64,000 nucleotides of DNA. It comes from Patescibacteria group bacterium. Lineage in GTDB: Bacteria; Patescibacteriota; Microgenomatia; UBA10105; UBA927. Position numbers and translations under genes: made by a program. The notes beneath the pieces were generated by a model. That model saw only the letters and a list, made by a program, of their open reading frames with translations. It made no database searches and had not been told where the DNA came from. Of this stretch, positions 1 through 64,000 are shown piece after piece. The stretch covers positions 788,791-852,790 of the forward strand of contig JBMOPU010000012.1 of NCBI GenBank assembly GCA_049322955.1, given 5' to 3'. The number at the start of each line of letters is the position of its first letter. Position 1 is the first letter of the stretch.

Positions 1-234
1 GTCAGTTATTTCGTTTTTGTGTTTTAGGACACACAGCCGCAGGTGTCTCCTGGCAATAATGTATATGGCAGTATTTATTTGTTTGCGTGCCAATGCAAGT
101 GCAGTATGGGTAGCCTGCCAATTTTTTTCAAACTGTTTCCCAATAATCACGGCGTTAATAGTAGCTCGCGCGATAAAAAGCTGAGTAATGATTTTTTGCT
201 TATCAGAATCTACAACTTCGATCTTCATACGCAT
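1..234 (-). CDS. Hypothetical protein, 5' part only (start ATG at 234..232; ORF runs off the window start so C-terminus missing)
   Basis: Manual translation of minus strand gives MRMKIEVVDSDKQKIITQLFIARATINAVIIGKQFEKNWQATHTALALARKQINTAIYIIARRHLRLCVLKHKNEITD with no stop before position 1; more protein-like than the listed + strand ORF 43..249 (Cys-rich). Not in ORF track because it lacks a stop in-window. Confidence 0.3.
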   Translation of the reverse strand, partial: MRMKIEVVDSDKQKIITQLFIARATINAVIIGKQFEKNWQATHTALALARKQINTAIYIIARRHLRLCVLKHKNEITD

Positions 235-406
235 ATGTTACCTGCCTGAGTATGAAGAAATTATTAAGATTAAATAAATTGTTGTTTGTAACGTGGAAAC
301 TTTGAGAACTTGATACATTTTCATCTGATCATTACAATATGAGAGTAGTTGTTGAAGAGAGATTCAAGTAATTTGCGTCTCCGCTCCGATTGAAAATTAC
401 AATCCT

Positions 407-844
407 ATGATATATATCGCCGGCGATAAACACGGGTACTCTGCGATAAGGTATGTTACCGAATATCTGACGGAAAAACGTATCGCGTTTGAAAATCTCG
501 GTGTTCAAAACAGCGAAACCGACGATAAACTCGAAAATTTTCTTCCAAAAGTCGCCTCACAAGTGCTTTCTCAACCGGAAAATAGCGGCATTGTGGCTTG
601 CGGCACGGGAGTCGGCGTCGAGGTGGGTATAAACAAATTCAAAGGCATCAGGGCGTGTCTAGCCAATGAGCCAAAAATCGCAAAATGGGGAAAGATATAC
701 GATAAGTGCAACGTTTTGTGTATACCCGGCTGGGAGATTGACAGAGAAACCGTTTTTGCGATTCTTGACGAGTGGTTTGGTAATTCCTATGACGGAAATA
801 CTGATAGACTGAAGATGTTTGAAGCGTTTGACGCGTGGAAATAA
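407..844 (+). CDS. rpiB: Ribose-5-phosphate isomerase B (RpiB/LacAB family)
   Basis: 145 aa; motif GIVACGTGVGVEVGINKFKGIRA matches RpiB active-site region (CGTGxG...N K..GIRAA); typical size. Confidence 0.8.
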   Translation: MIYIAGDKHGYSAIRYVTEYLTEKRIAFENLGVQNSETDDKLENFLPKVASQVLSQPENSGIVACGTGVGVEVGINKFKGIRACLANEPKIAKWGKIYDKCNVLCIPGWEIDRETVFAILDEWFGNSYDGNTDRLKMFEAFDAWK

Positions 845-942
845 CGCGTATTTACCCATAAAGTAACTTCGGGAAAATGAGCAAATCATCGATTCTGCCG
901 CGACACCAAGATCATCCACGGATAATCTATACTTAACTCATT

Positions 943-1755
943 GTGTTGAAAAAAACGATACGTATTTTATTGGTAGTATTCCCCCTCCTTTTTACCGCAG
1001 GGTTGTGGATATACGGTTTTATCCAGGCTAACGATTTCTCAATAGCAATTAAATCAGCCGACAATTTTACCTACACCAACATACTGGTTATCTTTCCGCA
1101 TCCCGATGATGGAGCGCAATCACTTTCGGGAACTCTTTCCCTTTTCGCAAAAAATAATGCGCAAATTAATTGGATTATATTGACGCGGGGAGAACGCGGC
1201 ACTGCTGACGCACATCCGGATGACAACCTGAAACGCATCAGAACCCAAGAATCGGAAACCGTGGCAAAAATTCTCAAGATAGATCCGCCATCGTTCGGTG
1301 ATTTTCCGGATAATCAATTGGCTGATCACGAAGATGCGCTTACAGCGTATGTACGGCAACAAATCGCAACATATAAGCCCGATTTGATTATTACCTACGA
1401 TGAATCAGGAGGGTACGGGCATCCCGATCACATGCTGGTATCCCGGATTGTTACCTCGTTACTCAAGACTGACTTTCCAAACATCCGATTATGGTACACC
1501 TCCACACCCGAAAAGTTATTTAACCAACTCTCCCTTCCCACGCACATGGCAACTAATCAGGAATTTCTTAAAAGCCGCAAGCCGCCTACCTTCCGCGTCT
1601 GGATCGGAGTAGCTGGTGTAGCCGCAAAAATTCGGACAGTATATGCGTATAAGAGTCAATTTAATTCTTTTATGAAAAGCGTACCGATAAAACAGATTCC
1701 GATGTGGTTTTATATTTCTCTCACGCCGTATGAATACTTTCATGACGTGAACTAA
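943..1755 (+). CDS. PIG-L/LmbE family N-acetylglucosaminyl deacetylase, N-terminal TM anchor
   Basis: Motifs ILVIFPHPDDG, TRGERG, DNQL and GGYGHPDH typical of LmbE/PIG-L zinc deacetylases; hydrophobic N-terminus. Confidence 0.7.
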   Translation: MLKKTIRILLVVFPLLFTAGLWIYGFIQANDFSIAIKSADNFTYTNILVIFPHPDDGAQSLSGTLSLFAKNNAQINWIILTRGERGTADAHPDDNLKRIRTQESETVAKILKIDPPSFGDFPDNQLADHEDALTAYVRQQIATYKPDLIITYDESGGYGHPDHMLVSRIVTSLLKTDFPNIRLWYTSTPEKLFNQLSLPTHMATNQEFLKSRKPPTFRVWIGVAGVAAKIRTVYAYKSQFNSFMKSVPIKQIPMWFYISLTPYEYFHDVN

Positions 1756-1878
1756 ACTATACTTTAACGTGCGTTCGGTCTTCCCTCTATCGCTTGTTAT
1801 ATATGGTGAAAGAATAAAAATGGAAAAGCAATATTTTGTGCATGCCCTACCATTTTCGACACTGATACTCTATGCTGA

Positions 1879-2298
1879 GTGAATATCAGTATGAGCACAA
1901 CAACCGCAAAAACTATCGATGGATATAATCGGTTACAGTCCGGCAACGAACGGCAAATTTGCGTCCTTCTCAAGGAAACCATCGATCACACTTTGCCGAA
2001 TGCGGAATCTAAAATATGGCACGGCGACCCCGTGTGGTTTCTCGATGGCAATCCGATTGTCGGTTATAGCATACTGAAAGCAGGCATAAAACTGATGTTT
2101 TGGAGCGGTGCCGATTTTGAAGAGCCGGCACTCACCCCCACTACCGGCAAATTTAAAGATGCGTCGATAATTTATACGCAACCCGATCAGATCGATGTGA
2201 AGGATTTGACGCGGTGGATAAAAAAATCAATTCGTATTCAATGGGATTATAAAAACATAGTCAAACGCCGGGGAAAGCTTGTCAGAATAGGCAACTGA
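1879..2298 (+). CDS. DUF1801 (YdhG-like) domain protein
   Basis: 139 aa; WHGDPVWFLDGNPIVGYSILKAGIKLMFWSGADF resembles the YdhG/DUF1801 core; function unknown. Confidence 0.5.
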   Translation: MNISMSTTTAKTIDGYNRLQSGNERQICVLLKETIDHTLPNAESKIWHGDPVWFLDGNPIVGYSILKAGIKLMFWSGADFEEPALTPTTGKFKDASIIYTQPDQIDVKDLTRWIKKSIRIQWDYKNIVKRRGKLVRIGN

Positions 2299-2347
2299 CA
2301 AGCGGACGCGACAAGTGAACTTGTAGAGGATCCGGTAATCACCGTAT

Positions 2348-2986
2348 ATGAAGTCAACAATCCTTATCTCTCTCATAGGCATCCTACTGGTGAGCGCCAT
2401 AATTCTTGGAGCTTTGGGATATCACATGGGCACACCATTAACCACCCCGCAAACTGCGGTAGTTTCCACAAATACGGAGGCGACTTCTGCCTCCACACCG
2501 CCGACACCGATATCGAAGAAAACCCAGGAGAAAGGAGATGCGTTTGCCTCATGTGTCGTTTTTTCCCGACGAAATGTGAATACGTATGGCAGTAATCCCA
2601 ATATGCTTGATGACCGGTCGGAATTGCGGTGCAACAATCAGGGTACCTGGCAAACAATGGTCACGGTAAAGGATAAGGCGGGTTCATCCGCGTCAGCGCA
2701 CTCGATTTATCGGTTCTGGAAAGACGAAAACGGGTATCGGTTGCTTATCGTTGATACAAACGGCGCGGGAAGTGGCGAGGGAATCGGCAAACTCGTTACT
2801 CTTTTTAACGACTCCGCCGTACTCACTTCATGTTTTTCGTTTCTCCCGGAAGATTTTTCCGTGCTTTCGACCGAAAAATGGAATACCCCGCTTTCCGCGG
2901 AAGAATATGGGGCTATCCAAAAAAACTTATTGAGCAACACAGGTTCAGGTTGTACTAACTACACCATTGCTTCGTCCGTGCGTTAA
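2348..2986 (+). CDS. Membrane-anchored extracytoplasmic hypothetical protein with Thr/Pro-rich linker
   Basis: N-terminal TM helix (ILISLIGILLVSAIILGAL) followed by PLTTPQTAVVSTNTEATSASTPPTPIS low-complexity linker and a Cys-containing globular domain. Confidence 0.45.
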   Translation: MKSTILISLIGILLVSAIILGALGYHMGTPLTTPQTAVVSTNTEATSASTPPTPISKKTQEKGDAFASCVVFSRRNVNTYGSNPNMLDDRSELRCNNQGTWQTMVTVKDKAGSSASAHSIYRFWKDENGYRLLIVDTNGAGSGEGIGKLVTLFNDSAVLTSCFSFLPEDFSVLSTEKWNTPLSAEEYGAIQKNLLSNTGSGCTNYTIASSVR

Positions 2987-3025
2987 TTTTGTGTCCGGCT
3001 CATACAATTTGCTACACTGATATGT

Positions 3026-3973
3026 ATGCTTGGTCATATTGCACTCTATGCATTGGGATTTGCCGGTATATGGTTCGGTGCGGGTATTGCCATACGGGCG
3101 GTGGAGAAAATCGCCCATAAACTCCGACTCTCTTCGTTTCTCGTTTCGTTTCTCGTGCTCGGATTTTTTACCTCGATTAGCGAAGTATCGGTGGGAGTCA
3201 ACGCCGTGCTTTCGGGTCAGCCTGACATTTTCGTGGGAAATCTTATCGGTGCGTCTATCGTGCTGTTCCTTATGGTGATTCCCCTCCTTGCCATTGTGGG
3301 GCACCCCATATCCATAAACAAAGAAGTACGCGGACGCCATCTCATCCTCCCACTCGTGGTTGTTGCTATCCCGGTCTTACTGTCGTTCGACGGCATGGTA
3401 AGCCGTATTGATGCCATCATTGCGGTTACGCTCTTTGCACTATCGGCACTGGTTCTGGAACGGCGGAAAGGGTTTGTCAAAAACGTAGCGACGTACGCCA
3501 CTTTCAAAAATCTGTCGGTAGCAACCGAATTTTCCAAAACGCTCGCGGGATCGCTTATCATTTACGCCTCAAGCTGGATGGTCGTCAATCAGACGCACTA
3601 CTTTTCTACCCTGCTGGGGCTTTCGGATTTTTTCATCAGTCTTATGGTTATCGGCATCGGCACCAACTTGCCGGAACTTTCCCTGATCGTGCGCTCGCTC
3701 TTTATGAAAAGTAATCAGGTGGCGTTCGGCGATTACCTGGGTTCGGCATCATTTAACTCCTTCCTTTACGGCATCCTTACGCTCTGGCACGGAAAATCCA
3801 TTATGTTAAACAATAGTTACGCGGTAAGTTTAGGCTTTCTGATCGTGGGACTGGTCTTATTTTTTATCTTTGCCAAAAGTAAGCACACTATTTCACGCCT
3901 TGAGGCATTGGGATTATTTACGCTCTATATCGCGTTTTTCCTGATTGAAGTATTTACGCACTTACCCGCCTAA
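3026..3973 (+). CDS. Ca2+/Na+ antiporter (CaCA family, YrbG-like)
   Basis: Polytopic membrane protein with the two alpha-repeat signatures GNLIGASIV and GTNLPELSL characteristic of CaCA exchangers. Confidence 0.75.
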   Translation: MLGHIALYALGFAGIWFGAGIAIRAVEKIAHKLRLSSFLVSFLVLGFFTSISEVSVGVNAVLSGQPDIFVGNLIGASIVLFLMVIPLLAIVGHPISINKEVRGRHLILPLVVVAIPVLLSFDGMVSRIDAIIAVTLFALSALVLERRKGFVKNVATYATFKNLSVATEFSKTLAGSLIIYASSWMVVNQTHYFSTLLGLSDFFISLMVIGIGTNLPELSLIVRSLFMKSNQVAFGDYLGSASFNSFLYGILTLWHGKSIMLNNSYAVSLGFLIVGLVLFFIFAKSKHTISRLEALGLFTLYIAFFLIEVFTHLPA

Positions 3974-4945
3974 TCACCGAAGATACGTGTCGATATTCTC
4001 CAGGTGCTCTTCGTAGGTTTCCGCACAGTGAATCTCCCGGTCCGATGAGTGGAGATAGAAAATACAGTCCGTTTCTTCAGGGTTTAACACCGCTTCTATT
4101 GCGGCGAGTCCAGGGTTACTGATGGGTCCGGGCGGAAGTCCTTTATTGCGATACGTATTGTACGGCGATTCCAGGTATTTATCCTGCGGGACCACTCTCG
4201 GCCACCAGCCGTCCTCGCTGTTGCCGCGTATATACTGAAGCGTCGCGTCGATTTCGAGCCGCATGTCGATGTCCAGCCGTTTCCATATGATGCCCGCGAT
4301 AAGCGCCTTGTCGCTATCTCCACCCGATTCCCGTTCGATAAGCGATGCGATTTTTAGCGCCGTCGTCCATTTGATATTTTTTGCCGTAAATTTATCGACG
4401 TACGGCGCGAATTTGGTATTGAAGTTATCCAGAAACCGTTTTGCCACAAGCGGTACGGGTTCATCGGTCGGCAACAGGTAAGTATCGGGAAAATACACTC
4501 CCTCGCGATACTCCGCAGAATCGGCGTTAAAGGCATTCCATTCTTTTTCCTGTTCCGCGGTCCACCCCAGCGTCGTACCCAAGAGTTCACCGATTTGTTC
4601 TTTGCGCAGTCCCTCACGCACGGTCACCCAAAAAAACTGCGGGGTATCCGTAATTTTTTCCGCGATGTCCCATGCGGGCATAGACGTATTGAGTCTATAC
4701 CCTCCCGGCACCACGGACTTCCCCACCGCGGTAATGTCCATAAACAACCGAAAAGCCGCTTCATTTTTGATAAGTCCCAACTTTTTGAGTTCTGCGGGAA
4801 CATCAAATTCGGCATTCTGTTGTGGAACGATGAGCACCCATTGTTCGGCAACGCGACTTACCGGTCCCAGTGTGTTCCACACACCGAATCCGATGGCACA
4901 AAGAGCGAGAGTAAATGCGATGACAAATGAAAGGATGTGCTTCAT
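3974..4945 (-). CDS. mltG: Endolytic murein transglycosylase MltG (YceG-like)
   Basis: N-terminal TM anchor; C-terminal hallmark YNTYRNKGLPPGPISNPG of the YceG/MltG family. Confidence 0.85.
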   Translation of the reverse strand: MKHILSFVIAFTLALCAIGFGVWNTLGPVSRVAEQWVLIVPQQNAEFDVPAELKKLGLIKNEAAFRLFMDITAVGKSVVPGGYRLNTSMPAWDIAEKITDTPQFFWVTVREGLRKEQIGELLGTTLGWTAEQEKEWNAFNADSAEYREGVYFPDTYLLPTDEPVPLVAKRFLDNFNTKFAPYVDKFTAKNIKWTTALKIASLIERESGGDSDKALIAGIIWKRLDIDMRLEIDATLQYIRGNSEDGWWPRVVPQDKYLESPYNTYRNKGLPPGPISNPGLAAIEAVLNPEETDCIFYLHSSDREIHCAETYEEHLENIDTYLR

Positions 4946-4981
4946 GAAGGAAAACCGATTTCCCCATGATACAATCTATAC

Positions 4982-5857
4982 ATGGAAAATTCCATGACTG
5001 TGGCCGTTTCATCTGACTGGAAAGAGTATGAACTGATCGACAGCGGCAACGGCGAGAAACTTGAGCGGTTTTCGTCATATATCATTTCCCGTCCCGACCC
5101 GCGCGCCATATGGAAACCCATTGCCCCCTCCGCCGTATGGGACAGGGCACATGCGCGGTACGTACGGGGATCCAAAGAAGAAGGGTATTGGGACATCAGG
5201 ATGCCTCCCCCGCAAAACTGGCAGGTTCGTTACCATGACCTCGTATTCACCCTGAAACCGACGTCTTTTAAACACGTGGGGGTGTTTCCCGAACAATCCG
5301 TAAATTGGCGATGGATGATGCAGACAATTGCAGGACGTCCGCTCAAGGTATTAAACCTGTTTGCGTACACCGGAGGTGCCACCATGGCGGCGCTTGCGGC
5401 GGGAGCACATGTTACCCATGTAGATAGTGCAAAAGGCGCCATCGAGTGGGCAAAAGAAAACGCCACAGCTTCCGAACTGATCGATAAACCGGTTCGCTGG
5501 ATTACCGATGATGCGGTGAAATTTGCGGCAAGAGAGCTCAAGCGCGGCAATACCTATGACGGCATCATCCTTGATCCGCCGCGTTTCGGCAGAGGACCCA
5601 AAGGTGAGGTGTGGAAAATTGAGGTCGACCTGCCGAAACTTACCCCGATACTCACGGGGCTTTTGTCCCCCAACCCCGCATTTGTTTTGATAAACGCCTA
5701 CACTGCGGACTTATCGGCACTCGTAATCGGTCACTTACTGCAGGATATGACGGCATCTCTTCCGGGCACCCGATCGTTCGGCGAATTGACGATTGCGGAT
5801 TCGACAAGCGGTCGATTGCTTCCCAACGGTATTTTCGCCCGATGGAGCGCTTCCTGA
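4982..5857 (+). CDS. Class I SAM-dependent rRNA methyltransferase (RlmI/RlmK-like)
   Basis: Motif I LNLFAYTGGATMAALAAGA, VDSA, and ILDPPRFGRG (DPPxF) in the same order and spacing as E. coli RlmI catalytic domain. Confidence 0.6.
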   Translation: MENSMTVAVSSDWKEYELIDSGNGEKLERFSSYIISRPDPRAIWKPIAPSAVWDRAHARYVRGSKEEGYWDIRMPPPQNWQVRYHDLVFTLKPTSFKHVGVFPEQSVNWRWMMQTIAGRPLKVLNLFAYTGGATMAALAAGAHVTHVDSAKGAIEWAKENATASELIDKPVRWITDDAVKFAARELKRGNTYDGIILDPPRFGRGPKGEVWKIEVDLPKLTPILTGLLSPNPAFVLINAYTADLSALVIGHLLQDMTASLPGTRSFGELTIADSTSGRLLPNGIFARWSAS

Positions 5858-6023
5858 GCAGATTCAAGTTTGCTATAATAAGGTGCCCTAAAACCGATGC
5901 GAAAAGAGCGAGGTTGCAAAAAGGGCATAATCCGTTGCGAAGGGGTGATACAGTTGGGAGAACCTTCGCAACTTATTGAAGGAAAAGCGTTGGGGAAAAA
6001 CCTCGGTTTTGCCCCATGAAGAT

Positions 6024-6097
6024 GCCCCCTTAGCTCAACGGCAGAGCAGCGGTATCGTAAACCGTAGATGTCAGTCCAATTCTGACAGGGGGCTCCA
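6024..6097 (+). tRNA. tRNA-Thr (anticodon CGT), includes encoded CCA
   Basis: Hand-folded: acceptor GCCCCCT/AGGGGGC, D-arm GCTC/GAGC, anticodon stem GCGGT/ACCGT with loop ATCGTAA (anticodon CGT), T-arm GTCAG/CTGAC, discriminator T then CCA. T-loop (TCCAATT) deviates slightly from canon. Confidence 0.75.
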
Positions 6098-6103
6098 AAA
6101 TTT

Positions 6104-6817
6104 ATGATTTCATCCCGATTACGAAGAGTTGAGGAAAAAAAAGCTTCCAAACGGATGGCAATGGCCGTTATCGGGATGGTGGGAACACTCGTGTTCCTTG
6201 CGCTTTTCGGCGTAAAAATTCTCATCGGTTTCAGTGTGTTAGTGGATAAAATTCGCGGGAACTCCCCCGCCCAACAGCAACCGCAGGAATCCCTGATCCT
6301 TCCGCCGGTACTTGATCCGCTTCCCGAGGCCACCCATAGTGCTACCCTCGACGTGCACGGCAGGGGCACCGCGAAAATGACGGCAATACTTTTCGTCAAT
6401 GACAGTGAGTACAAAAAAGTGCCGATTACCGATGACGGAAGCTTCACCGTCACGGATATTCCGGTCGAACCGGGAACGGTCACCGTACGCGCCAAAATTA
6501 CCGACGGAAAAGACAACACCAGTGATTTTTCCCCCGTCATTTCCACTGTTGTGGATCGAACCCCGCCGAAACTGACCATCGACAATCCCGAAGATAACAT
6601 CACCGTCAATGACGGGACACATAAAGTTACAGTTAACGGGATCACCGATGAAGGCATGAAAGTGACGATCAACGGACGGATTGTCGTCGTAAAATCAGAC
6701 GGATCGTTCACCTACAGCATGCCATTAAATGATGGGGATAATCTTTTGACTATAATCGCCAAGGATCCGGCGGGTAATGAAACTTCGCAAACCCGTAAGG
6801 TTATTTATAAGCCGTGA
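6104..6817 (+). CDS. Membrane-anchored hypothetical protein with Ig-like beta-rich repeats
   Basis: TM helix near N-terminus, Gln/Pro-rich linker, then repeated T/V/D/G-rich beta-strand-like segments (e.g. VTVNGITDEGMKVTINGRIVVV). Confidence 0.45.
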   Translation: MISSRLRRVEEKKASKRMAMAVIGMVGTLVFLALFGVKILIGFSVLVDKIRGNSPAQQQPQESLILPPVLDPLPEATHSATLDVHGRGTAKMTAILFVNDSEYKKVPITDDGSFTVTDIPVEPGTVTVRAKITDGKDNTSDFSPVISTVVDRTPPKLTIDNPEDNITVNDGTHKVTVNGITDEGMKVTINGRIVVVKSDGSFTYSMPLNDGDNLLTIIAKDPAGNETSQTRKVIYKP

Positions 6818-7982
6818 TTTCCTGTTCCATTGTTCCAGTGAGTATCCACAGCCATACCAACACCCACGGGTAAAACAGACTATTCACAAACAGACTGTGT
6901 AAGAGGAGTGCGGTCAACACACCCAGATACGTAGCCGCGGACAACCGATGCTTCTCGCCTGCTCGGTACAGTCGCATCCCCGATCCAAAAAGTGACACGA
7001 GTAACCATACGTACACCCCAAAACCGACAAGTCCTGTAGTCGCTCCCACAAAGAGCAGGCTCGTGTCCAGTCCCGCCCCCGCCCTTGAGGGGACGGACGA
7101 TTCATCAAGCCAGCTCCGCTCTCTTGCCACAAACCGCAAAAGATTAAATCCGTGACCGAATAACGGCTTTTCTTTGATAAGGGTGATCGCCCGCTGGGCA
7201 TTACCGACCCGGGCATACGAAGACACACTGCGGAATAGGTTGCGGCCTTCGCCCGAATTCGGCAGTAACAGAAAACCCACAAGAACTGCGGCGATGACAA
7301 TCCCCGCCAGCTTTTTATACCCGGAAAGTACCGCCCACACGATAAGACCGCCGACCAGTGCGACTATACTACTTCGGGAATACGTCAGGGCAAAGGCAAG
7401 CAACACCAGTCCCGTTAACGCATATCGCATGAACGGTTGCATGCCTTTGTGTTGTGTTCCCAGAAGCGAAAGGAGGGTAAGCGTGAGGATGATCCCCATA
7501 AAATTCGGATCAAGCAGGGTACCGAACAGTCGTTGATAGTGAGGATCCCACCCAAGATACGCAAGATTCCGTAAATCGGGGTACCAAAAATACTGAAGCA
7601 AGCCGACACCCGCCATGCACACTCCGGAGAGGGTGAGTGTACGCCGCCAAACGACGGGAGCAAATAATTTCCCCACGGCTGTCCAATACAACGCGGCATA
7701 TAGGAGGAAACGGAGCACATAAAGGAGTCCTCCTCCCACGACATAGAGCGGCACATTTGTCACTGTCTGTGCCAGTGAAATAAGGCAGATTCCGGTAAAT
7801 GCGATTATCGGTGCCCAAAGATGCGGGATTATACGCTTTTTTCCGCTTCGGAGCGCTCCGTACAAAACGAGGACAAGCACGGAAATATCAAGCAGGGTCA
7901 CCCGCGCACCCAACGCGACGGGCATCGAAATAATGTTTCCCGCGATGAGTCCCGCGGCAAGAAACAGTAAGGGATAGTGCAT
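6801..7982 (-). CDS. O-antigen ligase-like (Wzy_C domain) polytopic membrane protein
   Basis: ~10-12 predicted TM segments with a central larger loop; segment ALTYSRSSIVALVGGLIVWAV resembles Wzy_C/WaaL core; neighbourhood of glycosyltransferases. Confidence 0.5.
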   Translation of the reverse strand: MHYPLLFLAAGLIAGNIISMPVALGARVTLLDISVLVLVLYGALRSGKKRIIPHLWAPIIAFTGICLISLAQTVTNVPLYVVGGGLLYVLRFLLYAALYWTAVGKLFAPVVWRRTLTLSGVCMAGVGLLQYFWYPDLRNLAYLGWDPHYQRLFGTLLDPNFMGIILTLTLLSLLGTQHKGMQPFMRYALTGLVLLAFALTYSRSSIVALVGGLIVWAVLSGYKKLAGIVIAAVLVGFLLLPNSGEGRNLFRSVSSYARVGNAQRAITLIKEKPLFGHGFNLLRFVARERSWLDESSVPSRAGAGLDTSLLFVGATTGLVGFGVYVWLLVSLFGSGMRLYRAGEKHRLSAATYLGVLTALLLHSLFVNSLFYPWVLVWLWILTGTMEQEITAYK

Positions 7983-7983
7983 A

Positions 7984-9066
7984 TCAAAAAATACTTACTA
8001 GCCAAAGTATAATCGCTCCGATAGTCCCGTGAGAAGCGGGTATCCACCCGAACGGCAAACCGGTGAAAAATCCCGGTGATGCAACATTGGCGCTTATCAA
8101 CAGATACCCGAGCACCAAGAGGCCCCGAAACATCTTTTTTTCATTACGTTTCCACAACACAAAAAAAGTCGGAATCAAAAAAACAAAGTGATGTTGCCAG
8201 GCAATGGGTTCGACAAGCAAAAATACCGGCATTGCAAGCCATAATGCCTCGGGAAACCGTATTTTATTTTTTCGGAACGCAGAGGCGGTTACGGTGATGA
8301 TGATACCCGCGATAATTGCGTACGAAATAACGTCTGTTGTTCCCATTCGCGCCAACAATCCCGTAATCCCCTGATTGTAGTAGATACCGTGATCCTGCCA
8401 TGTCCCCATTGCTTTCTGCATCCGTTCCGCGTATCGCACGTACGCATCAAATCCGTACACGCCCAACGATGCGATACCAACACCTGCCATCCACGCACCA
8501 ACGGAAAGCAGAGTCGTCCACCGACGGTATGCCAGAAGCACCGCCAGGAGAAGGATAACCTCCGGCTTGATAAGAACAGCCAGCGCGAATAATCCGCCCA
8601 TTACCAGCCGGTGATATTTATTTTCATAATAAATCGCACCGATAATGAGTGCCAACGCGTAAAAATTAACTTGCCCCATCCCCAAGGTAAATTGACTGGG
8701 AAATGACAAATAGCTCAAAGCGACAAGGGTAAGTGTCGTTCGCGTGTCGGTTACTCCTGATTGTCTTGCCAGGAACCATACGATACCGACAAGACTGGCA
8801 AATGAGCCAAGTATCCATAACGCTTCCATAATTTCATACGGAAGAAGCGCCAACGGGGAAAATACCAATAGCGACGCGGGGGGCAACAGGTGGATGGGAC
8901 GCGGGACGTTTCGTATTACCTCTCCGGCCGCCTCGTAGTAATAGAAAAAATCCGGTGCGGATGTGGCGATGATCCGAAACACGGAAACCGCGGCCTTGAG
9001 CGCCGCGCCGACAACGACAACCCATTGAGCGACGACAATTACCCGCGCTGATTTTGGAGTTGCCAT
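7984..9066 (-). CDS. DUF2029 / GT87-like integral membrane glycosyltransferase
   Basis: Polytopic membrane protein with the DFFYYYEAA-type motif seen in DUF2029 (GT87 mannosyltransferase-like) proteins. Confidence 0.45.
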   Translation of the reverse strand: MATPKSARVIVVAQWVVVVGAALKAAVSVFRIIATSAPDFFYYYEAAGEVIRNVPRPIHLLPPASLLVFSPLALLPYEIMEALWILGSFASLVGIVWFLARQSGVTDTRTTLTLVALSYLSFPSQFTLGMGQVNFYALALIIGAIYYENKYHRLVMGGLFALAVLIKPEVILLLAVLLAYRRWTTLLSVGAWMAGVGIASLGVYGFDAYVRYAERMQKAMGTWQDHGIYYNQGITGLLARMGTTDVISYAIIAGIIITVTASAFRKNKIRFPEALWLAMPVFLLVEPIAWQHHFVFLIPTFFVLWKRNEKKMFRGLLVLGYLLISANVASPGFFTGLPFGWIPASHGTIGAIILWLVSIF

Positions 9067-9785
9067 ATTTTTGCTCGGGTAAGAAATGAGTGAAAACTCA
9101 TCATGAGGGCAACAATACTTCCCACAACACCGTCACGGTACCCTTGCTTGCCGACATAGTTTAGGAAAAATTTTGCCAGGGGATACGCGACTATCTGCCA
9201 TACCGTAACCCGGGTGCCGGTTTCATAAAAATGTTTTGCGTTTATCGTGGAATAGTCGTTGATGTCCCGAAGAAATTCCGCCACCGTCTGATGCGGCATA
9301 TGCGTAAGCGGAGCATTGAGTGTCCCGACAACTCCCGCCACCTTCCATACCTCATGTACGGGTCGGTGCCATTTGCCCTTTCCGCTCCTGCCGAGGCGGA
9401 GGAGTCGCACCCCTGCCGTCTCACCGAATCGTAATGTCGTTCCCCAGAGCACATCCTGCCGTTTGAGGAAGAAGCCGCTGACATCCACCTGAAGAACCGC
9501 TTCTTGTATCTCGCGGGCAAGTTCAGGACTCACCACTTCATCGGCATCGACAAAGAGTATCCATTCTCCCCGGGCTTTGGATAGTCCGAAATTACGTTGA
9601 GCGGCAAAATCACCATTGATGGCACGAGTGTGCACAACCGCTTTTTTTCTCTTTGCGACGGCAATCGTGTCATCGGTGGAATTGTCGTCTATGACAATCA
9701 CTTCGTTGCAAAATCGCACGCTATCAAGCGTCATCTCGAGTGTCCGGGCGGCATTGCGGGCGAGAATAACTGCGGATATACCCAT
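9039..9785 (-). CDS. Glycosyltransferase family 2 (WaaE/KdtX-like)
   Basis: ISAVILARNAA...VIVIDDNSTDDT...FVDADE (DxD) signatures of GT2; C-terminal hydrophobic segment. Paralog of 15317..16009. Confidence 0.75.
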   Translation of the reverse strand: MGISAVILARNAARTLEMTLDSVRFCNEVIVIDDNSTDDTIAVAKRKKAVVHTRAINGDFAAQRNFGLSKARGEWILFVDADEVVSPELAREIQEAVLQVDVSGFFLKRQDVLWGTTLRFGETAGVRLLRLGRSGKGKWHRPVHEVWKVAGVVGTLNAPLTHMPHQTVAEFLRDINDYSTINAKHFYETGTRVTVWQIVAYPLAKFFLNYVGKQGYRDGVVGSIVALMMSFHSFLTRAKIWQLQNQRG

Positions 9786-9812
9786 AGTATGTATTCATTG
9801 TATCATACGGCT

Positions 9813-10916
9813 ATGACGCGAAAATCGGTGTTTTTGGTCATCATTGCCGTCTATATTGCCGTTTTCAGTGTGCATGCGTGGTATCTCCAAAAAACCGTCT
9901 ATGGTGACGGCATTTTTTATTATTCCTGGCTTCGATCGGTCGTCGTTGACCGTGATATCCACTTTGCCAACGAGTACCTAAAATCATCGGTTTCTCAACC
10001 GATGATTACGGAAACCAAACCAGGCAATAAGTACAGTATCGGACCGGCACTGTTTTGGGCACCGCCCTACGTAGCGATCCACACCGCACTACGGGGAGAC
10101 GGATGGACGTTAGCGTATCAGGTTGCGGCAGGGGTAACTTCCGTTGCCGCTTCTCTTGCGGGACTCATTTTATTAACCCGCCTGCCTCGTTTCCCGTCAG
10201 CCGTGATTGCCAGTACTATTTTGCTTCTTGCCGGTGCGACGAATTTACTGTTTTACGGAGCAATCGATCCCGTGAATTCACATGCGCTTTCCTTTTTTTG
10301 TGCGGTGATCTTTTTGGCGTTTTTGGGGATGCCGCAAAAAAATTGGAGTGCAATCGGCGTGAGTCTTGCCCTACTGGCATCCGTACGACTGCAGGACCTG
10401 GTGTACGTTTTGTTATTGTTGCCGCATGCGAAGCAGATTCGTTGGCAGAATTTGCTTGCCGGTTTCGGGATCGGGTTTATACCCCAGCTGGCCGCGTGGT
10501 ACGCACTCTACGGCACCCTCGCCAATCCATACCTTGCGGGCGGCGAAGGTTTTACGTTCCTCAGACCGCACATGTGGGGAGTACTTTTCGGCATCCAAAA
10601 CGGTCTCTTCCTTTGGACGCCGATTGTTGCCGTGGGCGTGTACGGATTACTCAGCAAATGGCGGAAATATAGGATGTATCTGCTCATTTTTGGCTTACAG
10701 TTATACTTTGTGTCAAGTTGGAGCACCTGGTGGCAAGGTGCCAGCGTCAGCGGACGCATGTTTGTGAGTACACTTCCGCTGATTGCATACGGGATTTCAG
10801 AGGTTATATCTACCCTTTATCGCCACCGGATTCTTCGAGGAGTTCTGCCGCACATCACCGTGAGCGTTTGTGTCATCAATGCCCTGGGGATCGCGTATTA
10901 CCTTGTCAGCCACTAA
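9813..10916 (+). CDS. GT-C fold membrane glycosyltransferase-like protein (ArnT/PMT-like)
   Basis: Start chosen at ATG 9813 (MTRKSVFLVII...) rather than ORF-track 9597, which would overlap the divergent GT2 gene. Multi-TM with acidic loop motif VVDRDIHFANEY after TM1, reminiscent of PMT/ArnT loop-1 DE motif. Divergently paired with a GT2. Confidence 0.45.
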   Translation: MTRKSVFLVIIAVYIAVFSVHAWYLQKTVYGDGIFYYSWLRSVVVDRDIHFANEYLKSSVSQPMITETKPGNKYSIGPALFWAPPYVAIHTALRGDGWTLAYQVAAGVTSVAASLAGLILLTRLPRFPSAVIASTILLLAGATNLLFYGAIDPVNSHALSFFCAVIFLAFLGMPQKNWSAIGVSLALLASVRLQDLVYVLLLLPHAKQIRWQNLLAGFGIGFIPQLAAWYALYGTLANPYLAGGEGFTFLRPHMWGVLFGIQNGLFLWTPIVAVGVYGLLSKWRKYRMYLLIFGLQLYFVSSWSTWWQGASVSGRMFVSTLPLIAYGISEVISTLYRHRILRGVLPHITVSVCVINALGIAYYLVSH

Positions 10917-12096
10917 GCACTTCGTTGTACAAGTCTGCAATTTGACGGGCGCCGACAGTTATGTCGTGTACGACTTGTGCCCGTTTGCGCGCACGCGTTG
11001 CCAGCGTAGCGCGCAGTTGCGGTGTGGTCACTAATTTGGTTATGGCGGATGCAAGTGCTGATGCGTCGCCGGGTGGAACAAGCAATGCCGCGCCGCCGAC
11101 GTTTTCCGGAATACCCCCGGTGCGTGTCGTCACAATAGGGAGCCCTGTTGCCTGCGCTTCCAGAAGCGTCATCCCATATTGCTCTTCCCATGTGGCAATC
11201 GGTTTGCTCGGGGCGACAAAAATATCGGCTGAGCGATAGATAGTCGGCATCCGGTCATACGTAGCACTCTCTAAACTAGAGTGCCAATTTTTCCCTTTTT
11301 CCTCAGAAAGCCGCAAAACGTCCCGTTTGAGTGCGCCATCTCCAACGAATCGCCATCGAAATTCGTACGTACGTAACTGCGGCATAGCCCCCAATCGACG
11401 TACGGTCTCAAGAAGCTCGTCTATCCCTTTTTCCTGAACCAGCCTGCCGGCATATAAAATGGTAAAGGACTTTTTCCCGGGGGCTCCTGCCTTTCGCTCC
11501 CACCCTACGGGCGGATGAAATCGTGACGTATCCACGTGTGCCCCGATAACGCTAATGCGCGCGCCGTCAGCTCCCTCCATAATGAGTGCCTCTTTGGCCT
11601 TCCGGGTTACGGCGATGATGTGATCAAGCTCCTGAATCGCCCGCTGTTTGAAATGTGCCCGCCCCCATATGCCTTCATTGGCATGGGGAAGCGTCTCCCA
11701 TACGGTGGCGATGACTTTCTTCACCATACCCGCCTTTTTGGCATCAAGGCATTGCTTGGTGTAGTGGTAGTAGGTTTCGGCGGTATGCGCGATATCTACA
11801 CCCGCAAGCCGCTTCTCCAGCCCGAATAGGTAATGCGCATCGACGAATATTCGATTGAGGATCGGCATCTTGTACGGAAAATTCGGTATATCCATAGGGC
11901 TAAAAAGCGCGGTCACCGGGAAGGGAAAAGAGTGATGAATGCTTTTTTGGGATCCGATCGCCGTGAGATCAAAGCGACGAGAGAGCGGCGCAAAACTCTG
12001 CATATCATACCGGTTTAGAAATGCGCCGCGGACAAGGGCAACTCGTGGTTTTTGCATACGGATGGGGTTAGAAAACACTCGCAACACTTTGTGCAA
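10906..12096 (-). CDS. Glycosyltransferase family 4 (GT-B, RfaB-like)
   Basis: C-terminal GT4 signature EEQYGMTLLEAQATGLPIVTTRTGGIPE (E-x7-E motif). Confidence 0.8.
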   Translation of the reverse strand: MHKVLRVFSNPIRMQKPRVALVRGAFLNRYDMQSFAPLSRRFDLTAIGSQKSIHHSFPFPVTALFSPMDIPNFPYKMPILNRIFVDAHYLFGLEKRLAGVDIAHTAETYYHYTKQCLDAKKAGMVKKVIATVWETLPHANEGIWGRAHFKQRAIQELDHIIAVTRKAKEALIMEGADGARISVIGAHVDTSRFHPPVGWERKAGAPGKKSFTILYAGRLVQEKGIDELLETVRRLGAMPQLRTYEFRWRFVGDGALKRDVLRLSEEKGKNWHSSLESATYDRMPTIYRSADIFVAPSKPIATWEEQYGMTLLEAQATGLPIVTTRTGGIPENVGGAALLVPPGDASALASAITKLVTTPQLRATLATRARKRAQVVHDITVGARQIADLYNEVLSG

Positions 12097-13144
12097 AACC
12101 CGACCAGGTAAATTGCTTGGCGCGTGTTTTCCCCATATGCGCCAAGGTATGACGGAGATCTTTTTGTGTGGCTATTCGTATCATCGCACGGGTGAGGGCG
12201 GCGTCATCCTCCGGATCCACCAGTAGACCCGCATTTTCCACCACCTCAGGATATGAACCTGCGGTTGATCCGATAACAGGAGTGCCCGTCGCCATGGCTT
12301 CAACGACCGGAAGACCGAACCCTTCAATGAGCGATACACTGACAAACGCGGTGGCACCCCGATAATACTGGGAAAGGGTTTCATCATCGACAAACCCTAT
12401 CGTGTGCACCCTGTCTCGTATGCCGAGCGCGTTAATGGTTGCCGAGATCCCCGGATCTAACCAGTAATCGCTTCCCGCCAGGATAAAATCATACGGCGTT
12501 TTACTCGACTTCAAAAAATCCGCGAATGACCGAAGCATCATCGGAACGTTTTTCCCCGGTTTCAAGGAACCGACAAACAAAAAGTACGGATTCGTTCCCT
12601 TAAATACCGGACCGGTTGGATGGAATTGTTTTTCCACACCCAAATAGGCAACCGTGAGCTTCTCCGGCCGTACCTTGTAATGTTTCCGTATGCTTGCGGC
12701 GGATGCATGTGAGATGGTGATGATATGATCGGCACGCCGAACGACATCGGCTGTTTGTCGGGAAAGGGCAAAATACGACTCGCGATAAAATTCTGGCTGA
12801 TCCATGAATCCGACGTCATAAATAAACCCGATTTTTCTAACGTCGTACAATGTAAGTGGAAGGGCTTGTGAAATACCTAAATACACCTCTACGGGATGTT
12901 TGATAAGTTCTATCGGTTGCCAGATTTTTTGAAACCCGTGGCGCGGTAATCCGACAAATGAAACATTCTTTCGGATAAGCGAAGCACTACCCTCCTCTCC
13001 CCTTTTGAAGCTGTACACCCTATAGTCATTTGCCGCGGCAAATCGGGGCAATTCTTTCACGAGGTTATAGGCTACCCGATACACACCGACTTTTAACCGG
13101 TCATCCGAGATAGAAAGTGCACCGCCGTCTATGCCAACCTTCAT
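12068..13144 (-). CDS. Glycosyltransferase family 4 (GT-B)
   Basis: EGFGLPVVEAMATGTPVIGSTAGSYPEVV signature; 29-nt overlap with downstream GT4 suggests translational coupling. Confidence 0.8.
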   Translation of the reverse strand: MKVGIDGGALSISDDRLKVGVYRVAYNLVKELPRFAAANDYRVYSFKRGEEGSASLIRKNVSFVGLPRHGFQKIWQPIELIKHPVEVYLGISQALPLTLYDVRKIGFIYDVGFMDQPEFYRESYFALSRQTADVVRRADHIITISHASAASIRKHYKVRPEKLTVAYLGVEKQFHPTGPVFKGTNPYFLFVGSLKPGKNVPMMLRSFADFLKSSKTPYDFILAGSDYWLDPGISATINALGIRDRVHTIGFVDDETLSQYYRGATAFVSVSLIEGFGLPVVEAMATGTPVIGSTAGSYPEVVENAGLLVDPEDDAALTRAMIRIATQKDLRHTLAHMGKTRAKQFTWSGFAQSVASVF

Positions 13145-13920
13145 AATTTTCCTTCCTTTATCATACCAAAGCGACCGAAGACGAAATCGCGAAGCCCGAG
13201 CAATGCCCCTTTTTCCCGGCGAGCGACGTGTTCATACAGCGTTTTCCCCAGACGGAAAAATTCGTAGAGCTTTACGGGAGTAGGCGCCAGGCGGGCAACA
13301 AACAGCATATGATTCCGCGCGAGATAGTACTGATGCAACTCCGATCCTCTCCCCAATGAAGCGGATTCTTCATGGGCAACGTCGACAAGATCTATACGCG
13401 TTAACGGATACCCTGCGTTTTTGGTACGGATGCAGTAGTCCGCGTCTTCGTAATAGAGAAAGTACGGTTCGTAGAAGTAGCCGACTTTGCCGATGATGCG
13501 CTCATGGATCGCAACGCATGAACCCGTGAGATAATCAAGCTTTTTCGAGGGAAGAATGGTCGTCCAGCGACTTTCATCGAGCCCCGCGGCAAAGGTGCCT
13601 GCTACACATGGAGGAAGTTTCCGGAGCTGACGAATAAGCGATAACACGGCCGGTCGGGTAAGCACCATATCCTGATTTAAAATCACAAACCATTTGGCGC
13701 CGAAGCCGCTGGCGTTATGTATCCCGATATTTGCCGCCGCACCGTAGCCAACATTTTTTGTCTGCGACAACAGTGTAGCGCGCCCCACATCATCAAGGGT
13801 CAACGTTCCTCCGTTATCGACGATAATGACGGGATACCCTTCCAAGGTACGAAGCAACCTCCGAAAGTCGCGCATCTTCGGGCGATACGCGATGATAATA
13901 AATGCGATGGACTTGTTCAT
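13141..13920 (-). CDS. Glycosyltransferase family 2 (rhamnosyltransferase-like)
   Basis: IAFIIIAYRP...VIIVDNGG...FYYEDADYCIR typical of WbbL/GT2 rhamnosyltransferase-like enzymes. Confidence 0.75.
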   Translation of the reverse strand: MNKSIAFIIIAYRPKMRDFRRLLRTLEGYPVIIVDNGGTLTLDDVGRATLLSQTKNVGYGAAANIGIHNASGFGAKWFVILNQDMVLTRPAVLSLIRQLRKLPPCVAGTFAAGLDESRWTTILPSKKLDYLTGSCVAIHERIIGKVGYFYEPYFLYYEDADYCIRTKNAGYPLTRIDLVDVAHEESASLGRGSELHQYYLARNHMLFVARLAPTPVKLYEFFRLGKTLYEHVARREKGALLGLRDFVFGRFGMIKEGKL

Positions 13921-15338
13921 TTTCTCCTGAGCAATTCCCCGCCTTCCGCCGGCGGCGCGCCTATTTTTTCATACTTTGCCGAAACATACAAGAAAAGTGC
14001 CTCCGGCGCGTATCCATCGTAATATTTATTCGGCGGATGAAACGGAGCGTACAGGATGTACTCGGGCTTTGCGGCTTCAAGCGAGCGGATCAGCCGGTCT
14101 TCCATGCCGGGAACTTTTCCGTTCCACGGAAAAAGAGGAACCCAGGGAAGCACTACCGGTGTTTCATTTCGCCCAAAGTACACATAATCGTAATTTCCCA
14201 AAACATACAGACTCCCGGGAGCATGGTCATCGAGATATGAAACAAGCGATTCATACTTGGCGGTAAAAAAAGTCGGTTGCATCGGGTCACGAAGCGTGAC
14301 AAAGACTCTGAAGCTCCGCCAGCTCCCGAGAATTGTCAGACATATCGCAAAAACAAGTAAGACAATTCGCGTGTTTTTCTTGTGATAATCAACGGCTCCG
14401 AGAAACGAAAGCCCCACAGCAATAAACGCAAGCATCGGTTGCAATCGATGCAGTCCCCATCGAGGAAGACCGGCCAAAAGTACCGCCACCGTGAACACGA
14501 TAAGGAGCAATCGCTCTTTTTTCATGGGTGACAGGATAAGTGCGGCAAAAGGGATGAGCGCCGGGGCAATGAGGGTCAGATCGGAACGGGGCGGAGCAAG
14601 CGCATACATGCTTGATTGTCCCGACAGAAAACCCAAAAATCCGAATACCCAGAAGCCGTATTCGACACCCGCACCCTGAAGGGCAAAGTATCCCCAGGAT
14701 ATGCCTTGCATGACAACGGTAACCGCACCGATAGCAACCGCATGAAAAAAGGATGAACGTTTTTCCTTTCCCGTTAGCCAGATAAACAGACATATGAAAG
14801 CAAGCGGCCAAATAGCGGTTTGTTTGATCAGCGTCGCGATGCCCAGGATGGCTCCCACCAAAAGCACGCGGGACAACCGCGGTCTCTCAATATAACCGAG
14901 AAGTAATAAGTAGGTAAGAAGGTAGAGCGGGGCAAGTATCGTCTCATACCAAATGGTATTACCGGAAAAAATCGGTTGCCAAAGAACGAAAAAGAAAAGA
15001 GCAATAATGCCCATCAATCCCGACTTTGTGACTTTCCTGGACACCACATAAACCAGCCAATCGGTCAGCAAAATAAATCCGTATGCGATAGCTCGTTCGG
15101 AACCCGGACTATAACCGAGAAGTGAATATAACCCATGAAGCAAATAATACGACCCGGGGACATACGCGAGTACAACATCACGATAGTACAACATTCCTTT
15201 GCTGAGAAACCACGGATAGACCAGCATCTCAGGCCAATCCACGAATGTCGTATGGAACAGCAACCAAAGATGGAAGGCAATCGCAGTAAGGAACGCGGTG
15301 ATCTCCAAATACGGATTTAGCCGAAAATATTTCGCCAT
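13917..15338 (-). CDS. GT-C fold membrane glycosyltransferase-like protein (ArnT/PMT-like) with C-terminal extracytoplasmic domain
   Basis: ~10 TM helices then ~150 aa soluble C-terminal domain, architecture of ArnT/PMT/PglB-type GT-C enzymes. Start set at internal Met (MAKYFRL...) to limit overlap with the upstream GT2; the longest ORF would start at 15416. Confidence 0.45.
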   Translation of the reverse strand: MAKYFRLNPYLEITAFLTAIAFHLWLLFHTTFVDWPEMLVYPWFLSKGMLYYRDVVLAYVPGSYYLLHGLYSLLGYSPGSERAIAYGFILLTDWLVYVVSRKVTKSGLMGIIALFFFVLWQPIFSGNTIWYETILAPLYLLTYLLLLGYIERPRLSRVLLVGAILGIATLIKQTAIWPLAFICLFIWLTGKEKRSSFFHAVAIGAVTVVMQGISWGYFALQGAGVEYGFWVFGFLGFLSGQSSMYALAPPRSDLTLIAPALIPFAALILSPMKKERLLLIVFTVAVLLAGLPRWGLHRLQPMLAFIAVGLSFLGAVDYHKKNTRIVLLVFAICLTILGSWRSFRVFVTLRDPMQPTFFTAKYESLVSYLDDHAPGSLYVLGNYDYVYFGRNETPVVLPWVPLFPWNGKVPGMEDRLIRSLEAAKPEYILYAPFHPPNKYYDGYAPEALFLYVSAKYEKIGAPPAEGGELLRRK

Positions 15339-16009
15339 AGCAGTAACCAATACATAAGGCTTTCCATATAGCCGAAGCAAAGTGCTATGAGTATTCCTCG
15401 CCATCCGTCCCGCCACCCCTCATCTTTAATGGCTCGCGCCCAAACCATATGAGGACCGTAGAGAAAAAGTTTTTTGAGCGTTACTCTTTCTCCCGCTTTT
15501 TTCTTTTCCCCTGCCATCTGCCATGCATATTTAGTGAATTTGAGTAGAACATAAGTAATTGACCTATATGAATAGTGCAATATTTTGCCACGACATACGC
15601 CAATATCTCCATTTACGGATATTTCCTCATGTATTGGCAACTCCGATACAGATGCTTTTATTTTTTTAAATAAACGTACTTTTTTGTACACTTCCCCCCC
15701 ATATAAAAGTGGCTTATCACCGACATGGTTTTGATATCTAATTGCATAGCCTGAAATCAAGATATTAGGGTTGCTAATAATCCTTCGAATATCAATTAAA
15801 AGATCGTCTGTAACGATCTCATCAGTATCAAGCAATAAGACCCATTCATAAGCGGCAAGTCTTAAGAGATGATTCTTTCGAGCACCTAGAGGCTCGTAAC
15901 CATTTTGACTAATATCTACGATTATTTGTGGGTTTAACGGTAATACGCTTTTAATAGTTCTAATTAAGTAATCGTCTATTTTTTGGCAAATGATCAAAAT
16001 AGATATCAT
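15317..16009 (-). CDS. Glycosyltransferase family 2 (WaaE/KdtX-like), AT-rich
   Basis: MISILIICQK...LLLDTDE (DxD)...C-terminal hydrophobic tail; paralogous in organisation to 9039..9785; strongly AT-rich codon usage versus the surrounding genome. Confidence 0.7.
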   Translation of the reverse strand: MISILIICQKIDDYLIRTIKSVLPLNPQIIVDISQNGYEPLGARKNHLLRLAAYEWVLLLDTDEIVTDDLLIDIRRIISNPNILISGYAIRYQNHVGDKPLLYGGEVYKKVRLFKKIKASVSELPIHEEISVNGDIGVCRGKILHYSYRSITYVLLKFTKYAWQMAGEKKKAGERVTLKKLFLYGPHMVWARAIKDEGWRDGWRGILIALCFGYMESLMYWLLLWRNIFG

Positions 16010-16011
16010 AA

Positions 16012-16857
16012 TTATAATTTCTTCAAAAGAAGTAAAGATAAACCGCCTCGATTCGTTATAACACTTAGCAACTCAATTATATGTAATATAGGCATAAGGA
16101 TAATAAATAAACACTTAGTGAACATATTTTTCTTGAATATGCCCATAATATTTAAGATGAAGTCATTTCGATCTTGGTATGTAAATTTCTTTAATATGAT
16201 AAATCCTCTATTTTGCATGTATTGCGATATAAAATCAAAAGAAAAATGAAGCACATGGTCGGGAATTGACCACCAATCCCATTTTTCTCCTGTAATATAT
16301 GCCATATAACTTTTGTAATTTGGTACTTGAAGCAAAAGAAGACCATTTGGTTTTAAAACCCGCTTTAGTTCTGTAATATTATTATTAATGTTAATGCTGT
16401 GTTCTAGTACATCAAGACAAGTTATCACATCAAAGAAATTATCGTTGTAAGGTATTTGATCTAGGGAACCTGTAGCGATATTCAGTTTAGAATTAAGTTT
16501 TGCTACTTTCCGCAATTTATCGTTTGGTTCAACACCATATGGATTAAAAAAGCTATTCTTTTTAACATATTTTAGAAAAAAGCCCGTGCCACAACCAATA
16601 TCAAGCAAGTTTCCATCTGTTTTATATCTATTGATTAAATGTAGGAAATTTTTATATCTCTCATTAAACTTACTCAATTTTTCCTCATAATCTTTTGCAT
16701 AACCTGTTTCATATTGTTTTTTTATAAATTTTTTTCTTTTTTCTTCATCTACTGGGTTAAAAAGTAAGGTGCATTTATTGCATGAAAAAATCACATGACC
16801 ACTTATATTTGCATATTCACTAGTAATTTCTGAGCCACATGATGGACACGGATACAT
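16012..16857 (-). CDS. Class I SAM-dependent methyltransferase with N-terminal Zn-ribbon
   Basis: CPSCGS...CNKC Zn-ribbon, then motif I LLDIGCGTGFF and motif post-I/II (VITCLDVLEH), Methyltransf_11/12-like; AT-rich. Confidence 0.7.
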   Translation of the reverse strand: MYPCPSCGSEITSEYANISGHVIFSCNKCTLLFNPVDEEKRKKFIKKQYETGYAKDYEEKLSKFNERYKNFLHLINRYKTDGNLLDIGCGTGFFLKYVKKNSFFNPYGVEPNDKLRKVAKLNSKLNIATGSLDQIPYNDNFFDVITCLDVLEHSININNNITELKRVLKPNGLLLLQVPNYKSYMAYITGEKWDWWSIPDHVLHFSFDFISQYMQNRGFIILKKFTYQDRNDFILNIMGIFKKNMFTKCLFIILMPILHIIELLSVITNRGGLSLLLLKKL

Positions 16858-16954
16858 GCGGGTAGTTTATCACATTCTTTATGTGGTATTTCTTACTGAC
16901 AATATTTTTATGTAGTGCTATTTTCAAAATTATATTTGTAGCCGCAGGAGATTT

Positions 16955-18937
16955 ATGAAATTATTCCTGTCCACTCTAGCGGTTTTGATTTTCTGTATTT
17001 TTCTTTTAGCTCAAACCACGTCGGTTAAGGCGTCTTATATCTTCTCTGATTCCTTTTTAAACTCATATAGCAATGAATGGAGCGTACCTAGTAGTACTTT
17101 CCCTCCCGTTTTAACTTCATCCGGGATTACAGGTACTGATATAAGTAATTCGTGGACTGTTTTGGAATATGCTATTGCAGGCAACTATATTTATCAGATT
17201 GAATTTGATATTACTGTTAATAAATCAACAAGCCAACAAACATGGGGACTTGGTATAGGTGATAACCAAAATAACTGGAAAATTATAAACACATGGCAAA
17301 ATTATCTTCAATTACATGATTCAAATAATAACGATAAGCTTGTGTCTTGGAATCATTCTTTAGGCAAGCATCATTTCGTTGTAAGAATATCACCTCAATC
17401 TAACACAGACATTATTATTTATGAGGACGATATTTTGTTAGGATCCGTTAACACCTCTTCTTCCTTTGAATTAACTAGAGTTTGGATATCTTTTTTGGGT
17501 AACGGAGACTACGAAATGGCAAATTTTGTTCTTTCCACATACGAAGAACCTACACCGACCCCAACGGTAGAACCGACGTTAACCCCGACACCATCGCCCA
17601 CTCCTACACCAACGCCTTTACCGACAGCGACTCCCACACCGGCATCTGAAGCACCCCGGAAAGTTATCGTCATACATGGCGCGGGAGGAAGTTGGAACAA
17701 AGACGCCCTCCTAAATTGCAAAACGACCGAATATTCGGGAGATTGGTCGCCGTGGAAAATAAAAAATGCTGATATATATGATTCACTTACCAATAATATA
17801 CGAGCACACGGATATGAAGTGTTGCCGTTTTACTACGATTGGCGAAGAAATGCACCGGATTCCGCACAACAACTCAACGCATTTATCACTTCCCGAGTGC
17901 CAGCCGGTCAGATGGCTGATGTCGTGGCACACAGTTTTGGCGGAATAGTGAGCCGAACATATGTGGCATCCGCAAAAAGCGAAAGTCGTATCCGATCGCT
18001 ACTCACGGTTGGCACCCCGCATCAGGGATCAGTGCTTGCATATCCTGCGTGGTCTGCAGGCGAAATGTGGATAGACGATATCTCAATACGGCTCGGATTT
18101 ACCATGATGCGCGTAGGGTGTGCCATCAAAAACGACATGTCCGCGCGGGAAACAGTACATGTATCAATTCCGGCAACACAAAACATTTTACCGATATTTG
18201 ATTATCTGAAAACACCGTCGGGGAAAACCATTTCCGTAGCGGAAATGACGGCAACAAATAATCTGCTTCCCGATACATATGTGCCGCCTTACTACGACAT
18301 ACGGGTAGGTGCTCTATCCGGTTCCGGATATCAGACGCTTCGCACGCTAGAAGTACAACCGGCAAGCAAAAATGATCGTCGGCTAGGGAATTGGACAGAC
18401 GGTAGGCCGACAAATAATAAAGCCTATGCCGATGGTGACGGCACGGTATTAACCGAGAGTAGCGTGTTATCGGATGCTGAAAATGTAATACTTCCGCTCG
18501 ATCATGCCGGATTGGTGACTGATCCGACCGGAATCGATGCCATACTTGGTTTTCTTGATAACCAGGCTTTTACACAATCAATGCTGAGATTGAACAGGCA
18601 AACACCAATCAAAATCAAACCTGCAAAAAACACCTCGGCACTTCTTCTCGTTGCCGATAACGCGCATCTTACGCTTACCGACAATAACGGAAATAAAACG
18701 ACCGATGATGAAGGGCAAATCACCATTCTCGATCCCCACCTGCAGGCATATACCCTTACTGTCATACCGTCTAAAAAATGGTGGTGGCAGAAAAAAGCGA
18801 AAATTATCGTTATCCAGCTCTTCGACGACGGCACTTCAACCTGGAAAGAATATACCCACACGGGCACCGGGAACAAAAAATGGAAACTTCGATTTGATGC
18901 GCATCGAAAAAACAACGACATCCTACATGACCGATGA
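16955..18937 (+). CDS. Secreted alpha/beta-hydrolase lipase/esterase (PGAP1/LCAT-like) with N-terminal unknown domain and Pro/Thr-rich linker
   Basis: Signal peptide-like N-terminus; ~190 aa unknown domain; linker EEPTPTPTVEPTLTPTPSPTPTPTPLPTATPTPAS; catalytic region with VVAHSFGG (GxSxG-type nucleophile elbow) and HAGLV near C-terminus. Composition switches from AT-rich (N-terminal domain) to GC-rich (hydrolase domain). Confidence 0.65.
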   Translation: MKLFLSTLAVLIFCIFLLAQTTSVKASYIFSDSFLNSYSNEWSVPSSTFPPVLTSSGITGTDISNSWTVLEYAIAGNYIYQIEFDITVNKSTSQQTWGLGIGDNQNNWKIINTWQNYLQLHDSNNNDKLVSWNHSLGKHHFVVRISPQSNTDIIIYEDDILLGSVNTSSSFELTRVWISFLGNGDYEMANFVLSTYEEPTPTPTVEPTLTPTPSPTPTPTPLPTATPTPASEAPRKVIVIHGAGGSWNKDALLNCKTTEYSGDWSPWKIKNADIYDSLTNNIRAHGYEVLPFYYDWRRNAPDSAQQLNAFITSRVPAGQMADVVAHSFGGIVSRTYVASAKSESRIRSLLTVGTPHQGSVLAYPAWSAGEMWIDDISIRLGFTMMRVGCAIKNDMSARETVHVSIPATQNILPIFDYLKTPSGKTISVAEMTATNNLLPDTYVPPYYDIRVGALSGSGYQTLRTLEVQPASKNDRRLGNWTDGRPTNNKAYADGDGTVLTESSVLSDAENVILPLDHAGLVTDPTGIDAILGFLDNQAFTQSMLRLNRQTPIKIKPAKNTSALLLVADNAHLTLTDNNGNKTTDDEGQITILDPHLQAYTLTVIPSKKWWWQKKAKIIVIQLFDDGTSTWKEYTHTGTGNKKWKLRFDAHRKNNDILHDR

Positions 18938-18957
18938 TTCGATGGCAAAATGAACCG

Positions 18958-19251
18958 CTATTTTACCTCGTGATATTTCAACATTGTTTGTAGCGCTACT
19001 CTTGAAGGATTAAAAAGTACCGCTTTCATTTCCATGTTCGGCCAGACCCCACGGCGCAGATAGATACGGGGCGTTTCGGTATGCCCGTCTATGGAAGCCA
19101 TTTTTGCCACGGCCTGTATGACCGGAGCCTCCGAACTCATATTATGAAATTCAAACGCAAGTCCCGCCCTTTCTAACGCTTCAGTGACCGTTGCCGTCGC
19201 GTCACTGATTTTGTAGCCATATACATCGATCATCCACTTAGCTTCTGTCAT
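18958..19251 (-). CDS. Hypothetical protein (97 aa)
   Basis: ORF with protein-like composition; no recognisable motif. Confidence 0.35.
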   Translation of the reverse strand: MTEAKWMIDVYGYKISDATATVTEALERAGLAFEFHNMSSEAPVIQAVAKMASIDGHTETPRIYLRRGVWPNMEMKAVLFNPSRVALQTMLKYHEVK

Positions 19252-19306
19252 GGATGAATTATACCGTAAAATGTGTACTTTAGCGCGTATTTACAAGGCA
19301 AAGCGG

Positions 19307-19603
19307 TTACTCAGCAAGGAGAATCAGCCGTGGACCCGGTCGATCGGACTGAGGAGTACGCGAAACTCTGGTGAACCGAATATCGGTGATATTTGCCCGC
19401 ATATCACACATTGCCTCCCATCCTGTTTTTTGAGAAACATACGATGCCCTCTCCTCGCCGTCGGTTGTCTGTACCATGAAGAATGTTCCTTTATCGTCGA
19501 GAGGACTTTCAAAAATAAGAAGCGCTTCGGACTTTTTGGCACTGTTCCGCTTGCCGTGCGCGTAAAACACGTATTGTTCGCATTCCGCAATTTTCGTACT
19601 CAC
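19307..19603 (-). CDS. Hypothetical protein (98 aa)
   Basis: More protein-like than the overlapping + strand ORF 19250..19645 (Cys/Arg-rich); co-directional with flanking genes. Confidence 0.3.
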   Translation of the reverse strand: MSTKIAECEQYVFYAHGKRNSAKKSEALLIFESPLDDKGTFFMVQTTDGEERASYVSQKTGWEAMCDMRANITDIRFTRVSRTPQSDRPGPRLILLAE

Positions 19604-19616
19604 CTACCTCATTTGC

Positions 19617-20336
19617 CTACGTTCTTGCGGCTATTTGCTCGCTAAATCGTTTTCCCAAACGACTCTGCACTCCGTTAACAAGATTTGTATGCAACACCAA
19701 CGGAAGCGTTAATTCATACGCCTCCCGTCGTTCCCGCTGGTGCACAAATTTGGCGCGCCAAATGTTTTTTGCCGGTTCTACCGTAAATTCATCCATCCGT
19801 ACCCCCGATCTTGCAAACGCTCTTCTCAACCAATCTTCTCCGTTCCCTCTTTTTTTGAAGAGTTCGACAAAAGGCAACGGTTCGATAAATCTACCGAAAA
19901 GATCAGCCTCAACAATTTGATCGTCGGTATTCATCGTGATACTCGGCGTATGCCCGATCCAATGCACCGAAAGTCTGCTGGAGTCACGCCGCCCTTTGTC
20001 CCCATTCCATGCAATCGTGAAATTCGGCATCGCATCAAGTTGTGCACCGACTCGTGCCGACCATCCGCCGTCGGCAAAATATTCATGCACGTTATGGTAT
20101 ATGTGATCCATACGCCTGCCCGTTTGTGCATACACCCCCACATAATCAAATGGGTAGTGGGTATTGAGGGGAGTGAACGTCGTACCGGTATTATTCACCA
20201 AGAGATCTTTTAACGTATTTGGAGGCGCCTCCTCGCCGAATAAACCGGGAAGCTTTAACCTGAGATCGGGAATGACCCGATCCCGCGAAAGCACCGTCTC
20301 ACGAGTATCTCCAAATGATTCGATCAATAATGCCAT
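19617..20336 (-). CDS. Hypothetical protein (239 aa), His-rich motifs
   Basis: Contains DHIYHNVHEYF and SVHWIGHTPS segments suggesting a metal-binding hydrolase, but no family could be assigned from sequence alone. Confidence 0.4.
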   Translation of the reverse strand: MALLIESFGDTRETVLSRDRVIPDLRLKLPGLFGEEAPPNTLKDLLVNNTGTTFTPLNTHYPFDYVGVYAQTGRRMDHIYHNVHEYFADGGWSARVGAQLDAMPNFTIAWNGDKGRRDSSRLSVHWIGHTPSITMNTDDQIVEADLFGRFIEPLPFVELFKKRGNGEDWLRRAFARSGVRMDEFTVEPAKNIWRAKFVHQRERREAYELTLPLVLHTNLVNGVQSRLGKRFSEQIAART

Positions 20337-20406
20337 GATGTGAAACTTTTGGGCAGACCCGGAAAACTATACCAGAAAATACATGAAAAGCGCAATGGAG
20401 CGCTCT

Positions 20407-21090
20407 TTATGGAGTAGGAGTAATTGTTGCAGATGAAGTAGCAACCGGCGGTTTTGTCGGGGTCGCCACGGGACATACGCCGCTCCATAATCCTTTATTA
20501 GCCTCACGGGCGTTTTTTTCTGCGGCGAGAAACGTATCAACATATGAAACATCAGGTGGGTATGTGCTGACATGCGCATAGCCTTCTTTCACCAGGTATT
20601 CATTGACCATGACGTCCCCTACCCATACATACCGAAGCAACCTGCCGAATTTATCCCGTTGCGATACGTCACGAACCAGTTCGACAACCTTTCCCTGCAC
20701 CAATTCTTTGTTTTTTGCGCTCGCTTCTTTGCCGTAGCACTGCACGGGTTTATTCGGCGCCACCGTTTCCGGCGTATCAACACCGATATAGCGCACCACC
20801 TCACCTCCCTCAATCTTTATCGTATCCCCGTCCACGACACTTACTACCGTCGCCAAGACTCCTCCGTGGGCTGGCACCGGCGTCGCCGACGGGCTGGCTA
20901 TTTGTGTTGTCGGCGTCGGTGTACCCTGCTCCGGTACCACTTGGGCAATCGGGTAGTATTGCGAAAATAACGTATAGCCGATCCCGGCAAACACCAGAAT
21001 GATCGTGGTTATCTGCACGGCACGCTTTTTTCCTATAAAGGGCTTAAGAAGCATCACGAGGGAATTTTTCATATCTGCATTCACACGCAT
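20407..21090 (-). CDS. Membrane-anchored thermonuclease (staphylococcal nuclease/SNase homolog) with Pro/Thr-rich linkers
   Basis: VVSVVDGDTIKI...RYIGVDTPE...YGKEA...DKFGRLLRYVWV...YLVKEGYAHV matches the SNase fold motifs; N-terminal TM; TPTPTT and C-terminal TPTKPPVATSSATITPTP segments. Confidence 0.8.
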   Translation of the reverse strand: MRVNADMKNSLVMLLKPFIGKKRAVQITTIILVFAGIGYTLFSQYYPIAQVVPEQGTPTPTTQIASPSATPVPAHGGVLATVVSVVDGDTIKIEGGEVVRYIGVDTPETVAPNKPVQCYGKEASAKNKELVQGKVVELVRDVSQRDKFGRLLRYVWVGDVMVNEYLVKEGYAHVSTYPPDVSYVDTFLAAEKNAREANKGLWSGVCPVATPTKPPVATSSATITPTP

Positions 21091-21135
21091 TATATGACGA
21101 TTGGGGTAACGAGTTCAAAAAAAGAGGAGTACAAC

Positions 21136-21567
21136 TTAGTTATATCCCGCTTGTGCCCATCGGGCGAGTGCTGATCCGCGTTTTACGGTGAGGAATCCCG
21201 TGCTATCAAGCCGTTCTTCATTGAGCGCGGGTGTTGCACCGTATGCCTGCAATTGCGCATGCCACATATCCGATTCACCCATAAAATATGCCAATCCAAA
21301 CGGATATTGCGTGTTACCGGTGTGCGGCATCGTAGCATCGTAATGCTTGCGTATATCGGGGGTCATAGGATTTGCTATGAGGAACAATCCGCTCTTCAAC
21401 CGTCGAAGCTCACCTTCCACAAACCGCAGAGGATGTTTGCGAAATTGTTTCGAGACTTCTGTCAGCATGTCGGAAAAAACCATCGGATCATACGACCGCT
21501 CAGCCCGGGCGACGAGCTCACGCACTGCGGCTTCTTCTTGGACGTTGGATCGCTCTATACGTGCCAT
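21136..21567 (-). CDS. Hypothetical protein (143 aa)
   Basis: ORF immediately downstream (same strand) of tRNA-Val; no motif recognised. Confidence 0.4.
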   Translation of the reverse strand: MARIERSNVQEEAAVRELVARAERSYDPMVFSDMLTEVSKQFRKHPLRFVEGELRRLKSGLFLIANPMTPDIRKHYDATMPHTGNTQYPFGLAYFMGESDMWHAQLQAYGATPALNEERLDSTGFLTVKRGSALARWAQAGYN

Positions 21568-21660
21568 AGGGTGTAAATATACACAAATCGGAGGAAAAAA
21601 TCAAACTATGGGATTCCTCGTGATGCTCGCGGCAATAACGGGAATACGAACACATACTGG

Positions 21661-21734
21661 TGGACCCGAGAGGACTTGAACCTCTGACCTTTTCAATGTC
21701 AATGAAACGCTCTAGCCAGCTGAGCTACGGGTCC
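21661..21734 (-). tRNA. tRNA-Val (anticodon GAC), includes encoded CCA
   Basis: Reverse complement folds as GGACCCG acceptor, GCTC/GAGC D-arm, anticodon stem TTTCA/TGAAA with loop TTGACAT (GAC), T-arm AGAGG-TTCAAGT-CCTCT, then A-CCA. Confidence 0.85.
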
Positions 21735-21801
21735 ATTCCCGGTAGGAATTTGCATGTTTCCTTCCCGGTATTCACCCCTATTATACCCGCTTTTCCCCCG
21801 C

Positions 21802-21830
21802 TTGACCACCTCCCAGGAGTGCTCTACACT
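21802..21830 (+). promoter_or_regulatory. Putative sigma70-type promoter for lepB (TTGACC-17 nt-TACACT)
   Basis: TTGACC at 21802-21807 and TACACT at 21825-21830 with 17-nt spacer, ~12 nt upstream of the lepB ATG. Confidence 0.3.
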
Positions 21831-21841
21831 GGGAAACAGAT

Positions 21842-22405
21842 ATGTTGAAATGGCTCGGAAAGATGATTGCGGGTTTTTTTGATTTCCTCCAAGGGATTGT
21901 GGCTATCGCCGCGGTCATGGTTATGATTTATCTGTTTGTCATGTCCCCACAGGAAGTAAGCGGACATTCCATGGAGCCGAATTTCCATAATGGCGACTAT
22001 ATCCTCACCAATAAAATCGCCTACAAAATGACCAACCCCGCCCGCGGTGATATCGTCATATTTAAATCCCCCACCAACAAAGATATCGACTATATTAAGC
22101 GCGTGATCGGATTACCCGGTGAAACGGTCATGCTCAAGGATCAGAAATTTTATATAAACGGGAAACTTCTTGAGGAGCGCTACAACTACAATAAGCCCGT
22201 CTATGGCGGATCGTTTTTGCAGGAAGGGGTCGAAATTGTCGTTCCGGAAGGGTTCTATTTTGTCAGCGGAGACAATCGACCGGGAAGTTCCGATTCGCGC
22301 GAATTCGGTCCGGTATCCAAGTACGATTTCATCGGCAAAGCACTCCTCCGCTATTGGCCGACCAACTCGGCGGGTATCATCCCGCACCCCACTTACGACT
22401 TCTAA
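21842..22405 (+). CDS. lepB: Signal peptidase I
   Basis: N-terminal TM; catalytic Ser box SGHSMEP, Lys box region YIKRVIGLPGE, and GDNR box (VSGDNRPGSSDSREFG). Confidence 0.85.
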   Translation: MLKWLGKMIAGFFDFLQGIVAIAAVMVMIYLFVMSPQEVSGHSMEPNFHNGDYILTNKIAYKMTNPARGDIVIFKSPTNKDIDYIKRVIGLPGETVMLKDQKFYINGKLLEERYNYNKPVYGGSFLQEGVEIVVPEGFYFVSGDNRPGSSDSREFGPVSKYDFIGKALLRYWPTNSAGIIPHPTYDF

Positions 22406-22443
22406 AAAGGGAAATTGCTTTTTTCGCGACGGGGAACTATCGC

Positions 22444-23256
22444 TTATTTGTCGCTCATTTTCTCGTGCATGTGCTTCAATGCTTGGCTCGTGGTTTCGAG
22501 GTTACCGCGAATCACAAACACGACGCGCGCTTCGACTTTGGATTGGGTGATCTTTACCAATCCGTTCACCGACTGCGCCAGATCACGGGCAATGGAATCC
22601 AGGTCATCACTATGGATGCGCTCGATCTTATGTGCGGGTGACTGTTCGCTTTTTGCCTTCATGCGACGGGCAAGGTCTTCCGCTCGACGCACCGACGCAC
22701 TCTCGGCAAGGATTGTCTTGTATGCGTCCACCATGAGCTTGACGTCATTTAAGCCGGCAATCGCCCGGGCATGCCCTTCGCTGATGGCATTTGATACGAG
22801 TCCGTCTTTGATTGCGTCAGGAAGCGCCAAAAGGCGCATGGTGTTAGAAACGTACGATTCGCTTTTCCCGATGCGTTTGGCGATACTGGTTACGGAAAGG
22901 CCGAATTCCTCGATTAATCGTTGGAATGCAAGCGCACGGTCGATCGGATTAAGATCAACCCGTTGCACGTTTTCCACGATGGCCATTTCAAGCATCCCCT
23001 TGGCGGATGTTTCCTTGATAAGCACCGGTACCGTGGTAAGACCGGCAATTTTTGAAGCTCGCCAGCGGCGTTCTCCCGCAATGATCTGATATCCCGCAGG
23101 TGTCTTAGCCACAACGAGCGGTTCGATAATGCCGTGTTCTTTGATGGAATCGACGAGGTCAGCAAGGAGGTCGGGAGCGATAAGTCCCCGCGGCTGGAGC
23201 GGGTTCGGTTGCAATAAGTCCAGGTCTAAATGAAGGATCTGTTGGGTGTCTGCCAT
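22444..23256 (-). CDS. parB: ParB/Spo0J chromosome partitioning protein
   Basis: ParB N-terminal box GERRWRA(SKIAG), HTH region, typical 270 aa. Confidence 0.85.
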   Translation of the reverse strand: MADTQQILHLDLDLLQPNPLQPRGLIAPDLLADLVDSIKEHGIIEPLVVAKTPAGYQIIAGERRWRASKIAGLTTVPVLIKETSAKGMLEMAIVENVQRVDLNPIDRALAFQRLIEEFGLSVTSIAKRIGKSESYVSNTMRLLALPDAIKDGLVSNAISEGHARAIAGLNDVKLMVDAYKTILAESASVRRAEDLARRMKAKSEQSPAHKIERIHSDDLDSIARDLAQSVNGLVKITQSKVEARVVFVIRGNLETTSQALKHMHEKMSDK

Positions 23257-23517
23257 TTATTTTTCGTGCGAGGGCAAGACCGACACGTACCGTTTACCAC
23301 GTTTTGTGATAAAAGAAACCACGCCAGACATTGTGGCAAAGATCGTATAATCTTTTCCCATGTCTGTGCCGTTGCCCGGATAGAACTTCGTCCCCTTCTG
23401 TCGGACGATGACGTTGCCGGAAATACAATTCTGGCCGCCATAAATCTTCACGCCTAGACGCTTCGAAATTGAATCTTTGTTGCCTTTTGCGGTACCGCCT
23501 GCTTTTACGTGTGCCAT
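23257..23517 (-). CDS. rpmA: 50S ribosomal protein L27
   Basis: MAHVKAGGTAKGNKDS...LGVKIYGGQ...IVRQKGTKFYPG...GKDYTIFA matches L27 consensus. Confidence 0.9.
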   Translation of the reverse strand: MAHVKAGGTAKGNKDSISKRLGVKIYGGQNCISGNVIVRQKGTKFYPGNGTDMGKDYTIFATMSGVVSFITKRGKRYVSVLPSHEK

Positions 23518-23565
23518 ATAACTTTTAACAAACTAATTTTTAACAATCACTACCGAAAAACCCGA

Positions 23566-24717
23566 TTACTTACTCTTTTGAAAAACGTAAAACTCGCGTT
23601 TTACGACTGCTTGCGGACGGCTATATTCTATAGGTCCAGCCATGAGAGTATATCCGAGGCTTTCACATCTGTCAACAACATTTTTCACGCGCATCACCGC
23701 GCGCTGGGTTGCATATGCAGGCATAGCCATCACAATTCTGCCGCCTTTTTTCATTACCGGTGCCCAATCTTTGAGTGCGCCGATATAGAGTTTCTCAAGT
23801 CCTTTCAGCACATTTTTAACTCGCTCGGGAGTGAGAACGGCGATGTTTTTGGTATCCACGGGTTCCCCCATAAACGGTTCGGTGACTATCGCATCAATAC
23901 TTGCCGGCGCGACATGTTTGGATATATGTGTTGCGTCGCCGACAAATACGTTGGCATAGAGCGGTGATGCCACCGGGTAATTTTTGCGGAGCCATTCAAG
24001 ATTTTTCTTGGTGTGACCGACGGCATCTTCGGAAATGTCGCACCCCACGACGTTTGATCCCCGCAACAATGCTTCGGCAAGAACCGTTCCCACGCCGCAA
24101 AACGGATCCAGAAGCATAGTCGTATGGGAAGAATCATGCGCGGCTATTGCGATATTGACGATCATTCGGGCAACCTTCGGGGGTAACATTCCCGCCTTGG
24201 GATCAACGGCAGGTCTGCCGAAATCCCGCTTATTCCAGTCTTCAAAATCCTGTACCGCCCGGGTTACCCCGATGCGATTTTGTTTCCCGACTTTTATAAT
24301 CACCAGCTCAACCACCTGTTGTTTGGCGACAACGACACTCGAGAGTGCCTCATCGTGTTTCGTCTCGACATAGCGGGCTATGATTCCCCGTTCGGTTAAT
24401 CGTTTCTTTACGGCGGCCGTAAGACCATGAGACACCTGCGTACCGTAGGCACTGATACCGAACGTTATATGATTATCGCGGGTTTCTTCAAGAAGGACCG
24501 ATACGATGAGATCTTCCGAATACTCCTCGATTTCATCATTTGCCGTCACGATTTTGACCGTTCCTCCTAGTCGTTGCATGATGTCGGCGGGATTGTCGGA
24601 AAAATCAGGGACACTCGCAATACCGGGCGCGATGAGGCTTGCAGTGGGATACAACGACGACAACTCCAAAAAAGACAAGTCGGGAGTTCTTCCAAAAATA
24701 AAGAGGGTTTGTTTCAT
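23566..24717 (-). CDS. THUMP-domain class I SAM-dependent RNA methyltransferase (Trm11/TrmN/Trm14-like)
   Basis: C-terminal methylase with LLDPFCGVGT (motif I of THUMP-associated MTases) and N-terminal ~150 aa THUMP-like region; located between rplU and rpmA. Confidence 0.65.
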   Translation of the reverse strand: MKQTLFIFGRTPDLSFLELSSLYPTASLIAPGIASVPDFSDNPADIMQRLGGTVKIVTANDEIEEYSEDLIVSVLLEETRDNHITFGISAYGTQVSHGLTAAVKKRLTERGIIARYVETKHDEALSSVVVAKQQVVELVIIKVGKQNRIGVTRAVQDFEDWNKRDFGRPAVDPKAGMLPPKVARMIVNIAIAAHDSSHTTMLLDPFCGVGTVLAEALLRGSNVVGCDISEDAVGHTKKNLEWLRKNYPVASPLYANVFVGDATHISKHVAPASIDAIVTEPFMGEPVDTKNIAVLTPERVKNVLKGLEKLYIGALKDWAPVMKKGGRIVMAMPAYATQRAVMRVKNVVDRCESLGYTLMAGPIEYSRPQAVVKREFYVFQKSK

Positions 24718-24720
24718 GCA

Positions 24721-25029
24721 TCAGGCGACTGCCGTCACCTCAAGCCTGGTCAACTGTGCACGGAATCCTCGCGCACGTCGGTATCGCACCTTAGACTTAA
24801 AGCGGTGGATATCGATCTTTTCGCCTTTTTCCTGGGCAATAATGGTTGCAGTCACTTTCGCACCGCTAACCGTGGGCTTGCCGACTTGAACCTTCTTACC
24901 GTCCTGTACGAGAAGGACGTCGGTGAATTCGACTTTGTCGCCGGCTTTGCCGTCAATCTTATCGACGGTGATAACCGACTTCTCACTGACCTTATATTGT
25001 TTGTTACCGATTCTTACAATAGCGAACAT
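24721..25029 (-). CDS. rplU: 50S ribosomal protein L21
   Basis: MFAIVRIGNKQYKVSE... matches L21 N-terminus and length (102 aa). Confidence 0.9.
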   Translation of the reverse strand: MFAIVRIGNKQYKVSEKSVITVDKIDGKAGDKVEFTDVLLVQDGKKVQVGKPTVSGAKVTATIIAQEKGEKIDIHRFKSKVRYRRARGFRAQLTRLEVTAVA

Positions 25030-25053
25030 AGGTACATATTATATAGCTTCAGC

Positions 25054-26160
25054 CTATCCAATTGCAATGCTCCCGTTATCTTCGCCCTGTCGGCGAAGCG
25101 CCAGGAGGAATCCGAAGGCTATGCAAAGCGACAAAATCGAGCTTCCCCCGTAGGAAACGAACGGCAGAGTAATACCCGTAACGGGGATAATCCCCATATT
25201 CATACCCGCGTTAATGACGACTTGCGTCAGCAACACCCCAAAAAGTCCTATGGTGTAAAAAAAGACAAACGGATTACCGATCCTGCCCTTCACATAGGGT
25301 CGGATAAGTTGCCACAAGAGGATGGCGTAGAGAAAAAGCAGGATACACCCGCCCACGAATCCGAGTTCTTCAATGAGGGTGGCAAAAATAAAATCCGTAT
25401 GATACTCGGGAAGAAAACGCAGATGACTTTGCGTGCCCATGCCGAGTCCTCTGCCGAAGAGTTGGCCGCTCCCTACCGCTATCATGGCCTGCAACGCATT
25501 GTAGCCCGCACCCTGGGGGTCGGTGGCAGGGTTTAAGAAGGTAAAAATCCGGGCCTTCTGATATGCGGCAAGTGCTTTCCAGAAAAGCGGGAAGCCGATG
25601 ATCCCGATCAATCCCCCCAAACCGAAGAGGATTAACGGAAATCCTCCTGCAACAAGCATTGCCACCCAAGAAGCGGCATAGACAAGCGATGTCCCTAAAT
25701 CAGGTTGCCGAAAAACAAGAAGGAACGGAATACCGAATACCAACAGATGAAGCGGCAACGATCGCCATATGCGGGGAGAAAACATCACCGCCATGCGGGC
25801 AAACGACAAAATCACGAGCGGTTTGACAACTTCCGACGGTTGCAGTTGCATGCCGAATATGAAAATCCATCGCGACGAGCCGCGAATCGGCTCACCGAAG
25901 TATGAAGCGATCAGAAGGATGATCGACAGCACATACCCGTAGGGTGCGAACCACCAAAGCAGTATCGGATCGAGTTTGGAAGTGACGTACATGAGCACAC
26001 CGCCGAAAATAAGGAAGAAAAGTTGTTGCCAAAACAGACCGACATTGGTGGTAATGAGGCTAAAAAGCCCGATAAGCCCCAAAAGTACCAGCGACAAGAG
26101 GACAACCCAGTCTATGTGGTACTCTGCGTCGCGGTAACTATGTCCGTAGTTTCTCCCCAT
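25054..26160 (-). CDS. rodA: SEDS-family peptidoglycan glycosyltransferase (RodA-like; second SEDS protein in window)
   Basis: FtsW/RodA/SpoVE family polytopic membrane protein (…FGMQLQPSE…GYNALQA…). Annotated start overlaps ileS 3' end by 49 nt; true start may be a downstream non-ATG codon. Confidence 0.75.
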   Translation of the reverse strand: MGRNYGHSYRDAEYHIDWVVLLSLVLLGLIGLFSLITTNVGLFWQQLFFLIFGGVLMYVTSKLDPILLWWFAPYGYVLSIILLIASYFGEPIRGSSRWIFIFGMQLQPSEVVKPLVILSFARMAVMFSPRIWRSLPLHLLVFGIPFLLVFRQPDLGTSLVYAASWVAMLVAGGFPLILFGLGGLIGIIGFPLFWKALAAYQKARIFTFLNPATDPQGAGYNALQAMIAVGSGQLFGRGLGMGTQSHLRFLPEYHTDFIFATLIEELGFVGGCILLFLYAILLWQLIRPYVKGRIGNPFVFFYTIGLFGVLLTQVVINAGMNMGIIPVTGITLPFVSYGGSSILSLCIAFGFLLALRRQGEDNGSIAIG

Positions 26161-28955
26161 GTGATGTCGGTTGCTAACGTGTCGTTTTTGACTTCTTCAA
26201 GAAGTGTTTCGGGCAATGATTGATATTCTTTCGAAAGCACCAGCGATACCCTCTCGTCTATTTTACAACCTTTCGTTTTTCTTAGCATTTGAATCTCACG
26301 GACGAGTTTTCGTTTGTCTCCCTCCGCCTTGAGTTCCGGCGTTATTGTTGAGTCCACGGCCACCGAAAGTTCTTTGTCGGTTTTTACTACTTCACCGGTT
26401 TTTATGTTAAGTTCCTCAAGGAATACCGAGATAAGCTCACTCGTTAAATCGGTATGGGTTGCGGATGAAACCGTAATCTTTGCCAGCGGTTGCCGTATCG
26501 GGATGCCGAGCTCCTTGCGTTTGGCGTTGCCGAGTTCCGCAATGGTCTGTACAAACGTCATCTGTTCCTCAAGGGAATCATCAATAAATGGCGTATCAGC
26601 TACCGGCCAGGACGCAAGATGTACCGATTCGTCTCCGTCAACAAGGTTTTGGTAGATAAGTTCGGTGATAAACGGCGTTACCGGTGCCATGAGGCGCACG
26701 AGGTTGACGAGCACCCAACCGAATACTTCCTGCCCTGTCGTATCGGTTTGCAGTCGCGCTCTGCTTCTTCGTAAATACCACGTCGACAGTTCGGTAATAA
26801 ACGCAAGCAATAGTCGGCAGGTCAGCGTCGTATCATACCCGTCCATCGATGCGGTGGTGTCACTGATAAGCCGATTAAGCTTGCTCATGATCCATTTGTC
26901 GAGCACGTGTACGGGCACGGGGGCAACCGTCGGCGCCGCTGTTTTCACATACAGTTTATAAAAACTCACCACATTCCATAGGGTCGAAACAACCTTCTGA
27001 TACACTTCCTTTACCCCGTCTTCGGAAAAGTTCAGGTTCTCTGCTTTCATGACGACCGACGCCATGAGGTAAAACCGCAGAGCATCGACACCGTATTTTT
27101 CAAAAAGGAGCGACGGATCCGGATAATTCTTTTTGGACTTACTCATCTTCGTGCCGTCTTCGGCAAGGATCGTTCCCGTGGTCACCGCATTTTCAAACGT
27201 ATGGGTACCGAAAAGCCCGACCGACATCACATGAAGCGTATAAAACCATGCGCGTGTCTGTGCGATATATTCGGCGATAAATTGGGCAGGATGTGCGCTT
27301 TCAAATTCTTTCTTGTGCTCAAACGGATAGTGAAGCGAAGCATACGGCATACTGCCGCTTTCCACCCAACAGTCAAAGACTTCGGGGATCCGTTTGCCTT
27401 TGATCGTCTTTGCGTCATCCACCCATATTTCCAAATCATCCAGAAATTCCCGATGGATATCGGTGAGCGCATTTGCTTTGTCGGTATCGACCGCCCAGGT
27501 ACGCAGTTCTTCGAGCGATCCGATGACACGGGTGGTATTGGTCACGGGGTCCACCCAAACGGGCATCGGAGTTCCCCAGTAGCGTGAACGGGATATGTTC
27601 CAATCCGGTGCGGTTTCCAATCCTTTGCCGAAACGTCCGTGCTTTAAGTGTCCCGGGTACCAGTTGATTTGCTCGTTTTGCACAATCAGTTTTTCCTTGA
27701 GTTTTGCGATATCGATAAACCATGCGGGTACGGGCGCATGATATAGCCGCGTCTCACAGCGGTAACACACGGGTACACTGTGGAGTCGATCTTCATTGCG
27801 GTAGATAAGACCGCGTTTTGCCAAATCCTCATTGACCAGCGGATTTACTTTGAGCATAAACATCCCCGCCCAGGGAGTCACTTCGGGCTTCATTTTCCCT
27901 TCGCTATCGACATGCTCGACGAGCTGAATATGATGTTTGGTCATGACGCGGTAATCGTCTTCGCCATACACGGCAAGCGTGACGATACCCGTGCCTTCCG
28001 CATCGGCAACATACGGATCGGCAACCACGACTCCCGCGCGTTCTCCGGCTTTCCGGGGATAAAAGTCATAATGCAACTCAAACGTAAGCTTTTCCAGATC
28101 CTCACCCGTGTAGTGCCCGACAACTTCATACGGATCATTGTCCAACATCCCCAGCGTGCTTTCCGCCAAGATGTACTGCTCCCCTTTTTGTTTGACTTTA
28201 ACGTATTTCATGGTCGGATTAACGGCAAGCGCGGGAGTGGCAAGTTTATTCCACGGGGTTGTTGACCATGCGAGTAAGTACGTATTTTCTTCTCCGATCA
28301 CTTTATATTTGTAGGTGGTGGAAGGACCGTTCATGTCCTTGTAACTGTTATCCATGGCAATTTCAAAGTTAGAAAGCGGGGTGGCACACCGCGGGCAATA
28401 CAGGATAACTTTTCGTCCCTCATACACCAGATCTTTTTTGGTGAGTTCTTTAAACGCCCACCAGACGGATTCCATGAACGTCGCGTCCATGGTTTTATAG
28501 GAATGCTTAAAGTCCACCCATCTGCCGATTCTGCGGATGACTTTTTCCCATTCCGTATCAAAACGGAGAATGGCCGATCTGCATGCGGCGTTGAACTTAT
28601 CGATCCCCATCGCTTCGATACCTTTTTTGCCGCCGACAAGGCCGAGTTCTTTTTCGATCATGTTCTCGATGGGAATCCCATGACAATCCCATCCCCATAC
28701 CCGATCGACCCGATATCCTTTCATCGTCCAGTATCGCGGAATGACGTCTTTGATCGTCGAAGCTAATATGTGACCGTAGTGAGGGAGTCCGGTGGCAAAG
28801 GGAGGGCCGTCATAAAATACGTACCGTTTGTCTTCGGGGCGTTCGGAAACGGAACGCTCAAAGGCATGGGATTCATCCCAAAACGACAGCACATCGTGCT
28901 CGCTGGCAGGTATATCCAGCTTTTCCTGAAAATTATCTTTGCGTAATTTTGCCAT
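26112..28955 (-). CDS. ileS: Isoleucine--tRNA ligase (type 2, eukaryote/archaeal-like, no C-terminal Zn-finger extension)
   Basis: HIGH-type motif PHYGHIL, KMSKS motif (GTKMSKSKKN), editing domain, 947 aa. Confidence 0.95.
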   Translation of the reverse strand: MAKLRKDNFQEKLDIPASEHDVLSFWDESHAFERSVSERPEDKRYVFYDGPPFATGLPHYGHILASTIKDVIPRYWTMKGYRVDRVWGWDCHGIPIENMIEKELGLVGGKKGIEAMGIDKFNAACRSAILRFDTEWEKVIRRIGRWVDFKHSYKTMDATFMESVWWAFKELTKKDLVYEGRKVILYCPRCATPLSNFEIAMDNSYKDMNGPSTTYKYKVIGEENTYLLAWSTTPWNKLATPALAVNPTMKYVKVKQKGEQYILAESTLGMLDNDPYEVVGHYTGEDLEKLTFELHYDFYPRKAGERAGVVVADPYVADAEGTGIVTLAVYGEDDYRVMTKHHIQLVEHVDSEGKMKPEVTPWAGMFMLKVNPLVNEDLAKRGLIYRNEDRLHSVPVCYRCETRLYHAPVPAWFIDIAKLKEKLIVQNEQINWYPGHLKHGRFGKGLETAPDWNISRSRYWGTPMPVWVDPVTNTTRVIGSLEELRTWAVDTDKANALTDIHREFLDDLEIWVDDAKTIKGKRIPEVFDCWVESGSMPYASLHYPFEHKKEFESAHPAQFIAEYIAQTRAWFYTLHVMSVGLFGTHTFENAVTTGTILAEDGTKMSKSKKNYPDPSLLFEKYGVDALRFYLMASVVMKAENLNFSEDGVKEVYQKVVSTLWNVVSFYKLYVKTAAPTVAPVPVHVLDKWIMSKLNRLISDTTASMDGYDTTLTCRLLLAFITELSTWYLRRSRARLQTDTTGQEVFGWVLVNLVRLMAPVTPFITELIYQNLVDGDESVHLASWPVADTPFIDDSLEEQMTFVQTIAELGNAKRKELGIPIRQPLAKITVSSATHTDLTSELISVFLEELNIKTGEVVKTDKELSVAVDSTITPELKAEGDKRKLVREIQMLRKTKGCKIDERVSLVLSKEYQSLPETLLEEVKNDTLATDITWGETTDIVTATQSTT

Positions 28956-29180
28956 AAAAAAACCCGTCCTCTTGATAATACTATAAAGGACGAGTCGGCA
29001 AACACCGATCGTGGTACCACCTTTGTTGCTTCTTGAACTGCTATAACGGGCTTACCCGAGGAATTCTACTTTCTCATTTTTGAGATTTCTTTTCCCTGCC
29101 TTTCCCGGTGATAGCCGGGATCAATCGCATTTCCATAAGCGAGTATAACAAATGCACCACTACGAAACAAGCCGTCGGAG
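28956..29180 (-). promoter_or_regulatory. T-box riboswitch leader (Ile) with intrinsic terminator upstream of ileS
   Basis: On minus strand: F-box CCGTTATAG (revcomp of 29041-29049), T-box core AAAGGTGGTACCACG (revcomp of 29009-29024; 12/14 to AGGGUGGNACCGCG), AGTA box, then hairpin CTCGTCCT/AGGACGGG followed by TTTTTTT abutting the ileS ATG. AUC-containing candidates for the specifier are present (ATCA, ATCT) but Stem I was not folded unambiguously. Confidence 0.5.
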
Positions 29181-29201
29181 AATAATAAACGAAGCGTTCG
29201 A

Positions 29202-29894
29202 TTACTTTTTGCGCGGAGATCGGGATTTTTTATTTTGGATGATTCGCCCGTCAGAAAGCGTAATAACGCGATCCATCATATGCGTATATTCTTCCTCATG
29301 CGTTACCATAACAATCGTTTGTCCTTGCTTATGAATCTTAAGAAATGTCTGAAGTACCTGCTCCGACGTTTCACTGTCCAAATTGGCGGTCGGTTCATCC
29401 GCAAAAATAATTTTCGGCTTATGAGCAATCGCCCGGGCGATACTCACGCGCTGTTGTTGCCCGCCCGATAACTGACTGGGTAAATTATCGCGTTTATCCG
29501 CAAGTCCCACTTCAGCCAACACGTCGGAGGCGGTCCCATAGGCACGGGACGATGAGTATCCCAACATAAGAAGCGGTGCCATGATATTTTCCGCGGCAGT
29601 AAGCGAAGGAATGAGCGCATAATCCTGAAAAACATATCCGAGTTCACGAAGCCGATAGTTGACACGCTGATCGTCGGTAAATCCCGAGGTATCCTGTGTA
29701 TCAAGAACCACTTTACCGCTGGTCGGCGTATCCAACAGACTCAGCTGATACAACAGGGTACTTTTGCCCGATCCAGATCTTCCCGTAATCGCGAGAAATT
29801 CTCCGCGAGCCACGGATAGCGATATGTCGTTTAAGACCGTGATTTTCCCCGTCCCGGTTTTATATTGCTTGATAAGATGTATCGCCTGAATCAT
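29202..29894 (-). CDS. ABC transporter ATP-binding protein (MacB/LolD/FtsE-type)
   Basis: Start set at ATG 29894 (MIQAIHLIKQYK...) immediately after permease stop; Walker A GRSGSGKST, signature LSGGQQQRVSIARA, Walker B IIFADEPT, H-loop. Confidence 0.85.
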   Translation of the reverse strand: MIQAIHLIKQYKTGTGKITVLNDISLSVARGEFLAITGRSGSGKSTLLYQLSLLDTPTSGKVVLDTQDTSGFTDDQRVNYRLRELGYVFQDYALIPSLTAAENIMAPLLMLGYSSSRAYGTASDVLAEVGLADKRDNLPSQLSGGQQQRVSIARAIAHKPKIIFADEPTANLDSETSEQVLQTFLKIHKQGQTIVMVTHEEEYTHMMDRVITLSDGRIIQNKKSRSPRKK

Positions 29895-29896
29895 AG

Positions 29897-31165
29897 TTAT
29901 CTTCCCAAAATTGCGTCGAGCGTATTTTGTTTGACCACGATGCGCGCGGGTATATATCCCGCGGCAATAGTCGCAAAGAAGAGTACGACGACTCTCAGTA
30001 ATACCCCTGGCACATCCGCTACAAATATACCGTCGGAAAAGGGAAAGTTTATCGGATTGTCCGCAAAATACGGAACCATAAGTCCGTACACGACGACAAG
30101 GCCCAACAACGATCCCGAAAGCGCATAAAACATTGATTGAAATACATAGGAACATTCTATGGCAAGTGAATTGACGCCGATTCCTTTGAGAATACCGATA
30201 AATTTTCGGCGGGTTATGGCATTGACGAAAATGACGATGAATATGGTGATGGATGCTACCGCAAGCCCGATGCTTCCGATTAAATCTCCAAGCAGGGCAA
30301 AGGTCGCGGAGATATCACGGATAAACTGCGGCTGTGCTTCCTGCCACGTCTGCACTTTGGCCTGTGCATCAACGCCGTTCCCCAAAAGAATTGTCGCGAT
30401 CTCCTTTTCCGAACTCCTTCCGTTTGCCCGGATAGCGATTTCATTAACATTAAAATCATCTCTGCCTATCAAAGGACGGAGTTCCCTATCGAGCATAAAA
30501 ACTCGGCTATCTATATTTGTTACTTTTGCCTTGACGACGCCGACGATCGTTACTTCTTTGACAATCCCGTTCACCGTAAGACGGGTCTGTGTTCCCACAT
30601 CGGCAGTCTTCAAAGACGCCGTCCCGGTGCCCGCCGCGGACTGATACTTGCTAAGCAGTGATACGCCCACCAACACCGCATCATGATCATCCGGGGTGAG
30701 ATATCTGCCGCTTATCACCTGTCGTGATAAATTGGTCAATGCATCCTCACGTCCCGGGTCAATGCCCACCATGACGGCATTTGCCGTATCCGCTCCTTCA
30801 TCACGACGCACGACGGTCTTGTAATCGGCTTCAATCGTTCCCGAAGCGATGTACCGTGCGCTCACGGCTCGTACCTGCGGGAGCTGTTCGGCGATTTCCC
30901 TGGGCAAATGACTGTCTTCAATGTATTGTTTTTTGTCGAGCGTACTGAGTAACACATCTCCCGTATAGCGTTCCCGATAGGATCGTACGGAGCCCTCGGT
31001 AAGGCCTACCAGAATCCCCCGAACAACCACGAGGTTGAGGAATGTCAGCATCATGACAAAGGTGATAAGTAACGTTGACCAAATGCTCGCCCGCTTGATA
31101 TCCCGAATAGCAAGGAAATAACCAACGGATACCGCAAGGGAAAACATGTCTAGCTTGTTTTTCAT
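29897..31165 (-). CDS. ABC transporter permease (MacB/FtsX-like, large periplasmic domain + 4 TM)
   Basis: N-terminal TM, ~250 aa extracytoplasmic domain, C-terminal FtsX-type 3-TM bundle. Confidence 0.8.
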   Translation of the reverse strand: MKNKLDMFSLAVSVGYFLAIRDIKRASIWSTLLITFVMMLTFLNLVVVRGILVGLTEGSVRSYRERYTGDVLLSTLDKKQYIEDSHLPREIAEQLPQVRAVSARYIASGTIEADYKTVVRRDEGADTANAVMVGIDPGREDALTNLSRQVISGRYLTPDDHDAVLVGVSLLSKYQSAAGTGTASLKTADVGTQTRLTVNGIVKEVTIVGVVKAKVTNIDSRVFMLDRELRPLIGRDDFNVNEIAIRANGRSSEKEIATILLGNGVDAQAKVQTWQEAQPQFIRDISATFALLGDLIGSIGLAVASITIFIVIFVNAITRRKFIGILKGIGVNSLAIECSYVFQSMFYALSGSLLGLVVVYGLMVPYFADNPINFPFSDGIFVADVPGVLLRVVVLFFATIAAGYIPARIVVKQNTLDAILGR

Positions 31166-31174
31166 ACCCTGAGA

Positions 31175-32377
31175 TTATTCGGCGGACGGAATGAGAATCA
31201 TGTCCCCTTCATTGACCCCGTCGAGTATTTGCGTGATCGAGCCGTTTTTCTTGCCGACCGTTACGGGGACGGTCACTTCACTATTTCCCTGCAGACGACG
31301 GACGGCAGTTTTGCCTTGTTCCGTTCGGGTGAGCGCGCTATTGGGAACAACCAGTACATCGCGCAAACGATCGGTTTCTATAACCACGGTTGCCGTCATA
31401 CTCGGACGCACACGATCATCATTGGCATCCGTCAGTGCTACATATGCCTTATAGGTTACGACGGCATTTTCGTTTTCTCCCACGGTATCTACCCGCGCGA
31501 CGGTAGCGGGGAACTCTTTCTCTGGAAATGCGTCAAAACGCACACTCGCGAGTTGTCCCGTCTTCACTTTCGAAATATCGATTTCATTAAGTTTCACCAT
31601 AACGGTCACCCCACCCTCGGCAAGAATCCTGAGCACCGGATCCCCCTCCGCGGTACTGGCGGGATTGGTGAATTTTGCGCGGACATAATCCCCCGTATCT
31701 ACCGCAAGATTAGCCACAACGCCGGAAACGGGCGCTTTGATAACACCGTTTAACGATGCCTGATACTCGAGGAGCGCGGCGTTCAAGGCGCTTTGTGCGG
31801 CCGCAATCGACGCGTCGGCATCGAGGTATTTCTTTTCGGAGGCGGCAAACGCGATTTTCGCGCTTTCATATGCGGACACAATACCGTCAATTTCGTCCTG
31901 TTTGTACGCTTCTCCCGTAGCAGGATTGACGCCTCCCTCGTTACGCCGTTCATCCATCTGCTGTTTGGCGATAGAAGTGTTGATAACGAGCGTTCTTCCG
32001 GATTCCAAACTCGATTGTAAAGATATTTTTGTTTGCTTTGCGGCATTGAGACTCGCAACGGCGGCTTGATACTGTGCCAACATTGCCGCTTTTTCATTTT
32101 CCATTGCCGTACTTTTTACCTTGAGAAGTTCCGTTCCTGCGGTCACCGAATCACCGTTTTTTACGTACAGTTCTTCAACAATACCCGTTGTGGGGGAAAA
32201 AACTTTTGCGTTATCCGCGGCGTTTGCATTGCCGCTTATGACGATGGACTCCACCACTTCACCCTTACTGATTCTGTGGGGAGCGGCCGAGGAACCACGA
32301 CGAAAACGCGGAACAATGATTGCCGATATGACGACCAAACACACCGATTCGCTGTGGCACCGAAAGCGATGCGGCAA
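31175..32377 (-). CDS. Efflux membrane fusion protein (HlyD/MacA-like periplasmic adaptor)
   Basis: N-terminal anchor; biotinyl/lipoyl-like hairpin motif (PTTGIVEELYVKNGDSVTAGTELLKV), long coiled-coil (Ala/Gln-rich), C-terminal beta-barrel (…VVPNSALTRTE…). Confidence 0.75.
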   Translation of the reverse strand: MPHRFRCHSESVCLVVISAIIVPRFRRGSSAAPHRISKGEVVESIVISGNANAADNAKVFSPTTGIVEELYVKNGDSVTAGTELLKVKSTAMENEKAAMLAQYQAAVASLNAAKQTKISLQSSLESGRTLVINTSIAKQQMDERRNEGGVNPATGEAYKQDEIDGIVSAYESAKIAFAASEKKYLDADASIAAAQSALNAALLEYQASLNGVIKAPVSGVVANLAVDTGDYVRAKFTNPASTAEGDPVLRILAEGGVTVMVKLNEIDISKVKTGQLASVRFDAFPEKEFPATVARVDTVGENENAVVTYKAYVALTDANDDRVRPSMTATVVIETDRLRDVLVVPNSALTRTEQGKTAVRRLQGNSEVTVPVTVGKKNGSITQILDGVNEGDMILIPSAE

Positions 32378-32978
32378 AACTCCGTATTTTTTTCATACCG
32401 AGTTATTATAACAGGCATAACTCCTCCATGCGGTATGAAATCTCTCATTACCCCTGTTCTGCTCCTCTGATGAGAAAACCGACATACCGCGGTATAATAA
32501 TCAGTTATGGGCTACCGCACCGTCGCAAAATGGGAAATAGATATCGGAGAAATGCAGGAAACGCAGGGTCTTGCCCGAATGTTCGGCAGTCTGTACCGGC
32601 AGGAATTCGGTATAAATTTCGAAATCAGGAAACGCGTTTTACCGTCAAAACGTCGGATCTCATGACTCTACGGGAAATTGAGAGACTTCTTCCCCAGCTT
32701 GCCCGTATCCGTTATCAGCATCACCACAAATACGGAACGGGAAACGATTACGGCAGACCCGTTGAGGATGATGAGATAACCGCAACACTCGAAGGCTTCG
32801 GTGTACGACTCCCCGGATGGCTCAGATAATTCCTTTGCAAGACATTTCGCACGCACCCGATCTTGTGTATTTTCCTGAAATGCACCAGGCATGCAGAGAA
32901 AACTTCCTGTTGTTTGCCACACGAAATAATCGCGCGCAATGCGAGCATTGAGGCATACGTGTGCCTCAGATGATATTG

Positions 32979-33698
32979 CTACTTGGTAATCACGTATTCC
33001 TTCTCGGGAACCGCTCCGATAAATGTCATCGTACCGTCGGCAAATGATACTTCATCCGCACGGAACGCATCCGTATGCTTGGCGATCACGTCATTAAGCA
33101 CCGATTCAGCCTCTTTATTTGCCCGCGCCACTATATCACCGGGGATAGGAATGGCACCTATCTTTACGGTGCGCGCGTCAACTTGCACGGAGTTGTTTCG
33201 AACCGATCCCTTGCCCAATACGTATATAGGTACGGCAAACGGCGGAATCGCGTATGTTTTCATCGCATCGCGTATTTGCTGTTCCGAATACCCCAACGCC
33301 ATAGCATAAGGCATGGCTTTATCGACAAGAAGGATCGCGGAACTTTCTATAGTTCCGTCGTCATGGATCTTTATCTGGATATTTTTCACCGGATAGTTTT
33401 TCCATGAGCGGTTATTTGAGTGCGCGGTAAGTTCGGTGCTGTTCATGGTGAACGAAACGGATTTCTTCCCTTCCAGCCGAAAATCGTCCGCTGGAGAGGC
33501 ATCACTGGGAAGCGAAATTATTTCAGTGCCTCCGCTCTTTTTCCATGCGGCACGTGAATCGTCGAGCGCATATCGTATCCCCAGATCTTTTTGTCCGGCT
33601 CCGATCAGATTTGAAAGACCCGGAATAACGCCGATCCCGGCAAGGATAATCGCCACGATGATGATGACGAGGGAAAGAAAAATGAGTACATATTTCAT
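32979..33698 (-). CDS. Membrane-anchored extracytoplasmic hypothetical protein
   Basis: Start set at internal Met (MKYVLIFLSLVIIIVAIILAGIGV) giving a TM anchor; ORF-track N-terminal extension to 33779 is unlikely. Confidence 0.45.
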   Translation of the reverse strand: MKYVLIFLSLVIIIVAIILAGIGVIPGLSNLIGAGQKDLGIRYALDDSRAAWKKSGGTEIISLPSDASPADDFRLEGKKSVSFTMNSTELTAHSNNRSWKNYPVKNIQIKIHDDGTIESSAILLVDKAMPYAMALGYSEQQIRDAMKTYAIPPFAVPIYVLGKGSVRNNSVQVDARTVKIGAIPIPGDIVARANKEAESVLNDVIAKHTDAFRADEVSFADGTMTFIGAVPEKEYVITK

Positions 33699-33791
33699 AT
33701 GGCGACAGTATACGCCACCCATGGCACATTGCTGTACGATATCCCACCGAATGAAACGTAGCCTCGCTACCTGAAACAAAAGGGAGATGCG

Positions 33792-34139
33792 TCACTTATT
33801 TACCAGGGCATTGAGGAAACTGTTGACGACAGACAGGACGATAACCGCAAGCACGGCGGTGCCGAAACCGTCTATCCTGAATCCGGGCACGATCGCACCG
33901 GTAATAAGCATAAGAAGGGCATTAATAACAATGGTAAACAACCCAAACGTCAGAATATTTATGGGAAGCGTAAGCAAGAGAAGCACCGGTTTAATACTCA
34001 CGCTCAATATCCCCCACACGATCGCAATCACAAAAAGCGAAATCCATCCGCTTATGGTAATACCCGGGAGAATATATGCGGTAATATAAAACGCCAACGC
34101 ATTGATGAGAAACCGCATCAGCATGAATTTATTATACAC
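33792..34139 (-). CDS. DUF360 / phage-holin-4_2 family small membrane protein
   Basis: 115 aa, 3-4 TM helices; ILPGITISGW...FGLFTIVINALLMLITGAIVPGFRIDGFGTA resembles the YvlD/DUF360 family. Confidence 0.6.
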   Translation of the reverse strand: MYNKFMLMRFLINALAFYITAYILPGITISGWISLFVIAIVWGILSVSIKPVLLLLTLPINILTFGLFTIVINALLMLITGAIVPGFRIDGFGTAVLAVIVLSVVNSFLNALVNK

Positions 34140-34160
34140 GCATACGTCAGAAAGCGCTGG

Positions 34161-34487
34161 TCATTTGCCGCGTTTAGGTTTATCCTTCTTCCGACGACGA
34201 AGAAGGAACTGCAATAACGTCATACCCTCAGGCAATTGGTATCGAGATTCTTCCCATGCTTTATCACGCGTGCCCGTCAGCGTATTGTTCTCTTTTGTGC
34301 CGGATCGCAACGCCGCACCGTCCCGTTCTTCATGAAATTCCGAAATCGCCCGCGATAGGTCGTCGTCATGCTCAATTCGGATCGGTTCATCTTCTTTTGC
34401 CATACAGAGGGCAGAACGGTCACAATAGTACACCTTGTTCACGTCCATTGAAAGGAAACTGCAGGATGCACGTGACCGGATAACCAT
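34161..34487 (-). CDS. Hypothetical small protein with Lys/Arg-rich C-terminus
   Basis: ORF co-directional and adjacent to the DUF360 gene; ends RRRKKDKPKRGK; no motif recognised. Confidence 0.3.
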   Translation of the reverse strand: MVIRSRASCSFLSMDVNKVYYCDRSALCMAKEDEPIRIEHDDDLSRAISEFHEERDGAALRSGTKENNTLTGTRDKAWEESRYQLPEGMTLLQFLLRRRKKDKPKRGK

Positions 34488-34501
34488 CGTAAAATGTTAC
34501 A

Positions 34502-34903
34502 ATGAGAGACGAAAGGAAAAACAGCATGAAAAAATACGGCGGATTTTGGAAACGGTTATTGGCGTACGCGATTGACTCACTCCTCATATACGCACTTTTT
34601 TGGCTGATTCCCGGCATCGATATGGATAACGCATGGGTCAATATGCTTATGTTTCTGACGTGGACCGCTTATTTCGTATGGATGGTGGGCACCTATGGCG
34701 CCACGATCGGGAAAATGATCCTCAAAATGAAAATCGTCAAAGAAAACGGCAAATCGCTCACCTATTCCGATGCATTACTGCGGGAGCTCGCCAGCTATTT
34801 GTCCTTCCTGGTGCTTGGTCTCGGCTATTTTTCGATCGGCTGGGATCCCCGCAAACAGGGCTGGCATGACAAGATCGCCAAAACGCTAGTGGTAAATGCC
34901 TAA
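34502..34903 (+). CDS. RDD family membrane protein
   Basis: GFWKRLLAYAIDSLL...WDPRKQGWHDKIAKTLVV carries the R-D-D signature positions of RDD-domain proteins. Confidence 0.7.
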   Translation: MRDERKNSMKKYGGFWKRLLAYAIDSLLIYALFWLIPGIDMDNAWVNMLMFLTWTAYFVWMVGTYGATIGKMILKMKIVKENGKSLTYSDALLRELASYLSFLVLGLGYFSIGWDPRKQGWHDKIAKTLVVNA

Positions 34904-34959
34904 CCAAGAGACATAAGAAGACCGGTGATATCGAGCCAAATGGTTTTTCCCGTGTCCGG

Positions 34960-35271
34960 TTACACGACTTCCTCGAGGTAATAATCGCAGGCAAATCCTT
35001 TGTCCTTTTGATGCCCGTGATGATGTGTCGTATCAATCACCTTTGCATCGGCAACCTTCCACCTTTTCCCGCGGTACCACGCGATATGCCCCGTCGGTAT
35101 GCTATCGAGATCCGTAACCATCCGGCGAAGTTGTTTGGACGGATGATCGAGGTGAATATGAAGTATTGCTTTTCGTGCCGGTCGTTCACGGAATGTTTCT
35201 AAACCCGCGCCAACCAATAGATCATTGGTGATATCTTCCGCCGTATATGTTTCGACACCTTGCCTGCACAT
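34960..35271 (-). CDS. Hypothetical protein with metallo-beta-lactamase-like HxHxDH motif (possibly truncated)
   Basis: AILHIHLDHPS (HxHxDH) plus downstream His cluster (HHHGH) in only 103 aa, too short for a full MBL fold. Confidence 0.25.
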   Translation of the reverse strand: MCRQGVETYTAEDITNDLLVGAGLETFRERPARKAILHIHLDHPSKQLRRMVTDLDSIPTGHIAWYRGKRWKVADAKVIDTTHHHGHQKDKGFACDYYLEEVV

Positions 35272-35348
35272 AGATTTGATAATTATATCAAACTATATCA
35301 ATACGAAGAGGGTGAGCGAATTATGCAAACTGCAATACCGACATGTAT

Positions 35349-35852
35349 TCATTTCAAGTCGCGAACAAATAATTGATCCTGCTGGGACCATCGGAGATGC
35401 GCAAGCACGATAAAGGCCTTATATCGTTCAAGTGCCTGCTCAGATCTTGCTCCGTCAATGTTTTCAATATCAATAGGTTGCGGCATACCAAGCCTTCGCA
35501 CCCCACTTTCCGGAAGAGTAGCTACGGCAATTGCTTCCGACATCAAAAAATCATCCCAGCGCATCCCCGTCGCCACTCTCCATGAAACTTTCGACCTCGC
35601 TCCTTGTAATTGTTGTAATACCATGTCATCGCCGCGGGCTTCAAAACTACTCACAGCGGCCTCAGTGTTTTTATAGCGAAGTACCGTCGAAAAGTCACCG
35701 GTTATGGGCGTACGCACCACATGACGCTCATGCCCGACAAGTAACCCCGTATCAAGCCGTTCGATATCCAATTGAGGCACGATCATGCGGAGATATCGAC
35801 GATACGCTCCCGATTGCAACGGGTACCGTTCTTTCATTGCTTCAAAATTCAT
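35349..35852 (-). CDS. Hypothetical protein (167 aa)
   Basis: Protein-like ORF; no family recognised. Confidence 0.4.
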   Translation of the reverse strand: MNFEAMKERYPLQSGAYRRYLRMIVPQLDIERLDTGLLVGHERHVVRTPITGDFSTVLRYKNTEAAVSSFEARGDDMVLQQLQGARSKVSWRVATGMRWDDFLMSEAIAVATLPESGVRRLGMPQPIDIENIDGARSEQALERYKAFIVLAHLRWSQQDQLFVRDLK

Positions 35853-35899
35853 AGAGATGCATTATACCTCAACGGATAAAGGTACTGCCATCAAGCACA

Positions 35900-36559
35900 C
35901 TAGAGTACGAGTGTATGGCCGTTTTTGCGTAGCCATGTTCGTGCCGATGCATATTCGGGATAAAACTCCCCTACCCGAGCCCAAAAGGACAAACGATGAT
36001 GCGGATGAGTGATATGGGCAAGTTCATGGATTACGACATAATCAATAATCGAAATCTCGGCCAAGATAAGCCGATACGAAAAACTGATGGTTCCCGTGCT
36101 CGAGCAGGAACCCCACCGGCTTGAAGTATCCCGTATGGAAACCCGCCGATAGGTAACCTTCATTTTTTCGGAAAAAAACGATACCCGTTTTGTGAGAAAC
36201 TCCTTGGCGTATTTGCGGCAGAATTGTTCCATATGATACTTCGGCTTTGCGAGAAATTTTTTGGGAAAAAATATTCGGGAGGGGGTGAGCACAATGGCAC
36301 TGCCGTCCGTGAGGTGGAGTGTGTAATCCTTTCCTCCCAATCGAAACAATTCGCCTTCTTCATACACTCTCTCTTTCTTCTTGGGAACGGATGCCAGTCT
36401 GCGCCGCGTGTTGTCTATCCAATCTTGCTTTGATGCGACAAATTGTCGGATAAAAAACTCCGGCATGTATTTGGGAGCACGTACTTCCAGTTCACCCGTC
36501 GGGAGAATATGAAGGGAAATTGATCTTCGGGGAAGGCGTTTGAGGATGTCGATGCGCAT
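35900..36559 (-). CDS. YgjP-like (DUF45/M48-related) zinc metallohydrolase
   Basis: C-terminal WGSCSSTGTISFSYRLILAEISIIDYVVIHELAHITHPHHRLSFW matches YgjP/DUF45 signature including HExxH. Confidence 0.75.
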   Translation of the reverse strand: MRIDILKRLPRRSISLHILPTGELEVRAPKYMPEFFIRQFVASKQDWIDNTRRRLASVPKKKERVYEEGELFRLGGKDYTLHLTDGSAIVLTPSRIFFPKKFLAKPKYHMEQFCRKYAKEFLTKRVSFFSEKMKVTYRRVSIRDTSSRWGSCSSTGTISFSYRLILAEISIIDYVVIHELAHITHPHHRLSFWARVGEFYPEYASARTWLRKNGHTLVL

Positions 36560-36638
36560 ATGCTGTAAAGCGTATGGTACACCATGCGTAACCCTTCGTC
36601 ATATTGCACATAATTTTAACCTATAGTATAATCCGCGG

Positions 36639-37259
36639 ATGACAAATACACGAGAAGCTTATCTTAAAATTGCATACGCAGGGCCGATTCTTAAAACGCG
36701 TTGGATTAACGACGTGTTTAACACGTATCTGGATCAACCACAGGGTGAGACCAACGTTGCGGCACTTGCCGTCGGAGGTTGTGAGGAATTACCTCATTTA
36801 CGTTTCTTTACCGGTCACGGCGCAAACATTCATGCGTTCGATATTCTGCAACCATCCATGAGAATGCGGGATTTATCAGAGTACGCCAAAGTTCAGTATC
36901 ATCGCGAAGGCATACAGCGTATTGACAAGGTCATACGCCATCTAGGCGGTGAACCTAATCTTGTCATATGTCGCGCACCTCGAATACTTGAGACAGTTTC
37001 GAAGCACGGATTTAAATTCAATAGATGGTGGGCAGACACTCTTGCAGGGTATGGGGAGAGAGTAGGCGGAAATGGACAAATGCTTGTGACCACCTATACA
37101 GGTGAAGAACGCGATATTGTTGCTGAAGCGTTAGATAAGCGTGCGATAAGTTTTTCAACCTATGAAAACGACTTATGCCCCATTAACGTCCCGAACTATA
37201 CCGGACCAAACGGTCCCATCAGAGCGGGAATAGACAAATACGTTTTGGTAAGCCGGTAA
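36639..37259 (+). CDS. Hypothetical protein, possible Rossmann/methyltransferase-like fold
   Basis: VAALAVGGCEE (motif I-like) followed ~17 aa later by IHAFDI (acidic post-I); otherwise unassigned. Confidence 0.35.
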   Translation: MTNTREAYLKIAYAGPILKTRWINDVFNTYLDQPQGETNVAALAVGGCEELPHLRFFTGHGANIHAFDILQPSMRMRDLSEYAKVQYHREGIQRIDKVIRHLGGEPNLVICRAPRILETVSKHGFKFNRWWADTLAGYGERVGGNGQMLVTTYTGEERDIVAEALDKRAISFSTYENDLCPINVPNYTGPNGPIRAGIDKYVLVSR

Positions 37260-37278
37260 TCAACCGGATGCGTATCGG

Positions 37279-37845
37279 CTAGATTCTGAATATCCGTTGA
37301 CGCAGTACTTCCGCCACTCCGTACCATCGTCCGCGAATCCAACGCTTTGCCAAGATAACGCCGATAACGTTACTTTCGGCATCAATCACAGGCTTTCCCG
37401 AAAAACCGAAATCCACGCGCTGACCGAGCGAAGATACGATGAGCTCTCTCGGTGCCCGACGCAATAAAACAGGTTTTTCTTTCGATACGGTCATCACCCG
37501 ATCGGTCGGCGGCATCAAGGGTATCGGAGACCCCAAAGTCACGTACTCAACGCCCGGTGTATAGTGCGTGGCGACTGATAATGCCTCGTTTATCGCAACG
37601 GGCTCGCTAAGCGATATATCCCGTGATCCGGCTACCTTTTCGAATGCAAGGTTCCTAAACGTTGCATTCCCAACCCTATTTCGCAGAATAAGCGCACGGG
37701 GCTCATGCGTTTTGCTGTCATGACTCACATGATACGCGGTAAGGATGCGGATACTCCCCTGGAGCCATATGGCACAAGCACCCCCGATAGGACCGTCACC
37801 GAAATACGCATCAAAATTTGATTGAGCGAGTTCTTGGGTATTCAT
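37279..37845 (-). CDS. Trypsin-like (S1/chymotrypsin fold) serine protease, apparently cytoplasmic (no signal peptide)
   Basis: His box ILTAYHVSHD (TAAHC-like), Ser box FGFSGKPV (GDSGGP-like); 188 aa; no N-terminal hydrophobic segment. Confidence 0.55.
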   Translation of the reverse strand: MNTQELAQSNFDAYFGDGPIGGACAIWLQGSIRILTAYHVSHDSKTHEPRALILRNRVGNATFRNLAFEKVAGSRDISLSEPVAINEALSVATHYTPGVEYVTLGSPIPLMPPTDRVMTVSKEKPVLLRRAPRELIVSSLGQRVDFGFSGKPVIDAESNVIGVILAKRWIRGRWYGVAEVLRQRIFRI

Positions 37846-37999
37846 AGCGCAATGGTGAGCATTATACTATAAGCTGTTTTGAGGCAAAATATCCTTACTT
37901 ACCATTTCGCATGATGTAAATTCGGGTATCGCCTGCGGCTTTTCTGAGGAGCGTACGTCGATTATTTTTGGCTAAACTGCCGCCATATTATGTGATATA

Positions 38000-38533
38000 A
38001 TGGAGCGTATGAACGCAAAAAATCAGACGGTTTCGTTTCGTCAAAGTAGCGTAATATTAATCATGCGACTTATCCTCGCCGAATGTATTATTCTTGGGGT
38101 AAATATTGCCCTTAAGTTACCACAGCTTGCCACTTCTGCACTCATGAATGACACCTCGGCAGTGACATCGTTGACTCTGATGAGTATTACGAGTCTCATC
38201 GCATCATCAATATTTCAACTTGCTCTGATCGCGTATATAACCCTGGACTGGACGAATCACGAATACGAAATTCGCGATGGTGCGATCATCCATCGACACG
38301 GTATTTTTTACCGAAAAGAAGAAATATATTCACTGCGTAATCTCGGCTCTGCCGTCATTTCTCAGTCTTTGTTGGGTCGACTATTTAACTTTGGAAGTAT
38401 TCACGCATACAGTCCGATCTTAAAACAGGATGTTCACATGCTTCTGGTACATAACCCCCAAGATATCGTGCATCACATACAAGACGACGTGGAACACACC
38501 GGAGGCAAACACGAAGTTATCCGTCGCAGTTAA
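38000..38533 (+). CDS. Membrane protein with bacterial PH (bPH_2/YdbS-YdbT-like) domain
   Basis: Two N-terminal TM helices followed by YEIRDGAIIHRHGIFYRKEEIYSLRNLGSAVISQSLLGRLFNFGSI typical of DUF304/bPH_2. Confidence 0.55.
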   Translation: MERMNAKNQTVSFRQSSVILIMRLILAECIILGVNIALKLPQLATSALMNDTSAVTSLTLMSITSLIASSIFQLALIAYITLDWTNHEYEIRDGAIIHRHGIFYRKEEIYSLRNLGSAVISQSLLGRLFNFGSIHAYSPILKQDVHMLLVHNPQDIVHHIQDDVEHTGGKHEVIRRS

Positions 38534-38732
38534 TGGCGCACTACAAAAAGGCGTCCAATACCGATACTCATTCGCGTGACGAAGCGGGTATTCCGATAAC
38601 CCCATACTCTTTCGAGAAATTGCACCCTTCCCTGTTTTTGGCAGATGCACTCAATATTGCCTCTGCCGAAAAAGATTTCTTTCCGCCTATTGTTTTTATA
38701 CCCGCACCCTCTCACCCGAAGACGGCGAAATG

Positions 38733-38774
38733 CAGAGAACAAAACAACCCATCGATATTTCTACCGATGGGTTG
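38733..38774 (-). terminator. Rho-independent terminator downstream of 38790..39776
   Basis: Perfect 10-bp inverted repeat CAACCCATCG/CGATGGGTTG (38745-38774) followed on the minus strand by TTTTGTTCT. Confidence 0.45.
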
Positions 38775-38789
38775 AAAAATTAAAAAACT

Positions 38790-39776
38790 TTACTTACTCC
38801 AATTTCCAAGACCTGATCGAATCTGACTTCTGTAACTCATTGTATTAAATTCATTACAGGGGTCTCTACTTACTTCTTGGATAACCGCGAAATCGCCCCA
38901 TATTGCAGGTCCAATTTCTCTACCACCTTCTGATTCATACCACATACCTTCTCCATAAGGAGTTGAGACTAACGAATCATGATGGGAACCTGTAGATACA
39001 GCAACGATTTTTACAAAATCACTCACTGAACACATTTCAAATTTTTTTGTTGCTCGACCGCTCGTGCTACTCCATGTTCCAGAGTCACCATACACGACAT
39101 CAGACCAAGTACCATTCATTGTTCCGTCCACTGCAACTGTTCCAATAAAAGTAGCAACATAGCCTAACATTGGAGCATCATACGTCAAAGTAAAAGCCAC
39201 ATTACTTCCAGTAATACTACCCGCAACAGTCCATGTATAACCTGCAGGAACATTACTACCAGTTCCTGTAATGTTTCCATTTACATCTTGGGTAATGGTC
39301 ATCGTTTTTGCGTATGTCCCTGGATACTTTGTACTGACTACATCAAAGTCCCATACACCCGACAAATTCAAGCTATACTTTGTTGTACTTGGATATGTTC
39401 CTGTAATATGGTTAGTCAACCACGCTCCTGAACCTTGAACTGGATTGGGCCTATCTAACTTGAAATCGGTGTCACAACTTTTGTTACTTAACCAAGCATC
39501 GTTCCACTTCATCATCAAGTTAAGACTGCCTTCTGTAACTGGCATAGTTGGTCTACTAAAATTTTCATATAGACCATTGAACATATGGGCTTGATAGTTA
39601 TATCCCCATTGATCGTATCCGAGTCCAATTATTTGACCTATCGCATCAGTCAACATACCTCCTTGAATTGTCTTGCACACATCTACCGCTGGCTTTGCGG
39701 ATTCAACGGGAGAAGCGACAAGAACAAATACTATACCAATTAAAACAAACATCAATAGTTTTTTCATCTTGTTCAC
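38790..39776 (-). CDS. Secreted hypothetical protein (signal peptide, Cys-containing, Thr/Gly-rich beta-rich), AT-rich, strong SD
   Basis: N-terminal signal peptide MNKMKKLLMFVLIGIVFVLVASPVESA; GGAGGTG Shine-Dalgarno 7 nt upstream of ATG (unusual relative to other genes here); AT-rich codon usage. Confidence 0.55.
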   Translation of the reverse strand: MNKMKKLLMFVLIGIVFVLVASPVESAKPAVDVCKTIQGGMLTDAIGQIIGLGYDQWGYNYQAHMFNGLYENFSRPTMPVTEGSLNLMMKWNDAWLSNKSCDTDFKLDRPNPVQGSGAWLTNHITGTYPSTTKYSLNLSGVWDFDVVSTKYPGTYAKTMTITQDVNGNITGTGSNVPAGYTWTVAGSITGSNVAFTLTYDAPMLGYVATFIGTVAVDGTMNGTWSDVVYGDSGTWSSTSGRATKKFEMCSVSDFVKIVAVSTGSHHDSLVSTPYGEGMWYESEGGREIGPAIWGDFAVIQEVSRDPCNEFNTMSYRSQIRSGLGNWSK

Positions 39777-39799
39777 CTCCTTTCATTATCAATTTGCAC

Positions 39800-39822
39800 A
39801 AAAAACCCGCCTCCGCGGCGGG
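39800..39822 (-). terminator. Orphan rho-independent terminator/attenuator hairpin immediately upstream of 38790..39776
   Basis: CCCGCC-TCCGC-GGCGGG hairpin followed on the minus strand by TTTTTT; no minus-strand ORF >=60 aa lies upstream of it for ~850 bp. Confidence 0.4.
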
Positions 39823-40677
39823 TGTCACGAAACAACACTACGTACTTTTTCTACGTAACTTTTCATGTCTTTTGTATCGTATCACATCTTATAGTCATAG
39901 TATGTAAAGCACCATACAACCGACCTGGCGGATATGGAATAAAAGATTGCTATGTAGGGGACGGGTATATCTTCTCCACCGATATTCGATATGCACGATC
40001 TGACCGAGGATCAACCGTATCAAACCCAAGCTCAGCCTCATTGCTCAAGATCCATTGTTTGATCAGAGCTCCTCCTATGAATTTGATTGCGTTATGCAAA
40101 GTAATTGTTCAAATACATGTTCAGACAAAATAAACTCATGGGATAAACAGTATTGCTATAATCAATGCGTTGAACCGTCAAAGCTGAATGTCAATCTAAA
40201 ACCTTATCAAAAACTAAATCTGACTATTTCTATAAACTGGTAAATAAATATTGTTATGAACTATACTAATTATTAGTATGACACCAATACTTATAGGGTT
40301 TATTATATTTACATTAATTATAGTCATAATAACTTTAATTCTAGAAAAACACCTACAGATCCTAATGGCAAAACTAGAATGGTAGTAGAGGGCTCTGATG
40401 GAAAGAGCAAAACTTACGAAATGTCTAATAAGGATGCCGATAATTTCACCGAGGCGATCTTTAAGGAAAGGTTTTTTGGTACGAAGAAGTGATTATGTTC
40501 TCTAAAAGGCAATTAAATTACACAAACGCTTCATTTGTCCCAAGCCGCTCCTTAGTCCTCGCGAAACCTCATTAATTTGCAGTCACCCTCCCCATGGCAT
40601 ACGTAACCAGGCTCAATTATATCCTATAGTTTGCAACTCTTTAACTTTTCTTCTATAATTGCCGCCGACGTAACCCT

Positions 40678-41451
40678 ATGGCAGAAAAAAGAAAACCCAC
40701 CATCTCGCCAGAGCAGATGCCTCGCTTCTCACACCCTCGCTGGCTTGCGGGTTTTCTCGAAGTCGGCGGCAGTATGAAGCTCACTATCGTGCGTAATCAT
40801 CAGAATGGGCATGAGACTCCCCAGGCACGACCCGAAATCGCTTACGGCGACGATGATCTGGATCGGATAACCAGACTTCGTGAGCTATGGGGAAGCACCG
40901 ACAAAGTTCGAACGGCGCGCTCCACAAGTTATGCGATTGTCCGAGGTGACCGTGCGGTATATATGGCCAACTCGATAGCTCCTGACGCCCTATCGAGACG
41001 CACTATCATCACCGCATTTCTTGATTGGCTACGTGCCGATTTTACCGAAGACCGTGTGGCGATAGCAGAGGGTGTCGTTGGGAGACGAACAGTTGATCCC
41101 GTACAACCGAAAGAATACCGCGGACTTGTACAAGACCCGGAGTTTGTCGCCGGAGTTATCGACTGTCGGGCTCGCGTGGCACCGGGCGAACAACCGGACA
41201 GAAAAAGAATTTCGTATTGGATATCGCACGTGGTCAAAGTGAATTCCGTAAACGGACCGCTCCTTGAGGCATTGCAATCGCAACATGGCGGACAATTTGT
41301 TCAAATCGGAAAAATGGGAGAAACCGTCCCTATGCGCGGCAAACAAGTTACCCTGAAAAACGATGCATTTGAGTGGATACTCGGTGCGGCAAACGCAAAG
41401 AACTTGATTACCTGGGCAAATCCAAGGCTTCCAATATCAAACGAAAAGTGA
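40678..41451 (+). CDS. Putative LAGLIDADG-like homing-endonuclease-fold protein (two degenerate motifs), free-standing
   Basis: First motif PRWLAGFLEVGGS (LAGLIDADG-like) at aa 21-33 followed by the expected ...DDLDRITRLRELWG... helix region; second motif FVAGVIDCRA at ~aa 148 followed by ...LLEALQSQHGGQFVQ..., spacing (~125 aa) typical of double-motif LAGLIDADG enzymes. GC-rich gene adjacent to AT-rich DNA. Confidence 0.4.
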   Translation: MAEKRKPTISPEQMPRFSHPRWLAGFLEVGGSMKLTIVRNHQNGHETPQARPEIAYGDDDLDRITRLRELWGSTDKVRTARSTSYAIVRGDRAVYMANSIAPDALSRRTIITAFLDWLRADFTEDRVAIAEGVVGRRTVDPVQPKEYRGLVQDPEFVAGVIDCRARVAPGEQPDRKRISYWISHVVKVNSVNGPLLEALQSQHGGQFVQIGKMGETVPMRGKQVTLKNDAFEWILGAANAKNLITWANPRLPISNEK

Positions 41452-41459
41452 GTTTATCG

Positions 41460-42641
41460 TTAACTCCTCTGTCGTAGGAATGCGGGGATGTCGAATTCGT
41501 CCTCTTCGGGAGGCGCGTCATCAGTTTGCGGGGCAAAACTCACGGGCGGCTGTTGCTTCATGGGTTGCTCCATAGGAGTGACGGGTTGCACGGGCGGCTT
41601 ACCGAAGGTCGGAGATTGTCTGCTAAAACTTCCGCCGTATCGCGGATCCATGGCGGGCTTACTGCTTAATTCACGCAGTCGCTTCTTGGTTTCATCAAAC
41701 CCTGTCGCCACCACCGTAATCTTGATCTGATCCACCAGTTTTTCATCGATGATGGCGCCGAAAATGATGTTGGCATCGGGATCCACCGCAGATGAAATAA
41801 GCTTTGCCGCCTCATCCACTTCGGCCATCGTGAGATCGTTGCCGCCGATGATGTTAAATAACACTCCCTTGGCTCCTTCGATGGTCGTTTCAAGAAGCGG
41901 CGAGGCAATCGCGGTACGTGCCGCGGTTGCCGCACGGTTTTCACCTACTCCCGTGCCGATTCCCATAAGGGCGCTTCCCGCATTGGTCATGATGGCGCGG
42001 ACATCCGCAAAGTCCACGTTGATAAGTCCCGGCATGGTGATCAGGTCAGAAATGCCCTGCACACCCTGACCCAACACGGAATCCGTGACGCGGAATGCTT
42101 CGACCAATGTCATTTTCTTGTCGATCACTTCAAGGAGCCGTTGGTTCGGGATGACGATAAGCGTATCCACTTTGTCCTTAAGATTTGCGATCCCCTCTTC
42201 CGCAGACACCATGCGTCGGGTGCCTTCGAAGTGAAAGGGCTTGGTGACAACGGCAACGGTCAGTGCGCCGACTTCTTTGGCAATTTCTGCAAACACGGGA
42301 GTGGCTCCCGTCCCCGTGCCGCCGCCTTCACCGCAGGTCAAAAAAACCATGTCGCTGTCGCGAAGATGCTCGGCAATCTTTTCCCGTGATTCCTCCGCCG
42401 CCTGTCGGCCGATATCGGGATTTCCCCCGGCACCCAATCCGCGGGTCAGGTTATCACCGATTTGGATTTTGCTTTGCGCTTGGGAAAGAAGCAATGCCTG
42501 CGCGTCGGTATTGACGGAAATAAAATCCACGCCGTTAATCTGATTGTTGAGGATCATGGAGTTGACGGCATTACTTCCGCCGCCGCCGATGCCGACGACT
42601 TTAATTTTGGCAAACCTTGCGATATCCGGTTTTATAAGCAT
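41460..42641 (-). CDS. ftsZ: Cell division protein FtsZ
   Basis: Tubulin signature GGGTGTG ([16 protein letters not shown]), N-terminal [16 protein letters not shown]-terminal conserved peptide DIPAFLR. Confidence 0.95.
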
Positions 42642-42703
42642 AGGTATATAAATACTATGATAGTAGATTATTCCGTCAGGGGCAGTCTCACGGGGTTAAC
42701 AAT

Positions 42704-44002
42704 TTAGGGCAAGAACGACTTTACCAGATCAATGACCTTTCCAGCAAGTCCCTTTACTTGTATGGCACTTCCGATTTTTCCGAAACCGGAAAGCAATGAT
42801 CCTGATGACTCGGATTTACCCGTCGAGTTCCCCCACAACAGCAGTCCGACTCCCGCGGCATAGGAAGGAGTCATGATTTCGTCGATAAGTCCCGTTATTT
42901 TTTGCGGAATACCGATGTGCACGGGCATCGCAAGGTTTCTTCGGGCCGCTTCGACGGCGCCGACGGTCAGCGCACCTCCGCCCGTGATCACGACACCCGA
43001 AGGCGTCATCCCGCCGAATCCGCTACGCTTTATTTCAAGTCCTACCATCGTGAATATTTCGTTGAGCCTCGGCTTGATAATACCTTCGATCAACGTTTTC
43101 TTCGAAATCGATCGCATGCCCTCGGGAAGCCCCAAATCGGAAACGTCAATCTCATCATCTTTTTCAGTCTTGCTTTTCGGTTTCTCGTCTTCACTCAGGA
43201 CGGGTGTTTTGGGCAATTCACCCAAGCGAAGCTTGATCTTCTCGGCACTTTCAAGTGACACCCGAAGTCCCGCGGCAAGATCCTTGGTGATGTTTATCGC
43301 ACCGACAGGAATAACCGATGAATACGAAAGCGCGCCTTCCACGAAAATCGCCACATCCGTGGTTCCTCCGCCGATATCGACTAACACAACTCCCAATTCT
43401 TTTTCCGTATCGGAAAGCGTTGCGGCCGCGGCGGCAAGACCGCCGAACGCAATGCCCGCAACTTCCACACCTAACTCAGACACGCATTTATGCAGATTAC
43501 GGATTGCGGTTGCTCCTCCCGTAACAAGATGGGTTTCCACTTCGAGCCGCACTCCTCCCATCCCGATGGGATCAACTATCCCCTCCTGACCGTCCACGAT
43601 ATACCCGCGGGGAAGGACATGGAGAATCTCTCGAGACGTCGGCAACTGTACCGCTTTGGCGGCATCAATGACGCGCTTTACGTCAAAGGCGGTGATTTCT
43701 TTTTCCGGCTCGGCAACGGCAACCACGCCGTGCGAATTGAGCGATGCCACATGCGCTCCTCCGATACTCACAAACGCCTGGGCGACGGATGCTCCCGCCA
43801 TACGTTCGGCGGCTTCCAAAGAGGCGGAAATCGCCTCTGTCGCTTCTTCGATGTTGACTACCTGGCTTTTTCGGAGTCCCCGACTGGGTGACACCGACAC
43901 GCCGATAATGCGGGCTTCTCCTTCATCGGTGATTGCGGCGATAAGCGTGACTATTTTTGAGGAACCGATGTCTATTGCAGAGAGGATGCGATCGCGTGCC
44001 AT
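42704..44002 (-). CDS. ftsA: Cell division protein FtsA
   Basis: Actin-fold ATPase; DIGSSKIV phosphate-1 motif, VDIGGGTTDVAIF phosphate-2. Start placed at MARDRIL (44002) to avoid overlap with ftsQ; longest ORF begins 44047. Confidence 0.9.
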   Translation of the reverse strand: MARDRILSAIDIGSSKIVTLIAAITDEGEARIIGVSVSPSRGLRKSQVVNIEEATEAISASLEAAERMAGASVAQAFVSIGGAHVASLNSHGVVAVAEPEKEITAFDVKRVIDAAKAVQLPTSREILHVLPRGYIVDGQEGIVDPIGMGGVRLEVETHLVTGGATAIRNLHKCVSELGVEVAGIAFGGLAAAAATLSDTEKELGVVLVDIGGGTTDVAIFVEGALSYSSVIPVGAINITKDLAAGLRVSLESAEKIKLRLGELPKTPVLSEDEKPKSKTEKDDEIDVSDLGLPEGMRSISKKTLIEGIIKPRLNEIFTMVGLEIKRSGFGGMTPSGVVITGGGALTVGAVEAARRNLAMPVHIGIPQKITGLIDEIMTPSYAAGVGLLLWGNSTGKSESSGSLLSGFGKIGSAIQVKGLAGKVIDLVKSFLP

Positions 44003-44018
44003 AAAAGTGGTATGAAAA

Positions 44019-44723
44019 CTAGTAATTGGTGATGACCGGTTTTTCAAACCGCAAATCTATCACCGTGGGCAGTGTTCCTTTCATTCTAAACCCCTCTACA
44101 ATTATTTGTAAAGTATCTGCTTTCGCGCTTAAGTCGCCTGTTTGAGGAAGAAATATGTTTGTATTGCCGAGTTTGGCAAATAATGACTGCGTATCCCGTG
44201 GAGCGATAACCGAAATACCGGCATTTCCCTTCATCTGCCGCAGAAACGACAGCGCCGATTCCACCCGATCATCCGTGACTCTTCCCCCGGTCGAGAGAAT
44301 GCCCACATCAAACACAAGCAAAGGATGCGTATCTTTCCTTCCTACCGAACCCAAAATCAGTCCGTACTCATCCAGTTCATAAATATTTCCGGCGGATTCG
44401 ATCAGCACGAAAGTGGGTCGTTTCATAAGATGCACCACGAGCGTTCCCGGAAATTTCCGTTCAAACGATACGTCTTTGAGCAGGGGGTACGAGGAAAGCA
44501 ATTCTTTACGGAATGTGGAAACGGGCAGAAACAGCAGATTCTTGCCGAACTTTTCCCGATCCAGTTCTATCGTCATTCCGGGCGCATCCACGATAATATC
44601 GCGGATGGTGAATGCCCGAACAAGAAACATGGCAAGGATAAATGTCCCGATCAACAGCGCCGCCACTCCGCCGATGAAGCGTACCGTTCTTTTTAGGGTG
44701 TACGTCGTGAGCCGGGATGCCAT
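44019..44723 (-). CDS. ftsQ: Cell division protein FtsQ/DivIB (POTRA domain)
   Basis: N-terminal TM, POTRA-like segment (IRDIIVDAPGMTIELDREKF), position between murG and ftsA. Confidence 0.7.
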   Translation of the reverse strand: MASRLTTYTLKRTVRFIGGVAALLIGTFILAMFLVRAFTIRDIIVDAPGMTIELDREKFGKNLLFLPVSTFRKELLSSYPLLKDVSFERKFPGTLVVHLMKRPTFVLIESAGNIYELDEYGLILGSVGRKDTHPLLVFDVGILSTGGRVTDDRVESALSFLRQMKGNAGISVIAPRDTQSLFAKLGNTNIFLPQTGDLSAKADTLQIIVEGFRMKGTLPTVIDLRFEKPVITNY

Positions 44724-44732
44724 GGTCTTTAG

Positions 44733-45857
44733 TTATCGTCGGGGCGTCAATACTTCTGAAACCGTTTTCATGAGTCGTATCGCCCCGTCGTGCGGTGCCG
44801 TGGCGGCAAGCGCTTTCGCTTGTTCCTTGCGCTGTGTCATGGTTGCCGTGATTGCATCGATTGCGGCAATTAAGGACGCCGCGGTAAGCTGTCGCTGTTC
44901 AAGAATTATTGATCCTGCTTTTTCGAGTACTTTTGCATTATGGAATTGCTCGTTACCGGCAGACCACGGCAGAGGTATCAGTACGGCAACGGCGCCGACC
45001 AGCGCCAATTCCGACACCGTATTTGCGCCGGATCTTCCGACGATAAGCGCACTATGGTGCAATGCCCAACTGTATTCTTCGGCGGTGAAAAATGCCTTGT
45101 GGATATATCGCTTTCGGAGACTTTGCGGCAGTGCTCTTGCCGCTTTGTCCCCCGCTTCCACGGAAAGCCTCCCCACCTGATGCAAGACCGTGTAACGGCT
45201 AAGGAGTTTTTCGAGGGCCGCGAAAACGGCGGTATTGATACTTACCGAACCCGTGCTTCCGCCCACGACAAATAACACGGGGGTATCCGAATCAACGGCA
45301 AAAGGTGATGCTTTGGGGGGCGTGAGTACCGCACTCCGTATGGGCAGTCCGGTCACTTCCACGCGGCTTGTTTTCGGGAGCATGGCCGTCGTATCCGCAA
45401 AACTCACACATACGCGTGTTGCGATACGGGCGATAATACGGTTGGCTAATCCCGGACGAGTGGTTTGTTCGTGCGTGATAACGGGAATACCCAAAAGTTT
45501 CGCACACAAAGCAACGGGAAGCGCCACATACCCGCCGAAAGACAATATGCCGTCCGGACGCTTCCGAAGAAGCATGATAAACGCCTGCGCAAAACCGACG
45601 GGAACCTTGAACAGGGAAAAAAACGTTCCTATCCCCAAATCTCGCTTCAATCTGCCCGCGGTAATCGGCACAAACGACACCCCGAGATCGTGAATAAGGC
45701 GGTATTCCTCCGAAAGGACTTTCGTTCCTTCCAACGAATACTTTCTCCCGACAAATATAAGCCGCCAATTCGGATGCGATTGTCGTATCGCCTCTATGGT
45801 AGCGATTGCGGGAGTCACATGACCGCCGGTAATGACGAGCGTTATCGGATGGTTCAT
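44733..45857 (-). CDS. murG: UDP-GlcNAc--lipid I GlcNAc transferase MurG
   Basis: ITGGHVTPAIA N-terminal G-loop, GT28 C-terminal domain (VGRSGANTVSELALVG), synteny. Confidence 0.9.
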   Translation of the reverse strand: MNHPITLVITGGHVTPAIATIEAIRQSHPNWRLIFVGRKYSLEGTKVLSEEYRLIHDLGVSFVPITAGRLKRDLGIGTFFSLFKVPVGFAQAFIMLLRKRPDGILSFGGYVALPVALCAKLLGIPVITHEQTTRPGLANRIIARIATRVCVSFADTTAMLPKTSRVEVTGLPIRSAVLTPPKASPFAVDSDTPVLFVVGGSTGSVSINTAVFAALEKLLSRYTVLHQVGRLSVEAGDKAARALPQSLRKRYIHKAFFTAEEYSWALHHSALIVGRSGANTVSELALVGAVAVLIPLPWSAGNEQFHNAKVLEKAGSIILEQRQLTAASLIAAIDAITATMTQRKEQAKALAATAPHDGAIRLMKTVSEVLTPRR

Positions 45858-46996
45858 AACTTGTTTCCTGACTTACTTATATTATAGACAATACCAAGCG
45901 CCGCCAAGGTTACGATCAGCCCCGATCCCCCGTAGGAAATAAGCGGCAACGGCACACCGGTAAGCGGAAGTAACGCTACCATCGAACCCGTGTTGACGAG
46001 CGCCTGTGCACCGATCCACGAACCCACTCCCAACGTAAATAATTTACCGAACGGATCGTTCACCCGTTTGGCGATTTTAAAGCATCGCCAGACAAGAAAT
46101 ACGAACAGTGCAATGACAATAACCGCCCCGAAAAATCCCACTTCTTCTCCGAGGATGGCAAAAATGGAATCGGTGTTTGCCTCGGGCAAGTATTCGTATT
46201 TCTGCCGTGACTTCCCTAAACCCACCCCGAAAAATCCCCCCGATCCCAACGCGATAAGCGCCTGACGGATTTGATATGACGCCCCCAACGGATCCGATTC
46301 GGGATTGAGGAACGTCGTGACCCGGCGGAGTCTATACGGCTGTACGACGGCAAGTCCAGCAATCCCGACAATAAGCACGGGAATAAGCCCGATAAAATGC
46401 CCTACGGGAGCACCGGAAAGAAAGTAGAGTGCCATGGAGGTAACAATAATCGTTATCGCGGTTCCCAAATCCGGCTCGATAATGACGAGACCCGATACCA
46501 TGCCGAGCAACAGAAGGAATGCCAATAATCTCCCGTGCTCTTTGGTGGCAAACCATGCCGAAAGATATAGCACCATGGCCAGCTTCGCAAATTCCGCGGG
46601 CTGAAGGACAAAGAATCCGAAATCAATCCACCGATGCGCACCAAGCGCGCGTACTCCGAGGCCAGGGATAAATACGGCAATGAGCAGGATGAGCGTTACG
46701 ACGATTCCCGGAACCGCAAACCGTTTCCAAATACCGTACGGAATACGAGAAAGAATCGTAAATCCCGTAAATCCCAACAGCAACCATTTCACCTGATCGC
46801 GGACAAAATGATACGGATTGGAAAAATCCCGAAACGCGATGGCCACCGAAGAATCGTACACCATGATGATGCCGATGATGGATAACACGACCGTCGTAAG
46901 GAGGAGCCACCGGTCCCCCCGGCCTTCCGAATTTTTTATATGTCGTACCGCACTCTGCCTATCTGCTTTGTGCGCAAGTGATGCAAAAATCTTCAT
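45854..46996 (-). CDS. ftsW: SEDS peptidoglycan glycosyltransferase FtsW
   Basis: FtsW/RodA family, 10 TM; ATGA overlap with murG; located between mraY and murG. Confidence 0.85.
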   Translation of the reverse strand: MKIFASLAHKADRQSAVRHIKNSEGRGDRWLLLTTVVLSIIGIIMVYDSSVAIAFRDFSNPYHFVRDQVKWLLLGFTGFTILSRIPYGIWKRFAVPGIVVTLILLIAVFIPGLGVRALGAHRWIDFGFFVLQPAEFAKLAMVLYLSAWFATKEHGRLLAFLLLLGMVSGLVIIEPDLGTAITIIVTSMALYFLSGAPVGHFIGLIPVLIVGIAGLAVVQPYRLRRVTTFLNPESDPLGASYQIRQALIALGSGGFFGVGLGKSRQKYEYLPEANTDSIFAILGEEVGFFGAVIVIALFVFLVWRCFKIAKRVNDPFGKLFTLGVGSWIGAQALVNTGSMVALLPLTGVPLPLISYGGSGLIVTLAALGIVYNISKSGNKL

Positions 46997-47008
46997 GGTG
47001 CCGGGATC

Positions 47009-48043
47009 TTAACTCAGAAGCGCAAGCCACAAACCAAAGAGTGCCAAGACAATAGCAAGTATCCAAAACCGCATGACGATTTTTGACTCAGGCCAACCTT
47101 TCACCTGCAACCACAAGTGCAAGGGGGCGGCGGCAAAAAGCTTTTTGCCCGTGATTGATTTTGCCACAAGTTGGACGAGTGAAGATGCGACCTCAAGAAC
47201 GAATATTCCTCCGATGACGACCAGTGCCGGGGTTTTTCCGAGGATCAGTCCGACCACGGCAAAGGTGGCACCGAAGGAAAGCGAACCGACATCCCCCATG
47301 AATATACGGGAGGGCAAGACGTTAAAGTACAAAAACGCCAACATTCCGCCGATCCATAACGCCAAAAACAGGGAAAGCACGGTGTCCAAGATAGCCGCCG
47401 ATAAAAACCAAAATGCAAAAAGCGCAATCACCAGTACTCCCGCGGACAGTCCGTCCAGTCCGTCGGTAATATTAAACGCATTGGCGAATGCGATAATCAC
47501 AAACACCGCAAACGGTATGTACCACCATCCGAGGTGAAACACCCCCAGAAGCGGCAGATGGACGATGCCGATCTTCAAATCGTGTACCAACCAAAATCCG
47601 ATGATACCCGCAAGCAATATTTCAAGGTATAGCTTATGCCGGAGCCTCAGACCGAAAAATCCGTTCTTTACCCAGCCGAATGTTTTTTTCGTATCATCCA
47701 AAAGACCCAACAACCCGAACGAGATAAAGGTGAATAACAGAATCTTTACCTCACTTGCCAACGGATACACCGACGTAATCGGTATCCAGAAATAGTACAT
47801 GAGGACCAGCAACACCGGCAAAAGCAGGGTCGTGAGCGCGATAATCAGAAGTCCTCCTCCCACGGGAGTACCTGCCTTGTGATGGTGGAATTTGTCAAAA
47901 AGCGGGGTTCGTTTATTGAACATGTCGCGGGTGACCTGATCGAGTCTGCGAAGCTTCAAATGATACAGAAGTTTGATAAACGGGATGAACAATACACTGT
48001 GGATAAGCCACGAAAATAAGACGACGCCGAGAAGTAATTGCAT
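47009..48043 (-). CDS. mraY: Phospho-N-acetylmuramoyl-pentapeptide transferase MraY
   Basis: NAFNITDGLDGLSAGV and FMGDVGSLSFGATFAVVG motifs. Confidence 0.95.
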   Translation of the reverse strand: MQLLLGVVLFSWLIHSVLFIPFIKLLYHLKLRRLDQVTRDMFNKRTPLFDKFHHHKAGTPVGGGLLIIALTTLLLPVLLVLMYYFWIPITSVYPLASEVKILLFTFISFGLLGLLDDTKKTFGWVKNGFFGLRLRHKLYLEILLAGIIGFWLVHDLKIGIVHLPLLGVFHLGWWYIPFAVFVIIAFANAFNITDGLDGLSAGVLVIALFAFWFLSAAILDTVLSLFLALWIGGMLAFLYFNVLPSRIFMGDVGSLSFGATFAVVGLILGKTPALVVIGGIFVLEVASSLVQLVAKSITGKKLFAAAPLHLWLQVKGWPESKIVMRFWILAIVLALFGLWLALLS

Positions 48044-48046
48044 AGG

Positions 48047-48421
48047 TTAATACCCGAAACGGGCAACTAATTTGGGTCCCAATATCAGTACCGCCACCAG
48101 TACCGCACCGAATGCTACGGTCAACATCATACCTGCGGCGACATCTTTGGCGATTTTGGCCTCTTTGCGCCACTCGGTGGTAATAAGGTCGGTCATTGAT
48201 TCAAGTGCGGTATTGATCATCTCTGCGGAAAGTCCCAATACGATGGTAAATGCGATGATCGCTCCTTCGACGGGGCTCACCCCAAGATAGGTGCACAGAA
48301 AAAGCGCGAGAATTGAAAGCGCGATATGTACGCGAAAATTCGGCTGGGTGGTGATTGCCCACCAAAGGCCGGAAAATGCGTTTTTAAATGAGATATGGTG
48401 TTGCATCAATATCTTTTTCAT
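48047..48421 (-). CDS. dgkA: Diacylglycerol/undecaprenol kinase (DgkA family)
   Basis: 124 aa, 3 TM; EMINTALE and KDVAAG motifs of prokaryotic DAGK. Confidence 0.7.
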   Translation of the reverse strand: MKKILMQHHISFKNAFSGLWWAITTQPNFRVHIALSILALFLCTYLGVSPVEGAIIAFTIVLGLSAEMINTALESMTDLITTEWRKEAKIAKDVAAGMMLTVAFGAVLVAVLILGPKLVARFGY

Positions 48422-48482
48422 ATCCCTATGCTCCTAAGTATAGGTGGTTGCCCGGTAAAACTCAACGAAACGGCATAGCCGC

Positions 48483-49532
48483 CTAATCGTACCCTTTCAT
48501 AAGACGCCTGATCGTTTCAACGGTTCGCGGAATAATGTACAGGGGAGATAACGGAATATCCTGCGCATGAGAATATTCGACCACCCTGCCCCCGAATCCC
48601 TTTTTGAACAATGTTATTCCTCGCCATGGATGATTTGGGCTGTTTTCCGGTGCTATACCCCAAAAATTGTACACTTTCATTCCTCTTTTTTTGGCATCTT
48701 TGATTGCTTCCCACTGCAGAAGTGGCGACGCGGGTACTTTTGACTGTACCGATGCGCCATGGTGATATATCGCCTGATTGCCGTAATACAGGATAATCGC
48801 CGACGCCGTCGTTTTGCCTTCATATTTGCCCAAATACAGCAAGGCCTGTTTTGCTTTCGCAAACAGCGCAAATTCTTCCCGTATGCCAACATGCGGGACA
48901 AACCCGTGGCGGTTGCTTGTCGCTTCATAGAGCGAAAAAAATTCATGAAGATATTTGCCGTCCGTGGTCGTAAAGACCGCCACCCCTTCCTTTTGCCCGC
49001 GACGCACCTCATAACGGACCGTTTTTCGCATACCGGAGAGCAACTCTTCTTCCGATTTATCAAGATCCAATACCCAGCAATACTCCCCGTCCATCCGATG
49101 CATGGCGGCGGGTATCGTGCGCAGGCGGGAAAACAGTGATGCGGTTTCGGGGGAATTCGGCAGTAAGGGACTGATCCGTATGAAGACGCATCCTAACTTT
49201 TTTGCTTCTCGGGTCAGCAGTGCAAGGGATGCTTTCCACGTAGCAATGTCCTGTTTTTCAAAAACCGGACCGTGTCGCACATGCAAGAACTTTCCCCGTT
49301 TTGCGTTGACGAGCACGGCTTGCGCGACACCTACAAGTTTGTCACCCCGGTAAAATCCGTATCGCGACACGGCAATGTGGGCGTTTTTTTGTACTTCACC
49401 CCATAACCAGCTCTGAAAAAGCGCCTGAGGACTGTGTCGGAGGATAAACCATTCCCACGTGGCGCGATCTTCGACAATACGCATGAGGAGTTTCATATCG
49501 CTATTGTACGTGAAAGGATGATTCGACGCCAA
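48483..49532 (-). CDS. FemAB-family peptidoglycan aminoacyl/peptidyl transferase (FemX/MurM-like)
   Basis: FemAB domain features (YRGDKLVGVAQAV...GKTTASAIILYYGNQAIYHHGAS...). Possible alternative start at Met-13 (49496) avoiding overlap with the MBL gene. Confidence 0.7.
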   Translation of the reverse strand: MASNHPFTYNSDMKLLMRIVEDRATWEWFILRHSPQALFQSWLWGEVQKNAHIAVSRYGFYRGDKLVGVAQAVLVNAKRGKFLHVRHGPVFEKQDIATWKASLALLTREAKKLGCVFIRISPLLPNSPETASLFSRLRTIPAAMHRMDGEYCWVLDLDKSEEELLSGMRKTVRYEVRRGQKEGVAVFTTTDGKYLHEFFSLYEATSNRHGFVPHVGIREEFALFAKAKQALLYLGKYEGKTTASAIILYYGNQAIYHHGASVQSKVPASPLLQWEAIKDAKKRGMKVYNFWGIAPENSPNHPWRGITLFKKGFGGRVVEYSHAQDIPLSPLYIIPRTVETIRRLMKGYD

Positions 49533-50133
49533 TCGTCGTCATTTCACCGTGTCCGCAATACAGCATGGTACGCCCGGGGAGTTTCATCACCCGCGCTATT
49601 GACCTGACTAGCTCGGTCCTGCTCGCATACTCATGATCCGTCCGTCCCACCCCGCCGCCCGAAAAAAGTAAATCCCCGCAAAAGAGCGTATTTTCCGCCT
49701 TGTCATGGAGGCATATGCTTCCCGGGGTATGTCCCGGCGTTTCCATGACCGTCAGCTCGTGGGTACCGACGTGCAGGATGTCTCCTTCCGTAAGATACCG
49801 ACTCACCAAAGGGGCAGGATCGGATGCAACACCCAAAAAATGTCTCGCAGTCTGCGGCATTCTGGCAACCAGAAATTCATCGTTTTTATGGATTGCAAAC
49901 GGAATACCAAACCCCGCCGTCACGGCAAACGCACCCATGATGTGGTCAAAGTGACCGTGGGTTGCAACCACAAGAGACGGCGTAATTTTCTCACGAAGCA
50001 ACGTGTCGCTTATATACTCGGCATCATCCCCCGGATCCACGACGATCCCCTCGCCCGTATCACGATCGGCGAGAATATAACAATTGGTAGCCATTTGACC
50101 GACGGTAAGCGAAATGATTTTGAGCTGATGCAT
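49501..50133 (-). CDS. MBL-fold metallo-hydrolase (glyoxalase II-like)
   Basis: ATHGHFDHIMG (HxHxDH), downstream PGHTPGS and GH motifs. Confidence 0.8.
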   Translation of the reverse strand: MHQLKIISLTVGQMATNCYILADRDTGEGIVVDPGDDAEYISDTLLREKITPSLVVATHGHFDHIMGAFAVTAGFGIPFAIHKNDEFLVARMPQTARHFLGVASDPAPLVSRYLTEGDILHVGTHELTVMETPGHTPGSICLHDKAENTLFCGDLLFSGGGVGRTDHEYASRTELVRSIARVMKLPGRTMLYCGHGEMTTIGVESSFHVQ

Positions 50134-50135
50134 GG

Positions 50136-51104
50136 TTAGTCGGCAAATATTTGCGTGAACATTTTGCCGTATATGCCTCCGTCAATGACGCCGATACCGA
50201 TCCGACCGAACCGGGGTTCCAAAATATTTGCCCGATGTCCAGGGCTGTTCATGAGGCCGTCGTGCGCGCTCGTGAGATCGGGAGCGTAGGCCAAATTTTC
50301 CCCTACCACGGTGTAGGAGATCTTTGCCGCATCCATCCGATCGGCCGCGTTTTTTCCGTCGGGATCATAATGCGAAAAATATCGACGCTCGAACATATCC
50401 CGACTTTTTCCTCGGGCAACCGTGCTTATTGAAGGATCCAGGGTAAGCGGTGCAAGGCCTTTCTGCACCCGTTCTTTGTTGACGAGATCGACCATCCCCG
50501 ATTCTGCGGTGCTATCGGTAGTATAGACGATGCCGCGAGCCGGAATATCAAGCGGTATTTGCTGTTTTGAACCCGGCTCCACCGTAAGGAAGGTGACGGC
50601 CTTTTTTGCGGCCTGCGAAATCGATGAGGTAATATCACCCGCATAACGCTGTGCAATCCGTATCAATGCGCTCCCTATGAAGGATGCGTTAATATCCTGT
50701 TTTATTGTGCCCCGTAGCGGAAGGGCAAGAATCAAAAGCAGGAAAAAAGTAACCAGAATGCACCCGTTAACCGCGGAAAGAAACGCGCCGATAATCTGAT
50801 TGATTTTTGACGCATGGAGTTTGTCGGGCAATCTATTGATTCCGAACAGCAATACTTCTTCAATGACAAGCTGAGCGATGAGGGCAACACCCGCATACCC
50901 CACAACCGAAGTCCAAGCGGGAGTAATACCGAATTTTTCGCCGAGAAAAGTTCCGACGACGCCCTGATAGCGTATGGCAAGCCAAAGGGAACCGATGAAC
51001 GAAAATAAATTGGCGATAAGCGTCAGACTGCCGCGAATCCACCCTTCATACAAGTGATACAGGATAACAATGACGATGATAGCGTCTATCCAATAAAGTT
51101 GCAT
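50136..51104 (-). CDS. CvpA-family membrane protein fused to C-terminal CAP (SCP/PR-1, YkwD-like) domain
   Basis: N-terminal 4-TM CvpA-like region (MQLYWIDAIIVIVILY...); C-terminal ~120 aa with CAP motifs (HYDPDGKNA...GENLAY...MNSPGHRANIL). Confidence 0.6.
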   Translation of the reverse strand: MQLYWIDAIIVIVILYHLYEGWIRGSLTLIANLFSFIGSLWLAIRYQGVVGTFLGEKFGITPAWTSVVGYAGVALIAQLVIEEVLLFGINRLPDKLHASKINQIIGAFLSAVNGCILVTFFLLLILALPLRGTIKQDINASFIGSALIRIAQRYAGDITSSISQAAKKAVTFLTVEPGSKQQIPLDIPARGIVYTTDSTAESGMVDLVNKERVQKGLAPLTLDPSISTVARGKSRDMFERRYFSHYDPDGKNAADRMDAAKISYTVVGENLAYAPDLTSAHDGLMNSPGHRANILEPRFGRIGIGVIDGGIYGKMFTQIFAD

Positions 51105-51107
51105 TGG

Positions 51108-52349
51108 TTAGCGAAGTTTCCGGACAAGCGAAACGACTGCGTTGGCATCCTTCCCGCTTATCAGGGTGGGAAGATTGACTACTCTTGATGCGGCGGATTC
51201 CGCAACGGGACAACTTCCCTTTTTATAGCCGATACTGATAAATGCAACACCCCGGGGATCGATAATATTATTATACCAATTTCCCAAAAGCACCCCCTGT
51301 TTTTTCGCTTTCGACCTCATACGTTCCGGGTTAGCCACTTCAATGGTATATCGTAAAGGGGCACTGCCATTTGTCAGTTTGGGCAGGGTGATACCGGGCA
51401 GAGTAGCAAGCGATTCGGCGTAATATGACGCAATCGATTGGCGCATCTTCGTGTAGCGGGTAAGTTTTTTCAGTTGTCCGATAAGCAAATAGGCAAGCGC
51501 CTCGGGATATTTTGCCGGAAACAACAACGGTTTGCCCCCTGTTTTTTCCGTCGCAAACACCGGAAACGATAACAACCGCATTCGTTGCATAAGAAATAAA
51601 AGCAGTTTTCCTATGCCAAGTCGGTACATCGGCAGAATGAGCGCAAAGAGTATCGGATGTAAAAGTTGCTGGGCAATCCAACCGGCGTTTGGTTGCGGTA
51701 CGCGTTCGTGATAGCGGGAAAGCGCATCCACCGCTTTTTTGTGTCTGGCGCGGATAACCGCCGCTCCTCCCCACACGCTGGAAAGCGATTTATCACGACC
51801 GAAACTGAAAAAAGCCGCATCACCCAAGGTGCCCAAGGGCGTATCGTTGCATCGTGATCCCAGCGCATGGGCACAATCCTCGATAAGCAGAAGATTATGC
51901 TTTTTGGCGATGACAAGAAGCGAGTCCATATCGGCAGGGACACCGAACGTATGTTGCACGATAATCGCTTTTGTTTTTCGGCTGACGCATTTTTCTACCG
52001 ATCGCGGTGCGCTATTGTAGGTCCCGTCGATATCCGCATAGACGGGGGTCGCCCCCGCCCACAGCACGCCGTTGGGAACGGCGACACACGTGAATGCCTG
52101 TACGATCACCTCGTCTCCTTCTCCTATACCGAAACTCTTGAGGATTACAAACAGCGCACTGCGTCCGCTATTGAAAAAAAATGGACGATCCCCGTTCCCC
52201 AAATATTCGGCAAACCAACGGGTAACCTCGGCGAGACTTCCTCCCCGTTGCCACCGCCACGGCGTCAAAAACATACCGAATGCGCGCAGGACATCATCCC
52301 CTTCGGTATTGGGAGACAACGAGGCTGATATGACGCGAGCAATACCCAT
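51108..52349 (-). CDS. DegT/DnrJ/EryC1/StrS-family PLP-dependent sugar aminotransferase
   Basis: SGRSALFVILKSFGIGEGDEVIVQAFTCVAVPNGVLWAGATPVYADID and FSFGRDKSLS (Lys for PLP) typical of DegT family. Confidence 0.8.
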   Translation of the reverse strand: MGIARVISASLSPNTEGDDVLRAFGMFLTPWRWQRGGSLAEVTRWFAEYLGNGDRPFFFNSGRSALFVILKSFGIGEGDEVIVQAFTCVAVPNGVLWAGATPVYADIDGTYNSAPRSVEKCVSRKTKAIIVQHTFGVPADMDSLLVIAKKHNLLLIEDCAHALGSRCNDTPLGTLGDAAFFSFGRDKSLSSVWGGAAVIRARHKKAVDALSRYHERVPQPNAGWIAQQLLHPILFALILPMYRLGIGKLLLFLMQRMRLLSFPVFATEKTGGKPLLFPAKYPEALAYLLIGQLKKLTRYTKMRQSIASYYAESLATLPGITLPKLTNGSAPLRYTIEVANPERMRSKAKKQGVLLGNWYNNIIDPRGVAFISIGYKKGSCPVAESAASRVVNLPTLISGKDANAVVSLVRKLR

Positions 52350-52354
52350 AGCGG

Positions 52355-53953
52355 TTATACAAGCAGATGCAATGCGTGTTCGGCATCTTTTCCCTTAAAA
52401 AGCACGACATCGCCTTTCCGCACCGTATCACGAATATACGTGGCAATCGGTGACGGAGGACGGATATATACGGGACATTTCGGAGAAACTTTTTTGACGC
52501 CTTTGATAAACGATTCGGAAAAATTACCGTTTGTCAGGAAGATGACATCGCAATGCTTTGCGGCAACCTCTCCCACCGCCTCATGTGAACTCTGTGCATA
52601 TGCGCCCAACTCTACCATCGGTTGAAACACCATAATGCGTTTTCCATTTTGATCGCCCAGAAAACGAATCGCCGCCATGGCCGCATCGGGATTGTTATTG
52701 AACGTATCATCGATAAATATGCTTCCGTTCACTCCGGGTCGAACCCGCATGACTTTTTCGGCGGGACTGACCGTACTTGCCGCTTTTGCCGCAGACCGAA
52801 AATCCATCCCGACTGCCACCGCTCCCGCAATCGCCGCCAAAATGTTTCCCGCCTGGTGCACCCCTACGACGGGTGCGTGGACGGATATTTTTTGTGACTT
52901 GTACCTGCATTCAAAGCGAACGCCGGTGATATCCGAACGGATATTGTCGCCGTAAAATATTTCGTCGGCGAGCACGGCGTGATTTTTATGAGGCTCCCGT
53001 ACCGTCCATCCCCAGACGACACATCCGTCGCGTCGTGCCCACTGTGCCATGGTGCATACCCTATGGTCATCCAAGTTAACTATCACGACGCGCTTCCCGA
53101 CCAACCCTTGTACCAGTTCATATTTGGCCTGCATCGTTGTTTCGATGGAACCGAATAAATCCTGGTGTTGGGGATTGATGGCCGTGAGTATGCCGACTTC
53201 CGGATGAACCATGGCGGCCATTTCCCCTATTTCCCCCGGTCGGTATGCTCCCATTTCCACCACAAATACCTCATCATCGGCCGAAAGTTTCCGCAGGAGC
53301 AATTCAGCAATTCCTATCGGCGAATTTTTGCTCGCTTCGGTTTTTATCGTCTTATGCCCCGTGGCAAGAATTGCCGAGACATATTCTTTGACGGAGGTCT
53401 TTCCGTAACTGCCCGTGATGCCTATGACCGCCATTTTTTTGTGTCTGGAAAGTACTCCTATGGCCTGGCGAATTTTTATACGGTGGTATATCCGCGTCGG
53501 TATGGTCAGAAGTACGACGATAATCGTACTCACGGGAAACAGCAAAAGATCGGTGATCGCAAGAGAAACGATCCACGGAAACGGCATAACAAACGGAGCG
53601 ATAATGAACGTTCCAACGAGGACCCCCCCCAACAGGATAACTTTCGGGGAAACGGGCGGCAGATGCCAATTCCTTATACTTCGTACGTACATCCCTCCCA
53701 CGACCGCATAAAAAACCGCCAACAACGCTATCGAAATGTCCCGCAGACCGGGAACCGATGCGAGCATAAGGAGGAATATCGCAAGAAGGTGCGTTTTGGC
53801 AAAAAGCAATGTCTTGCCCTGTGCCGTCCCCATGTGAATGCGCATCCTATCGATACGGTATTCTTTGCGCCACCATAAAAAGAGCAAGCCGGCAATCTTG
53901 TGACCTGCTCGGGCGGCAAAACCGATACCTCCCAATGTTACAAGTAGTTCCAT
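52355..53953 (-). CDS. murF: UDP-MurNAc-tripeptide--D-Ala-D-Ala ligase MurF with N-terminal multi-TM extension
   Basis: P-loop IGITGSYGKTS, and MurF-type C-terminal DDTFNNNPDA (DDSYNANP-like). N-terminal ~170 aa contain 3-4 hydrophobic helices instead of the usual soluble domain 1. Start placed at MELLVT (53953); longest ORF begins 54007 and would overlap the upstream hydrolase gene. Confidence 0.8.
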   Translation of the reverse strand: MELLVTLGGIGFAARAGHKIAGLLFLWWRKEYRIDRMRIHMGTAQGKTLLFAKTHLLAIFLLMLASVPGLRDISIALLAVFYAVVGGMYVRSIRNWHLPPVSPKVILLGGVLVGTFIIAPFVMPFPWIVSLAITDLLLFPVSTIIVVLLTIPTRIYHRIKIRQAIGVLSRHKKMAVIGITGSYGKTSVKEYVSAILATGHKTIKTEASKNSPIGIAELLLRKLSADDEVFVVEMGAYRPGEIGEMAAMVHPEVGILTAINPQHQDLFGSIETTMQAKYELVQGLVGKRVVIVNLDDHRVCTMAQWARRDGCVVWGWTVREPHKNHAVLADEIFYGDNIRSDITGVRFECRYKSQKISVHAPVVGVHQAGNILAAIAGAVAVGMDFRSAAKAASTVSPAEKVMRVRPGVNGSIFIDDTFNNNPDAAMAAIRFLGDQNGKRIMVFQPMVELGAYAQSSHEAVGEVAAKHCDVIFLTNGNFSESFIKGVKKVSPKCPVYIRPPSPIATYIRDTVRKGDVVLFKGKDAEHALHLLV

Positions 53954-53954
53954 A

Positions 53955-54671
53955 TCACGTTTGCAAAAATGCCATGACGCGAGCGGCAAATTCCGCGGGG
54001 TGTTCAAACGGAACGGCGTGGGTCATTTCCGGCATGATGATGAGCCGGGAGCCTTGAATGGTATCGCGCATTCGTTCCGCAACTGAAACGGGGACAATCG
54101 TGTCGTTTTGTCCCCACACCAGGAGGCAGGGTACGGCAACCGATCGCATGGCCGTCGATAAGTCATCCGCCACGATATATTTAAACGTTTGTCGCATCGC
54201 GCCTTCGGCGCGTAAAAATTCTCTGGCACCGGCAATGTAGTACAACCATTTACGGGCACCGTCCGCGATATGCCGTAACCCCGGGAGCTGAAAAATAATT
54301 CCCCCGATTTTCGAAATAATCAGGAAAAAACGCAGTTTTTTTGAAGGGATAGGACTGTAACCCGGCGTACCCGTCAACACGATTTTTTTGACTCGTGAAG
54401 GATACAGCTCGGCGTATTTCAACGAAACTCTCCCGCCGAATGAATGGCCGACGAGAATGGGATTTTTTATCGTATGTTTTGTAATATACCGATGAAGAAA
54501 TTCCGCATAATCCGAAACATGCCAGGCGACATCGGGGGCTTTTTCATCTCCGAATCCCGGCATATCCGGGGCAAAGACGCGGAATCCCGCCTTACGAAAT
54601 CTGTCGGCAAGGGCAGGAAATCGCTTCCCCGAAAGGTTCCAGCCGTGAAGAATAATAAGATCCTGTTTCAT
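53955..54671 (-). CDS. Alpha/beta-fold hydrolase
   Basis: GHSFGG nucleophile elbow, HGW...G oxyanion region, C-terminal His; 238 aa. Confidence 0.7.
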   Translation of the reverse strand: MKQDLIILHGWNLSGKRFPALADRFRKAGFRVFAPDMPGFGDEKAPDVAWHVSDYAEFLHRYITKHTIKNPILVGHSFGGRVSLKYAELYPSRVKKIVLTGTPGYSPIPSKKLRFFLIISKIGGIIFQLPGLRHIADGARKWLYYIAGAREFLRAEGAMRQTFKYIVADDLSTAMRSVAVPCLLVWGQNDTIVPVSVAERMRDTIQGSRLIIMPEMTHAVPFEHPAEFAARVMAFLQT

Positions 54672-54677
54672 AGGGCG

Positions 54678-55988
54678 TCAGATTTTTGCTTTATATTTGT
54701 CCCGGTTATTCGTACCCACTGCACGGGTATTTTTTTTGACGACGAGGGTGCTTTTTCCGGTACAAAACGAATCGGCGGGAATATCGGCATCAAGCAAAAT
54801 GCCCGCTCCTATCAGGGAATTTGCACCTATTTTGACACCGGGCATAACACTCGCATTTACCCCTATGCGTACCCCTCTGGCTATCATGGCACCCAATTTT
54901 GTTTTTTTGGTATTTATTTTTTGTTCTCCGACAACGGAGTGTATTTCCCCTTCATCGAGCCGCAGGTTGGCAAGCACCGATCCCGAACCCATACTGACAT
55001 CGCCTTCAAGAACACTGTCGCCGACATAGTTACTGTGGAACCAGCAGTTGTCGCCGATATAGCTTCTCGTGATATCGGTGTTAAACCCGGTAACGCAATT
55101 TTCACCGATAATGCTGTCTCGAATGATATTATTATTGCCCACGATCGTGTTGTCTCCGATATACACCGGCCCCACGATCTTCGTGTTTTCAAAAATCTTC
55201 ACGTTATTCCCCAAATATACGGGGCCTTCAATACTTACGTTGTTTCGTATTTCCACTCGCTTTCCCCGACCGGCAACCAATCGGTGGGTGAGTAAATACT
55301 CGGTCATATCCAGTACATGCCAGGGATATTTTAGCGAAACAAACTCACGCTCATAGGGCACCATCACGAATCGATCCTTTGCCATAAGCGCGGTGAGGGC
55401 ATGCTCGTACCTATCGTCGGTTTGCTCCGGAGCAGATTCGATGGCGGCAATCAGACTGTCGGCGTCGGCGATATATTGTCCGCCGAAGTACACGTACTCG
55501 CTCGGCGTCTTACCCTCACCGGGTTTTTCTTTGATACCCACAGGTCTCCCCTCACGAAACACCAGATATCCCCCGGGGAAATACTGCTTCGGTTTCCAAC
55601 CTACGATAACGCCGGATACGTCCGGTCTGACACTTTGTAACACCGTATCAATGAGGCGATCATCCGCCACATCGTCTCCGATGACGACGAGGATTGCTTT
55701 CTTCCGAAGTTCGTTTTTTGCGGCAAGAAGCGCTCCTGCCATACCGGTTGCTTCTTTTTGCACAACCACGGTGTGCGGCACGGGGAAATGCATTGCTTCA
55801 AACGTTTCAAGGTTACGCTCGCTTACCACAAGTACGAGACGAACCACTTCAGGCGGTAATTTGTTCGGCAGGGCATAATCGATGACTTTTTTTCCGAGAA
55901 ACGGGAAGAGGGTTTTGTCGGTACGAAACGGCGCAAACCGCTTGCCGATACCCGCCGTGAGTACCACCATCGTAACATCGCGTTTCAT
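54678..55988 (-). CDS. GlmU-like bifunctional protein: sugar-1-phosphate nucleotidyltransferase + left-handed beta-helix (hexapeptide) domain
   Basis: N-terminal MVVLTAGIGKRF (NTP_transferase G-loop), C-terminal tandem hexapeptide repeats (IGDNTIVGNNNIIRDSIIGENCV...). Confidence 0.6.
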   Translation of the reverse strand: MKRDVTMVVLTAGIGKRFAPFRTDKTLFPFLGKKVIDYALPNKLPPEVVRLVLVVSERNLETFEAMHFPVPHTVVVQKEATGMAGALLAAKNELRKKAILVVIGDDVADDRLIDTVLQSVRPDVSGVIVGWKPKQYFPGGYLVFREGRPVGIKEKPGEGKTPSEYVYFGGQYIADADSLIAAIESAPEQTDDRYEHALTALMAKDRFVMVPYEREFVSLKYPWHVLDMTEYLLTHRLVAGRGKRVEIRNNVSIEGPVYLGNNVKIFENTKIVGPVYIGDNTIVGNNNIIRDSIIGENCVTGFNTDITRSYIGDNCWFHSNYVGDSVLEGDVSMGSGSVLANLRLDEGEIHSVVGEQKINTKKTKLGAMIARGVRIGVNASVMPGVKIGANSLIGAGILLDADIPADSFCTGKSTLVVKKNTRAVGTNNRDKYKAKI

Positions 55989-57325
55989 GGCAACTGCTCC
56001 TTTTTCCGGCTGATGGTCGCACCTACGGAACTCAACCGGCCTTCAAGGTCTTCATAACCGCGATCGATAAGATCAACGTTGTGGATATAGCTTTCGCCCG
56101 AAGCGACAAGCGCCGCAAGAACAAGCGACGCCCCCGCCCGGATATCATCGGCTGAAAGCACGGCGTTATGAAGCGTCGACTTTCCGTGAATTCGTATGCC
56201 CTGATGATACCCTTCTTTCCGGTCTTCCCAATTGAAGTTATAAAAATCGGGAGGATTTTTCACCTCGGGGTCGTAAAAGGTTATATCGGCACCCATTTTC
56301 ATAAGCTCTCCCACATATGAAAATCTGCTTTCAAACACCGTTTCGTGAATCGTCGAGGTACCTTCAGCCTGCGTCATAAATACCGCCCACGGCGCCTGCC
56401 AATCGGTCATAAATCCCGGATGCGGGAGCGTAACGATGTCCGTCCCCGTAAGGCGGCCGCCGCTTCTGTACCGGGTGCTCGTTTCATCTATCGGCTCATA
56501 CACCCCGCCCGCCTGTGCAAATACGGACAAAAATGAGGAAAGGTGTTTTCGTTGGGATCCGGTGACGATAAGATCTCCTCCCGTAATAGCCGCCGCGATG
56601 GCAAACGTTACCTCTTCATTTCGGTCAGGCATGATGGTGTACTCGACGCCGTGCAGTTTATCCACTCCCTCGATGACAATGGTTCGGGGAGTCGTGCGCC
56701 GAATGTTTGCACCCATAAGGTTAAGACAGTCGATGAGGTCATCGACTTCCACTTCTTCCGCGGCATTTTCTATGACGGTTTGTCCTTTTGCAAGCACCGC
56801 GGCCAATATGATAGTTTCGGTGCCGGTGTGCGTATTTTTCGGGAATGTCACGGTAGCACCGTGAAGCCCTGTAGCCGTTGCATGAAAAAATCCGTCTTCC
56901 GAATTGTAGTCAATGACGGCTCCCATATCCCGAAGTCCCACTATATGGCGGTCAATCGGACGCGCGCCCAACCTGCATCCGCCGGGATTGGGAACATGTG
57001 CTTTGCCGTATCGTGCAAGAAGCGGACCCAATACCATCGAAGAGGTCCGAAGCCGTGCGCCGATATCAAGAGGAACAAGCGGTTCACTCGCCATGGTACC
57101 GTTTTTTATGACCAAATCATGCCGGGTAAATACGGCGGAAACCCCCAAACTCTTCAGGACTTCGATAAGGGAAAACACGTCCTTAAGATGCGGGACGTTG
57201 TGAATAATGATTTCCTCGTCGGTGAGGAGGGATGCGATAAGGATCTTCAAGGCGACATTTTTTGCGCCCTCAACATGAATCGTACCGGTTAGCGGATTGC
57301 CGCCTTTGATGATAAACGTATCCAT
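55985..57325 (-). CDS. murA: UDP-N-acetylglucosamine 1-carboxyvinyltransferase MurA
   Basis: EPT family; active-site Cys region (NPGGCRLGARPID), 446 aa. Confidence 0.95.
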   Translation of the reverse strand: MDTFIIKGGNPLTGTIHVEGAKNVALKILIASLLTDEEIIIHNVPHLKDVFSLIEVLKSLGVSAVFTRHDLVIKNGTMASEPLVPLDIGARLRTSSMVLGPLLARYGKAHVPNPGGCRLGARPIDRHIVGLRDMGAVIDYNSEDGFFHATATGLHGATVTFPKNTHTGTETIILAAVLAKGQTVIENAAEEVEVDDLIDCLNLMGANIRRTTPRTIVIEGVDKLHGVEYTIMPDRNEEVTFAIAAAITGGDLIVTGSQRKHLSSFLSVFAQAGGVYEPIDETSTRYRSGGRLTGTDIVTLPHPGFMTDWQAPWAVFMTQAEGTSTIHETVFESRFSYVGELMKMGADITFYDPEVKNPPDFYNFNWEDRKEGYHQGIRIHGKSTLHNAVLSADDIRAGASLVLAALVASGESYIHNVDLIDRGYEDLEGRLSSVGATISRKKEQLP

Positions 57326-57326
57326 A

Positions 57327-58307
57327 TCAGAATTCTCCCACCCGTATAATCTCTTCTTCGAGACTCACGCCGAATTTTTCCTTCACGGCTGTTCTTGCCG
57401 CCTCGATTAATTCTACCACGTCGACTGCCGTTGCATTTTTTCTGTTGATGATAAAGTTTGCATGCACCGGCGAAATTTCCGCGTCTCCGATCACTTTTCC
57501 TTTCATCCCCGCGTGATCGACCAAAAAGCCCGCCGATGTCGTGTAGTTGGGGGTTGCGGCGGTAAGTGCCGATGCTTTGGAAATGTTTTTGAACGTACAT
57601 CCCGCGGAAAATACCCCCTGGGGCTGTGTTTCCCTGCGATACCCGATGCTTTCGTTTGCTACCTGCCACAGTCGGTCTTTTTCATCCTGGACAAGGGCAA
57701 AGGTGACCGAAACGACGATATCACCCGTTTTTTGCAGGGCGCTATAGTCGTATGCAAAGTCGAAGTAATCCCGCGATACGATCTTGCGTTCCCCTTCCGG
57801 AGTGAGGAGTTCCGCCTGATACACCACGTCTCCCACGTAGCCTACCGGTTTCGTCCATTTGGAATTCATAAACGTCGCCCCTCCCACGCTCCCGGGAAGA
57901 CCCAGTTGCATCTCAAGCCCCGATAATCCTTCTTCTATCGTAAATCGCACCAGCTTGTTCATCGAAACTCCCGCATCCGCCTCGACAAAGACCGTTTTTT
58001 TCTTTGCTCCCTGTTCCACTGACCCACGGATCCCCCTGATCGTAATTGCCTGTGATGAATTTTTTATGACAATCCCCCGTATACCGCGATCTCCGATGAG
58101 AATGTTTGTCCCGCCGCCCATGACAAAAAGCGGCAACCCCGTTGCCCTGGCAAGGGATACTGCCGTAATAAATTCTTCTTTGGTTTTTGCCTCATAAAAG
58201 TAATCGGCCGGCCCGCCGATTTTGAAGGTGGTGTAGCGGGCAAGCGGCTCCTGTTCTTTCACTTTCGGAGCGAGTCGGCTTAAAAACTCATACAGTCTGT
58301 CCGTCAT
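57327..58307 (-). CDS. murB: UDP-N-acetylenolpyruvoylglucosamine reductase MurB
   Basis: FAD-binding domain (YTTFKIGGPADYF...MGGGTNIL) and MurB C-terminal domain. Start set at MTDRLYEF (58307) to avoid overlapping murC. Confidence 0.85.
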   Translation of the reverse strand: MTDRLYEFLSRLAPKVKEQEPLARYTTFKIGGPADYFYEAKTKEEFITAVSLARATGLPLFVMGGGTNILIGDRGIRGIVIKNSSQAITIRGIRGSVEQGAKKKTVFVEADAGVSMNKLVRFTIEEGLSGLEMQLGLPGSVGGATFMNSKWTKPVGYVGDVVYQAELLTPEGERKIVSRDYFDFAYDYSALQKTGDIVVSVTFALVQDEKDRLWQVANESIGYRRETQPQGVFSAGCTFKNISKASALTAATPNYTTSAGFLVDHAGMKGKVIGDAEISPVHANFIINRKNATAVDVVELIEAARTAVKEKFGVSLEEEIIRVGEF

Positions 58308-59716
58308 AATGTTACCTCCCGTATGACATCGTGTTCCCAATTATATATGTCTCCCGCGCCCATAAACATAACGACGGTATCATGATTCGACAGGGTGCGA
58401 AGAAGGGTTGCCACCGCGTTTTGGTCTTTTGCAAAATGCACCTCTTTGTGATGGGGAGAAAGCTCATTAACGAGCGTCATTCCCGTGATACCCAGCGTAT
58501 CGTGTTCCCGGGCGGACGCGTAAATATCGGTAAGAATGACGGTGTCCGCATCCGAAAAACACGCGCCGAATTCTTTTAACAGCGTTTTGGTTCGGGAGTA
58601 CGTATGCGGCTGAAATACGGCAATAATCCGGGATGACGGATACCATGATCTTGCGGCCTTGAGCGTTGCCGCTATCTCGGTGGGGTGATGGGCGTAATCG
58701 TCGTAGAAACGAAGCGTGTCGGTACTTCCGGGTAACGCCTCAAACCGTCGTTTTGTGCCCGTAAATCCGGTGATGCCTTCCTTGAGTACGTCCCAACCGA
58801 CGCCCGCAATATGCGCGGAAACCATTGCCGCCACGGCATTTAACACGTTATGCCTGCCGGGAACCTTCAGCGAAAATTCACCCAGCGAAACACCGCGTTC
58901 GTGCAACGTAAAAAACATTCTGCCGTTCCCCACCCCCACATGCGTAATCTGATACTCCGCATTCGGGGAGAACCCGAACGTCACGACGTTTTGTTTGCCG
59001 AGAAGCACTCTGCTGTTGGCATCGTCGGCATTACATACGACGGTGGTACTTTTTTCCTGCAGTTTGGTAAATGCCGCCTGGACCTGGGCAAGATCGGCGT
59101 ACGCATCGGGGTGATCAAAATCAATGTTCGTAACGATGAGTATTTCGGGAACAAGCCACAGAAACCGCGGCGTCTGATCATGACCGGGATCAGTGACATA
59201 TTCATCGCCCTCGGCGATGAAAAAACTGCCTTTTCCTTTTCTGCCCGCGGCTCCCAAACCGTTAATCGATCCGCACCCGATCGCCCAGCTCGGTTCACTT
59301 CCGGCGCGGGAAAGGAGCACCGCAACCATGGCACTCGTCGTCGTTTTACCGTGGCTCCCCGAAACGACGATCTGACGTGTTCCCTGCATGATCATCCCGA
59401 GTGCCTGCCCGTGCGGAAATACGGGGATGCCCGCTTCCCGTGCGGCAACGACCTCTACATTATCCCGTCCGTTATGCGCTCCGGTATAATACACGACGTC
59501 GGGTGCCTGCTTCCCCGTCATCCTTGATGCGTCAAAGCCGACCGAGACGGGAATCCGTGCCCGATCAAGTTCTTCCTTTGTGGGGAAATCATCCGCAATA
59601 TCGCTTCCCGTCACCTTCACTCCGCAATCGTTGAGATAAACGGCAAGCGCCGACATGGCGACGCCCTTGACCCCCACAAGATGGGCATGCTTATACGGAA
59701 AGTTTGTGTGTTTCAT
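58304..59716 (-). CDS. murC: UDP-N-acetylmuramate--L-alanine ligase MurC
   Basis: Mur ligase N-terminal Rossmann (LVGVKGVAMSALA), P-loop SGSHGKTTT, and MurC-specific DDYAHHP. Confidence 0.9.
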   Translation of the reverse strand: MKHTNFPYKHAHLVGVKGVAMSALAVYLNDCGVKVTGSDIADDFPTKEELDRARIPVSVGFDASRMTGKQAPDVVYYTGAHNGRDNVEVVAAREAGIPVFPHGQALGMIMQGTRQIVVSGSHGKTTTSAMVAVLLSRAGSEPSWAIGCGSINGLGAAGRKGKGSFFIAEGDEYVTDPGHDQTPRFLWLVPEILIVTNIDFDHPDAYADLAQVQAAFTKLQEKSTTVVCNADDANSRVLLGKQNVVTFGFSPNAEYQITHVGVGNGRMFFTLHERGVSLGEFSLKVPGRHNVLNAVAAMVSAHIAGVGWDVLKEGITGFTGTKRRFEALPGSTDTLRFYDDYAHHPTEIAATLKAARSWYPSSRIIAVFQPHTYSRTKTLLKEFGACFSDADTVILTDIYASAREHDTLGITGMTLVNELSPHHKEVHFAKDQNAVATLLRTLSNHDTVVMFMGAGDIYNWEHDVIREVTL

Positions 59717-59745
59717 AATGAATTATCCGGTAATGCCGATCACCC

Positions 59746-60441
59746 CTATAATTTCTCCGAATGTTTCCTTGGTATCTTTGCGAAACGAAAAAAACGGTCA
59801 TTCTGACACGACGTGCAGGTAACCGGCGCATCAATGTGTACCTGGGTAACGCCTGCGGTAAGAAGCAGTTGTCTGTTCGCATAGCCGATATCAGCGTACC
59901 AGGTATCACCGCTGTTTGAGATAATGAGCGGATCATTACCGAACTTTTTTGCAAACAACTCAGCCCGATCACTCCCTATAGCATAACAGCATCTGCCGAT
60001 ATGCGGACCGATCGATGCATAGATAGTAGCAGGCGTGGCTCCCTGTTGTGTCATACGGGTCACCGCATTTTGCACGATACCGGCAAGCGTTCCCTTCCAG
60101 CCCGCATGCACCGCGGCGACAACTTTTGCCACCGGATCCGCAAGAAGCACCGGCACACAGTCCGCAACATGCACTTCCAGCATGACGGATGGATCCGCCG
60201 TTACCACTCCGTCGACTCCCGAAACCGTCCGGGGAAACGTCGCATCGACGACCGCAACGTCCGAAGCGTGCACCTGTTGCCCCCGAATGACGGGACGGGT
60301 GGTGCCGATAACTTTTTTGATAAACGCATCCGTATTGGTTGCGATTCGTCCGTCACCCATTGTGCGATCCGAATAGCCGTGCGTAATGCCGGGAAGTCCC
60401 GAAAGAAGTGTCGATTGCCCTCTGCCGTTTGTATAAATCAT
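59746..60441 (-). CDS. pgeF: Peptidoglycan editing factor PgeF / YfiH (Cu-oxidase_4, DUF152)
   Basis: HVADCVPVLL and AAVHAGWKG motifs. Confidence 0.8.
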   Translation of the reverse strand: MIYTNGRGQSTLLSGLPGITHGYSDRTMGDGRIATNTDAFIKKVIGTTRPVIRGQQVHASDVAVVDATFPRTVSGVDGVVTADPSVMLEVHVADCVPVLLADPVAKVVAAVHAGWKGTLAGIVQNAVTRMTQQGATPATIYASIGPHIGRCCYAIGSDRAELFAKKFGNDPLIISNSGDTWYADIGYANRQLLLTAGVTQVHIDAPVTCTSCQNDRFFRFAKIPRKHSEKL

Positions 60442-61658
60442 CGTGATTTCTTCCGCTTTGCCAAAAGCTTTTTTGCCGCAGACGCATCACTCCAGGGATA
60501 TTCCTTTGTCCCGCGACACAAACTTTGTTCGTGACCTTTTCCAGTCAATATAACGATATCCCCCGGTTTGGCCTGTGAAAACGCAAATACGACCGCGTCT
60601 TTGCGATTGGGGTACCGATGGACTTCTTTGCCCTCGGGAATGCCTTTTGCGATGGCATCCATGATATCCTCGACGTTTTCGGTGCGGAAATCCTCCTCGG
60701 TTAATACGATACAGTTGGCGTATTTTGCCGATGCAGCTCCCATCAGCGGCCGTTTTGACTGATCCCGAAGTCCCGCGCTTCCGAACACGTGAATCAGGCG
60801 TTTTCGCGTCATCTTTCGGACCGTTGAAAGCGCTTTTTCCAATGCGTTGGGAGTGTGGGCAAAATCAACAATAACCTTGAACGGTTTTTCCGCAATGACC
60901 TGCATCCTCCCCACCACCCCCGAAAAATGCTTGAGGGCAGAAAGCGAAACGGAACGGGAAATACCCAAAGCATCCGCGACGGCAAGCGCGGCAAGCGCGT
61001 TATACCGGTTGAACATACCGGGGATCTTGAGGCGCACGGGATGAGTTTTGGGATTCACCATACTGTCGCGGCGTATGCCGTAAGTGATGTAGCGTTTCTT
61101 GGTAAGATACGGCATGCCCGCCATATAAACGTTTGCTTCATCGCGGTTTATGACGGCAACTTTTGCCTGCGAAAGCAGGGTAAGTTTAGTTTTCCGATAG
61201 TTTTCAAACGTGCCGTGCCAATCAAGATGTTCGTGCGTGATATTGGTGATCGCTCCCACGGCAAATCGAACACCGAACACCCGGGACTGACTTAGGGCGT
61301 GGGACGTAACTTCAAGTACCATGTGGGTGTCGCCGTGATCCACCGCCTCCCGCAGATACCGCTGTACCCACCAGGCGGTGGGGGTGGTGACATGGAATCC
61401 CGTGTCATAGGAACGCCCCGCAATCACCGCATGCACCGAGGTGATCATGGAGGCTTTTACCTTGGCTTTTTTCAAAATTTCATACACCATCGTGGTCGTG
61501 GTGGTTTTCCCGTCCGTACCCGTGATACCGATAACCGTGAGTGACCGGCTCGGAAACCGGAACCAGATATTGGCCACAATAGCCACCGCGAGATGGTAGA
61601 GCCCCTTGAGGGTTCGTAGCATGAGGCTATTATACCGAAAGTAAGCCGACAAGAGCAA
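60438..61658 (-). CDS. murE: UDP-MurNAc-L-Ala-D-Glu--diamino acid ligase MurE (short N-terminus)
   Basis: P-loop GITGTDGKTTTT only ~42 aa from N-terminus; MurE-type DFAHTPNALEKAL (DYAHTPDAL-like) and GSAGLRDQSKRPLMG; specificity motif reads EDFRTE rather than DNPR. Confidence 0.75.
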   Translation of the reverse strand: MLLSAYFRYNSLMLRTLKGLYHLAVAIVANIWFRFPSRSLTVIGITGTDGKTTTTTMVYEILKKAKVKASMITSVHAVIAGRSYDTGFHVTTPTAWWVQRYLREAVDHGDTHMVLEVTSHALSQSRVFGVRFAVGAITNITHEHLDWHGTFENYRKTKLTLLSQAKVAVINRDEANVYMAGMPYLTKKRYITYGIRRDSMVNPKTHPVRLKIPGMFNRYNALAALAVADALGISRSVSLSALKHFSGVVGRMQVIAEKPFKVIVDFAHTPNALEKALSTVRKMTRKRLIHVFGSAGLRDQSKRPLMGAASAKYANCIVLTEEDFRTENVEDIMDAIAKGIPEGKEVHRYPNRKDAVVFAFSQAKPGDIVILTGKGHEQSLCRGTKEYPWSDASAAKKLLAKRKKSR

Positions 61659-61689
61659 AAAAGCACGCTCAAAACGCCCACGCCTGTTT

Positions 61690-61843
61690 CATCCGGTGGA
61701 AGGGAAAATCGTTGGGAAAAAACCGCAGGTTTTGTCCCAAAGTGGTCAGCGCCCGAGGAAGCCTCGTCCACAACCGTTCATCTGAAGGGAAAATCGTTGG
61801 GAAAAAACCGCAGGTTTTGTCCCAAAGTGGTCAGCGCTCTATG
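61690..61843. repeat. Intergenic tandem direct repeat (two ~54-60-nt units, 85-nt period), each carrying a near-perfect 11-bp stem-loop
   Basis: Unit 1 61699-61752 and unit 2 61784-61837 are identical (GAAGGGAAAATCGTTGGGAAAAAACCGCAGGTTTTGTCCCAAAGTGGTCAGCGC); each contains hairpin GGGAAAAAACC-GCA-GGTTTTGTCCC; spacers contain further hairpins (CGAGGAAGCCTCG; CTGGGGAGGAATTCCCCAG). The two ORF-track ORFs 61712.. and 61797.. share an identical N-terminus because of this repeat. Confidence 0.55.
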
Positions 61844-63529
61844 TTACTGGGGAGGAATTCCCCAGTACGTGAACAGATCACGCGCAATCGTAAAAAACAG
61901 CGGTGCGGCGGTCTCCGATCCCCAGGGAGAACTCGTGGTCTCGCGAAGCGTCACCAACATAACAAAGCGCGGATTATCTGCGGGAGCAAACCCCACAAAT
62001 GAAGCGATCGTTTTTGTGGCATCGTAATGCCCTGCGATGGGGATCTGGGCCGTTCCGGTTTTCCCCGCCACCCGATAGCCTTTGGGTTTTGCCCATTTCG
62101 CTTCACCGTTATCGACGGCCGCCACCATCATTTCGGTGACAATGCGCGCGGTTTCCGGCTTGAGCACCTGTTGCACCGTTTTGGGCGGGATAGTGATGGT
62201 TTTTCCCGTTGCCTCCCGTATTTCCTTCACAACATGCGGCTCCATGAGCTTTCCGCCGTTGGCGAGCGCGGCTATCGCGCGTACCATCTGCACGGGTGTT
62301 ACCGCGATACCCTGGCCGAACGATGCGGTGTATTGGTCGACTTCACCCCACTCCTTATCGGCACGCAGATCGGGAGAGGCCTCGTCCTCGAGGTCTATGC
62401 GCGTTATCTTGCCGAAGCCGTATTTTTTAATCGCGCCGATGAGTTTATCCTTGCCTAATTTTTTCGCCACATAGACCATACCGACGTTACTGGAGTACTC
62501 GAGCACCTGGGTCATCGTTATTTTGCCGTGATATTGGTTATTCCAGGTGCGTATTTTATACGGTCCCACTTCAACCGGCGCGTCTTCATCCATGACCGTA
62601 TCGGGCTCAACCAGGTTTTCATCAATAGCCGAGGCCATAATGAGGGCCTTAAACGTACTTCCCGGCTCAAACGAACTTCCCACAATGGGATTTTTATACA
62701 GGGATTTATCAAACGCTGAAAAATTCCGTGCGTCATAGTTGGGGAATGCCGCCATGGCAAGAATGCCTCCGGTAGAAGGATCCATGACCACGATGTTGCC
62801 TTCCTTCGCCCCGTACCGTTCCATGCCTTCCTTAAGTCGCCGTTCCACGATCTGTTGCACCACTTTATCCATCCATAACACCAAGGTGCGTCCGTCCTCG
62901 GGCGATATCCGATCTTCCTGACTGATAAGGATAGGGGCACCGTGGGCGTCTTTTTCGAGTCTTCGGGAACCGTCTATACCGCGGAGCTGTCTATCGTAAT
63001 ACCCTTCCAGACCGAAGTACCCTTTGTCCGAACCGTTGACGTCGCTCCCCACAAACCCCGTGAGGTGAGCCGCCGTCGAAGCCTCGGGATAAAACCGCTT
63101 TGGTTCTTTCTCAAATCCCAAACCGCTTAATTGTAACGCCTTGAGCTCGGTTACCACGGGCAGTTCGACTTTGTGGGCAAAGGGCACCCACACCCGGGAC
63201 GTATCGGATAAATCCGTCGCCATTTTGACGGGATCAAGTCCTAAAATTTTGGCCACCTTTTCCGAAAAATCCCGGACATCCGTGATGGTTCGCGGCTCGC
63301 CGTACACCACATAGGCGGGCTGATTTACCACAATCGGTGCGTATTTGCTGTCCAGAATTTCGCCGCGGGCGGCGGGAACCGTAAATTGTATGAAGTGCTG
63401 ATTGGCGGCGGCTTTTTGGAGCCTTGCTCCCGAAATAATCTGCCAGTAAAAAAGACGCATGATAACCAGCGAGAATCCGATCGCGAACAAGGTAAAAAGC
63501 AGTGAGGAGCGACGCTGTGTAGTGCCCAT
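61844..63529 (-). CDS. ftsI: Peptidoglycan D,D-transpeptidase FtsI (class B PBP)
   Basis: N-terminal TM, PBP dimerisation domain, transpeptidase motifs STFK (GSTFKALI), SSN (YSSNVG), KTGT (GKTGTAQ). Confidence 0.9.
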   Translation of the reverse strand: MGTTQRRSSLLFTLFAIGFSLVIMRLFYWQIISGARLQKAAANQHFIQFTVPAARGEILDSKYAPIVVNQPAYVVYGEPRTITDVRDFSEKVAKILGLDPVKMATDLSDTSRVWVPFAHKVELPVVTELKALQLSGLGFEKEPKRFYPEASTAAHLTGFVGSDVNGSDKGYFGLEGYYDRQLRGIDGSRRLEKDAHGAPILISQEDRISPEDGRTLVLWMDKVVQQIVERRLKEGMERYGAKEGNIVVMDPSTGGILAMAAFPNYDARNFSAFDKSLYKNPIVGSSFEPGSTFKALIMASAIDENLVEPDTVMDEDAPVEVGPYKIRTWNNQYHGKITMTQVLEYSSNVGMVYVAKKLGKDKLIGAIKKYGFGKITRIDLEDEASPDLRADKEWGEVDQYTASFGQGIAVTPVQMVRAIAALANGGKLMEPHVVKEIREATGKTITIPPKTVQQVLKPETARIVTEMMVAAVDNGEAKWAKPKGYRVAGKTGTAQIPIAGHYDATKTIASFVGFAPADNPRFVMLVTLRETTSSPWGSETAAPLFFTIARDLFTYWGIPPQ

Positions 63530-63553
63530 TCCATTATCCTACCACGGACAGCA

Positions 63554-63877
63554 CTACTGTACCGGGGTAAGTAGCGCGTTATGACCGGTATCCAATGCGA
63601 CCGGTACCTGTAACGATAGGTTAAGAATCTGTTTGGTGGTAGGCTCGACGAATCCTTCGGCTAGCGCGCGTTCACGAAGCTGTAACAACGATGAGGCGGA
63701 GGCAACTGCTATGGTAAGTGATTCACGAGCCTCATTCTCTATGCGAACGTCGTGATCAAGAGAAGCCATTTTTTTGCCGAGTGTGGCAAGTTCATTGGAG
63801 ATGATGACCTGGACGATAAGAAGGACGATAGCGGTAATGGGCAGAAGTATTTCAGCGATTCGTAGCAGGCGTTTCAT
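63554..63877 (-). CDS. ftsL: Cell division protein FtsL-like (single TM + coiled coil)
   Basis: 107 aa, TM helix LLPITAIVLLIVQVIISN followed by heptad-like region; conserved position between rsmH and ftsI. Confidence 0.5.
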   Translation of the reverse strand: MKRLLRIAEILLPITAIVLLIVQVIISNELATLGKKMASLDHDVRIENEARESLTIAVASASSLLQLRERALAEGFVEPTTKQILNLSLQVPVALDTGHNALLTPVQ

Positions 63878-64000
63878 GGTTTTGTTTTGTTGCTATTCGT
63901 AATTTTGCACTTCGGCTTCTCCGGTTGTTTTCCGCTTCTTCATCGGTCGGCCGTATGGGATGTACCGTTTCCACTTTCCACCCGGCTTTCCGCATAAATA
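63852..64000 (-). CDS. rsmH: 16S rRNA m4C1402 methyltransferase RsmH (MraW), C-terminal fragment (gene continues beyond window end)
   Basis: Manual translation of minus strand frame gives ...DEEAENNRRSRSAKLRIATKQNHETPATNR*, matching the conserved RsmH C-terminal NPRSRSAKLR motif; stop (TGA) at 63854..63852, overlapping ftsL start by 26 nt. Confidence 0.55.
   Translation of the reverse strand, partial: FMRKAGWKVETVHPIRPTDEEAENNRRSRSAKLRIATKQNHETPATNR

Follow-up and report, generated by a model that had tools for sequence, protein, structure and literature searches.

The canonical division and cell wall (dcw) cluster of E. coli comprises 15 genes from mraZ to ftsZ, and a dcw form of 17 genes includes murA and murB as well (PMC8871954). 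The 64,000-nucleotide stretch of DNA analysed here (the window) contains, at positions 41460-63877, 21 minus-strand ORFs that were all identified by Pfam and NCBIfam; counting mraZ-rsmH just outside, the cluster has 23 genes. It shares with the canonical cluster the head (mraZ-rsmH-ftsL-ftsI), the tail (ftsW-murG...ftsQ-ftsA-ftsZ), the common direction and the tight packing, and with the 17-gene form the inclusion of murA and murB. It differs from the canonical cluster in lacking murD and ddl, in having six genes between murE and murF and murC upstream of mraY, and in eight extra genes (pgeF, GlmU-like, alpha/beta hydrolase, DegT, CvpA-CAP, MBL, FemAB, and dgkA). We consider it likely that the region is a conserved, co-directional dcw operon of one Gottesmanbacteria clade, which would encode a near-complete peptidoglycan "assembly line" with a probably relocated murD and a membrane-anchored MurF. 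In array order, preceded by rsmH, the features are:

63852..64000, minus strand: rsmH (mraW), 3' end; the gene and mraZ run on past the window end (L125 overlap)
63554..63877, minus strand: ftsL-like, 107 aa with a single TM helix near the N-terminus (residues 3-35 by hydropathy), between rsmH and ftsI; conserved in L002-L006
61844..63529, minus strand: ftsI (class B PBP); PBP_dimer and Transpeptidase domains, E 2.6e-76
60438..61658, minus strand: murE, 394-406 aa, without the N-terminal UDP-binding domain; TIGR01085 382 bits (cutoff 257), match from about profile position 88
59746..60441, minus strand: pgeF (YfiH/Cu-oxidase_4, peptidoglycan editing factor family); PF02578 1.3e-52, TIGR00726 141.2 against a cutoff of 141.15
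58304..59716, minus strand: murC, full three-domain ligase; TIGR01082 396 bits (cutoff 335)
57327..58340, minus strand: murB; FAD_binding_4 and MurB_C domains
55985..57325, minus strand: murA; EPSP_synthase fold 6.6e-82, 55% identity to murA of L044
54678..55988, minus strand: GlmU-like, archaeal-type bifunctional sugar-1-phosphate nucleotidylyltransferase/acetyltransferase; TIGR03992 215 bits (below the cutoff of 292), full-length match to ST0452 (2ggo) 1.7e-41
53955..54671, minus strand: alpha/beta hydrolase; Abhydrolase_1 1.2e-30, GHSFG nucleophile elbow found
52355..53953, minus strand: murF-like ligase, 532 aa; TIGR01143 220 bits (cutoff 288.6), best PDB sequence match E. coli MurF (5e-31)
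51108..52349, minus strand: PLP aminotransferase of the DegT/DnrJ/EryC1 family, carrying a ~65-aa insertion; PF01041 1e-57, best match QdtB (1.8e-37)
50136..51104, minus strand: CvpA-CAP, a fusion of a CvpA membrane domain and an extracytoplasmic CAP/YkwD domain; Colicin_V and CAP domains, YkwD 2.3e-36, matches the SCP-domain protein 4ifa
49501..50133, minus strand: MBL-fold hydrolase; Lactamase_B 2.1e-26, HGHFDH motif found
48483..49532, minus strand: FemAB-family (FemX-like) transferase, 337-349 aa; PF02388 1.7e-32, 113 bits, best PDB match FemX (3.8e-8)
48047..48421, minus strand: dgkA-family small lipid kinase; DAGK_prokar 3e-29
47009..48043, minus strand: mraY; Glycos_transf_4, 83-94% identity across window-type loci
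45854..46996, minus strand: ftsW; FTSW_RODA_SPOVE 9.5e-106, 12 bp downstream of mraY
44733..45857, minus strand: murG; Glyco_transf_28 N- and C-terminal domains
44019..44723, minus strand: ftsQ; POTRA_1
42704..44047, minus strand: ftsA; FtsA and SHS2_FTSA domains, start likely near 44002 by tblastn alignment, giving 432 aa as in relatives
41460..42641, minus strand: ftsZ; 844 bits against itself, orthologues 58-90% identical with Tubulin/FtsZ_C Pfam annotation

Intergenic gaps range from -4 to +62 bp with the sole exception of ftsI/murE (about 185-220 bp), a spacing that suggests an operon; promoter and terminator scans gave results no better than shuffled sequence. The Logan contig L125, which matches the last 300 bases of the window and overlaps its end exactly, carries mraZ-rsmH-ftsL-ftsI and places mraZ and rsmH just past the window end. 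A sequence-only reading of this DNA had listed several departures from the canonical layout, and these exist. Its inserted genes (dgkA, FemAB, MBL, CvpA-CAP, DegT, alpha/beta hydrolase, GlmU-like) all have Pfam/NCBIfam support, although pgeF was overlooked as a further insert, and Pfam places murA and murB inside the cluster. murE does adjoin ftsI, but its distance from murF, given as 8 kb, is 6.5 kb end to start and 7.7 kb start to start.

Part of this content is atypical in appearance only: the archaeal-type GlmU beside murA, dgkA beside mraY, pgeF, and the internal murA and murB are ordinary wall genes. The latter two belong to the 17-gene form, and dgkA lies directly upstream of mraY also in L044, a sister with a canonical cluster, and upstream of it in L077 and L095. 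Nor does the GlmU-like gene indicate a modified sugar. It aligns over its full length, with nucleotidyltransferase and left-handed beta-helix acetyltransferase domains, to the archaeal-type GlmU ST0452 of Sulfolobus tokodaii, and it adjoins murA as in related Microgenomates, which have GlmU, GlmS, an NTP-transferase, and a GNAT beside murA. The gene scores under the TIGR03992 cutoff and would be the normal UDP-GlcNAc supply.

In the proposed pathway, the archaeal-type GlmU would supply UDP-GlcNAc, from which MurA, MurB, and MurC would form UDP-MurNAc-L-Ala, with PgeF editing. MurE would then add the diamino acid and MurF the terminal dipeptide. DgkA may provide the lipid phosphate carrier, lipid I and II would be the products of MraY and MurG, the FemX-like enzyme might add a side-chain residue, and FtsW/FtsI with FtsL, FtsQ, FtsA, and FtsZ would polymerize the product at the septum.

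According to its sequences, the host is a member of Candidatus Gottesmanbacteria (Microgenomates, CPR): homologues of its MurF bear the names Gottesmanbacteria or Patescibacteria, and the GTDB loci L009-L012 and L015 are labelled Gottesmanbacteria. Metagenome assemblies and GTDB representative genomes together provide 14 further loci with this gene order. The order is constant among the window-type loci (L001-L015), save for cvpA-CAP, which was undetected in L008 and L014, despite MurF identities dropping to 47%; DNA identity to the window is 100% over 14.7 kb in L001 and 97.6% in L007. Because it recurs in 14 other assemblies, the order is a lineage trait. An assembly or binning artefact behind the layout and its missing murD is extremely improbable: the window does stem from a metagenome assembly, and GTDB records are mislabelled "uncultured Gammaproteobacteria", but identical junctions are shared by assemblies of distinct samples in ENA, JGI, NCBI, and Logan, some of their contigs reaching 1.2-1.3 Mb, and L001 is identical to the window over these 14.7 kb. 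In a genome that is small and rearranges slowly, shared gene order alone is no proof of a functional link.

As the sequence-only reading had claimed, no murD is present in the 12 bp between mraY and ftsW or elsewhere in the 64 kb window. In phmmer searches, the three Mur ligases matched only themselves among all stop-to-stop ORFs of the window, and the best window match of a MurD HMM, made from 120 CPR MurDs and E. coli MurD and scoring true MurDs at 488-515 bits, was MurE at 118 bits. murI, ddl, and glmS were not found in the 64 kb window either. An implied link of the missing murD to the inserted genes, however, fails. The sister loci L095 and L077 (murF-like degT MBL femAB dgkA mraY (murI) murD ftsW) have both the accessory genes and murD before ftsW, with MurD at 345-377 bits (cutoff 212) and MurI at 200 (cutoff 147), which shows that the accessory genes do not replace MurD. 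L044 reads murC murB murA glmU glmS ddl murF dgkA mraY murD ftsW, and L042 and L016-L019 have the canonical mraY-murD-ftsW. In the window clade, murD (murI-murD in the closest sister locus), which the sisters keep between mraY and ftsW, would have been cleanly excised and most probably relocated, and we expect that murD is probably encoded elsewhere in the genome. Since murD, murI, and ddl are absent from the window and MurD-seeded searches gave no window-type MurD among the best 120 of >7000 matches, a complete pathway is an assumption.

Alternatively, the clade might truly have lost MurD together with MurI, and perhaps Ddl, and build a non-canonical stem peptide, either by MurE or a divergent MurF-like ligase with other substrates or by salvage of preformed, host-derived peptides. 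The clean removal of murD in every window-type locus, as opposed to its retention in the nearest sisters, would agree with such a loss, as would the equal absence from cluster and window of glmS and ddl, which lie 5' of murF in L044. MurF is, moreover, unusually divergent and under its family cutoff, the MurE specificity motif has changed from EDPR in the aligned sister clades to EDF/YR in the window-type clade, and two MurD-seeded database searches yielded no window-type MurD among the best 120 of >7000 matches. A divergent MurD would escape such searches and likewise the capped metagenome scan, however, and mur genes enter and leave the cluster freely in neighbouring Microgenomates (murC and murA are absent from the L016-L019 cluster, murB and murF from that of L021). 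MurC, MurE, and MurF are all kept and under conservation; this implies that the stem peptide is built in successive steps, and we know of no peptidoglycan without D-Glu at position 2, which also counts against a loss. We therefore regard it as unlikely and retain relocation as the preferred reading.

The window murE has no in-frame coding upstream for an N-terminal domain. In almost all Microgenomates loci compared, MurE is equally short (391-412 aa) and devoid of this domain, and the enzyme would function without it. Aligned with E. coli and relatives, the window MurE has EDFR in place of the E. coli DNPR motif.

To our knowledge, and in the literature searched, Mur ligases have been described solely as soluble cytoplasmic enzymes. 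The MurF-like protein of the window resembles MurF of E. coli (1gg4) and A. baumannii (4qf5), its best sequence and fold matches, in its central ATPase and C-terminal domains, P-loop, and catalytic residues; 56 homologues all keep the P-loop, E233, H263, K277, D416, and N419/N420. It differs in scoring under the TIGR01143 cutoff and in having, instead of the UDP-binding domain, a polytopic membrane domain (130-172 aa) without fold relative. By hydropathy and helices, this domain spans residues 1-170. In the AF2 model of the whole protein (pLDDT 93), the top 9 Foldseek matches were MurF; modelled whole or as the N-terminal domain alone (pLDDT 93-94), the domain was all-helical, and no fold match to it was found. 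According to these models, a conserved 3-5-helix membrane domain stands in place of the MurF UDP-binding domain, with membrane insertion and topology predicted from hydropathy, the positive-inside pattern, and the AF2 model. Two to six hydrophobic segments precede the P-loop in 120/120 MurF-like homologues, vs. 0-1 in 120 MurD controls. Among 1.84 billion cluster representatives, the domain occurs in 33 only and never apart from MurF; its carriers are mostly 446-579 aa proteins with the domain at or near the N-terminus, and shorter matches are probably fragments.

Anchoring of MurF would put the last cytoplasmic step beside MraY. A comparable coupling of late cytoplasmic precursor steps by an alternative architecture is seen in the MurE-MurF fusion (PDB 8f5d, among the sequence matches of the window protein) and other Mur fusions, but coupling of the window MurF, if any, would be to the membrane and perhaps MraY via the TM domain. 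Beyond anchoring, the domain might bind a substrate or partner, so that the stem peptide is finished while its intermediate is lipid-linked or while the enzyme is held in a fixed complex with MraY. The missing canonical UDP-binding domain and the exclusive association with MurF point in this direction, as do the invariant polar residues (W27, K30-E31-Y32-R33, D35, M37, H40, Q45-G46, P99, P103-K104, intramembrane D135, P152, Y156-H157, with a near-invariant intramembrane R15) and the location of all conserved polar motifs in loops assigned to the cytoplasmic face by the positive-inside rule. Nevertheless, we find such a binding role doubtful: the sister-clade MurFs (373-412 aa) do without any N-terminal domain, so that the two remaining domains seem enough for a soluble substrate, and folding or docking alone could explain the invariant residues. 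With 23-28% identity to these short MurFs and a score under the curated MurF cutoff, the MurF-like ligase could also differ in its dipeptide substrate.

The FemAB-family gene reported by the sequence-only reading is genuine (Pfam 113 bits), conserved, and located two genes upstream of mraY, and would suit the attachment of a side chain or branch to the stem peptide. Its best solved relative is FemX of Weissella viridescens (UDP-MurNAc-pentapeptide-lysine N6-alanyltransferase), of the same FemAB fold family, with ~337 aa and a match over most of both proteins. The relationship is very distant, however (E 4e-8; NF047883 47 bits, cutoff 500), and the window MurE motif keeps the Arg typical of DAP-type, not Lys-type, enzymes. 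DegT is a real PLP aminotransferase with conserved catalytic lysine, as the lysine of its GRDKSL motif aligns with that of QdtB YPAKNL. None of these analyses showed the altered precursor that the sequence-only reading had suggested. CvpA-CAP, which is absent from L095 and L077, has weak matches to MarP and DalA, all far under cutoffs. Like MarP, it combines a CvpA-like membrane domain with an extracytoplasmic domain, which is CAP/YkwD rather than a protease; its CAP domain has a weak family match to DalA, a PG-binding divisome lipoprotein (PMC10470522).

The accessory genes are 41-74% identical in the relatives compared, on par with MurC, MurF, and MurG, and their catalytic motifs are intact. 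The alpha/beta hydrolase, DegT, CvpA-CAP, and MBL are conserved lineage-specific additions, and envelope-related roles of these are likely. That these four are instead unrelated housekeeping genes, carried along by a compact operon without contributing to the wall, seems rather improbable to us. It is true that none of them has an equivalog-level assignment, that Levybacteria and L042-type clusters have other insertions at the same positions, and that a holin-family gene is inside the cluster in L005 and L006 but outside it in the window, which indicates that the insertion sites tolerate traffic. Yet order and near-zero spacing are held in the window-type loci even at the lowest MurF identities, degT-MBL-femAB occur together in L077 and L095, and the architecture of CvpA-CAP parallels envelope proteins, namely the MarP N-domain and DalA (PMC10470522). 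The alpha/beta hydrolase gene is present in window-type loci only.

According to the ORF listing and the Pfam and NCBIfam scans of the window, the minus-strand array between 63877 and 41460 is unbroken. What it represents is an expanded dcw operon typical of the lineage, and ordinary wall biosynthesis accounts for much of the content that a sequence-only reading had regarded as atypical. The features to which the text refers are as follows.

63877-41460, minus strand: gene array in the order ftsL, ftsI, murE, pgeF, murC, murB, murA, archaeal-type GlmU-like gene, alpha/beta hydrolase, murF-like gene, DegT, CvpA-CAP, MBL hydrolase, FemAB-family gene, dgkA, mraY, ftsW, murG, ftsQ, ftsA, ftsZ (ORFs, Pfam/NCBIfam)
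60438-61658, minus strand: murE
52355-53953, minus strand: murF-like gene
48483-49532, minus strand: FemAB-family gene

The intergenic gaps in the array range from -4 to +62 bp, with the exception of ftsI/murE (about 200 bp). On an overlapping Logan contig, mraZ-rsmH are found directly upstream of ftsL, just past the window end, so that the full cluster comprises 23 genes; a search past the window end via FtsI recovered mraZ-rsmH only, on short contigs. The canonical 5' head mraZ-rsmH-ftsL-ftsI is thus present here too (ftsL and ftsI in the window, mraZ and rsmH on the overlapping contig), as are the ftsQ-ftsA-ftsZ 3' end and the tight co-directional packing. In contrast, the canonical adjacency mraY-murD-ftsW is missing (mraY and ftsW are separated by 12 bp), murE and murF, instead of being neighbors, have six genes between them, and murC-ddl does not precede ftsQ, as murC is located upstream of murB and ddl has no match in the window. 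The sequence-only reading had listed the inserted genes correctly, as judged by the ORF and domain scans, but overlooked pgeF and did not remark on the absence of ddl. It had also placed murA and murB inside the cluster, which is the case; this location is not atypical, however, because a 17-gene form of the dcw cluster is already known to contain both genes (PMC8871954).

Gene content and order, their conservation, the domain architectures, and the lack of murD in the cluster are direct observations. The whole array would, beyond this, constitute a single operon co-expressing precursor supply, stem-peptide ligation, the lipid-linked steps, FemX-type side-chain addition, editing, and the divisome. 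Promoter and terminator scans of 44001-64000 (all but ftsZ and most of ftsA) performed no better than on shuffled sequences, with neither terminator-like hairpins nor promoter-like sites enriched. The sole sizeable gap of the mur block, 61 bp between femAB and dgkA, contains a hairpin resembling a terminator and, after it, a promoter-like site (48437-48484, minus strand).

Loci sharing the window's gene order (L001-L015, hereafter window-type) were obtained from assemblies in ENA, JGI, NCBI, and Logan, with contigs as long as 1.22 and 1.29 Mb among them. Comparison of the layout across the lineage, as proposed in the sequence-only reading, revealed that this order recurs in all of them, save for cvpA-CAP, which was not detected in L008 and L014. 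Within this set, MurF diverges down to 47% and MraY down to 83% identity. The accessory genes are 41-74% identical among the window-type relatives compared, a range like that of MurC, MurF, and MurG, and the catalytic motifs GHSFG and HGHFDH as well as the PLP lysine are kept. Over 14.7 kb, a Logan contig (SRR32167788) matches the window with 100% identity, and the GTDB species representative L007 has 97.6% DNA identity to it. Homologs of the MurF-like protein carry the names Candidatus Gottesmanbacteria or Patescibacteria, and GTDB loci with MraY 83-94% identical are titled Gottesmanbacteria; the NCBI lineage is Patescibacteria group; Microgenomates group. L007, L008, L013, and other GTDB MAGs that clearly belong to Gottesmanbacteria/Microgenomates are titled "uncultured Gammaproteobacteria bacterium," which looks like a placeholder mislabel. 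A Phage_holin_4_2-family gene encoding four transmembrane (TM) helices is located between MBL and femAB in L005 (14324-14662) and L006 (14321-14659), but about 8 kb outside the cluster in the window (33792-34139, minus strand); the cluster thus tolerates traffic of small genes.

Gene order in loci related to the window-type clade
L095, closest sister found (FtsZ and FtsA 77%, MraY 69% identical): murF-like, degT, MBL, femAB, dgkA, mraY, murI, murD, ftsW, murG, ftsQ, ftsA, ftsZ
L077, sister locus: as L095, without murI
L044, NCBI "Gottesmanbacteria" locus (FtsZ 71-81% identical): murC, murB, murA, glmU, glmS, 67-aa ORF, ddl, murF (412 aa, no TM domain), dgkA, mraY, murD, ftsW
Levybacteria loci: murE-pgeF-murC-(murB)-murA, then NTP-transferase/GNAT/HAD/GlmS (varying), then (TM-murF)-mraY-ftsW; murD absent too

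All four Mur ligases of the textbook pathway are soluble, three-domain, UDP-sugar-binding enzymes. The lineage departs from this picture in two of them, MurE having only two domains and MurF being, by prediction, integrated in the membrane. MurE scores 382 bits against TIGR01085 (cutoff 257). Its domain 1 is absent, as the profile match begins at about position 88 and no in-frame upstream ORF exists. A frameshifted N-domain was considered and rejected, because the overlapping 99-aa ORF (61472-61771) is unlike MurE and the relatives are equally short: MurE comprises 391-412 aa and lacks domain 1 in almost all Microgenomates loci examined. The specificity motif, DNPR in DAP-type and D(D/N)P(N/A) in Lys-type enzymes, reads EDFR here, with the Arg retained and Asn and Pro replaced; at this position, the aligned sister clades have EDPR and the window-type clade has EDF/YR.

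The murF-like product (532 aa) contains the central and C-terminal MurF domains (Pfam), the P-loop, and the invariant catalytic residues, and was aligned to E. coli MurF. With 220.1 bits it falls below the TIGR01143 cutoff of 288.6, but MurF, not MurC, MurD, or MurE, is its nearest relative in the NCBIfam ranking, the PDB sequence search (closest sequence E. coli MurF 1gg4, 5e-31), and Foldseek, where the nine best matches of its AF2 model (pLDDT 93) are all MurF. A disguised MurD, for which the gene might be mistaken, is therefore rejected, all three approaches placing MurF first. The N-terminal UDP-MurNAc-binding domain of MurF, however, is absent; instead, residues 1-170 make up a domain that is hydrophobic and helical, with five TM helices predicted (three in shorter homologs) and no Pfam or fold match. 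Two to six hydrophobic segments precede the P-loop in 120 of 120 MurF-like homologs, as opposed to none or one in 120 MurD controls. The membrane domain carries the invariant polar motifs LWWxKEYRxDRMxIH...QG, PPxSPK, and PTxxYH, predicted to lie on the cytoplasmic face (positive-inside pattern), and two residues with a predicted intramembrane position, the invariant Asp D135 and the near-invariant Arg R15. Searched alone, this domain matched 33 proteins among 1.84 billion representatives, most of which are 446-579 aa long with the domain at or near the N-terminus. The MurF proteins of sister clades (373-412 aa), in contrast, have no N-terminal domain at all. A Levybacteria homolog in L038 (8360-9955), likewise of 532 aa and 20% identical over its full length, is encoded between glmS and mraY; its P-loop is degenerate and no Pfam Mur-ligase match was obtained, and it may be a pseudo-enzyme.

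MurF would be tethered in the membrane, an arrangement that would place the last soluble step beside MraY. Channeling between the cytoplasmic and membrane steps of precursor synthesis has long been proposed, and should MurF be docked to MraY by its membrane domain, the protein would be a natural, hard-wired example of it. As far as can be told, a membrane-integrated MurF and a MurE without domain 1 are unusual and previously undescribed; literature searches on transmembrane MurF retrieved nothing relevant.

Only three Mur-ligase genes are present in the window, and the earlier statement that murD occurs neither between mraY and ftsW nor elsewhere in this stretch is borne out. A custom HMM built from 120 CPR MurDs and E. 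coli MurD found no MurD, its top match being MurE with 118 bits, compared to 488-515 for true MurDs; TIGR01087 likewise identified none among the window ORFs, and the top NCBIfam score (118.5 bits) again belonged to MurE. In tblastn searches of the 64 kb with queries from a close relative, Ddl and GlmS had no match, and the sole MurI match was spurious, lying out of frame inside mraY. Two database searches, one seeded with the MurD of L017 (another Microgenomates locus) and one using a MurD profile, each returned L044-type MurD only and none of window type among the best 120 matches.

The mraY-murD-ftsW order is retained in other Microgenomates (L042 and L016-L019), and the MurD of both sister loci as well as the MurI of L095 exceed the curated cutoffs. 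The glutamate racemase gene murI of L095 (about 5210-5995; TIGR00067 200 bits, cutoff 147) is located between mraY and murD, and MurI homologs lie no more than about 1 kb from murD in four further CPR loci (L053, L062, L069, L087). Compared to L095 and L077, the window-type clade has cleanly lost murD (murI-murD relative to L095) from the cluster and gained cvpA-CAP. In L044, where the region upstream of murF is readable, glmS-ddl occupies the position of the window's alpha/beta hydrolase. Substitution of MurD by the accessory genes can be rejected, because degT-MBL-femAB coexists with murD in L095 and L077. We consider it probable that MurD, MurI, and Ddl are encoded elsewhere in the genome, since mur genes enter and leave the cluster freely in neighboring lineages and the retention of MurC, MurE, and MurF implies that the pathway runs sequentially. 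Real loss combined with a non-canonical peptide is the less likely alternative. In its far-reaching form, which appears very unlikely, the clade would lack MurI and MurD (perhaps also Ddl) altogether, and a non-canonical stem peptide would be finished at the membrane by a MurF-type ligase with a lipid-facing membrane domain in place of its UDP-binding domain, assembly taking place partly on or alongside an intermediate linked to lipid instead of a soluble UDP-sugar. A genuine lack of MurD would make the stem peptide itself novel. A D-Glu module cut from an otherwise rigidly conserved operon is a third departure from the textbook picture, and the removal of murD (murI-murD when compared to the closest sister) is, as far as can be told, unusual and previously undescribed; searches of the literature for murD in CPR/Microgenomates yielded nothing relevant.

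The proposal that the inserted genes indicate a modified peptidoglycan precursor is supported in part. The FemAB-family gene is a genuine family member (PF02388, 113 bits; gathering threshold 24), although only distantly related to FemX (equivalog NF047883, 46.8 bits, below 500), and one may reasonably infer from it a branch on the stem peptide, but no more; nothing relevant on FemAB in CPR/Microgenomates was found in the literature. Judged by its sequence, DegT is a bona fide PLP aminotransferase (PF01041, 196 bits; threshold 19.8), in which the K of GRDKSL aligns with the Schiff-base lysine of QdtB (YPAKNL). Matches to characterized subfamilies (PseC, LegC, ArnB, WecE, and others) are all far below the cutoffs, and good alignment is confined to the N-terminal half. 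Of the other genes that the sequence-only reading listed as departures, the GlmU-type gene, dgkA, and murA/murB are ordinary. Both domains of the GlmU-like protein align over their full length (residues 7-397 to positions 3-391 of TIGR03992; score 215, below the cutoff of 292), and it matches ST0452 (1.7e-41). Gram-positive DgkA homologs act as undecaprenol kinases. That a GlmU-type gene adjoins murA, and dgkA mraY, is the ancestral state in the wider lineage; both genes fit a normal supply of UDP-GlcNAc and lipid carrier. In the Levybacteria loci L021, L025, and L038, the fused archaeal-type GlmU is replaced by a split UDP-GlcNAc module beside murA, which consists of an NTP-transferase joined by varying combinations of a GNAT acetyltransferase, a HAD hydrolase, and GlmS. 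PgeF passes TIGR00726 marginally (141.2, cutoff 141.15); according to its annotation, this family edits mis-charged UDP-MurNAc-amino acids. With the FemX-like enzyme, PgeF, CvpA-CAP, DegT, and the two hydrolases, the cluster is a compact, testable list of envelope parts for uncultivated CPR.

Elsewhere in the window, a second SEDS protein, RodA-like (1.7e-80), is encoded at 25054-26160 (minus strand) without an adjoining class B PBP, and its gene overlaps that of isoleucyl-tRNA synthetase (26112-28955) at the latter's 3' end. A glycan-assembly block at 6801-16857 (minus strand) comprises a Wzy_C O-antigen-ligase-like protein, GT87, GT2, two GT4, a second GT2, a PMT_2 membrane glycosyltransferase, and a methyltransferase; a PIG-L deacetylase (943-1755) and YceG/MltG (3974-4945) are encoded nearby. 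The GC content falls to 35% at 16000-18937, which may be acquired DNA; a 660-aa protein with weak matches to LCAT/PGAP1/lipase-like alpha/beta hydrolases is encoded there (16955-18937, plus strand). The segment at about 37883-39760 is strain-variable, as the 97.6%-identical L007 does not align here; its GC content is lower, at 41.7%, and its GC skew of -0.18 is strong. It contains a bPH_2-domain ORF (38000-38533) and a 328-aa ORF without Pfam match (38790-39776).

Follow-up and report, generated by a model that had tools for sequence, protein, structure and literature searches.

A MurF-like ligase with an N-terminal membrane domain, encoded beside a serine hydrolase in the dcw cluster of a CPR bacterium

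Textbooks present the four Mur ligases as soluble enzymes of the cytoplasm, and their possible assembly at the membrane has long been debated. MurF, whose product is used by the membrane enzyme MraY, is an antibiotic target. MurT, a soluble protein with DUF1727 as its C-terminal domain, forms with GatD the lipid II amidotransferase. Natural chimeras of Mur enzymes have been described, including MurE-MurF, MurD-FtsW and MraY-MurG (Shirakawa et al., 2023; PMC10214165), and in the Bordetella MurE-MurF chimera the N-terminal 'cap' of MurF is missing and its role is filled by the fusion partner (PMC10214165). The survey that described these chimeras screened only proteins of more than 600 aa (PMC10214165), so the family described here, at 450–560 aa, lay outside its view. 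PgsB/CapB is a Mur-ligase-superfamily amide ligase with an N-terminal hydrophobic membrane segment and a cytoplasmic catalytic part (PMC7490850). Our literature search found no description of a MurF with a membrane domain, an architecture that we refer to as TM-MurF.

We analysed a 64-kb stretch of DNA (the window) in which a first-pass annotation had reported a MurF fused to an N-terminal polytopic membrane domain. The single ORF at 52355..54007 (minus strand) was confirmed as first described; its TTG-started version, of 550 aa, runs 53 nt into the upstream alpha/beta-hydrolase gene (53955..54671). In an alignment, every homologue starts at the ATG at 53953, which lies one base past the hydrolase TGA (junction TGAtATG). 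We therefore dropped the TTG at 54007 and take the TM-MurF protein to be 532 aa long rather than 550; the CDS (52355..53953, minus strand, stop codon included), supported by the ORF list, the homologue alignment and MurF as best family match, belongs to the 'T' subtype described below. The P-loop, GITGSYGKTS, had been placed at about residues 170–190 and lies at residues 178–187 (53393..53422, minus strand, codon register checked), or 196–205 in the 550-aa ORF, and the three hydrophobic stretches quoted ahead of it are all in the same frame of the same ORF. We found no separate upstream ORF and no frameshift that could account for them: the frame is unbroken, and homologues align over their full length. 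The 53-nt overlap of the maximal ORF with its upstream gene could be taken to favour an artefact of assembly, frameshift or gene calling, in which a membrane-protein gene was joined to a cut-down murF. Against this stand the continuous frame, over 100 independent homologues with 44–97% identity over 93–100% of the length, complete chromosomes of several phyla with the same architecture, and an AlphaFold2 (AF2) model that is confident across the membrane-ligase junction. The conservation data already refute an artefact, to which we assign next to no probability.

The only Pfam matches in the protein were Mur_ligase_M (PF08245, E=2.9e-36) and Mur_ligase_C (PF02875, E=5.7e-12). The former marks the central ATP-binding domain (52826..53419, minus strand), which aligned to residues 99–380 of E. 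coli MurF and contains E233, H263, K277, N293 and D295, all kept in both the T and D subtypes of the family; the latter marks the C-terminal domain (52388..52744, minus strand), with DDTFNNNP, VFQPMVELG and H457. The DxxFNxNP motif is conserved alongside the P-loop and these central-domain residues. Among 24 NCBIfam matches, TIGR01143 (murF) scored 220.1 bits, below its curated cut-off of 288.6 bits, with MurD at 80, MurC at 64 and MurE at 62. In the PDB, MurF structures took all the top places both by sequence and by fold, and the ligase part is ~27% identical to canonical MurF. By sequence, both catalytic domains are intact and MurF-like. The TIGR01143 match spans model positions 69–405, with no match to positions 1–68, and E. 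coli MurF aligned from its residue 99; the canonical N-terminal domain is therefore absent. Alignment to canonical MurF accordingly upheld the proposed domain replacement, with a polytopic membrane domain where the soluble domain 1 would be. No MurT model was among the 24 NCBIfam matches and no glutaminase gene adjoins TM-MurF; likewise, PgsB/CapB families were not among the Pfam or NCBIfam matches, and neither pgsC nor pgsA is a neighbour.

The membrane domain comprises residues 1–170 (53444..53953, minus strand). Kyte-Doolittle windows across the N-terminal ~170 residues gave four strong hydrophobic segments and a weaker first helix, and AF2 gave five helices (residues 2–29, 53–65, 71–91, 103–122 and 127–170). 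Helix 1 (residues 2–29; 53867..53950, minus strand), defined by hydropathy, alignment and AF2, is moderately hydrophobic, has an R15 conserved in CPR and is probably a transmembrane helix. The motif LWWRKEYRIDRMRIHMGTAQGK (residues 26–47; 53813..53878, minus strand) consists of invariant columns in alignments A1 and A2 and was modelled as two short helices; its family-wide core is Q/W28 and Y32, the latter at 98%. Helices 2 and 3 (residues 49–91; 53681..53809, minus strand; hydropathy and AF2) form a hairpin that is missing from relatives of ~490 aa, as a 43-residue indel in A1. A second motif, WHLPPVSPK (residues 96–104; 53642..53668, minus strand), was recognised from A1 and from family-wide conservation: P99 does not vary in A1, positions 102 (T/S) and 104 (R/K) are kept family-wide, and the D-type counterpart is KKPLVFTxRAKR. 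Loop charges agree with an N-terminus outside and a C-terminus inside, and this positive-inside pattern places the invariant polar motifs on the cytoplasmic side. Helices 4 and 5 (residues 103–170; 53444..53647, minus strand) were delimited by AF2 secondary structure, with helical segments at 103–122, 127–136 and 138–170 and a strand at 175–180. In the model (pLDDT 90.5, pTM 0.83), helix 5 has a kink at F139-P140, and the helix at 138–170 continues unbroken from the membrane bundle into the ligase. As a hydropathy control, 36 canonical MurFs had 71–132 aa before the P-loop and zero hydrophobic segments, compared with a median of ~182 aa and mostly 3–5 segments in 74 TM-type members. The N-domain has no recognisable relative, and no family model exists for it.

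We defined the TM-MurF family by a hydrophobic domain of ~110–210 aa before the P-loop, a [QW]x[KE][EG]Y motif after helix 1, and a Pro and an Ala before the ligase. The window protein has W28, Y32, P152 and A164, positions that are 89–100% conserved family-wide (P152 98%, A164 100%). The architecture was present in at least ~80 species-level genomes from many phyla, including, outside CPR, Clostridia, Tissierellia, Poribacteria, NC10, Chloroflexota and Bacteroidota, which makes it a family rather than an oddity of a single genome. The fusion was conserved end to end in the more than 100 full-length homologues, from loci of many phyla, a conservation that the first-pass annotation had named as a check; the fusion, called unusual there, is so only against the textbook. 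In a neighbour-joining tree, TM-type ligase parts formed one clean clade (77/77), within which T and D subtypes were separate clean clades. An aromatic residue at position 183 is a TM-type signature (Y/F in 74/74 TM-type proteins versus V/N in 58 soluble MurFs), and the window P-loop, GSYGKT, fits the corresponding GS[YF]GKT. N-domain motifs are common to different phyla. These comparisons indicate a distinct, widely spread clade of MurF-like ligases.

The hydrolase gene beside TM-MurF went unmentioned in the first-pass annotation. Its product (53955..54671, minus strand) is, by Pfam, an alpha/beta-fold serine hydrolase of 238 aa, with a stop codon one base ahead of the MurF start. A hydrolase gene lies directly upstream on the same strand in 81/82 TM-type loci, whereas it was present in just 1/80 loci around soluble MurFs, and that locus also has a TM-MurF. 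The two genes overlap or abut. The catalytic triad Ser77, Asp190 and His218 is intact and 97–100% conserved across 79 loci, and the PDB relatives of the hydrolase were generic esterases only. A hydrophobic lid, considered as a clue to a lipid substrate, is present in the window copy; since only 11/65 family members have it, we abandoned this idea.

In the window, TM-MurF lies inside the dcw cluster, together with MraY (47009..48043, minus strand), a FemAB-family transferase that is conserved in the T-type module of CPR (48483..49532, minus strand), and, immediately downstream of TM-MurF, a DegT/DnrJ/EryC1-like PLP enzyme (51108..52349, minus strand) where D-type loci have Ddl. MurC, MurE and TM-MurF are the only Mur ligases in the window. 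The T-type clusters L014 and L006 encode MurA (and, in L006, MurB), MurC, MurD and MurE, with TM-MurF as the sole F-type ligase. The dcw clusters of Poribacteria and NC10 have the module precisely where murF would stand, with murE on one side and mraY on the other. The D subtype, found in other phyla and in some CPR, has Ddl after the TM-MurF gene; Ddl adjoins TM-MurF in 48 loci, and matches above the NCBIfam cut-offs follow the module in Tissierellia and many other groups. The T subtype, to which the window copy belongs, is found only in CPR, and there the DegT-like PLP enzyme and the FemAB-like transferase replace Ddl. Gottesmanbacteria JAHFKK010000001.1 is an example of the T type, and Roizmanbacteria CP066689.1, Gottschalkia acidurici CP003326.1, Poribacteria OZ245030.1 and NC10 OY970067.1 are examples of the D type. 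A general lack of Ddl in CPR was considered and rejected: Ddl is common in CPR, and adjoins D-type TM-MurF in 4/4 contexts examined. We likewise rejected the notion that TM-MurF is always the sole MurF. The Parcubacterial contigs L089 and L091 encode, in addition to a D-type TM-MurF, a soluble MurF-like ligase that scores 282 bits on the murF model, above TM-MurF.

We propose, with a probability of roughly 55%, that TM-MurF is the membrane-anchored MurF-step ligase of the dcw cluster of this CPR bacterium, working beside MraY. The ligase domains would lie on the cytoplasmic face of the membrane, where, at the expense of ATP, they would attach D-Ala-D-Ala as the C-terminal dipeptide of the MurNAc-tripeptide precursor, close to MraY, for which the product is the substrate. 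Domain 1 might be replaced, in holding the precursor, by the cytoplasmic motifs of the membrane domain, perhaps together with the hydrolase, and the hydrolase may serve this step of the pathway too, in an editing or accessory role. Judged by gene position, the coupling to MraY or the lipid II machinery raised in the first-pass annotation is plausible. Several observations count against a MurF step: the sub-cut-off TIGR01143 score, the ~27% identity, the lack of an adjacent Ddl in the T subtype, the T-specific changes in the C-terminal domain, and the second, soluble MurF-like gene in L089 and L091.

The replacement of the UDP-binding domain 1 by a membrane bundle could also mean that the membrane domain binds an undecaprenyl-diphosphate-linked precursor and not UDP, with ligation on tripeptide lipid I/II after MraY. 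Non-nucleotide acceptors are used by other members of the superfamily that lack domain 1, among them the MurT of MurT/GatD, which acts on lipid II; the MurE of the window lineage also lacks domain 1, and conserved basic motifs are found at the membrane-cytoplasm interface, the expected place of a lipid diphosphate head group. However, family-wide conservation analysis found no membrane-core position conserved across TM-MurFs. Moreover, Poribacteria and NC10 have a full-length MurE with domain 1 just upstream of the module, so that in these groups the tripeptide is built on UDP, and a soluble MurF-like ligase without domain 1 also exists, so loss of domain 1 is in itself no proof of a lipid substrate. 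We regard ligation on a lipid-linked precursor as quite unlikely. The variable membrane core, and a helix count that ranges from 3 to 5 across the family, would also fit an N-domain that just concentrates an ordinary MurF near MraY, the hydrolase being an unrelated neighbour; other membrane fusions of the Mur pathway, MurD-FtsW and MraY-MurG, are known (PMC10214165). An anchor has no need of motifs that are invariant across phyla, such as Y32, P152 and A164, and an unrelated neighbour would not be expected in nearly every TM-type locus, virtually never near soluble MurFs, and with its gene overlapping or abutting that of the ligase. The invariant motifs on the cytoplasmic face argue for a role of the membrane domain beyond anchoring, and we consider passive tethering decidedly improbable.

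A different reading applies to the T subtype of CPR, which may use a changed amino-acid substrate that does not come from Ddl and is supplied or processed by the DegT-like PLP enzyme and the FemAB-like transferase. The same genomic slot holds Ddl in L089 (FtsI-hydrolase-TM-MurF(D)-Ddl) and DegT-FemAB in 11 Parcubacterial and Saccharibacterial loci (FtsI-hydrolase-TM-MurF(T)-DegT-FemAB). Consistent with a changed substrate, T and D are separate clades, and the substitutions between them, which affect several otherwise conserved positions, are mainly in the C-terminal domain, which binds the incoming amino acid. In addition, we found no Ddl within 10 kb in T-type loci or anywhere in the 64-kb window, and the named CPR lineages with Ddl matches do not overlap with the named T-type lineages. 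By contrast, the cluster that contains TM-MurF also encodes a class B PBP transpeptidase, an enzyme that needs a D-Ala-D-Ala-type donor, and His457 is common to the T subtype and canonical MurF; Ddl could be encoded elsewhere in the genome, and the ordinary roles of FemAB proteins and sugar aminotransferases in the cell wall do not require a connection to MurF. On balance, a changed substrate seems unlikely. A broader possibility also has low odds: TM-MurF and the hydrolase could form an undescribed two-protein precursor step at the membrane face, with the T subtype uncoupled from Ddl and coupled instead to the PLP enzyme and a tRNA-dependent Fem-type transferase, so that the stem peptide would be finished differently, through a lipid-linked intermediate or a non-Ddl substrate, across much of CPR.

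A membrane-anchored MurF step would contradict the textbook assumption, since the last Mur ligase would be membrane-built across many phyla, gut Clostridia and Bacteroidota among them, and TM-MurF would offer a direct handle on how the soluble precursor is handed over to MraY. The restriction of the T subtype to CPR suggests a lineage difference in stem-peptide completion. Inhibitors built on the canonical three-domain MurF may not suit the membrane form. There is also an annotation gap: TM-type proteins are labelled plain "MurF", score below the cut-off and have an N-domain that no family model covers.

Compared with described systems, TM-MurF resembles the PgsB/CapB poly-gamma-glutamate synthetase in being a membrane-held ligase, but PgsB/CapB is anchored by just one N-terminal segment, has PgsC and PgsA as partners, produces a polymer and lacks a MurF-like sequence. 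MurT, likewise a Mur-ligase-fold protein without domain 1, acts on a lipid-linked precursor at the face of the membrane and depends on a second, hydrolase-type subunit, GatD; there, however, the partner is a glutaminase and not an alpha/beta hydrolase, and MurT models did not match TM-MurF. The Mur chimeras (PMC10214165) are a precedent for fusion of Mur enzymes to partners, polytopic membrane proteins included, although those partners are known pathway enzymes, whereas the partner domain of TM-MurF has no recognisable relative. The short soluble MurF-like ligases of Parcubacteria (e.g. L089:11233-12534) are, like TM-MurF, CPR proteins without domain 1, but they have ~30 aa before the P-loop, lack the membrane domain and the hydrolase partner, and are placed in the tree with canonical MurF. 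Canonical MurF itself (TIGR01143; PDB 1GG4, 4CVM, 4QF5, 3ZL8) differs in having a soluble domain 1 of ~80–100 aa where TM-MurF has a membrane domain of ~170 aa, and TM-MurF forms a separate clade, with Y/F for V/N in the P-loop and a neighbouring serine hydrolase. Nevertheless, canonical MurF is the best sequence and fold match of TM-MurF, the two share the central and C-terminal domains with all catalytic motifs as well as a dcw-cluster location, and in some phyla TM-MurF holds the exact murF slot, with Ddl alongside.

The longest reading of the open reading frame for the MurF-like ligase with an N-terminal membrane domain (TM-MurF; 52355..54007, minus strand) begins at a TTG, which puts its first 53 nt inside the upstream gene. 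We rejected this start, since every homologue aligns from the methionine of an ATG at 53953, one base on from the TGA (53955-53957) of the upstream hydrolase gene; the protein is therefore 532 aa long, and residues are numbered in that form. The first-pass annotation had put the P-loop at about residues 170-190. It lies at residues 178-187, as GITGSYGKTS; the placement holds in the 532-aa form, although the residue count shifts with the start chosen. In Pfam, matches were confined to two Mur ligase domains, the middle and the C-terminal. The NCBIfam murF model was by far the top match (220 bits, versus 80 for murD), below its cut-off of 288.6 bits and spanning model positions 69-405 only; alignment with E. 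coli MurF (1GG4) begins at 1GG4 residue 99, and MurF structures rank first in Foldseek. The matches from model position 69 and 1GG4 residue 99 bear out the earlier claim of a MurF lacking domain 1, the soluble UDP-binding N-terminal domain of the canonical enzyme.

Residues 1-170 are hydrophobic. Helices ahead of the P-loop, as claimed at first pass, were recovered both by Kyte-Doolittle windows (four strong segments and a weaker first helix) and by an AlphaFold2 model built from a 29-sequence alignment (pLDDT 90.5, pTM 0.83), with helices at 2-29, 34-41, 44-51, 53-65, 71-91, 103-122, 127-136 and 138-170. The last passes unbroken into the first ligase strand; in the predicted structure, one uninterrupted helix links the conserved membrane domain to MurF-type catalytic domains that are intact. 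Lys and Arg are concentrated in two loops, 28-52 and 92-104, and again beyond residue 152, a distribution that fits a predicted topology in which the N-terminus is outside, and the C-terminus inside, with a cytoplasmic ligase. Helix 1 carries R15, H17 and K18; if it lay on the membrane instead of across it, both termini of the protein would be inside and the ligase would still be cytoplasmic. As hydropathy controls, 36 canonical MurFs (71-132 aa before the P-loop) and 22 short Parcubacterial MurFs (~30 aa) had no hydrophobic segments there; in 74 TM-MurF family members the median was ~182 aa, and most had 3-5 segments.

The fusion is conserved in related genomes: among 5.8 billion proteins searched, more than 100 homologues measured 460-545 aa, besides one fragment of 424 aa, with 93-100% query cover and 44-97% identity, those named being from Gottesmanbacteria or Patescibacteria. 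Invariant residues directly follow helix 1 (L26, W27, K30, E31, Y32, R33, D35, R36 and M37, then H40, T43, Q45 and G46); P99, D135, F139 and P140 (the last three within helix 5), P152, Y156, H157 and A164 are also invariant. About half of the relatives are missing helices 2-3 through a 43-residue indel (three helices versus five), a loss that preserves the topology. Searched alone, the N-domain matched 31 cluster representatives among 1.84 billion, nearly all of them same-type proteins of 480-535 aa, and a PDB sequence search with it gave no match. Taken alone, the N-domain is without a recognisable relative. Its role goes beyond that of an anchor.

When species were sampled at one genome each, at least 580 relatives came up, of which we examined the best 80. 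Among these were many lineages of the candidate phyla radiation (CPR) and, outside it, Clostridia, Tissierellia, Erysipelotrichaceae, Poribacteria, NC10, Chloroflexota, Bacteroidota and a Thiomargarita MAG. All those examined are 450-560 aa long, with the P-loop at ~160-208 preceded by several hydrophobic segments, and, judged by sequence, the non-CPR N-domains are homologous to that of the window protein. The motif after helix 1 reads LHxLQLEGYxxxxYxxW in non-CPR proteins versus LWWxKEYRxDRMxIHL in the CPR form, and a second, basic motif reads KKPLVFTxRAKR versus RRPPxSPK; past it lie two helices, then a Pro conserved at 98% and an Ala at 100%. Positions conserved family-wide are all on the cytoplasmic face, with none in the membrane core. 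Both NCBI and JGI annotate such proteins simply as MurF, as they do in Gottschalkia acidurici 9a.

Neighbours of TM-MurF were mapped by phmmer in 86 loci. In the window, the gene for an alpha/beta-fold serine hydrolase (53955..54671, minus strand) stops one base before the TM-MurF start. Of the 82 loci with room for such a hydrolase, 81 have it immediately upstream, the Thiomargarita contig being the sole exception; this widespread clade of membrane-anchored MurFs has the hydrolase as an obligatory partner. Around soluble MurF-like genes, only one of 80 loci (L091) had the hydrolase, and TM-MurF is present there too. Its Ser77 (GHSxGG), Asp190 and His218 are conserved at 97-100%, its similarity is to generic esterases only, and its gene is tightly linked to TM-MurF and probably co-translated with it. 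In 48 loci from other phyla Ddl comes next after the ligase, and the G. acidurici Ddl exceeds the NCBIfam D-Ala-D-Ala ligase cut-offs. The order in Poribacteria and NC10 is FtsI, MurE (full length), hydrolase, TM-MurF, Ddl, MraY, MurD, FtsW, MurG, MurC, indicating that the module occupies the classical murF slot; across phyla, the gene either takes the place of murF or adjoins Ddl. The unusual membrane-fused MurF is real, conserved and of more interest than first supposed.

In the window, TM-MurF lies on the minus strand within an expanded dcw cluster ordered FtsI, MurE, PgeF, MurC, MurB, MurA, GlmU-like, hydrolase, TM-MurF, DegT-like, CvpA/CAP, MBL-fold, FemAB-like, a 124-aa ORF, MraY, FtsW, MurG, FtsQ, FtsA, FtsZ. 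Relatives share this order, with DAGK_prokar in the place of the 124-aa ORF. MurC, MurE and TM-MurF are the only Mur ligases in the 64-kb window, across which we found no Ddl. MurE (60438..61658, minus strand; 406 aa as the maximal ORF) exceeds the murE model cut-off with a match starting only at ~position 88, and so is without the UDP-binding domain 1 or any replacement; four relatives (L001, L003, L012 and L014) also have short MurEs of 392-434 aa, and those of Poribacteria and NC10 have 500-563 aa. No MurD lies between MraY and FtsW (45854..48043, minus strand), where the related clusters L014 and L006 have a Mur ligase, nor anywhere else in the 64 kb; the MurD of the source genome must be elsewhere or missing. 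A PgeF/YfiH-type gene (Cu-oxidase_4; 59746..60441, minus strand) sits between MurE and MurC, as in relatives. The cluster also holds a bifunctional sugar-1-phosphate nucleotidyltransferase/acetyltransferase (54678..55988, minus strand; 215 bits on an archaeal GlmU-type model versus 80 on bacterial GlmU) and a 322-aa protein with a CvpA (colicin V production) membrane domain at its N-terminus and a CAP/SCP domain at its C-terminus (50136..51104, minus strand), a fusion kept in related clusters. G+C is 0.354 at 16001..18000, versus ~0.50 elsewhere, and a 660-aa ORF (16955..18937, plus strand) overlaps that region.

Two subtypes of the module were apparent. CPR loci like the window (T subtype) have hydrolase, TM-MurF, DegT-like and FemAB-like genes and no Ddl within 10 kb; four other CPR loci, from Doudnabacteria (L046), a complete Roizmanbacteria genome (L087), L088 and L089, have hydrolase, TM-MurF, Ddl and the QLE-Y motif (D subtype). 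The D-type module of L089 directly follows FtsI, as does the T-type module in 11 Parcubacterial and Saccharibacterial loci, so that the DegT-like PLP enzyme (51108..52349, minus strand) and the FemAB-like transferase (48483..49532, minus strand) take Ddl's place. The DegT-like protein resembles sugar aminotransferases only over residues ~13-213 and retains the SFxxxK lysine. In a neighbour-joining tree of ligase parts (139 sequences, 345 columns), TM-type proteins formed one clean clade (77/77), divided into a CPR-only T clade (26/26) and a D clade (51/51) that includes the four CPR D-types; the other clade (62/62) brought canonical and short MurFs together. The T and D ligase parts had a mean identity of 0.33, and those of TM-type and canonical MurF one of 0.27; several C-terminal-domain positions are conserved differently between T and D. 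The window copy is a CPR-specific subtype of the TM-MurF clade.

Parcubacterial contigs (L089, L090-L117) also encode a soluble MurF-like ligase of ~433 aa (L089:11233-12534, plus strand), usually directly after FtsI. Its P-loop is preceded by only ~30 residues, leaving it without domain 1 and without a membrane domain. On two contigs, L089 and L091, it occurs together with hydrolase, D-type TM-MurF and Ddl, immediately after Ddl, and scores 282 bits on the murF model, indicating that TM-MurF can coexist with another MurF-like gene. By contrast, the T-type clusters L014 and L006 have MurA, MurC, MurD and MurE (plus MurB in L006), with the TM-type as the sole F-type ligase.

We favour, with a probability of roughly 55%, a reading drawn from sequence and gene order in which TM-MurF would perform the MurF step at the cytoplasmic membrane face beside MraY, its conserved cytoplasmic motifs, perhaps with the hydrolase, would replace precursor binding by domain 1, and the hydrolase may act on a substrate or product, by editing or processing it. 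PgeF, encoded in the same cluster, offers a precedent for such editing in the cell-wall precursor pathway. That the T subtype has a different amino-acid substrate is unlikely. A lipid-linked acceptor is somewhat more doubtful still. We give little credence to the N-domain as a passive tether with the hydrolase an unrelated neighbour: both the cytoplasmic motifs and the gene pairing are conserved across phyla. An artefactual fusion, which an overlapping TTG reading might evoke, is scarcely credible beside full-length homologues aligning from the ATG.

A full-text literature search found no description of a transmembrane MurF or of the hydrolase partner. Precedents for Mur enzymes on membranes or with partners are MurD-FtsW, MraY-MurG, MurE-MurF, PgsB and MurT/GatD, the last of which acts on lipid II. 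MurD-FtsW and MraY-MurG chimeras are known, and the MurF part of the Bordetella MurE-MurF chimera is without the N-terminal cap (PMC10214165); that survey screened only proteins of >600 aa, and would therefore have missed the TM-MurF family. PgsB is located at the membrane (PMC7490850). Among known enzymes, canonical MurF comes closest; TM-MurF differs from it in the absence of domain 1 and in falling short of the curated murF score, and we therefore regard it as a MurF variant rather than a plain member.
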